A stretch of 32,000 nt of DNA from Paramicrosporidium saccamoebae KSL3 (GCA_002794465.1 MTSL01000143.1:3008-35007); one strand, 5' to 3'. Counted from the first letter of the stretch, positions 1-32,000 are shown. Notes: generated by a model not told the origin, from the sequence alone. A program made the numbers and translations.

Positions 1-1
1 T

Positions 2-3000
2 ATTAAACTCTCAGCATGGGAGCCCATTTTCATGGACAAGCTGATGCAGCTACGCGACGCTGAGGCTCGGGAGAGGAGAGAATTTCAGATCCTCAGCAGC
101 CTCTCAGTTGGTCTTAACGTCACAGTCCCATGCGTAGCGGCAGCGATTGGATTCATCATGTATTCCTGGAATGGACGCCCCTTCCAAGCTTCTATCATTT
201 TTCCTGCTTTGACGTACATCAACATGCTTGATTTGCCGATGGCCAGCATTTCGATGACGACATCCTTGTCCATAGATGCCATTGAATCAGTGCAGCGCAT
301 CCAAGAATTTTTGCGAGCCCCAAACAGAGCGCGTCATCCCCAAAGCGTAGTAGATTCTAAAGCAGCAATTATTATTGAGAATGGAAACTTTAAGTGGAGT
401 AATGAATCGGAAGTGGAGCCTGAGGAAATTCTCAGTTGTGAGCCCTTGAGTAACATTGAGCAGATTGTTGCCCACAGAGTTATTGCCATTTCTCCTTCCA
501 CCGTTTATGACGTGCCAGAGCAAACTTGGCAAAAGCCTGAGAATGAAACATTTTCAGGACTGAGTGGCATAAACATTAACCTTTCAAAAGGCGCCTTAGT
601 GGCCATTGTTGGGCCGATCGGCAGTGGCAAATCGTCACTATTGGCGTCTTTGTTTGGGGAGATGAAGCAATTTTCTGGGAGGCTTTTACTCGGAGGCACT
701 ATAGGGTATTGCCCCCAGCAAGCATGGATTTTGAATGCGACTGTGCGACAAAACATTTTGGTCGGGTCGCCATTTGACAAAGATCGGTATTGGAAAGTAA
801 TTAAAGAGTGCCAAATGGACGAAGATTTGGCGATGCTGCCTCACGGAGATATGACAGATATTGGAGAGGGAGGCTTTGGCTTAAGTGGCGGGCAGAAGGC
901 ACGTCTGAACTTGGCCCGGATGGTTTACCTGGATCGTGACATTGCCTTGATGGACGATCCGTTATCTGCAGTTGATAATCGAGTGGGGAAGGCTCTTTTT
1001 GAAAGTTGTATTTTAAATGGAAGTCTGTCACAGAAGACACGATTACTGGTAACACATCATTTGGGAGTCTTGCAACGATGCGACCATATTATTGTCATGC
1101 GTCATGGAAATATTACGGATCAAGGATCGTTCTCAGAGTTGATGGGAAAGGCATCTTCATTCGCCGAACTCGTCGAAAAATACCGAGTCCAGCACATTTC
1201 TCATCCCGAAATTGGGGAAGAGCACCTAATTATTGACGAAATTACCCACACTGACATGGAAACATTGAACAATAAGGAGAGTAGAGGGGCCGAGTGTGTT
1301 GACCTGAAGCAAGAAAGACCGAAGAAGCTTCAGGTCACGTCAGTGTCAGCCAAAACATTTATTACTTATATCAGGTCGGCGGGAGGATTTTGGATAGTTT
1401 TGGTGGCAGTTATGGTTATGATTTTGGCAGAATCAATCAGAACAGGGAGGGATATTTGGCTTAATTGGTGGATCGAAGATGCAGGTATCCCTGGGTTCAA
1501 TATTGGGATAGCCGGATTTCAGATTGGGTATGCATCTCTTGCCATGCTTCAGCCGCTGGTTACCTGGGTTGCTGGGGTGGTCTTTCTGCTTGCCGGCTAC
1601 CGAGCCTCCACAAATCTTCATAATAATGCATTGGCAAAAATGATTTACTCTCCGTTAAGGTTCTTCGAATCAACGCCAGTCGGACGAATTATTAATAGAT
1701 TCGGCAATGATCTCGAGCTTGTGGATGGACGTGTTTGGGAAGACTCATGGTATACTATATATGGGGTTTTTTCCATGCTGGCTGTGCTTCTGGTAATGAT
1801 GGTGTGGTCTCCATGGGCAGCACCTGCTGTGTTTGTGATTCTGGGAGTGGCAGCTATGCTCCAGTCAGTGTACCGATCTATCGCGCAGCAGCTACAAAAG
1901 CTCCAAGCACAGGGTACCTCCTCAGTAATGTCCAATTTCAGCGAAATGTTCCCAGGGCTTCCAGCCATCCATGCTCTAAACATCATGGGATTCTTCAGAC
2001 GTAGGCATTTCCAAGCCATCAATAGGACAAGTCAGTCGACTTTCATGACCATTGGCCTTCGTCGATGGATGTCACTGTGTTGCCAGATGATCGGCGCTGT
2101 CATGTTTACAGCCACTGCGCTGGTGTGCTTGTGGCTTCGGCTATATTCGGGGGCGGCTGGACTTGTCCTTAGCTCGCTCCTCAATTTCATTTACACTGTC
2201 GACTGGATCATAAAGCAATTTGCTGACATTGAAGTTAGTCTTCTTGCTGCGGAGCGATTGGAACAGTATTCTCGAGATTTAGAAGTTGAAGAGCGAGACT
2301 CAAACTCGATAGAGCTCAGCCCTGAATGGCCATCCCAAGGATCAATCGAATTTCAGAATGTTTTTCTCTCCTATTCTGCCGATTCTCCCCCAATTCTGAA
2401 AAACCTCTGCCTGAAAATTAATCCACGAGAGAAGGTTGGGATTGTCGGCAGGACTGGAGCGGGAAAGTCGTCCATTTTAACTGCTCTTATGCGAGTGGTT
2501 GAATGCAGCAGCGGTTCAATCTGTATCGACGGTATCAATATCCGCAACGTACCCCTTACAGAGCTGCGCAAGAGAATCACCATCGTTCCCCAGGAGCCAG
2601 TTTTGTTTGCTGGAACTCTACGCTTCAATCTTGATCCGACCGGCGCGGCCTCAGACGACGAATTGTGGAGTGCGCTGGAAAATGTTGGGCTAAAGGCATC
2701 CATTAGTTGTCTGCCGGGAAAGCTTGAATATGAGGTCCTTGATATGGGCGAGAATTTCTCAGTTGGCCAGCGCCAGCTCTTGTGTCTAGCACGTGCATTG
2801 CTCCGTCGTTCGCAAATTATACTCCTTGATGAGGCCACGTCTAACATGGATCTGGAGACTGATGCCATGATTCAATACGCGATCCGAACCCACTTCTCTG
2901 ACAAAACGACGGTGACCATTGCTCATAGACTCGGGACAATTCGTGATTGTGACAAGGTTGTAGTTATGGACGCGGGAATGATAGTAGAATGTGGCAGCTC

Positions 3001-3064
3001 GCAGGATCTCTTCAACAATCCCAAAAGCCATCTGTTTAAATTGTCCAAAATAAGTATCCAATAG
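2..3064 (+). CDS. ABCC (MRP/Yor1/Ycf1-like) ABC transporter, 5'-partial
   Basis: Frame is open from the window edge (IKLSAWEPIFMDKL matches the ABCC TMD1 motif IKLxAWE). NBD1 has GPIGSGKS, LSGGQKAR and LMDDPLSAVD; TMD2 has RIINRFGND; NBD2 has GRTGAGKS, FSVGQRQ and LLDEATS. Confidence 0.95.
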   Translation: MKLSAWEPIFMDKLMQLRDAEARERREFQILSSLSVGLNVTVPCVAAAIGFIMYSWNGRPFQASIIFPALTYINMLDLPMASISMTTSLSIDAIESVQRIQEFLRAPNRARHPQSVVDSKAAIIIENGNFKWSNESEVEPEEILSCEPLSNIEQIVAHRVIAISPSTVYDVPEQTWQKPENETFSGLSGININLSKGALVAIVGPIGSGKSSLLASLFGEMKQFSGRLLLGGTIGYCPQQAWILNATVRQNILVGSPFDKDRYWKVIKECQMDEDLAMLPHGDMTDIGEGGFGLSGGQKARLNLARMVYLDRDIALMDDPLSAVDNRVGKALFESCILNGSLSQKTRLLVTHHLGVLQRCDHIIVMRHGNITDQGSFSELMGKASSFAELVEKYRVQHISHPEIGEEHLIIDEITHTDMETLNNKESRGAECVDLKQERPKKLQVTSVSAKTFITYIRSAGGFWIVLVAVMVMILAESIRTGRDIWLNWWIEDAGIPGFNIGIAGFQIGYASLAMLQPLVTWVAGVVFLLAGYRASTNLHNNALAKMIYSPLRFFESTPVGRIINRFGNDLELVDGRVWEDSWYTIYGVFSMLAVLLVMMVWSPWAAPAVFVILGVAAMLQSVYRSIAQQLQKLQAQGTSSVMSNFSEMFPGLPAIHALNIMGFFRRRHFQAINRTSQSTFMTIGLRRWMSLCCQMIGAVMFTATALVCLWLRLYSGAAGLVLSSLLNFIYTVDWIIKQFADIEVSLLAAERLEQYSRDLEVEERDSNSIELSPEWPSQGSIEFQNVFLSYSADSPPILKNLCLKINPREKVGIVGRTGAGKSSILTALMRVVECSSGSICIDGINIRNVPLTELRKRITIVPQEPVLFAGTLRFNLDPTGAASDDELWSALENVGLKASISCLPGKLEYEVLDMGENFSVGQRQLLCLARALLRRSQIILLDEATSNMDLETDAMIQYAIRTHFSDKTTVTIAHRLGTIRDCDKVVVMDAGMIVECGSSQDLFNNPKSHLFKLSKISIQ

Positions 3065-3134
3065 AAATATACATTAACTTGGTGACCTGTGAAGGCTTTG
3101 TCGACCGTCGTGTGGCAGGGGTACACACATTACC

Positions 3135-3443
3135 ATGGCCGGAGGAGTAGGGTCTCGTTGTATTTCTCATTGTTTTCCGTAGACTGTTGCTATTAATCCA
3201 AAGCCCTTTTTGTATGAGTTAACGGGGAAGCCTGTTATTGTTCGCCTGAAATGGGGCATGGAGTACCGTGGAGTTCTAGCCTCCGTGGACTCTTATATGA
3301 ATCTGCAGTTGGCTGCCTGTGAGGAATATTTTGATGGCGAGCGTGCTGGTGAGCTCGGAGATGTGATTATCAGGTATTATTGGCGTCGTTTGTCATCTGA
3401 ACTGTCTAGGTGTAATAATGTCATGTTTATCAAAGGTGCATAG
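3135..3443 (+). CDS. SMX3: Sm core snRNP protein F (78 aa), 3 exons
   Basis: Exons 3135-3146, 3183-3373, 3410-3443; introns 3147-3182 and 3374-3409 (36 nt each). The product [47 protein letters not shown]...[13 protein letters not shown] is the SmF/SNRPF signature. Confidence 0.93.
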
Positions 3444-3567
3444 AATAAGTTGTTGATTAAATTATCTGTTCAGTCTCTGTGTAGAACAATAAGGTGTAGG
3501 TTAATTGAGATAGGTGAGATGGGTGAGATGGGTGAGAGGGTATATTTGCGGGTCAAAACCCCAATAA

Positions 3568-3735
3568 AGAGTATGTTGATGGATGAGCTCGATTTTATTA
3601 AAGTATTTATATGGCTTCTTTATAGACAACAGCCCTTCTTAGTATATGCAGACTGGACTGTGGGACCGCTATCTGGGTCAGACTCATCAACAATAAGTAG
3701 ATGCTATTTAACAGTCTTTACTGTCAACCTCGTAA
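3568..3735 (+). repeat. Dispersed intergenic repeat family A, copy 1
   Basis: Collinear by eye with 6735-6895 over about 165 nt, for example TTTTATTAAAGTATT...TGGCTTCTTTATAG...GACCGCTA.CTGGGTC.GAC.CA.CAACAATAAGT.GATGCT.TTTAACA. Confidence 0.9.
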
Positions 3736-3811
3736 TATTTATGGATCGAGACTAAAGGGTCTCTACTATAACACCGCTCACCATATATTAATGTGGGACT
3801 GAAAGATCAGT

Positions 3812-4774
3812 CTAATCAAAGTTTAAAGGAAACAGCCGTTGGATAAGCTCGTAGGAAACCAAGGTAAAGCCAAATTGTGGGGAAGAACGAAGGACACGCG
3901 CCACGCCTCCTTTGAAGAATGCCGCCACCCCCTCCTCACGCAGAATCTTTGAAAATGCATCCGGAATTCCATGGTAGGTCTGCTGGCCTGCACGGGCAAC
4001 GACTTGGAGCCTTGTTTTGATGACGTCGGCTGGAGTGGCCAGATACGCAGCGGGCATACCTGCAATAGCGCCGGCAGCCAGCAACTCGAGGGGGGCCAGC
4101 TTTTTTCCATCTCGGCCTTCGTGAAATACGTCTATTTTGAGATGTGAATACGCAGTAAAGTAGATTGCCGAGAATGGGATGTCTCTTAGGAGACAAGCAC
4201 CGGCGCCCTTATACAGACCACGAATGCCAAGCTCACGACAGATGCTAATGGCGCTTTCTCGCGCGGCTCCAGTTAATCTGGCAGCCTCGCCTTGCACCTG
4301 TAGCCGAATCTTGACAATCTCCAGTGGATTTGTAAAGATGACTTGCGACATTCCTGCAAATCCGCCCGATATGCACTCAGCCGGGACTGATAGTTTCCCA
4401 TTCTTGTCACGCAGCGAGGAGCGCATCAAATCATTCATTGTCAACTTGATGGCCTTCTCGGGTGCCACTCCGACCAATTGGGGCAGTAATCCGCGATATA
4501 ATCCAAGAACGCCCTCATTTCTAATCACTTTGCGAAAGCAGTCCCAGCTGTGCGCGTACAGGATTTCGCTTGCTGCTACTTTTCGCTGGTTCTGCATTCG
4601 GGTTTTTACCAGGTCAATTGGATACACAAAGGTTGCTCCGATGGCGCCGGCGACAGACCCGATAGAGAAGTGATAGATTGACTTTAGTGTCTGCTGACCA
4701 GCGGAGAGCGGGTGGGTGGGTATATTTGTAGTAGACTTTACCATGGCTGGCGGTCCCGCAATTCCGGAACTCAT
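3812..4774 (-). CDS. AGC1: Mitochondrial aspartate/glutamate carrier (AGC1/aralar/citrin family), carrier domain only
   Basis: Three PxDxxKxR-type carrier repeats, plus the AGC-specific strings [26 protein letters not shown] and [20 protein letters not shown]. Confidence 0.88.
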
Positions 4775-4983
4775 AATAACTGCACTTTAGAGCCGGGGAT
4801 GGAAGGACCATTGCCATATGGGATAAAGTCTCATCCTGTTGATGCGCGAATTAATTCATCCCTTAAACGCGAATTGTGTCACTACGTATCAACAGGTCTT
4901 GTCGATCACAATAATGTTCTCCTAGAAATAAGATTTATTGAGATTGCCTTTCAAGAGCAGTCTTTACATTGTTATTAAAGATA

Positions 4984-6318
4984 TTAAGCGGACATCTCCA
5001 TGCTCTCATCATAGACACCCTCATCTTCGGCAGTGGCCTCCTGGTACTGCTGATACTCTGAGACGAGATCATTCATGTTGGACTCGGCTTCCGTGAATTC
5101 CATCTCATCCATACCCTCACCAATGTACCAATGAAGATAGGCCTTGCGACGGAACATGGCGGAGAATTGATCAGACACACGCTTGAACAACTCTTGGATG
5201 GCAGTGGAGTTGCCAATAAACGTGGCGGACATCTTGAATCCCTTGGGGGGAATATCACAAACCGCCGTCTTAACGTTGCTGGGGATCCAGTCCACAAAGT
5301 ACGAGCTGTTCTTTTGTTGCATGGCCAACATCTGCTCATCAACTTCCTTCATTGACACGCGGCCTCGGAAGATGGTCGAGACGGCCAAATACCTGCCATG
5401 ACGAGGATCACTGGCAGCCATCATGTTCTTTGAGTCAAAGAGCTGCTGGGTGAGCTCAGCAACAGTGGACGCACGATATGAAGCAGATCCACGGGGGGTC
5501 AATGGGGCAAAGCCAGCCATGAAAAAGTGGAGACGAGGGAAGGGAACCATGTTCACGGCAAGCTTGCGAAGGTCAGCGTTGAGTTGACCGGGGAAACGCA
5601 GGCAAGTAGTCACACCAGACATGACGGCAGAGACCAAATGATTGAGGTCCCCATAGCCTGGGTTGTTAAGCTTCAGAGTCCTGAAGCAAATGTCGTAGAG
5701 AGCCTCGTTATCAATGCAGAAGGTGCTGTCCGAGTTTTCAACCAGCTGATGGACCGAGAGGGTCGCATTGTAGGGCTCAACTACAGTGTCGGAGACCTTG
5801 GGAGAAGGCACAACGGAAAAGGTGCACATCATGCGATCAGGGAATTCTTCGCGAATCTTGGAAATGAGAAGAGTTCCCATACCAGCACCAGTACCACCTC
5901 CCAAAGAGTGGGTAATCTGGAAACCTTGAAGACACTCGCAGTTCTCGGCTTCCTTGCGGACAACATCGAGGACAGAGTCAACGAGTTCGGCTCCCTCGGT
6001 GTAATGTCCCTTAGCCCAGTTATTTCCGGCTCCATTCTGTCCAAAAACAAAGTTATCAGGGCGGAAGAGAGTTCCGTATGGACCAGCGCGGACGGCATCC
6101 ATGGTGCCGGGTTCCAGATCGACAAGTACAGCACGTGGCACATACTTTCCAGAGGCTGCCTCATTAAAATAGACATTAATGCGCTCCAATTGATTAGGTG
6201 AGTCTCCGTTGTAGACACCACTTGGGTCGATTCCGTGCTCATCAGCAATTACTTCCCAGAACTTGGCACCAATTTGGTTACCGCATTGTCCAGTTTGTAG
6301 ATGAACGATTTCACGCAT
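4984..6318 (-). CDS. TUB2: Beta-tubulin (444 aa), no intron in the CDS
   Basis: MREI N-terminus, GGGTGAG tubulin signature, [11 protein letters not shown], acidic C-terminal tail. Confidence 0.99.
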
Positions 6319-6406
6319 ATCTGCAAAGGATTAGTACGCCAAATTAAGTCTACTGCTGCTGCTGGTAGAGTGGTCACAAGCCCGTTGAGAGAGTTAACCC
6401 GCGCAA

Positions 6407-6412
6407 TTTATA
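6407..6412 (-). promoter_or_regulatory. Probable TATA box of the beta-tubulin gene
   Basis: The minus strand reads CCTATAAATTGCGCGGGTTAAC about 55 nt upstream of the 5'UTR intron donor, in a GC-rich context. Confidence 0.45.
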
Positions 6413-6597
6413 GGTTGCCAGGGCGCGCATTTCCCCGCCAGAACCTGTCCACCAATCGAAGAAAGTCTCCAATTAAATATTTAATGTGCAGATATGAGAG
6501 TATGAAAATGGGTCAAAATTTCACTAAAAGAGTACTAAAACGGTTGCGAGAGCCCCAACAAAAGAGTCGGTTAAATAGAGATAGATGATATGATATG

Positions 6598-6895
6598 GTC
6601 AGTAAAGTATTTGGCATCATTATAGGCCACCACCCTCAATATGACCGGAATGGATTTTAAGATCGCTATCTGGATTGTTACCACCAATCATGAGCGGATA
6701 CTTTTAAGAGAGTCTTTAGCCCAACCTCGGTAAAAGAATCTGTTGATGAGTGAGCTTTGTTTTATTAAAGTATTTGGCTTCTTTATAGGTAGCCATTCTT
6801 AATATAACCAAACTGGCCTGCGAGACCGCTACCTGGGTCGGACCCACCAACAATAAGTGGATGCTGTTTAACAAAATCTTTACTCCAGTCTCAGT
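6598..6895 (+). repeat. Family A, tandem copies 2 and 3
   Basis: About 6598-6738 (diverged) and about 6735-6895. Both start (A/G)TAAAGTATTTGGC..C.TTATAGG and end TCTTTA..CCA..CTC.GTAAAAG. Confidence 0.88.
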
Positions 6896-6992
6896 AAAAG
6901 AGTTTCTACTCCCACCTTAACAGAATTCTTACTCCAGCCTCAGTAAAAGAGTTTCTATTCCCACCGTAATAACAGAACCTTTACTCCCAACC
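6870..6992 (+). repeat. About 50-bp tandem duplication (2.5 copies) of the family A tail
   Basis: AACA.AAT..TTACTCCAG.CTCAGTAAAAGAGTTTCTA.TCCCACC twice, then a partial AACAGAACCTTTACTCCCAACCTC. Confidence 0.85.
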
Positions 6993-7006
6993 TCAAATGT
7001 ACAAAA

Positions 7007-7707
7007 TTATAACAAATCTGGATTTAAATCTAATTCCAACAACGAAAGATCCATGTCATGGTCCTGTGCGACTCTTGATTGTCGGCGTGCCCCGTCTTTG
7101 GTGGTAGGTGCATCGCGACTGACATCTTCCACAACACCAACATTAATGACCTGGAAGAGCCTACTTGATCTCATTAGATCTTCGGTAGGATATGGAGGAC
7201 GATGGAGGACAAGTGGTTGGTCTTGTTGCCATCCCTCGGGCGGGCCAACTGTCAATGACACTCGTTCAGCCAGAGCCAGAATGGTGGGCATATCAAATCC
7301 GTCTGTCTCAATGTGTTGAAGCATTTCTAGCTTTGCTTGCTCCTCCTTTACTTTGGCCTTGGCAGACACGATTGCTGCAAATGCCTGGTCAATCAAGGCT
7401 GATATTTCCTTCTTCCTATTCGACAGCTCTATGTGGAGCTGATGCATCTTTTCCAAATGATTCCGTTGCTCGTTTACTACCAAAATTATCCATCCTTGCT
7501 ATTATGAATACCTTTGCGAAAAGCATCTTGCAATTCCTTGTCCACGGCAAACACTGGGTCCAATTTGCTCAAGAGGTCAGCCTGCGACTCGCCGTCACTC
7601 GGGTTGGCCGTGCGAATATGCTGCATAAACGTCTTTAGTTCGCTCCTAAAGCGCGTAAGCACCGCTTCCACTTGCCGTTGCAACGACAACTGTTCATCGT
7701 TGGACAT
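7007..7707 (-). CDS. MED4: Mediator subunit 4 (about 221 aa), 2 exons
   Basis: Intron 7477-7511 (35 nt, GTATTC...GGTAG) joins AFRK/V-NEQRN in frame. N-terminal coiled coil, then ILALAERVS..PPEGW...RPPYPTEDLMRSSRL, the Med4 C-terminal motif. Confidence 0.8.
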
Positions 7708-7728
7708 GCTCCAGGGTAGTCTGCGTCA

Positions 7729-8064
7729 ATGGCTTCCATGGCGAAGAAGCACAAGCTGTCGGAAGATGTGATTAGCGATAGCGACACTGAGGAGAACCCA
7801 AAAGAGACACCCACTCCCACATCCATGGATAGTTTTCAGAGGAACAGCGATGGCGAAATATACTTTGAATTAACTAGTCGTCGTCGTGTCACTGTCCGCC
7901 GATGGAAGACTAGCACTCTGATTGACATTCGCGAATTTTGGGGCGACGACGGGGATCTAAAGCCGGGCAAAAAGGGCATTTCTCTGACTCTTGATCAATG
8001 GAAGCAGCTACTCAAATGGACTCCCGAAATTGAAGCTTCGATCGCGAAACTTGACTCTAGTTAA
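7729..8064 (+). CDS. SUB1: Transcriptional coactivator PC4/Sub1 (ssDNA-binding)
   Basis: FELTSRRRVTVRRWK..LIDIREFW..GDLKPGKKGISLTLDQW is the PC4 domain. Start is 7729 or 7738. Confidence 0.9.
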   Translation: MASMAKKHKLSEDVISDSDTEENPKETPTPTSMDSFQRNSDGEIYFELTSRRRVTVRRWKTSTLIDIREFWGDDGDLKPGKKGISLTLDQWKQLLKWTPEIEASIAKLDSS

Positions 8065-8194
8065 TTTTGAAAATAAAACTGTAGAAAAGTACTGCATGGT
8101 GAACGATGAACAGGTGCAAATGGGATTTTTCATTAGTCACTGGCACTGCCTATATAGCCGTGGTAGACGTGGTAGACGTGTGATGTAAATGATT

Positions 8195-8305
8195 GATTAG
8201 TTGGGTATTTGAAGGTAATTTCCTAGTTTGGAGAAGAAATACATGCGTGATAGAGTAGATCAATTAGCCGTGTGGTAGAGTGGATCGTTTAGCTAGGCAT
8301 TTTAG
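8195..8305 (+). repeat. Short repeat family B, about 3 imperfect local copies
   Basis: GATTGATTAGTTGGGTAT / GAGTAGATCAATTAGCCG / GAGTGGATCGTTTAGCTAGGCAT; matches 11501-11540. Confidence 0.5.
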
Positions 8306-8520
8306 GACTATTCCCACGCCTCTTGGGAGATCACCAAAGGGCCTATAAATTTATAATAAGAGCCCCCTTGCCTCCCAAATAAAGAGCAGTGATTTACCCA
8401 CCAAGTGACAAGTGCTGGCTATTCATCGGTGGCAGATTTTTCTGTTAGATGGTGTATTGTAGATACGTCATACATCAGTCGCCTACATATTGCAAGGTGG
8501 TGAATTGTACCGGGGCGAGC

Positions 8521-9072
8521 ATGAAGACCTCGCTTTCATCACCACCCTCTGCCTCTCAATCCAGCCAGCTTCCTCCCGTCGAGGAGCTGCAGTCTCGTCG
8601 CGAACAACTCGAAAAAGTGCACCATTATACTGATGCACTTACATTACAGGAGTTGCAAATTCTGGGCGAGTCATTTGTACAACTGAAGCAGGCACAGGAC
8701 CGTTTTGTGCAGAATATCTCTACACTGACTTCCTTAAAATCTGCTCTCCCAGAGCAAGAATTAATGATACCGTTGACATCCTCAGTGTATATCAAAGGAG
8801 TCTTGGCCAATAAGGACAGTGTAACTGTTGACATTGGCACGGGGTATTTTGTCGAAAAGGTTGCCAAGGCGAATATGCCACCTCACGCTATAGGATCTAG
8901 CATCTGCCGATGATTATTATGTACGCAAGGTCAAGTATCTTCAGGAGCAGCTGAACATGCTCGGTCAGGTCATTTCTGAGAAACGTCAGAACATGTCTGG
9001 TATTATTGTTGCATTTGGGCACTAATATTGCTAGTCCTAACTCGCGCACTTCAGGCCAGGCTGCATAAATAA
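8521..9072 (+). CDS. GIM5: Prefoldin subunit 5 (alpha type, about 149 aa), 4 exons
   Basis: Introns 8617-8649 (33 nt), 8860-8893 (34) and 9000-9034 (35). Motif ELMIPLTSSVYIKG...VTVDIGTGYFVEK, continuing after splicing as DLASADDYYVRKVKYLQEQL...ARLHK*. Start codon uncertain. Confidence 0.88.
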
Positions 9073-9111
9073 AGTGGTGGATCTTGTGAGATATTATAGC
9101 TACAGATCAGT

Positions 9112-9237
9112 TTTGTTAAAGTACACAGCGCCTTTATAGGTCGCTACCCTCGACGCGTCGGATTGTGAGATTGCATAAGTGTCGGTCTCACCAATAACGC
9201 CCAAATACTGTTTAACATGTCCCATTAACCAACCTCA
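9112..9237 (+). repeat. Family A, copy 4
   Basis: TGTTAAAGTA..GCGCCTTTATAGG..GCTACCCTC...CGGATTGTGAGAT.GC...TCTCACCAATAAC...TACTGTTTAACA...CCAACCTC. Confidence 0.82.
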
Positions 9238-9249
9238 CAGGTCTAAGTT

Positions 9250-10872
9250 TTATTGTTGAAAATCAGTGGCAAAGTCATAGGCATCTTCAATTTCCATCAT
9301 GTCTGTTGGTTTGGCAGTGCGCTTTTGAGCAGCCTTCTTGGCTTGCTTCAGTTGCTTTTGCCGATTCCGGTTGGCCTGTGGATTGTTCTCTAATTCAGCC
9401 ACCGACATTTTGATCTCGTAGCCGTCATCCGAGGAAGACTTGCCCTTTGAGGTGCTAGCGGCCACCACAAGTTGTGGCGCTTCAGCAGCAACGTCCATTA
9501 CAATGGGCTGCAGACCAGCCAATTCTTCGGCAACATTGGCAAGTACAGTGTCCACTTCCATCTTGACAAGTGATTCCAAATCGAATTCTGGTGCCCAGCT
9601 ACCCACAATGACGGCATTATTGGCAGTGGACGGGATGGCGGGCGGCAAAGTGTAAAATGGAATCTTGCCCTGATTCCAGTCAATGAGGACTGATTTAGCA
9701 GCGGCATCCACGTTGGGGATCCCTCCCTTTTTAAGCTTCCCCTGTCTTCTGGCAATGTGGCACAAGAACTCGTTGGTGTCAGAGAATCTCGGAATGGCGT
9801 AAAGATACATGAGCTGTTCAGGAGCAGCACGCTTAAGGATCAACTCAATGGGGGCCACAGGATCTTCCAGTTGCTCAACTTTCAAACAATTACGGAGGAA
9901 CAGATGGGCAGTCTCACTGCTATCGGAGGGCGTCGCAAAGACAATACCTGGGCAATCCAACAGCTTAATGTTGCGATCAAGGTTGATTTCCTGAGTGACG
10001 GTTGTAACGCCGGGTGTAGCGCCCACCTTGCAAACCTTGGCTCGTTTAAGAGAATTAATCAGACTGCTCTTTCCCACATTAGGATATCCGACAACACCAA
10101 CGCGAATGGAGGTCTTGATATTTAAGCTTCGGCAATAGTTCTTCAGGAGCTGAATAAGCGTATCGGCTCCAAGACACTCGCTCGAGGTCAAGGCGCCGGC
10201 AATCTTCTCGCCAGCGGAAATGCTACCGAGGTTGGTGCGCTGTGTCTGGGTGGAGGCCTTGAAGGCAACAGCAGGATGTTCCCGACGCAGAACGGCAAGC
10301 CATTGTGCAACAATCTCTCTGGGGACCAAGTCAATCTTGTTCAGAACGAATACGATTCTCTTGCGGCCTCCTGTGGCGGCGACCATTTCTTCTACTGCCC
10401 GAACGCGGCATCCAAGCGGATCACGTGCATCCAAAACTGTCAAGATGACATCTGCATTATCAACAACCTGCTTAAACTCGCGATAGAAGGCTCTCTTGGA
10501 TGAATCATAGAATCGGCCGCTTTCTTCAGGTTTGGCAACGGCAGTGTGCTCTTGAGCCTGAACAGCCGCCCGTCTGGCCAGCGAGTTCAGGTCATTATTT
10601 GCAATGGCTATTTGACGCTGCATCTTTTCCTTTTCACGCTCTTCTTGCATTTTGCGGACAAACTCTTCCTTTCCAGGTAGCATAGACGGTATACCCGGAT
10701 CCTTCCGTCCCTTCTTGTGGCCCTTTGATTTTGCGTCTTTAGCAACCTTTCTGTTATGCTCGCGCATCTTCTTGTCAACTTTGGCACGATGGGCGCTGGT
10801 GAAGCGCTTACTTTTGACCTCTACATATCAGATACTGTGAAAAGACCTAATCTTACTTCTTCTCGGAGCCAT
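9250..10872 (-). CDS. NUG1: Nucleolar circularly permuted GTPase Nug1/GNL3 (about 528 aa), 2 exons
   Basis: Intron 10821-10856 (36 nt, GTAAGA...TGTAG) gives the basic N-terminus MAPRRKVKSKRF...KKMREHNRK. G motifs in G4-G1-G3 order: NKID, GYPNVGKSS, DCPG; also LDARDPLG. Confidence 0.92.
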
Positions 10873-10946
10873 TACAAGTTGACCGGGGTGGCGGCCGTAA
10901 GAGTCGTATTCTTTTGACCAGCCCCCATAAATCTTGAATTTATATA

Positions 10947-11438
10947 TTACACTGTCCATAACTTTAGACGAAAAGCATCGGATCCGTTTAGGTAGTAGTT
11001 TGGCAAGCGCTTCTCGCGAATAAAGCCCAGCTTGGCATATAACTTTAGTGCCGTCAGATTTGTGACTTCTGTCTCCAAGACAATCTCATCGGAGCCCTCT
11101 TTGATCATAATTTCGACCAACTGTCCCACGAGACAGATGCCAATCCCGTGGCCTCGACATTGACCCAGAACTGCTAGCATTCCGATATAGCCACGTCGTG
11201 CCGTGCCGTGAAAGCCCACTTTTCCAATTATTACTCCAACAAGCTCGTCTCTTCGCCAGGCCTAAGGTATAAATTATATGCAGGTGTATACGGTCCTGCA
11301 TAAATGCGGGTGGTCACGCAGAAAATAATGATACGTAAAGACTGAATACGGTTCGGACAAGTCCTTTTCGATGAGCTGGCAGATGGGTTCTAGGTCTTTT
11401 TCTTCAAATCCTCTATATGTCACGGTCTCGCCATCCAT
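10947..11438 (-). CDS. MAK3: NatC catalytic N-acetyltransferase Naa30/Mak3 (about 153 aa), 2 exons
   Basis: Intron 11262-11291 (30 nt). DLSEPYSVFTYHYF, RGYIGMLAV..RGHGIG and EIVLETEVTN..ALKLY.KLGF.REKRL..YYLNGSDAFRL match Mak3. Confidence 0.9.
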
Positions 11439-11500
11439 GCAGCTAGGGTCTGTGAAAGGACTATGCAAGTGGTAGTTGAGAGGATATGAAGTGTTACCGA

Positions 11501-11540
11501 GTACATGTGGGAGAGTGGATTAATTAGCTGGGTATCAGAA
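11501..11540 (+). repeat. Short repeat family B, dispersed copy
   Basis: TACATGTGGGAGAGTGGATTAATTAGCTGGGTAT versus TACATGCGTGATAGAGTAGATCAATTAGCCGTGT at about 8242. Confidence 0.5.
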
Positions 11541-11737
11541 GACAGTGAGATGTGTATCCGTACTATTTCAAGATTACTAGTACACTATATTAGCAGTGGC
11601 TAACTTCTCTTCCCATCTCCTTCCGCCTGACTTGGTCCGTGGCGTTTCCCTCTCCCCCACAATACGCAACAATACGTCGTACTGAATCCCGGGAACGAAT
11701 CATTCGCTGAAAATGGATCATCACATAATTTATTTAC

Positions 11738-12331
11738 CTAGAATGAATCATCATCACGAGCTATGAAAAAGTAATAATACAGCATCATAGTTGTAAAGAG
11801 GAGGATTACTCCACTGACCGCCATAATTGCAGATTGCCAAGGAATCTAGACATAAGAGTGCTCCAAGGACAAACCTTTCCGGTATATCGAAGAAAGAATG
11901 GGACAATCAACGCGCTGGAGCCAATGACTGAGGTGACAAAGTGGGAAGCTTCCAAAGCCGATCTGTAAAATGAAAACATTGGCAAGAGAGAGGGTACTGA
12001 GAGGGGCCCATGGAAAGCGGTCCACCCGACATGGAAGAGACCATTATTCTTGGCAGTGGGGCTATCAGGAATGGCACTAATAATATCAGTCATTGCTGGT
12101 TTAATTCATACAGACCAGTAGCGAAGCGTATGTCCTAAGTAATTAAATGCCACCACAGCGGTAATACTTGCATAATACCCAGGATAGGATAATCAAAACA
12201 AGCCCTCCCACGGCAATGAGCGGGAGAACGAGAAACATAGCTCTGTGAATATTAGTCAGTGCACAGCAAATTATACTCTAGAATATGAGGCCTGACAAAG
12301 GTAAAGGGTTACTTTTCTTGGAGTCTGACAT
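11738..12331 (-). CDS. VPS55: Vps55/LEPROT-family four-TM protein (130 aa), 7 exons including a 1-nt exon
   Basis: Absent from the ORF track; rebuilt by hand. Exons 12331-12313, 12277, 12242-12168, 12134-12112, 12076-11998, 11962-11875, 11845-11738 total 393 nt. Protein: MSDSKKKAMFLVLPLIAVGGLVLIILSWVLCKTYASLLVLPFLIAPLP...ASHFVTSVIGSSALIVPFFL..GKIPWQSAIMAVSGVILLFTT...RDDDSF*, matching the Vps55 pattern. Confidence 0.8.
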
Positions 12332-12580
12332 CGTCAACACAGTGCCTCGACGCCCGGCGTCTTAGTAGGTTTTAATCGATTGGACACCATGGTGTTCGGC
12401 CAATAAGATTGGTTGATTCTCGCTTTTACTGAACCACCATTCATGTTTCCAGTGGTATTATTACTAATAAAATGCATGGTAACATAGAAATTCTACTTTA
12501 GAAATTACAAAGTGGCGCCAAGCAGGAAAAGTGGCCAGGATCACCACCTTGGCGGCAAATGTGCCGGGCCACCACCCATC

Positions 12581-13878
12581 ATGACCGTGATTGCCAACCT
12601 CCGTCGCTTTTTCCTTGGCTTTGACCAGTTTCCAATTCCCCCGAAGAGGCTGATAAACTTGAGAAAGTACAAGTATCATGGCGCTGACTTGTCATTATTG
12701 TCCAAATATCTGCTTGGGCCATACTGGAGCGCACTGGTCAAACTGTTTCCTCTTTGGGTGGCGTACTAGTCTTGAAATGAGGCTGATTTTCTAGTCCCAA
12801 TGTGATTACTCTGATCGGACTTGTGCTGGTGTTCACCAGTTGCGTCCTGGTGCTTTCTTATTCACCAGACATGACAGCCGTGCTGCCCTCCTGGCTCTAT
12901 TGTTAGTATCACACCAGAACTCACACTAACTGCTAGTATTGCCTTTACCCTCTTTGCATACCAATCCCTCGATGCCATCGATGGAAAGCAGGCTCGTCGC
13001 ACTGGCATGTCGGGGCCGTTGGGCGAATTCTTTGACCATGGTAAAGCGCCTCAGTGGTTGATAGACTTTAGGATGCGATGCTGTCAACATGATGCTGATG
13101 GGATTCATTGCGCCCTCCATGTTCCGACTAGAGCCCAACTGGATCGCCATTTCTCTCCTCTCCTCCGCATTCCTTACCTTTTACGTTGCAACTTGGGAGG
13201 AGTATACTACGGGCTGCTTGTACTTGGGCTACATTTCCGGGCCCGTTGAGGGCACCTTGATTGTCATAGGACTATGCCTCCTCGGTGCTTATTATGGCGG
13301 ATCGATTTGGATGGAACGTTTGACTCTTCCTTGGAACATTTCGGTCAAGTATAACGATCTGGTTGGCTATTCGACAATATTCTTTGCAGTCATCACCATT
13401 GGTGGCAGGTATCGACGGGCTTCTGTTTCTCATTGTCCATAGCCTGCTGAACGTCTACAAAAAGTCCGGATTGAAGCCAATTTTGAATCTGATTCCGTTT
13501 TCACTGGTTGCCGCTCTGGCAGTTACCGTATACGCTTTGAACCCAGAATTGTCAAAATTCCCCAATTTCGTCCTGTATTTTTTGATATGGGGCTTTGGCT
13601 TTGCCTGTGCAGTTGCACAAATCATCGTAGCCCATGTGTCCAAGGGTCCATTTCCATTTTGGACTCCAGCCTTTCTCCCGTTGATTCTAACAGCATTAAG
13701 GTTTGTGTCCCTCAAATATGCTCTCCTCCCGTCCCATGGTTCAACCACTGCATTCCTCTCGGTGGGACTAGCATATTGCATCTTGGTTTATATTCGTCTT
13801 GTTGTTGGAATAATCAATCAAATTTGCGAATACCTCAAGATTTCTTGCTTCCGCGTGACCCCGAAAAGGGGTGAATAA
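12581..13878 (+). CDS. EPT1: Choline/ethanolamine phosphotransferase (CDP-alcohol phosphatidyltransferase, about 389 aa), 5 exons
   Basis: Introns 12763-12794, 12906-12936, 13041-13071, 13409-13442 (32, 31, 31, 34 nt). Motifs YKY...SLLSKY, WVAPNVITL and [28 protein letters not shown]1 versus CPT1 cannot be resolved; start could be further upstream. Confidence 0.9.
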
Positions 13879-14076
13879 ATGGTGCCTATTGTTTTGAAGA
13901 ACGGTCTCATTGGCCCTCCCTTCGGTCCCTGGTTGGTCGGCTAATCACCACAGTGGACGTGGTGCCTCCTTTCGAAACGCTTCAAGGCCTCCATTTGGTG
14001 CCCGAGGTCCAGTTTGCTCAGACACGACACCATTATTATTCCCTGACGAGACTACAAACGCAAGAAAACCCTTACT

Positions 14077-15208
14077 ATGGATGCCGCCACTCCATCCAGC
14101 ACCAAACCTGCCAATCCGTTCAACACTCCGCGAGCCGTCAAAATAGCCCACAAGTACATTGTCATGGAGAAGATTGGCTCTGGTGCTTTTGGAGATATCT
14201 ACTCTGGTAAGACGTGCTAGGAATGTTCTGATAGCATTAGGCTACAACTCGCTGACAGACCAGCACGTTGCCGTAAAAGTAGAGTCACGGAGAAGCCCAC
14301 ACCCCCAATTGGACTATGAGGCAAAAGTTTACAAGTGTCTAGAGGGCACTCCGGGTATTCCCCGAATGCATTACTTTGGGGTGGTGGGGGAATATAATAC
14401 AATGGTAATGGACCTGATGGGTCCCAGCTTAGAGGACCTCTTCAATTATTGCAATCGGAAATTTTCTCTAAAGACTGTGCTCATGTTGGCAGACCAGATG
14501 TTGCAGCGGATTGAATATGTCCACTACAAGCATTTTCTGCACCGAGACATAAAACCGGACAACTTTGTCGTGGGAACTGCCGAGCATGCCAGGCATGTAT
14601 ACTTGATTGACTTTGGTCTTGCCAAACGGTACCGCGACCCCAGGACGCTCTTCCACATTCCGTACAGCGAGAAGAAGAGTCTGACGGGCACCGCCCGCTA
14701 TGCCAGTCTGCACACACATTTGGGAATTGCCCAAAGTCGACGAGACGACCTCGAGTCTTGCGGCTATGTGCTAATGTATTTTCTGCGGGGATCGCTTCCA
14801 TGGCAGGGTTTGCGGGCAGTCAACAAGGAGGACAAGTATGCCAAGATTCTGATTAAGAAGAGAACCACCACCATTGAGACCCTCTGTCGCGGATTTCCCC
14901 TTGAATTCCAGCTGTACTTTAACTATGTCCGGTCCCTTCAATTCGACGAACGTCCCGACTACTCCTATCTGCGAAAGATACTCCGCAACGTGTTCATCCG
15001 GGAGAACTATCGGAGCGATGACATGTATGACTGGGTGATTAAGAGGATGGAGACGGAGCGAAGTGTGCAGGCCGCGGTTGTGGGCGGGAATGCTGCTGTA
15101 GGTGGAACGGCAGCCATAAGTGGGGCTCCCCAATTCCCGTCGGTTCCCAAAGCTTTTCCGCAAAATGCACCACAAGGTGGAGATGGATTTCCGTCCATGC
15201 GGTTGTAG
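14077..15208 (+). CDS. HRR25: Casein kinase 1 (Hrr25/CK1 delta-epsilon-like, about 365 aa), 2 exons
   Basis: Intron 14207-14240 (34 nt, GTAAGA...ATTAG) follows [39 protein letters not shown] and SRRDDLES are CK1 signatures. Confidence 0.93.
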
Positions 15209-15405
15209 CGCAGCGTCTTCTTTATTTGTCGGTTACCTTGTACATGTATTATAGTATCCATCGTACAATAATAACCCAAGATTATTATCAGTAAACAAGG
15301 GGAGACTATCTTGGTGTTGTGTGGTAGGTTGGTGGGGTGGTAGGGTGGGAGTATTACCACGATGATTATAAGGTCTAAATAAAGACCTTGGTGATGAAAA
15401 AATTA

Positions 15406-15520
15406 GTCTGTTAAAGGATGCGGCGTCTTTACAGATCGATATCCTACCCTCAACACACCGGATTGTGGGATCGCATTTCGATCTCACCAATAACAACCAG
15501 GTGCTATTTAACAGACCCCT
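15406..15520 (+). repeat. Family A, copy 5, with a 10-bp terminal inverted repeat
   Basis: Closely matches copy 4 (CGGATTGTG.GAT.GCAT...CG.TCTCACCAATAAC). GTCTGTTAAA at 15406-15415 pairs with TTTAACAGAC at 15507-15516. Confidence 0.82.
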
Positions 15521-15764
15521 TATCCGAATCTCTGGCCCATAGCTATACCATCTCACAGCGTCAATCGGACGACAGGGAACTGTTTATTGCCAGCTGATAT
15601 GGACTCGCCGGTACGCTATCAATATGTCCAAACGTTGAAGAGTCAACATGTCCAAACATTCGAAAGTCTATATTCCATATTCTCCAGCACCCTGCACCCT
15701 GCGCTCAGCTAAACCTTCCAATACTTCACAATAGCACACTAGGCTAGACTCGATTAATCTAAAG

Positions 15765-18536
15765 TTACCACAATGGATCAATGACGGCCGGCCACCGGCC
15801 CTGGCGACGGCATTCCCAGTATTCTGAGGGATCCTTGATGCGCCATGCGCCCTCGGGGTCCTCTTTTGTGGGCGGCTCAAATTTGAACCACATTGGTTCC
15901 CAGGTTTTTCCTTGCTGTTCTAGTAGGGTACGCGCTTCACGCTGGCGCTGTTCAATCTCTTGCTTAAGTATTTCGGCCTCTTCCAGCTGAGAATGTTCTA
16001 GTAAGCGTTGATCCGGTCGGAGACGGGAGTCTGTACGGGGGAGATGCGGTTGCAGCCAGTCGGGAAGATCATTAAGTCCGATGGCGAATTCGGAGAATCC
16101 AAAATATTCGACATGATCACTAGGCATCGGGGAAGCCTGCCAGATCAACAAATCATCGCCGTCGCCATTTTCCTTGCAAATCACAGAATCCCAGCGTCCC
16201 CGAAGAGAGATGGCTTCTTTCTGCGATTCTGGTCCATTCTTTGATGGAGTGATGGTGGCAAGGACTTCGTTGGTGATTGTCGTATTGCTGCTGAAGAATC
16301 CCGAAGAGTTGGGCTTGAAGGAAATCTTGGCCAAATCTCCTGTACGCAGATTCCTCATGGTCATTTCGCCATAATGTTCAACCCACTTGTTGCCCATAAA
16401 AATATTCCGTACACAGGTCACTACCTTTTTCCAAACAAAATGGTCACCTGTGTCGGGAAAGTACACATGGACGCTTCCCAGCGGAGTGTACTCCATCGAC
16501 TTTCCCCAAAACTTGTCCTTTATCCGCTGGTCCTGCCAGAAGGACCATTTTTCGGACTGCGCATGCATGGCCATGATCAAGGGACGATGGCTGACCTTTT
16601 CTGCAATAAACCGATATCCTTTGTCTACCCGCTCATACTCAAAAGTTTCGCCTAAAATGGGAGTAAATGGCTTCCTCTCCACCCGATGTATCGTATTGGC
16701 ATAGCCAGAGACTGCAAATGCCGCAACCAGCACCATGCGATCGAGCGAGGATGGACATTTGGCTGCTGCATCAAGAAGGTCACTATATTCCAGCTCTTCA
16801 CATAGACGCTGCAAAGCGCTCAGAGGCTCGTTCAATGCAACTGGCATGGGAATGGAAGACCAATCTTTTCCAATGTTCTTGCGCAGAATGCTGGAAACGC
16901 TAATATTGCACGGAGGAGCAAGCTGAGGCATCCGCCGTCTAAATTCCCGAATCTCCGCCGACGGCACTAGTCCGAGGTCCATGTGGGACATGGATGGAGG
17001 AATCGGTTCACCATAATCAGACTTTACTTCGTACGTATCCGCACTGAACGACTCACGAGAACCGAAAAAATCCATCTCATCCTCCTCGGATACGTCGGTG
17101 ATGATAATTTCTTCGGCATCGAAAAACTCGTCTACCGAACCCGCCCGGTATTCGGACTGTGCCCCAGCAGAGACAATGTATCCGTGACCATTGGAAATCT
17201 GGCTCATACGACGGCCGGTTCGTTGTAAAAATATGGCGTATTCCGACAGAGACTCGTACAAGTCGTGTAAGGAATGAAACGTCTCCTCCAAGGGAGCCAA
17301 GAATTTCATCGTGCCGTCATCTTCCTTTGCTGCTAATTCTCGCAGATCGCCCAGGAGACGCTCGCTTTTCTGGAGGTTGATGGAGAGCCGTTCTGAAAAT
17401 GTAGCTATGCTCGGCCCTGGGTGTGCAGGCATTTCGGGCAAGTTTCCAGCCAGGTTCAGTCCGTCAATTGCAGACTGCAGTCGGATCATATTAAAATGCT
17501 CTGACCATTTTCCATAATCCTCAGCATTCAATGCCCGCAAATGATATGTGTCGCTGCCCGAATCAAGGGTCATCATTAACCTTTGGGGAGTCTTTGTTAC
17601 GGTGCAATGATGAATATCCATCGATCCACGACACGGACTAAATCGATCTTCATAGTAGGACAGAATGCCATTCCGGTCTAGCTGGAACCATCGACGTCCC
17701 CATCCTTGAAGTCTCCGCTGCTTCTTTTTAAGGAGCCAGCCGCTGAATGCCTCCTGAGAGATGGGAATGGTTGGCCCAACAGTTACGGTCAGGAAAAGCT
17801 CCTTGCTTGTGCTGACTGAATACGAATTGTCAAAGAATAAGACGTAATCGCCCGCAATCGGAGCCGCATAGTGTCCCACAATTGTGCTATCGCACGACTC
17901 GTATCTCTCCACCGGCAAGATTTCCAAATATTCGGTCGCATGAGTGACCGCCATGGAGGATGGTGCATAGACTCTCAGATTGGGAAGACTTGTATTTTGT
18001 CTCATGATAGTTTCCAGTCCTTCGGGGCGGGAATCTACTGTTTTAGCCCTCAAGAGGACTACTCCCTCACTGGAAGATGCGTCATCCGTATTAGGCTGGA
18101 TGCTGTTGGCACGAGAGGCCGGAACGCTGGTACTACCATGTCCAGGCTTTGGGCTCGCTGACGGTTCAATAACTAGGTTTCCGCGACTATTGACGATGGC
18201 TTCGCGTACAGCATGGGGAGCAGTAGGCACGTCTGGCAGCGAATGGCTAGTTCTAGGAACAACGTCATTGGAGAGCACTTCATTAGGGAGCGCCTCGTTT
18301 GAGACACTTGTACTATTTTGCAGTCTTCGGGGTGTCTCTGGAGGGGACTCACATCGGTTTTGGTGTACGTAAAATAGACCAAAGGCAATGTTTTTCCTCC
18401 TAGTAAAAAATGACCACGAGATGATATCGCCAGCCTGCTCCACCGATACATGGTGCTGGTAGTTGTCGCGAGGCCGAATTTCTACATGAGCAGGCTTGGT
18501 TAGAACCGAGCAGTTGGGTCTGGTCTCGTCTGACAT
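15765..18536 (-). CDS. OSH3: Oxysterol-binding protein homolog, Osh3-type (GOLD + PH + FFAT + OSBP domain)
   Basis: GOLD-like strands (ISWSFFTRRKNIAFGLF; GDYVLFFDNSYS), PH domain (GWLLKK...GWGRRWFQL), FFAT motif EFFDAEE, and OSBP domain (MPVALNEPLSALQR, KPFTPILGETFE, EKVSHRP, DSRLRPD). Likely start MSDETR at 18536; the ORF extends to 18575. Confidence 0.92.
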   Translation of the reverse strand: MSDETRPNCSVLTKPAHVEIRPRDNYQHHVSVEQAGDIISWSFFTRRKNIAFGLFYVHQNRCESPPETPRRLQNSTSVSNEALPNEVLSNDVVPRTSHSLPDVPTAPHAVREAIVNSRGNLVIEPSASPKPGHGSTSVPASRANSIQPNTDDASSSEGVVLLRAKTVDSRPEGLETIMRQNTSLPNLRVYAPSSMAVTHATEYLEILPVERYESCDSTIVGHYAAPIAGDYVLFFDNSYSVSTSKELFLTVTVGPTIPISQEAFSGWLLKKKQRRLQGWGRRWFQLDRNGILSYYEDRFSPCRGSMDIHHCTVTKTPQRLMMTLDSGSDTYHLRALNAEDYGKWSEHFNMIRLQSAIDGLNLAGNLPEMPAHPGPSIATFSERLSINLQKSERLLGDLRELAAKEDDGTMKFLAPLEETFHSLHDLYESLSEYAIFLQRTGRRMSQISNGHGYIVSAGAQSEYRAGSVDEFFDAEEIIITDVSEEDEMDFFGSRESFSADTYEVKSDYGEPIPPSMSHMDLGLVPSAEIREFRRRMPQLAPPCNISVSSILRKNIGKDWSSIPMPVALNEPLSALQRLCEELEYSDLLDAAAKCPSSLDRMVLVAAFAVSGYANTIHRVERKPFTPILGETFEYERVDKGYRFIAEKVSHRPLIMAMHAQSEKWSFWQDQRIKDKFWGKSMEYTPLGSVHVYFPDTGDHFVWKKVVTCVRNIFMGNKWVEHYGEMTMRNLRTGDLAKISFKPNSSGFFSSNTTITNEVLATITPSKNGPESQKEAISLRGRWDSVICKENGDGDDLLIWQASPMPSDHVEYFGFSEFAIGLNDLPDWLQPHLPRTDSRLRPDQRLLEHSQLEEAEILKQEIEQRQREARTLLEQQGKTWEPMWFKFEPPTKEDPEGAWRIKDPSEYWECRRQGRWPAVIDPLW

Positions 18537-18659
18537 GCGCCAACTGCCGAGGCCAACCAGTACAACACTGTTCAATGATTGGACAGCAATATTAACACGG
18601 GTACGTATAAGGCATACTTATTCAGCGCCTCTCACACATACATGTTACAGTTTGCTTTA

Positions 18660-19004
18660 TTATTGGGAACTGGAAACGCGAGACAGGATATCGGGAGAGA
18701 GACGGTCACGGTGCTTCGTCACCCTGTTCAGTAGCTCACCAAGCTCCTATGGATAATCTTATGCATTGATTGCAAGGGTACCGTTCTACTCGCAACAACT
18801 GAATTATAAAGGTCTTCCAGCTGAGCTACGGCGGAATTTAAAGAGTCGAGTTCATCTCGGAGAGCAACAATCCTTGCACCCGGCCGCCCTCGCAAAAGAT
18901 TCTCAGTTCTTTGAGCCAATTGATCGGCTTCATTAATCTAACAAATGATCTCGACATGAAATGGGTTTAACCTCAGAGTATAGGTTTTGGATGGCGGCGT
19001 TCAT
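18660..19004 (-). CDS. Hypothetical 91-aa helical protein, 3 exons
   Basis: Two phase-0 GT-AG introns (18938-18971, 34 nt; 18747-18781, 35 nt) join ATG 19004 to TAA 18660 in one frame: MNAAIQNLYSEINEADQLAQRTENLLRGRPGARIVALRDELDSLNSAVAQLEDLYNSVVASRTELGELLNRVTKHRDRLSPDILSRVSSSQ. Family not recognised. Confidence 0.7.
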
Positions 19005-19087
19005 GCGGAACCCGCCTAACGAAAAGATAAATACCGTATTTCTTTTCCTCTTAATAAATGTCCACGGGTCACTGGAAGGGAAGCCCA

Positions 19088-22000
19088 ATGGACAGCTTGA
19101 CGACGACGTCTGAAGTCGAAGATTTTATTGACGAGTCATTGTACTCGCGACAACTGTAGTTCTGGGGACTTTGTGGGTGAATTTGTAGATATGTACTCGG
19201 CCACGAGGCAATGCGCAAAATGATTCATTCAAATGTGCTAATTGTCGGGTTGAAGGGTCTGGGAGTTGAGATTGGTAATGCTTGTGTTGCTACTAATTGT
19301 AAGCCAAAAATATCATTCTGGCAGGTGTACGTTCAGTGACTATTTTTGATCCCGAAGCTACCGAGACGTTTGACCTGTCAGCCCAGTTCTACCTGACCCA
19401 GGAGGATGTTGGCCGTCGCCGCGATGAAGCTAGCCGGGCTAAGCTTGCCACGCTCAATGAATATGTCCCTGTATCGGTGCTGGACTGTCACGAGACAGTC
19501 TCTGGCCTTGATGCAGACACAATTTCTCGTTTTCAAGTTATTGTTCTTGTTGACCAGCCCCTCGCTGTGCAGTTGGCAATCAACGAGATAACTCATCCAC
19601 GGAACATTGCATTTATCGCCGCCGAAACCTTTGGTCTTTTTGGTGGAGTGTTTTGTGATTATGGCAGTGGATTTGTCATCTCTGACGCTACTGGAGAGCC
19701 TCCAGTTGTAGGAATGGTTAGTGGGATCAGCTGTGACTCTGAAGGCGTTGTGACTTGTATGGAGGAGGCTCGTCATGGGCTGGAAGACGGTGACTTTGTC
19801 ACGTTCCGCGAAATGAAGGGAATGACGGAACTCAATGGATGTCTTCCTCGTTCCGTCAAGGTGCTCGGTCCCTTTACCTTTTCCATTGGAGACACTTCCA
19901 CATTTGGATCACATCAGGTGGGGAGTGGCATCTTTGAACAGGTCAAGCAGCCAAAGATTGTCAACTTTCTTCCCCTCAGAGAATCTCTCAGTAAGCCCGA
20001 ATTTGTCGTGTCGGATTTTGCAAAAATGGATCGACAGGAGCAAATTTTAGTCGCCACCCAGGCCCTTAGCGTCTTTCGAAGCAAACGCGGTAGTTTGCCT
20101 CGCCCTCAAAATGCCGACGACGCCACGGAATTGATATCACTGGCTCGGGAAGTGGCGACCTCATCTTGTCTGGACATTAGCATTGATGAGGATCTGTTGA
20201 GAAAGATTTCATTTGGATCGCAAGGTTACCTTGCTCCAATGTGTGCATTCCTGGGAGGACTAGTGGCCCAGGAGGCACTGAAAGCTTGCAGCGCAAAATT
20301 CCACCCAATAGTCCAGCATTTCTACTTTGATGCGCTCGAGTGTCTCAGTGAAGACGTACAGCTTACTGAGAAGGATTGCGCTCCAACTGGCAGCCGCTAC
20401 GACGCACAGATAGCAGTGTTTGGGAAAAAGTATCAAGATCGACTTGCAAGTCTCAAAGGATTCATTGTTGGCGCTGGTGCTATTGGTTGTGAGCTCCTAA
20501 AGGTGTTTGCACTGATGGGAATTGGAAGCGGGCCTGAGGGATACATTGAAGTCACTGATATGGATACGATTGAAAAGAGCAATCTGAATCGGCAATTTCT
20601 CTTCAGACCAGGCGATGTCACCAAGGCAAAGTCACAGACTGCTGCAGACGCTGTTGTCGGAATCAATCCTGACATGAAGGGCAAATTCCGTGCTAGACTG
20701 GACCGTGTAGGAGTTGAAACTGAGGATATTTTCAATGACGACTTTTTCAAAAATCTCGATTTCGTCACCAATGCGCTTGACAACATGGAAGCAAGACGAT
20801 ATATGGACCGTCGTTGTGTCTTTTACCGCAAGCCCTTGTTAGAGAGCGGAACGCTGGGGACTAAGGGAAACACCCAAGTGGTGATGCCTCATCTGACTGA
20901 ATCCTATTCCTCCTCTCAAGATCCCCCTGAAAAGACGATTCCATTCTGCACTCTGCACAACTTTCCAAATGCCATTGAGCACACCATCCAATGGGCAATG
21001 GATCAGTTTCATGGTCTTTTCCGGGCTGATCCTGAAAGTTGTAATCAGTATCTGTCTCAACCGGAAGAGTTTGTGACATCTCTAATTCAACCTGGCCAAG
21101 GCCAGAAAGACCGACTTGAGCGTGTCCTACGCTGCCTTGTCGCAGACCGCCCATTGTCCTTTGAACAATGTGTCGCTTGGGCTCGGCTTCGTTTTGAAGA
21201 GTACTTTAATAATAGCATCAGACAGCTTTTGTTCAACTTTCCGACTGACGCCGTCACTTCCACTGGCGCACCATTCTGGAGTGGCCCTAAGCGTGCCCCA
21301 ACTGCGCTAGTCTTTGATGCTAATAATGAGCTTCATCTCAATTTTATCATATCTGCGGCTAATCTACGCGCCGAGAACTTTGGCCTGAATGGCAGTACCG
21401 ACGTTTCTGTAGTCCGGAAGGCACTGGAGAGCGTCGTGGTTCCCGATTTTACCCCTCGATCTGGGGTAAAGATTCAGGTCAATGAGAATGAGGCCGCTCC
21501 TTCAGAGAGCACTGATTCTGAGGCTGTGCAAGATCTGGTGCACGCACTTCCTGATACCGCCTCTCTGGTTGGATTTCGGTTGAGACCAATTGAGTTTGAA
21601 AAGGATGACGACACTAACTTTCATGTTGCATTTGTTGCTGCGACTGCCAATCTACGTGCGTCCAACTATGAGATTGCTAATGCGGACCGTCATCGTATCA
21701 AGCAGATTGCTGGAAAGATTATTCCGGCCATTGCCACTACGACTGCGGTTGTCGCTGGGTTGGTCTCATTGGAAATGTACAAGTTGGCTGGGGGCTGTAA
21801 GGATTTGGAAAAGTTCAAAAATGGCTTTGTCAACTTGGCCCTTCCCTTCTGTGCCTTCTCTGAGCCAATTGCGGCCCAGAGCACCAAATACGGTGACAAG
21901 TCATGGACACTCTGGGATCGCTTCGATGTCGAGGGAGACATGACTTTGGCCGAACTATTGGATTACTTTAAGACCCAGCATCAGATTGTCATCTCCATGC

Positions 22001-22209
22001 TGTCATATGGCTCCAGCATGTTGTTTGGATTCCTGCGCTCCAAAGAAATCTTGGAACAGCGGATGAAGATGAAAATCTCCGAGCTGGTAGAATGTGTTAG
22101 CAAAAAGCCTCTCCCCGCTCACACTGACCGGATGATCCTGGAAATGCTCGCTGAAGATTTGGAAGGCAATGATATTGATGTCCCCTATATTCTTCTTAAA
22201 TTCCGTTAG
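19088..22209 (+). CDS. UBA1: Ubiquitin-activating enzyme E1 (about 1019 aa), 3 exons
   Basis: Introns 19156-19188 (33 nt) and 19275-19303 (29 nt) restore [14 protein letters not shown] and [15 protein letters not shown]. Also [25 protein letters not shown], the catalytic IPFCTL and [11 protein letters not shown]. An alternative in-frame ATG lies at 19058. Confidence 0.97.
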
Positions 22210-22388
22210 TAATTACAAGCCGTTATAAAGACAATGAAGACGACGGATAAAGCGACTTTTTAGTAATAGTATGTCGCGTAGTGGAGATGATACCACAGAC
22301 TTTGTCATTATAACACAAATCTCGCATGGATCAAACTAAACAAAGCTAAACCAGACAATTACGGCTCTACATCGAATGGCCGGGGCAA

Positions 22389-23783
22389 ATGGCATCCTTG
22401 TTGCTGGGCGACTTGAATGACTATATTCAGCCTTCTGTTGCTTGTGTGAAACCAGGAAGCGAGTTGCCACCTGAGGAAGACTCTAGGAAGGGAAAGCCGG
22501 TGGAGATTAATCTCAACGACTGTCTTGCCTGCTCCGGTTGCATCACATCAGCAGAGACGGTGCTTGTCGCTGAGCAGACGCATCTTCAGCTTTATTCCGT
22601 TCTGGATGAAAACGAGCTGCTTCCTCAGAGTGAAAGACGGGTTGTTGTTGTTTCGCTCTGTCCTTCTACTGGTACAGCTCTTGCAAGACGCTTCAGGTTG
22701 TCGCCTGTTCAGGTTTATCGTAGACTGGTGCATTTTTTCCGGAATGTGCTCCAAGTGTCGCTAGTTTTGGACACGACATTTTTTGCAAACTTTGCCCTGA
22801 GAGAGGCGGCCAGTGAGTTCATAAATACATATCGAGAGAACAAGGATGGCACAATGCCCGTGCTATCTTCAGAGTGTCCTGGTTGGGTTTGTTACGCTGA
22901 AAAGAAGCAACCAAAGCTACTGCCGCAAATCTGTGCGGTCCGCAGCCCGCAGCAGATTGGCGGTGCATTAGTAAAGTCTTATTTCCTGGACCGACTTGAG
23001 GCAGATCGCTCGCTAGAGAGGAGGAACGTTTTCCATGCTGCGGTCATGTCTTGCTACGATAAAAAACTGGAGGCATCTCGAGAAGTTTTTGCCGACAAAG
23101 ATGGAACGAGAGATGTGGATTGTGTTCTGACAACTACGGAGCTATTGGCCATGATTGAAGACCGAGGTCAAGCGACTAATTTTGTCAACCTCCCCGAAGC
23201 GCTATTAGATGAGAATGATCCGTACAAAACGTGGGTCACCTCTAAGGACGGGAGTGTAAGAATGGTGGGCCACGCTGGCAGTAGTGCTGGTGGCTATCTG
23301 TTCTTTATCATGAGAGCCGCAGCGAAAGAACTGTTTGGCATTGATTTGGCAAGTAGTATAGACCTTGATCCCCGTATTACAATTTCTGTGAATCGAAATG
23401 CCGACTATACTGAATATGCTTTGACACGGGAAGACACCACTCTACTCCGATTCGCAGCCGTTTATGGATTCCGAAATATTCAGACGTTTGTACAGAAAAG
23501 CAAGACGAAGCGCATTAATTATCATTTTGTTGAGATCATGGCCTGTCCTGGCGCTTGTCTATTCGGTGGCGGACAGCCCAGTGATGACAAGACTGAGCAC
23601 CTCCGGGAGGAAATGGAAGCGATCCATGCCGATCGTACTGCAGGAGCCGACGCAAATACTACTATTAAAACGATTTACGAGTGGATTAATGAGGAACCAA
23701 CTAGACCAGCGCTCTTGGTAACCTCTTATCGCCCGTTGGAAGAGGTTGCCAAGAAAAAGCCTTTAATAAATGTTCAATGGTAA
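22389..23783 (+). CDS. NAR1: Cytosolic Fe-S cluster assembly factor Nar1/CIAO3 (Fe-hydrogenase-like)
   Basis: DLNDYIQPSVACVKP, DCLACSGCITSAE, SSECPGWVCYAEK, VMSCYDKKLEASR, DCVLTTTEL, EIMACPGAC. Confidence 0.94.
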   Translation: MASLLLGDLNDYIQPSVACVKPGSELPPEEDSRKGKPVEINLNDCLACSGCITSAETVLVAEQTHLQLYSVLDENELLPQSERRVVVVSLCPSTGTALARRFRLSPVQVYRRLVHFFRNVLQVSLVLDTTFFANFALREAASEFINTYRENKDGTMPVLSSECPGWVCYAEKKQPKLLPQICAVRSPQQIGGALVKSYFLDRLEADRSLERRNVFHAAVMSCYDKKLEASREVFADKDGTRDVDCVLTTTELLAMIEDRGQATNFVNLPEALLDENDPYKTWVTSKDGSVRMVGHAGSSAGGYLFFIMRAAAKELFGIDLASSIDLDPRITISVNRNADYTEYALTREDTTLLRFAAVYGFRNIQTFVQKSKTKRINYHFVEIMACPGACLFGGGQPSDDKTEHLREEMEAIHADRTAGADANTTIKTIYEWINEEPTRPALLVTSYRPLEEVAKKKPLINVQW

Positions 23784-23890
23784 AGCCAAAGCTCGGCCGG
23801 GGTAGGGGTATCATTAGACTCGTACTTTGACAGGCGTTATAAGCCCTCTCTTGTAGTGACGTTGTCTATTCTTTACAAACTTGTAATACA

Positions 23891-25711
23891 ATGAGTGGTG
23901 GTATTCCTCCTATGATACCAGTAGAGACGTCTTATCACTCACAGAAGAGTGGTGAAATGGACTCGGTAGAGGCGCCTCACCATCCACAGGAGAATGGTGG
24001 GGCTTCCCCTATAGACCCAGTAGAGGCGTCTCATTATCCAAAGGATCCTGACCCAAATACCACAAACCAAACACATCTCAGCCGTCCTCTTGTCCCCCGG
24101 ATGGGTGATGACCTGGAGCGTCGCAAGAATGAGATTGTGCAGGAAATGCTGCTTCGGATACGACCGTTCCTCGGACCAAACGGCCAACTGAAGGCCGATG
24201 CAAACTTTGACGAATATGCCAAGCTGATGTTTGGAGAGGTGCACTTTGTACAGCGAACACTATTGCTCACGGTTGTGATGAGTTCAACAGAGGCGCAGGT
24301 TTGGAAGGCGATTAGCGAGAGTCGGCATCTGGTAGAGGCGTTGGTGGAGTGGCTCACAGAATGTGCCAAGGATGATGGTCCGCTTCTGATTAAAATCTTG
24401 GAAGTACTTGGTCGGATGCCGTTGACGGTGGACCAGCTGGTGGAGCATCGTCTGGGCAAGGTTGTAAAGAAACTTGGTGGCTCAACCAAGCCCGAAATTC
24501 GAGAGAAAGCAACGTTATTGTGTGATTCGTGGACAAAATTGGCCAGACAGGAAGACTCGCGAAGGAAAAGTTGTAGTGATGCAGAACTTGTCAAGAAGGA
24601 CAAAATCGAAACATCCCGGCGCCCATCTACAGATGTTACCAGGCTGGCGGCGGTGTCAACAAAGGAGAGTGCCGTTGCCAACAAGTCATTGTTCAATGAG
24701 ACACCAGCCATCAAAACTAGAGCTGCGCAAATATTGGAACGAGCAGCAAGGGGAGGCGAGGCTTTGAAAATAAGCAGCCGACCATTGTCAGCGGACGACA
24801 TTCACAGGGAAAAGAAGAGACAACTGTATTTGCAAGAGGCAAATCTATCGCCGACTAGCACGGCCACAGCTGAAGAATCAGAGGAACCGGAGCGGAAACG
24901 GGTGAAAAAATCGGTCCACTTTGCCCCCGAAGATAGACTTGTTCAAGTTTACTACTTTGAACCACCAGATGACGATTATTATTATCACGTTGACGGCCAA
25001 TATCATCGTATAGATTTATTCAAAGATACTAATGATACCCTTATAGATGGTGATTTGCATGAAATGAATAGAAATGAGGGATCCTACGCATTTAAGCAGA
25101 TGGCGTTGGCCATGGAACCTGAATGCGATTGGAAGGCCCCACCAAAGCTCCACCTGTCTCCCGAGTTGATTGCCAGAGATGGGCCAAAGAGTTTAGAAAA
25201 GGACGCTCAAGAACTACGAGAAAAGACTGCCTTGTCGGCAGTCTACTTTAAGCCCGAAGATGTCCCACCGTCGCCCTCTGAAAACATGGTCGATGCAGGA
25301 GACATGACGCCAGGCCACCAAAGCAAAAAGATTCCCCTCAAAGATGTTGATGGTCGCGTCACATCAGTGATCCGGTTTGTAACAAAACCAGCCGGAGTAG
25401 AGCCATCGGGGACGGGTCCCGATATTCTCAAAACACTCTTGAAAGATCCCAGCGCTCTTCAAGATTTACTAAAGAATGTTCCGCCAACGACCAAATCCCC
25501 CAAGATGCCAGCATATCCTCCCCCTCCAATGTTCCTGCCCCCTCCCCTGATGGGGATGCCGCCACCCCCCTTTGGTATGCCACCGATGGCATTTCCGGGC
25601 CCGTTCCCCTTTGCTCCGCCTCAAAAGGCACCTTGTAAGTTTTACAAACGAGGCAAACCAAACAGCTGTCGACTTGGGACGTCTTGTCAATTCTATCATG
25701 CTGGGCATTAG
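23891..25711 (+). CDS. PNUTS/PPP1R10 (Ref2/Ppn1)-like PP1 regulatory subunit
   Basis: TFIIS N-terminal-like helical domain (LPLTVDQL..HRLGKVVKKL...W), RVxF-type PP1 docking motif KKSVHF followed by LVQVYYFE, the WKAP...QELRE..LSAVY....PPSP block, a Pro-rich tail and a C-terminal CCCH zinc finger. Confidence 0.8.
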   Translation: MSGGIPPMIPVETSYHSQKSGEMDSVEAPHHPQENGGASPIDPVEASHYPKDPDPNTTNQTHLSRPLVPRMGDDLERRKNEIVQEMLLRIRPFLGPNGQLKADANFDEYAKLMFGEVHFVQRTLLLTVVMSSTEAQVWKAISESRHLVEALVEWLTECAKDDGPLLIKILEVLGRMPLTVDQLVEHRLGKVVKKLGGSTKPEIREKATLLCDSWTKLARQEDSRRKSCSDAELVKKDKIETSRRPSTDVTRLAAVSTKESAVANKSLFNETPAIKTRAAQILERAARGGEALKISSRPLSADDIHREKKRQLYLQEANLSPTSTATAEESEEPERKRVKKSVHFAPEDRLVQVYYFEPPDDDYYYHVDGQYHRIDLFKDTNDTLIDGDLHEMNRNEGSYAFKQMALAMEPECDWKAPPKLHLSPELIARDGPKSLEKDAQELREKTALSAVYFKPEDVPPSPSENMVDAGDMTPGHQSKKIPLKDVDGRVTSVIRFVTKPAGVEPSGTGPDILKTLLKDPSALQDLLKNVPPTTKSPKMPAYPPPPMFLPPPLMGMPPPPFGMPPMAFPGPFPFAPPQKAPCKFYKRGKPNSCRLGTSCQFYHAGH

Positions 25712-25785
25712 TGTATCTTTTTATTTTTCCGTAACTTCGTAACAATGATTCTGTATGAGACGATCCACACTTGCGATAGTTCAGT

Positions 25786-25965
25786 TCTGTCAGAAATAAT
25801 CTATAACTAACAATTGGGCACATGATAATATATGCTTCCATGTTAAGCCTGTCTGAGATAATCTATAACAATTTGGTACACGATAATCTATCACGACTGT
25901 TACACGATAATCTATCACGACTGTTACACGATAATCTATCACGACTGTTACACGGTAATATATAA
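25786..25965 (+). repeat. 24-bp minisatellite with degenerate flanking units
   Basis: TACACGATAATCTATCACGACTGT three times perfectly (25877-25948) plus a partial copy. It is preceded by two related ~65-bp units containing ATAATCTATAAC..AATT.GG.ACA.GATAAT.TAT. Confidence 0.92.
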
Positions 25966-26044
25966 CTTTATGACAGTGTCACTTGAGGTAGTCTATAATT
26001 CTATGATGAAACAGTTCACATCCAGAGCCAAGATTGTGCATGGC

Positions 26045-26317
26045 TTAGAACTGTGCTAGTCCGCGACCTAGGGCCGTATTAATCCAGGACTCAAAGCCAA
26101 AGGTGTTCCAAAATTGAGGCTGGGACTGTTCCTGAGCCGAGGCCCAAACTATCCATGGCTCGAAGCCAAAGCTATTCCAGACTTGAGACTTGCGCCCTTC
26201 CTGGCTCGAGGCCGAAGCTATCCATGGCTCAAAGCCAAAACTTTTTCTAACTCGCAGCTGGGGTTCTGTACGACTCAAAACGGGAGCTATCCATGATTCA
26301 AAGCCAAAAGCATTCAT
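26045..26317 (-). CDS. Candidate 90-aa repeat protein, 4 x 23-aa units with FGFE[S/P]WI
   Basis: Uninterrupted ORF across the 69-bp tandem array. Substitutions in the conserved block are mostly synonymous in this frame. It could equally be a non-coding array. Confidence 0.35.
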   Translation of the reverse strand: MNAFGFESWIAPVLSRTEPQLRVRKSFGFEPWIASASSQEGRKSQVWNSFGFEPWIVWASAQEQSQPQFWNTFGFESWINTALGRGLAQF

Positions 26318-26327
26318 GACTCAAAGT
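26082..26327. repeat. 69-bp period tandem repeat (3 full units plus a partial fourth)
   Basis: ATCCA(T/G)G(G/A)(C/T)TC(A/G)AAGCCAAA starts at 26082, 26151, 26220 and 26289. Confidence 0.92.
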
Positions 26328-26479
26328 GCGAATCGTTTAGTGTCAGTGCAAACCACAGAGTTTACTCAAAGCGGCCTCCGCCAACCCCTGTAAGCCCCAT
26401 ATAATGAGCCCCGGCGTCCGGGGTAGTCGGATTCCTTCCGAGAGACCGACAGAGAATCTTTATTCCTCACAAATCTAGT

Positions 26480-27559
26480 ATGACTAAACCTGCCCCCGTT
26501 AAAGTAAGGATATCCCAAGTTGCATCTAACGTTCTCCAGTCTGACAAGAAAGCTGCTGCCGCCAAGGCCGAGCTGAAGAAGCTCGCCGCTCAGGCCCCCG
26601 CCTCCGTCGACAAGAAGAAGGCATCCAAGAAGGTAGTCTCATCCTCTGAGGAGGATAGTGAAATTGAGAGCTCTGAGGAGGAGAGTGAGGACGAGCCCGT
26701 TGCCAAGAAGGCTGCCTCTAAGAAGGTTGCCAAGAAGGCCGACACTTCCAGCGACGAAGAGTCGATGGTAGACTCTGATGGTTCTGACGAGATGGATTCT
26801 GATGATGTTGACTCTGATGCGGTCGATTCTGATGAGATGTCTGAGGAAGACTCTGCTTCAGAGGCCGAGGCACCCAAGGGCAAGAAGGCCTGGGCTGTCC
26901 CCAAGGACGACTCTGCATCTGAGGCATCCGAATCCGAGGCCAACTCTGAATCCGAGGCTGAGGAAGAGGACGAGGAGGAGGAGGAATCCGACTCTGATGA
27001 TGAGCCCGCCACCAAGAAGCGCAAGGATACCACTGCTGGTAACGATGCCAAGAAGCCCAAACACGATAACACTCTCTCCCAAGAATCTGCCACTCTCTTT
27101 GTAGCCGGACTTGCCTGGGCCTGTGACGGAGATATGCTTTCCGGCGAATTCAGCCATCTTGAGGGATTCCAAGCTGCTCGCGTAGTGAGCGACCGTGAGA
27201 CTGGCCGCTCCCGTGGTTTCGGTTACGCCGAGTTTGACTCTGCTGAGAATGCCCGTGCTGCTTTGGAGGAGATGAACCAGAAGGACATTGGTGGTCGTCA
27301 GATCCGCGTTGACTTTGCTGGTCCCCGCCCCGAGGGTGGAAACCGTGACGGAGGTAGCCGTGGCGGGTTCCGTGGAGGTTTCCGCGGAGGACGTGGTGGA
27401 GATCGTGGAGGTTTCCGCGGTGGTCGTGGAGGTGAGCGCGGTGGATTCCGTGGTGGACGCGGTGGAGATCGTGGAGGTTTCCGTGGCGGTCGTGGTGGAT
27501 TCCGCGGAGGACGTGGTGGAACTCAATTCCAAGGAAAGCGCACTACTTTTGACGATTAG
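26480..27559 (+). CDS. NSR1: Nucleolin/Nsr1-like nucleolar protein (acidic-Ser tract, one RRM, RGG tail)
   Basis: K/A-rich and SDE-rich N-terminus, RRM with LFVAGL and RGFGYAEF, GGRGGFRGG repeats, ending QGKRTTFDD. Probable in-frame intron 26504-26539 (GTAAGG..TCTAAC..TCCAG). Confidence 0.85.
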   Translation: MTKPAPVKVRISQVASNVLQSDKKAAAAKAELKKLAAQAPASVDKKKASKKVVSSSEEDSEIESSEEESEDEPVAKKAASKKVAKKADTSSDEESMVDSDGSDEMDSDDVDSDAVDSDEMSEEDSASEAEAPKGKKAWAVPKDDSASEASESEANSESEAEEEDEEEEESDSDDEPATKKRKDTTAGNDAKKPKHDNTLSQESATLFVAGLAWACDGDMLSGEFSHLEGFQAARVVSDRETGRSRGFGYAEFDSAENARAALEEMNQKDIGGRQIRVDFAGPRPEGGNRDGGSRGGFRGGFRGGRGGDRGGFRGGRGGERGGFRGGRGGDRGGFRGGRGGFRGGRGGTQFQGKRTTFDD

Positions 27560-27644
27560 TTTTCCTTTCAGTTAAAGTTTGACCATAGACTGCAGCATGT
27601 TCCTGATCTAAGAATACACCCATTTATATCGATTTATTGGTTCT

Positions 27645-28071
27645 TTAGGCGTGTTGCTGCTGGCAGGCTTTCATCATGTCCATATAGTCCTGGCAAGTTC
27701 CGACCTGATTGTTATTCTGGTCCATGCATTGCAGGAACAGCCTGGAATATTCTTGACACTGCGGCGCTACATCGCGCGGAGTATACGCAGGTGCAGCTTG
27801 CTCTACCGGCGCCGCCTCAGAGCCCCCGGAGAATAAGTCCATGGCCATACGACCGGCCACATGACCAACAGCGACACCTGCGGCAGTTGTTGCAATTTGG
27901 CTCAACAAGCCTTCGCGCTGTGGAACCTGCACCGGCGCTGCTGCCGCAGCTGGTGCAGCTGCAGTGTGATTTTGGCGGCGTGGCGCAGAGCTATCATCTT
28001 AGAGACCAGGTTGGAGCTTACGTAGAGACGGGCTTGGGTGCGGGGCGACTTGAGCGTGAATTGCGAGGCAT
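27645..28071 (-). CDS. MIX17: Mitochondrial twin CX9C protein Mix17/CHCHD2-10 family (131 aa), 2 exons
   Basis: Intron 27991-28021 (31 nt, GTAAGC...GATAG). Basic N-terminus MPRNSRSSRPAP, GLLSQIATTAAGVAVGH helix, and a CX9C-CX9C motif at the C-terminus. Confidence 0.88.
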
Positions 28072-28310
28072 TGTATTGTCGGGGATTTCGACCAGGGATG
28101 TTCAGAGTGTAGTCAGTCCATGAAAATCCGAGATCCATATCCCTATTCTGTTCATAATGTCCACATATTCTGTTAATGGGGCCCAAATATCCTGTCCATG
28201 GTCCATGGTAGGCTGACCGTCAATACTTTACCAATACATAAAACGACATAATATATTATTGGTATCCAGGCACGGCCACTAGTTGACGATCGTATCGAGT
28301 TTATTGGTAG

Positions 28311-28425
28311 CCTTGTTAAACAGTATCCGTTTATCCTTGGCGATCCCAAGCCAGATATATCTGCCATCTCACAATTCGGCATGTTAGTAGGGATAACGGC
28401 CTTTGAAGGCGTCTTTGACAAAGAA
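28311..28425 (-). repeat. Family A, copy 6 (inverted)
   Basis: The reverse complement reads GACGCCTTCAAAGGCCG...CCGAATTGTGAGATGGC..TATCTGG...GATAAACGGATACTGTTTAACAA. Confidence 0.7.
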
Positions 28426-28576
28426 ACAATCTCGCTCGCTAACAATATCCAATCAAAACATTTTTCCTATAAATCTAATCCGGTGCGCTGAGAGTAATCA
28501 TTTATAGACAGAGGATGTCGTTTTCCTCAAACTTTGACACGGTCTTTATCTTTGTCCATCTGCAAATACACCAGGG

Positions 28577-29456
28577 ATGAGTCGGATCCATGAGATTGGT
28601 GTCAACGCCAATCATTGCGGGTATTGTCGAAAAGATGGCGAAACGTCCATCTCGTATATGCTACATGCACAACGTTTGACGGCTCATGACTACCAGGAGC
28701 TGATAGACCAAGGCTGGCGTCGAAGCGGCAATATCATCTATCTGCCTTTGTATCAAGCAACATGCTGTAAGCTCCAGTCAATAAGACTGAATAGCAGTGT
28801 ATTCGAAATGACAAGGTCGCAGCGAAAATGTCTGAAAGCGCTGTATCACTATCTGGATATCCCTCTTCCATCCGCAGTCTCTAGGATAGAGTAGCCCTCT
28901 CTTTTATTCATATTATAGATTCCTGGATGACACACTAAGGATTCTGAATGACTGTGCGGCTTACCAGTGTAGTATAAAGCCTGCTTCATTTTCTGAAGAA
29001 GTTTACCAAATTTATAGTCGATATCAGGTGGCTGTGCACGGCGATGATCCGTCTGAAGTATCCAGGAAAGGGTTTACGCAATTCCTCTGTTCATCGCCTT
29101 TGGTGGGCTTTGAACGATATGGGACATTTCATGTTCATTACAGCCTGCGTGGACAGCTAATGGCGGTCAGTGTCATTGATATCCTCCCAAACTGCATCTC
29201 CTCCGTCTATCTATTCTAGTATCCCTCCGCTGGTAAGCTAATCTTTAGCGATCCTGACTATCACCATCTCTCATGGGGCACCCTTTCTGCTCTTCTAGAA
29301 ATCGGTCTGGTTCGTACTATTGCAGCTGGCAGTCCCAATCTCCATTTTTATTATCTTGGCTACTACTTGCACGATTGTCCCAAACTTGCATACAAAGGTC
29401 GCTTCCAACCATCGGAGATTCTCAATCGAGACTCGAGCGAGTGGCTGCCCCTATGA
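28577..29456 (+). CDS. ATE1: Arginyl-tRNA--protein transferase Ate1 (273 aa), 3 exons
   Basis: Introns 28891-28918 (28 nt) and 29219-29248 (30 nt). Motifs CGYC, YQELIDQGWRRSG..IY.P....CC, YSRYQVAVHGD, GTFHVHY, AVSVIDILPNCISSVYLFY/DPDY, LGYYLHDCPKLAYK. Confidence 0.9.
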
Positions 29457-29489
29457 GTGTATAAAATTGTGAAGTCTGTGCTTATAATA

Positions 29490-29772
29490 AAGATCCCATT
29501 GGGCGGTCTCCGCTTATAGCTGATGGTCCCCACCCGTAAAATGACCCCAATGGCCTTGGTGAGGGTGGATATATATCAAACGCCACATACTGTGGTAAAA
29601 GAACTCTGTTCACCAGGAGACCCTTTCAAGTAGTATCCGCTTATAATGGTGCCTCTAATAATGATATACTAGCGTACTAACAAGCCCTGCTAGATAGTAC
29701 CCGCTTGTGATTAGCGGTCCCAGCCCAGATATTGAGGATGGCGGCCTATAAAGGCGTCACAGACTTTAACTA
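29490..29772 (-). repeat. Family A, copy 7 plus degenerate tandem fragments (inverted)
   Basis: The reverse complement of 29690-29772 reads GTTAAAGTCTGTGACGCCTTTATAGGCCGCCATCCTCAATAT..GGGACCGCTA..CACAAGCGGGTACTA. The segment 29490-29655 carries further fragments (CACCATTATAAGCGGATACTA). Confidence 0.7.
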
Positions 29773-29896
29773 ATTCACCCACCAACAAACCCTTTATTCT
29801 TGGGCCCAGATTTACACTCTCAATTGCTCATAATTTTTTATCTCCCGCAAAGACAAATTCATTTCATAGTTTATTTTCCACACTACCGAATTCGGA

Positions 29897-31990
29897 ATGC
29901 TACACCCACCACACACACGACTAACCCTAAGGATAAGAGCTGTAAAGGTTAATAAGCAGTCGGCTCGGACACCCTATGTACAGATTAGAATTGGCCACCG
30001 CATTTTGTTCACCCCAAAACGGGCAATAGAAGTTCCATGGGACGACGCTTTTGATTTTGATTTATCACTCCATGAGCATCTATTTCACACTGTTCAATTA
30101 GATGTCTACGAGTCGCGCGTTCTACTTCCAAAGCTGCACTATGGGAGGGCGGAAATCCGACTATACAAATTGGCCAACAGATCCATTGTTTCTCCGACGT
30201 GGTATGACCTGAAGAGTCGGTACCATTGTTATGCAAACTTGCAGGATCTTGGAGTCAACGAGGACTGTCCTGCAAACCAGATACTTGGCTCAATCATGCT
30301 GGAAATGAAGTACCAAATTGTTGGACGCGCGAAAAAGAGCAAAGATTTTCGATCAGTGAATATTGAGGGGCCATACCCCGCTCCCGCCATTAGAAGGTCA
30401 GCCTCCCTACCAAGTCTCCTTCCATCTAACATGTCTGATGCCGACGAAGAGCAGGTGGACGCTGGATCCACATATTCGCTGGCAAAAACATCAATACAAT
30501 CAGATAGCACCAACTATTCGCAAACAGGAGATTTGCAGGAAGTACAATCCGAAATCAAAGCCACCCAGGAGATTAACTCGCTCTTGAGAAAAGTCACCTC
30601 TTGGGTGTTCACCACTGAAGATCATTCCGTGCTGCAGAATATCATGAATGGTATTGCCGGGTTTGGACAGGGTATTGAGACGGGCCACTTTGCATTGACA
30701 ATTTCGTTTTTGCTAGTCACGCGGTTTTATCGCCATCAGACAATGCCATTCACCAACAACATTATTCTGAATAAGAATGATTTAGAGGTGCCCAGGATTG
30801 TGTATAGATACGCTTACGCAGCCCATGGATGGCAGGCACTAGTCTTTTTTGGCAAACGAAGCGGCTCTCTTTCAGATGTGCTTAACTCGACGGGAAATTA
30901 TCGGGCAGTGACAGAATATTTGCAGTTAGAGCCCCAGGACATGTTGATTTGTGACCTGGACCAAACCAAACTGTTTAGGCCCAACTTTTATATTGCAATC
31001 GATCGCCGACTTTCGGCAGTCATCCTCAGCATCCGAGGTACAATGAGTATTCGTGATACGTTGACAGATTTGAGTTTTGAGTACGTCGCATGGAATGGGG
31101 GAATTGCTCATTCTGGGATGCTGGCAGCCGCTCAGTGGTTTTTGGATAACATTGCCAGCCAGTTAATCGTATTTGCTCAGGAGTATGACCTTCAACAAAT
31201 CATTATTACTGGCCATTCTCTTGGTGGTGCAACTGCATCGCTTACCACAATTATGATTAGTGAAGATCTCACAAGGAGAAATGCATGGCCACAAACTCGT
31301 GACGGAAAGCCTATGAAGATTCACTGCTATTCATATGGCACTCCGGCGGTTCTTTCGGCCAATCTCACGGAGCGATATCTCGATTTAATTGATAGTTTCA
31401 TTGTGGGCGACGATCTTGTTCCTCGTCTAAGCTATGGCACTTTGGCAGACTTGCAAACCTTGATAATGTATGCTGCAGAAGTAGGCCGGGCCTCTGACCT
31501 CCTCGGCAATTATAACAATGCTTCCCTTTTCCAAAAGTTGGAGATTTGCAGACGTGTTATTCAAGAAGGGAAGAAAGTCCTTAATCCAAAGTTGAGGATT
31601 CCGGGCCGAGTTCATCACATCCAGACCATCAAGGCTCCGGGTGGCAAGACGTACACTGTTGTTGATACTTGCGGACCAGAACGGTTCCTCGAGATTGCCT
31701 TTCGGCGTAATATGCTCTTGGATCATCTTCCCAGTCGATACGAGCAGGCATTTGAAGAGGCATACGTTACTTATCTCCTTCATGACATTCAGGAAGAGCA
31801 AAACGGAGAGACGGACACTTCAGTTTTACTCCAAGACAAGGTGCAGTCAGTACTCGACGAGGCGAGGCCCGATCTTACCCCTGATCTTACCAGCTGCGGG
31901 GTCTCGTCAGGAAATTCCACTCCAGAACTATTGCGGACCAATGATGCCATTGAGCCTAGTGAGATTAGCTCTAAACCAGTTGCAAAATAG
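29897..31990 (+). CDS. Class 3 lipase (DAG-lipase-like) with an N-terminal C2-like domain
   Basis: N-terminal C2-like pattern (PYVQIRIG...PWDDAFDF...QLDVYE...GRAEIRL). Lipase core ILSIRGTMS..DTLTD, AHSGML.AAQW, ITGHSLGG, DDLVPRLS, LDHLP. Confidence 0.85.
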   Translation: MLHPPHTRLTLRIRAVKVNKQSARTPYVQIRIGHRILFTPKRAIEVPWDDAFDFDLSLHEHLFHTVQLDVYESRVLLPKLHYGRAEIRLYKLANRSIVSPTWYDLKSRYHCYANLQDLGVNEDCPANQILGSIMLEMKYQIVGRAKKSKDFRSVNIEGPYPAPAIRRSASLPSLLPSNMSDADEEQVDAGSTYSLAKTSIQSDSTNYSQTGDLQEVQSEIKATQEINSLLRKVTSWVFTTEDHSVLQNIMNGIAGFGQGIETGHFALTISFLLVTRFYRHQTMPFTNNIILNKNDLEVPRIVYRYAYAAHGWQALVFFGKRSGSLSDVLNSTGNYRAVTEYLQLEPQDMLICDLDQTKLFRPNFYIAIDRRLSAVILSIRGTMSIRDTLTDLSFEYVAWNGGIAHSGMLAAAQWFLDNIASQLIVFAQEYDLQQIIITGHSLGGATASLTTIMISEDLTRRNAWPQTRDGKPMKIHCYSYGTPAVLSANLTERYLDLIDSFIVGDDLVPRLSYGTLADLQTLIMYAAEVGRASDLLGNYNNASLFQKLEICRRVIQEGKKVLNPKLRIPGRVHHIQTIKAPGGKTYTVVDTCGPERFLEIAFRRNMLLDHLPSRYEQAFEEAYVTYLLHDIQEEQNGETDTSVLLQDKVQSVLDEARPDLTPDLTSCGVSSGNSTPELLRTNDAIEPSEISSKPVAK

Positions 31991-32000
31991 TGTCATCAGA

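Follow-up and report, generated by a model that had tools for sequence, protein, structure and literature searches.

The compact genomes of the parasites Nosema bombycis and N. antheraeae as well as N. ceranae carry MITEs that are short, non-coding and mostly species-specific, and one of these families has TIRs starting with TGT and target-site duplications (TSDs) of 5–6 bp (He et al., 2015, PMC4405373). In Amphiamblys sp. (Metchnikovellidae), a MITE-like intergenic repeat has inverted repeats; it lacks a canonical TSD, and a transposase was not found (Mikhailov et al., 2016, PMC5381614). The repeat described here (family A) lies in a 32-kb stretch, hereafter the window, of contig MTSL01000143.1 (GCA_002794465.1) of Paramicrosporidium saccamoebae, an amoeba parasite of the Rozellomycota; the GNL3 gene of the window is PSACC_02105, and the window’s mitochondrial-carrier protein was found on this public contig (35,007 bp) and on no other. 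On balance, we regard its members as old, decaying copies of an undescribed short, non-coding and non-autonomous mobile element, MITE- or solo-LTR-like in kind. Akin to the TGT termini and 5–6-bp TSDs of the Nosema family, the core of the unit runs from TGTTG to TTTAACA between direct repeats of 5–6 nt. However, the copies are 46–70% identical over the whole unit, as opposed to the ≥90% that defines the Nosema families (a comparison by description only), and they are enclosed by a palindromic outer frame that is conserved, and have no known autonomous partner. The Amphiamblys repeat is likewise found at several intergenic sites in an early-branching relative with a compact genome, with inverted repeats and no transposase found, but its imperfect inverted repeat measures 54 bp and encloses a centre of 15–180 bp, whereas those of P. 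saccamoebae are nested and 6–11 nt long in a unit that is mostly non-palindromic.

Family A comprises at least eight copies at six loci in the window, all in intergenic spacers: seven recovered by profile search and one that is degenerate but full-length. A weak fragment and two 49-nt mini-units from which the core is deleted lie in the same spacers (Table 1). The copies take up ~4.5% of the window. For the profile search, nhmmer was run on the 32-kb window with a profile built without each copy in turn (leave-one-out), and in the rest of the 32 kb there was no match better than E ~1 besides c9, c8a and pieces of the mini-units. Self-comparison by blastn paired c1 with c3 (79% over 159 nt, E 1e-31), c2 with c3 (72% over 136 nt, E 3e-13) and c4 with c5 (72% over 122 nt, E 1.5e-10). 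The dispersed family proposed in the initial annotation is therefore real, with seven copies recovered by the leave-one-out profiles, and its coordinates, its consensus and the intergenic location of all copies were borne out; a ‘possible truncated copy’ placed at 28172–28245 is not supported, as it matched no profile or covariance model at E≤10.

Table 1. Members of family A in the window, with their cores, flanking direct repeats and gene context.
Feature	Position	Strand	Core	nhmmer match (E); leave-one-out for c1–c7	Direct repeats	Spacer	Evidence and remarks
c1, full unit	3562–3741	+	3574–3713 (TGTTG...TTTAACA)	3565–3727 (5e-24)		LSM gene (+, stop 3443) / mitochondrial-carrier gene (-, stop 3812)	nhmmer, covariance model 86.7 bits; boundaries from direct-repeat analysis; outer inverted repeat CAATAAAGA/TCTTTACTG
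c2, full unit	6560–6737	+	6569–6709	6597–6729 (6e-22)	AGAGTC/AGAGTC	beta-tubulin start (6318, -) / Med4 stop (7007, -)	nhmmer, covariance model; head-to-tail with c3
c3, full unit	6730–6903	+	6741–6873	6734–6893 (4e-30)	AGAATC/AAAATC	as c2	nhmmer, covariance model
Two core-deleted mini-units, 49-nt period	6894–6995	+		6917–6953 (0.004–0.4)		array ends 11 nt from Med4 stop codon	self-comparison repeat search, nhmmer, TRF (6868–6969, period 49, 2.1 copies, 88% matches); TAAAAGAGTT-TCTACTCCCACCTTAACA-GAATTCTTACT, each then CCAGYCTCAG or CCCAACCTCA
c4, full unit	9068–9247	+	9078–9217	9104–9236 (2e-19)		prefoldin stop (9025, +) / GNL3 stop (9250, -)	nhmmer, covariance model 106.7 bits; ends 2 nt from GNL3 stop codon
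c5, full unit	15378–15543	+	15389–15513	15380–15534 (9e-23)	AGACCT/AGACCC	casein-kinase-1 stop (15208, +) / oxysterol-binding-protein stop (15765, -)	nhmmer, covariance model; inner inverted repeat perfect, 10 nt
c6, full unit, degenerate ends	28290–28454	-	28314–28444	28309–28445 (7e-15)		CHCH-domain gene (-) / ATE1 (+, start 28577), divergent	nhmmer, covariance model 73.8 bits
c9, degenerate full-length copy	29481–29627	-		29481–29626 (3e-6 to 1e-2, profiles without c9)		starts 27 nt past ATE1 stop codon	nhmmer, alignment
c8a, weak 3'-terminal fragment, tentative	29615–29686	-		(0.015–0.6)		between c7 and c9	nhmmer at these E-values only, sequence reading
c7	29679–29798	-	29688–29787	29682–29797 (4e-15)	AGGGTT/AGGGCT	ATE1 stop (~29457) / lipase start (29897)	nhmmer, covariance model; internal deletion of ~32 nt, left arm of hairpin 2 gone

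The full unit has no reading frame and is ~165–185 nt long rather than 110 nt, because the similarity reaches ~30–45 nt beyond GTTAAAG...CTTTAAC on either side. The core (100–141 nt) has the form 5'-TG...CA-3' and a 6-nt terminal inverted repeat, TG being found at its start in c1, c3, c4, c5, c6, c7 and c9 and CA at its end in c1 and c3–c7. Inverted repeats are nested, with an outer pair A[AG]TAAAGA/TCTTTAYT (7–9 nt), a pair TGTTGA/TTAACA at the core ends and an inner pair GTTAAAG/CTTTAAC (7–11 nt), and the unit holds two internal hairpins. The short inverted repeats noticed in the initial annotation hold (10/10 in c5, GTCTGTTAAA/TTTAACAGAC), but the GTTAAAG/CTTTAAC pair, there taken for the ends of the element, is internal, and since the similarity continues past each nested pair any terminal inverted repeat of the element itself is putative. 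The outer frame is conserved, palindromic and poly(A)-signal-like, with A[AG]TAAAG on one side and CTTTAYT plus CCAACCTC on the other, and no unoccupied copy of it was found in the window. Where no clear target-site duplication had been seen, a TSD-like signal is present: the direct repeats that flank the core are alike within a copy and unlike between copies, 38 of 60 positions matching within copies vs ~26 of 60 between them (permutation p 0.0013, with the register chosen post hoc). The sequence outside these direct repeats is conserved between copies, unlike what is expected of a canonical insertion. Some parts of the unit are better conserved than others, and decay and rearrangement take the form of local tandem duplication, an internal deletion, a fragment and the core-deleted mini-units.

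Solo LTRs and terminal-repeat retrotransposons in miniature (TRIMs) begin with 5'-TG and end with CA-3', bear a short inverted repeat at these termini and are flanked by a target-site duplication of 4–6 bp. The units described here have a TG...CA core between putative TSDs, contain TATA-like and AATAAG motifs and are intergenic in a compact genome, but at ~100–141 nt they would be unusually short for an LTR, their flanks past the putative duplication are conserved, and the right flank offers no credible tRNA primer-binding site, TGGG alone being shared between copies. The 32-nt spacer between c2 and c3 contains a purine-rich stretch (GTAAAAGAA), but nothing complementary to a tRNA 3' end. In the window, neither the primer-binding site and polypurine tract expected beside paired copies nor the gag/pol of a full-length LTR relative was found. 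The bacterial REP/BIME and the Correia elements of Neisseria, which are intergenic units of ~100–150 bp with inverted repeats and hairpins that sometimes act as terminators, resemble family A in size, intergenic site, inverted repeats, hairpins and a frequent position between convergent genes; P. saccamoebae, however, is a eukaryote, and there is no homology. Bacterial and archaeal genomes scanned for the pattern showed nothing but chance matches.

The flanking genes were compared with loci of uncultured relatives (L002/L003, L031, L055–L058, L060 and L062; protein identity 56–74%), which share with the window the orders E1-OSBP-CK1-...-GNL3-prefoldin-PC4-Med4-tubulin-MCF-LSM-ABC and CHCH-ATE1-lipase of their genes. 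Neither nhmmer nor the covariance model found a copy in these loci, and L002, L031, L055, L057 and L062 contain no dispersed repeats of their own. The search for empty sites suggested at the outset thus found all six element-bearing spacers element-free in syntenic relatives when spacers are compared as wholes, though not base-precisely, because the relatives’ spacers are unalignable. The GNL3 and prefoldin stop codons, for example, are 4 nt apart in L002 vs 224 nt, c4 included, in the window, and the distance from the ATE1 stop to the lipase start is ~120 nt in L057 vs 439 nt, c7–c9 included; at site C, the spacers of three relatives match that of the window in length (241–293 nt). As the family is absent from homologous spacers in the same gene order, it would have spread in the P. 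saccamoebae lineage, most likely after its split from the nearest sampled relatives.

Searches for coding content and known families were negative. No transposase domain occurs in any window ORF tested, in agreement with the initial annotation, and neither an integrase, a reverse transcriptase or gag/pol nor an autonomous element sharing the termini of family A was found in the window. A protein-coding remnant was rejected, as column identity by codon position (0.74, 0.83 and 0.79) shows no third-position excess and stop codons close every frame in most copies. Rfam 15 gave 0 matches on the window at E≤1, and single copies searched at E≤10 matched no family, the best scores (snR76, 17 bits where 55 are needed; SNORD38, 16 bits where 44 are needed) being far under gathering; described Rfam families, including self-cleaving ribozymes and snoRNAs, were rejected on these grounds. 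A SINE derived from tRNA, 5S or 7SL was likewise rejected, since ARAGORN found no tRNA-like sequence and there is neither a 5S, 7SL or tRNA match in the same Rfam searches nor an A-rich or simple-repeat tail.

Several observations count for mobility: the family is multicopy and confined to spacers, its copy-specific direct repeats resemble a target-site duplication (in a register set post hoc), and it shows no coding signal, known RNA family or tRNA. Its absence from the six syntenic spacers counts in the same direction, as do the deletion derivatives and fragments, which elements typically leave as they decay, and the precedents of Nosema and Amphiamblys among related compact genomes. Units of 120–180 nt also conform to the description of MITEs as short (<800 bp), non-coding and AT-richer than the genome (GC 0.48 in the window and 0.37–0.51 in the repeat units). 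The copies would have arisen by transposition in trans, through an enzyme of the DDE transposase or integrase type making staggered cuts of 5–6 bp, and insertions may have survived chiefly at gene 3' ends because those spacers tolerate them. Against a mobile element stand the lack of a transposase, integrase or reverse transcriptase in the window, the conservation between copies of sequence beyond the putative TSDs, a direct-repeat register picked after the data were seen, and the imprecision of the empty sites together with the equally long spacers at site C. Uneven conservation and compensatory changes in hairpin 1 could moreover reflect selection acting on every copy and not on master copies. 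The genome paper, which reports just 0.53% repeats (PMC5701793), also counts against it; either the repeat family was overlooked there or this contig is out of the ordinary. Of the three options first put forward, the MITE-like one is thus favoured, though unproven, the structured RNA loses ground and the cis-element keeps a small share of the probability.

Some mobile elements of compact genomes are target-specific, such as Ty3 at Pol III start sites, the Dictyostelium TREs near tRNA genes and rice Micron in TA microsatellites. It is possible, if rather doubtful, that the core of family A inserts specifically into the centre of the palindromic poly(A)-signal-like motif, which would be comparable to these cases and would represent a further ‘safe-haven’ targeting strategy; the putative target is seen, however, as one unoccupied motif in one relative and in the anatomy of nine occupied ones. 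To our knowledge, such a target is undescribed.

The units could instead be host cis-elements, i.e. bidirectional 3'-end (poly(A)/termination) cassettes duplicated or gene-converted between spacers and kept by selection, a reading we consider unlikely. Whichever strand enters the unit, A[AG]TAAAG comes first and a G/T-rich stretch next, and these ends sit at the usual place of the poly(A)-like hexamer of this genome: the terminal hexamer is the first or among the first AATAAA-like sequences after the stop of prefoldin (+43), Med4 (+22), ATE1 (+29), MCF (+90), LSM (+120) and CK1 (+170), and element-free genes often have a hexamer within ~50 nt (tubulin +45, PC4 +8, CHCH +7). Of the four clear convergent gene pairs, three carry a unit, and this, like the uneven conservation and the compensatory changes in stems, also fits such a cassette. 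The same gene pairs, however, do without the unit in the relatives, several copies (c4, c5, c6, c7 and c9) are truncated or degenerate at their ends, c6 sits between two 5' ends, and three units are stacked after ATE1; nor, short of transposition, do we know of a mechanism by which a cassette of 170 nt would be copied into unlinked spacers, which we count against this reading.

Small structured non-coding RNA genes of ~110 nt, with a closing stem and two hairpins, are less probable still. Across eight copies 79% of the closing stem and 83–94% of hairpin 1 are paired (counts inflated by deriving the structure from one copy), there are compensatory changes at four pairs, with a covariation score matched by 4 of 500 shuffles, and c4 (z = -1.9) and c5 (z = -3.6) are more stable than shuffled sequence. 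Stability nevertheless varies widely between copies, five of seven being no more stable than shuffles (z -0.6 to +0.5), and hairpin 2 is just 70% paired, with one helix at just 38%. An RNA gene is also at odds with the lack of an Rfam match even for copies taken alone, with similarity well beyond the folded part, with the loss of half of hairpin 2 in c7 and the presence of decayed copies, and with the lack of a homologue in the relatives’ sequence examined.

We give equally little credence to a dispersed minisatellite, in which a tandem unit of 170–180 nt would have formed in several spacers through slippage, through unequal exchange or from circular DNA that inserted anew, with no transposase. 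Head-to-tail arrays at two loci (c2-c3-mini-mini and c7-c8a-c9) and the few bases resembling a neighbouring unit’s end on both sides of single copies would be explained in this way, but at four of the six loci there is just one unit, both strands and unlinked sites are occupied, and copy-specific flanking direct repeats are unexpected from array dynamics. Chance likeness among AT-rich spacers, which the initial annotation had left for a formal alignment to reveal and in favour of which nothing was found, is refuted by the significance of the similarity (leave-one-out E-values in the 32-kb search and blastn E-values down to 1e-31) and by a 21-base pattern that matched three copies vs 0 in 100 shuffles.

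Self-comparison of the window recovered the intergenic repeat family proposed in the initial annotation, and every one of seven copies (c1-c7) was found again when the profile was built on the remaining six (7/7, E about 5e-24 to 4e-15); in these leave-one-out searches of the 32 kb, unrelated window sequence gave nothing better than E ~1. A covariance-model search returned its own training copies and nothing else. The family is real, undescribed and lineage-specific; it is not mentioned in the genome paper (PMC5701793), nor in the later papers examined. Further pieces beyond the seven copies are listed in the table, whereas a truncated copy proposed at 28172-28245 was not supported by profile or covariance-model searches. 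The inverted repeat previously read as the ends of the element turned out to be internal: similarity runs 30-45 nt past it, so that the unit, with its putative termini, measures ~165-185 nt. The family covers ~4.5% of the window, with no copy inside a gene and with units arranged head to tail at two loci. Pairwise identity between copies is 46-70%, which argues that the family is old.

Positions (nt) of features in the window and in relatives' loci, with the direct repeats of individual units
Feature	Sequence	Position	Strand	Left direct repeat	Right direct repeat
Copy c2	window			AGAGTC	AGAGTC
Copy c3	window			AGAATC	AAAATC
Copy c5	window			AGACCT	AGACCC
Copy c7	window			AGGGTT	AGGGCT
Mini-unit 1	window			AGAGTT	AGAATT
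Two 49-nt mini-units (beyond the seven copies)	window	6894-6995			
Degenerate full copy (beyond the seven copies)	window	29481-29627			
Weak fragment (beyond the seven copies)	window	29615-29686			
G/T-rich stretch left of c1	window	3513-3540			
G/T-rich stretch left of c5	window	15324-15352			
Mitochondrial-carrier protein, 320 aa	window (contig MTSL01000143.1, 35,007 bp; assembly GCA_002794465.1)	3812-4774	-		
24-nt tandem repeat	window	25874-25966			
ORF with FGFE[SP]WI repeats	window	26045-26317	-		
69-nt tandem repeat	window	26082-26315			
RGG/FRGG repeat array	window	27353-27517			
ATE1	window	28577-29457			
48-nt tandem repeat, then palindrome	L059	1290-1445			
~88-nt segment in three tandem copies	L004	2240-2480			
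561-aa ORF, first paralogue	L055	5732-7417			
561-aa ORF, second paralogue	L055	7991-9676			

Read in the orientation of the initial annotation, the unit consists of a CCCAAC-like motif (bracketed in our scheme), A[AG]TAAAG, a direct repeat of 5-6 nt, the core, the same 5-6-nt direct repeat again, TTTAC(T) and CCAACCTC[GA]. The left portion of the core runs TGTTGATGAG... GTTAAAGTA and then hairpin 1 (GGCnnC TTTATA GGnnGCC), and the right portion comprises CCAYCCTCAA, hairpin 2, CACCAAYAATAAG and ...CTGTTTAACA. The core, whose bounds read TGTTGATG...TTTAACA, starts with TG, ends with CA and carries a 6-nt inverted repeat (TGTTGA/TTAACA). The mini-units, which are decay products of the unit, retain the two outer arms and the direct repeats but, of the core, no more than its final 18 nt. 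The G/T-rich stretches are found 25-50 nt left of c1 (GGGTGAGAT x3) and c5 (GGTAGGTTGGTGGGGTGGTAGGGTGGGAG); in both, the CCAACCTC-like motif that closes the right side of the element occurs as its reverse complement, and they may represent an outermost inverted repeat.

Comparison with relatives provided the most informative result. These relatives, found by GNL3 and lipase protein searches (JGI, ENA and Logan assemblies), are uncultured and show 56-83% identity. The order E1-OSBP-CK1-CDP-OH transferase-NAT-GNL3-prefoldin-PC4-Med4-tubulin-carrier-LSM-ABC is as in the window in L002/L003, L031 and L062 and partly in L060, as is the order CHCH-ATE1-lipase in L055/L056 and ATE1-lipase in L057/L058 (all handles denoting loci of uncultured relatives). 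No copy was detected in these syntenic loci with either the profile or the core covariance model, and L002, L031, L055, L057 and L062 contain no dispersed repeats of their own. The window's spacers measure 556 nt between OSBP and CK1 (148-246 nt in relatives), 368 nt between carrier and LSM (66-221 nt), 688 nt between Med4 and tubulin (256-372 nt) and 439 nt between ATE1 and lipase (~120 nt in L057). Between the GNL3 and prefoldin stops the window has 224 nt, L002 has 4 nt and L031, L060 and L062 have 241-293 nt; as three relatives match the window here, length alone is not decisive at this site. Judged from these sequences, the family is a gain of the P. saccamoebae lineage, its absence being scored per whole spacer, since the spacers are unalignable and empty sites are therefore not base-precise.

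The direct repeats are alike within a copy and unlike between copies (see table), with 38 of 60 positions matching within copies versus a between-copy expectation of ~26 (permutation p 0.0013, register picked post hoc). Such within-copy matching resembles the signature of a target-site duplication, as read in a register picked after the sequences were seen. Outside the direct repeats the sequence is likewise conserved between copies, in the form of two palindrome halves, A[AG]TAAAG...CTTTAYT, and this conservation beyond putative target-site duplications is a puzzle. No unoccupied palindrome of this form occurs in the window. In L059, a contig of the closest lipase relative (74% identity, JGI 3300063079), AATAAAGAAAAAAGTCTTTACT lies 183 nt past the lipase stop and equals both outer arms of the window's element without the core. 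After the lipase gene of that contig comes first a 48-nt tandem repeat (2.2 copies) and then this palindrome. CCAACCTC was rejected as a genome-wide target motif because it is not enriched (32 matches versus 26 expected); three of its five exact matches are element ends.

Taken together, these data are best explained, and with somewhat better than even confidence, if the copies are decayed remains of a MITE- or solo-LTR-type mobile element that was non-autonomous. An enzyme acting in trans and making 5-6-bp staggered cuts would have mobilized such an element, which would have persisted mostly beside the 3' ends of genes. The sequences show the family, its anatomy, its decay products and its absence from the relatives; transposition, the enzyme and the termini are inferred. 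The family resembles MITEs in size, in its non-coding nature and in its presence/absence pattern at the level of the whole spacer. There are no transposases among the window's genes, in agreement with the initial annotation. Among the closest known systems are MITE families of Nosema (in one of them the TIRs start with TGT and the TSDs measure 5-6 bp; PMC4405373) and a MITE-like intergenic repeat of Amphiamblys, which lacks both a TSD and a transposase (PMC5381614).

We put forward, tentatively and at rather low probability, that the target of the 100-141-nt TG...CA core is the exact midpoint of a palindromic poly(A)-signal motif able to form a hairpin (A[AG]TAAAG-nnnn-CTTTAYT) at the 3' ends of genes, insertion being accompanied by a 5-6-bp duplication. 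Three observations support this proposal: (i) the direct repeats are copy-specific within a conserved frame; (ii) AATAAAGAAAAAAGTCTTTACT is unoccupied in L059 at its position past the lipase stop; (iii) the terminal A[AG]TAAA hexamers sit where the genome usually places the first AATAAA-like hexamer downstream of a stop (at +43 for prefoldin, +22 for Med4 and +29 for ATE1; in the element-free genes, tubulin +45, PC4 +8 and CHCH +7). To our knowledge, no palindromic poly(A)-signal motif has been described before as a 'safe-haven' insertion target. If the proposal is correct, each flanking gene would keep its own hexamer, and spacers would lengthen in an otherwise shrinking genome.

The distribution of units relative to genes also bears on an unlikely alternative, a bidirectional 3'-end cassette maintained by the host. 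Units occupy three of four clear convergent pairs; among same-direction spacers the figure is two of ~8 and among divergent ones one of four, counts too small for a test. Read in the reverse of the initial annotation's orientation, they lie past the stop codon of a gene running the same way at five loci. As either orientation follows a co-oriented stop in convergent spacers, the informative cases come down to two, and a rule placing units always downstream of a co-oriented gene was rejected: agreement in 2/2 informative same-direction spacers is not significant, and c6 lies between two 5' ends. A terminator role or targeting of the poly(A) motif, if real, would be relevant to the way compact eukaryotic genomes separate their convergent genes.

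Folding was considered with respect to a family of genes for small structured RNAs, which we regard as improbable. In eight copies, pairing amounts to 79% for the closing stem and 83-94% for hairpin 1; four pairs show compensatory changes, and the covariation score is equalled by 4/500 shuffles. Hairpin 2 is 70% paired and half of it is missing in c7, and only c4 (z -1.9) and c5 (z -3.6) fold better than shuffled sequence, the other five copies doing no better. This pattern agrees with a palindromic element in which the source copies experienced some constraint; it falls short of proving an RNA gene. At E<=1 the window had no Rfam family match, single copies searched at E<=10 gave chance-level matches and nothing better, and ARAGORN found no tRNA-like sequence. 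A dispersed minisatellite is an equally improbable source of the family.

Several other readings were discarded. A coding remnant was suggested by similar peptides in one reverse frame (VKQYPLIVG, ATYKGAVYFNK), yet a third-position excess is absent and every frame is broken by stops in most copies. By-eye resemblances to 5S rRNA-derived, tRNA-derived, snoRNA (prompted by a TGATGA box in the family), H/ACA and hammerhead sequences were unsupported by Rfam or ARAGORN. An introner or 3'-UTR intron does not suit a window in which the ATE1 introns measure just ~30-42 nt and genes are free of copies; a Helitron-like element is opposed by the lack of a 5'-TC or CTRR-3' end and by a hairpin that does not lie close to a terminus; and as for a primer-binding site adjoining the core, only TGGG is common to the flanks. 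Metagenome, prokaryotic-genome and viral contigs scanned for the pattern yielded 26, 16 and 7 matches, respectively, which are only chance, none being confirmed by profile at E<=0.1.

The genome of P. saccamoebae (MTSL00000000), an intranuclear amoeba parasite of the Rozellomycota, was published as almost repeat-free (0.53%, mostly simple; PMC5701793). In light of the ~4.5% contributed to the window by one family, the repeat library used in that study probably overlooked diverged short elements. Were the same density to extend over the whole genome, the family would account for part of the gap in spacer length between P. saccamoebae and its more compact relatives, and would provide a lineage-specific marker, open to dating, for a sparsely sampled clade that branches at the base of Microsporidia.

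Otherwise, the window carries housekeeping genes that are ordinary for a eukaryote: ABC transporter, LSM, mitochondrial carrier, beta-tubulin, Med4, PC4, prefoldin, GNL3 (PSACC_02105 [Paramicrosporidium saccamoebae], by protein-search self-match), N-acetyltransferase, CDP-alcohol phosphatidyltransferase, casein kinase 1, oxysterol-binding protein, E1, NAR1, a Med26-domain protein, an RRM/RGG protein, a CHCH protein, ATE1 and a class-3 lipase. The mitochondrial-carrier protein is recorded on MTSL01000143.1 alone, and exact-match queries with further window proteins met no recorded contig. Recorded gene models of the window's contig (L001) merge the neighbours ABC transporter and LSM, N-acetyltransferase and GNL3, and CDP-OH transferase and casein kinase 1. 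The ATE1 introns, as read from the sequence, are ~42 and ~30 nt long (GTCTCT...ATTATAG and GTATCC...CTTTAG). The spacer after the Med26-domain gene contains a 24-nt tandem repeat, TGTTACACGATAATCTATCACGAC, in ~4 copies of 91-98% identity, and a 69-nt tandem repeat in four copies lies within an ORF in which FGFE[SP]WI recurs every 23 residues; this ORF, without a Pfam match, may be a gene or a non-coding repeat. The RGG/FRGG array lies at the C-terminus of the acidic, nucleolin/Nsr1-like RRM protein.

A lipase protein search found no P. saccamoebae paralogue, and a search with an OLE1 fragment gave three matches, none of them on a long contig. Over >20 kb, uncultured relatives with GNL3 identity as low as 56% share the gene order of P. 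saccamoebae (L002, L003, L031, L055-L058, L060 and L062), which shows that public metagenomes and Logan assemblies hold a diverse, syntenic Paramicrosporidium-like clade. In L004, from the closest GNL3 relative (83%, Logan DRR438482), the triplicated ~88-nt segment includes GNL3 coding sequence (KMEVETVLANVAE) and could be either genuine or an artefact of assembly. L055 carries between lipase and MYG1 two paralogous 561-aa ORFs that have no Pfam match, are absent at the equivalent place in L057 and share 72.5% nucleotide identity over 495 nt.
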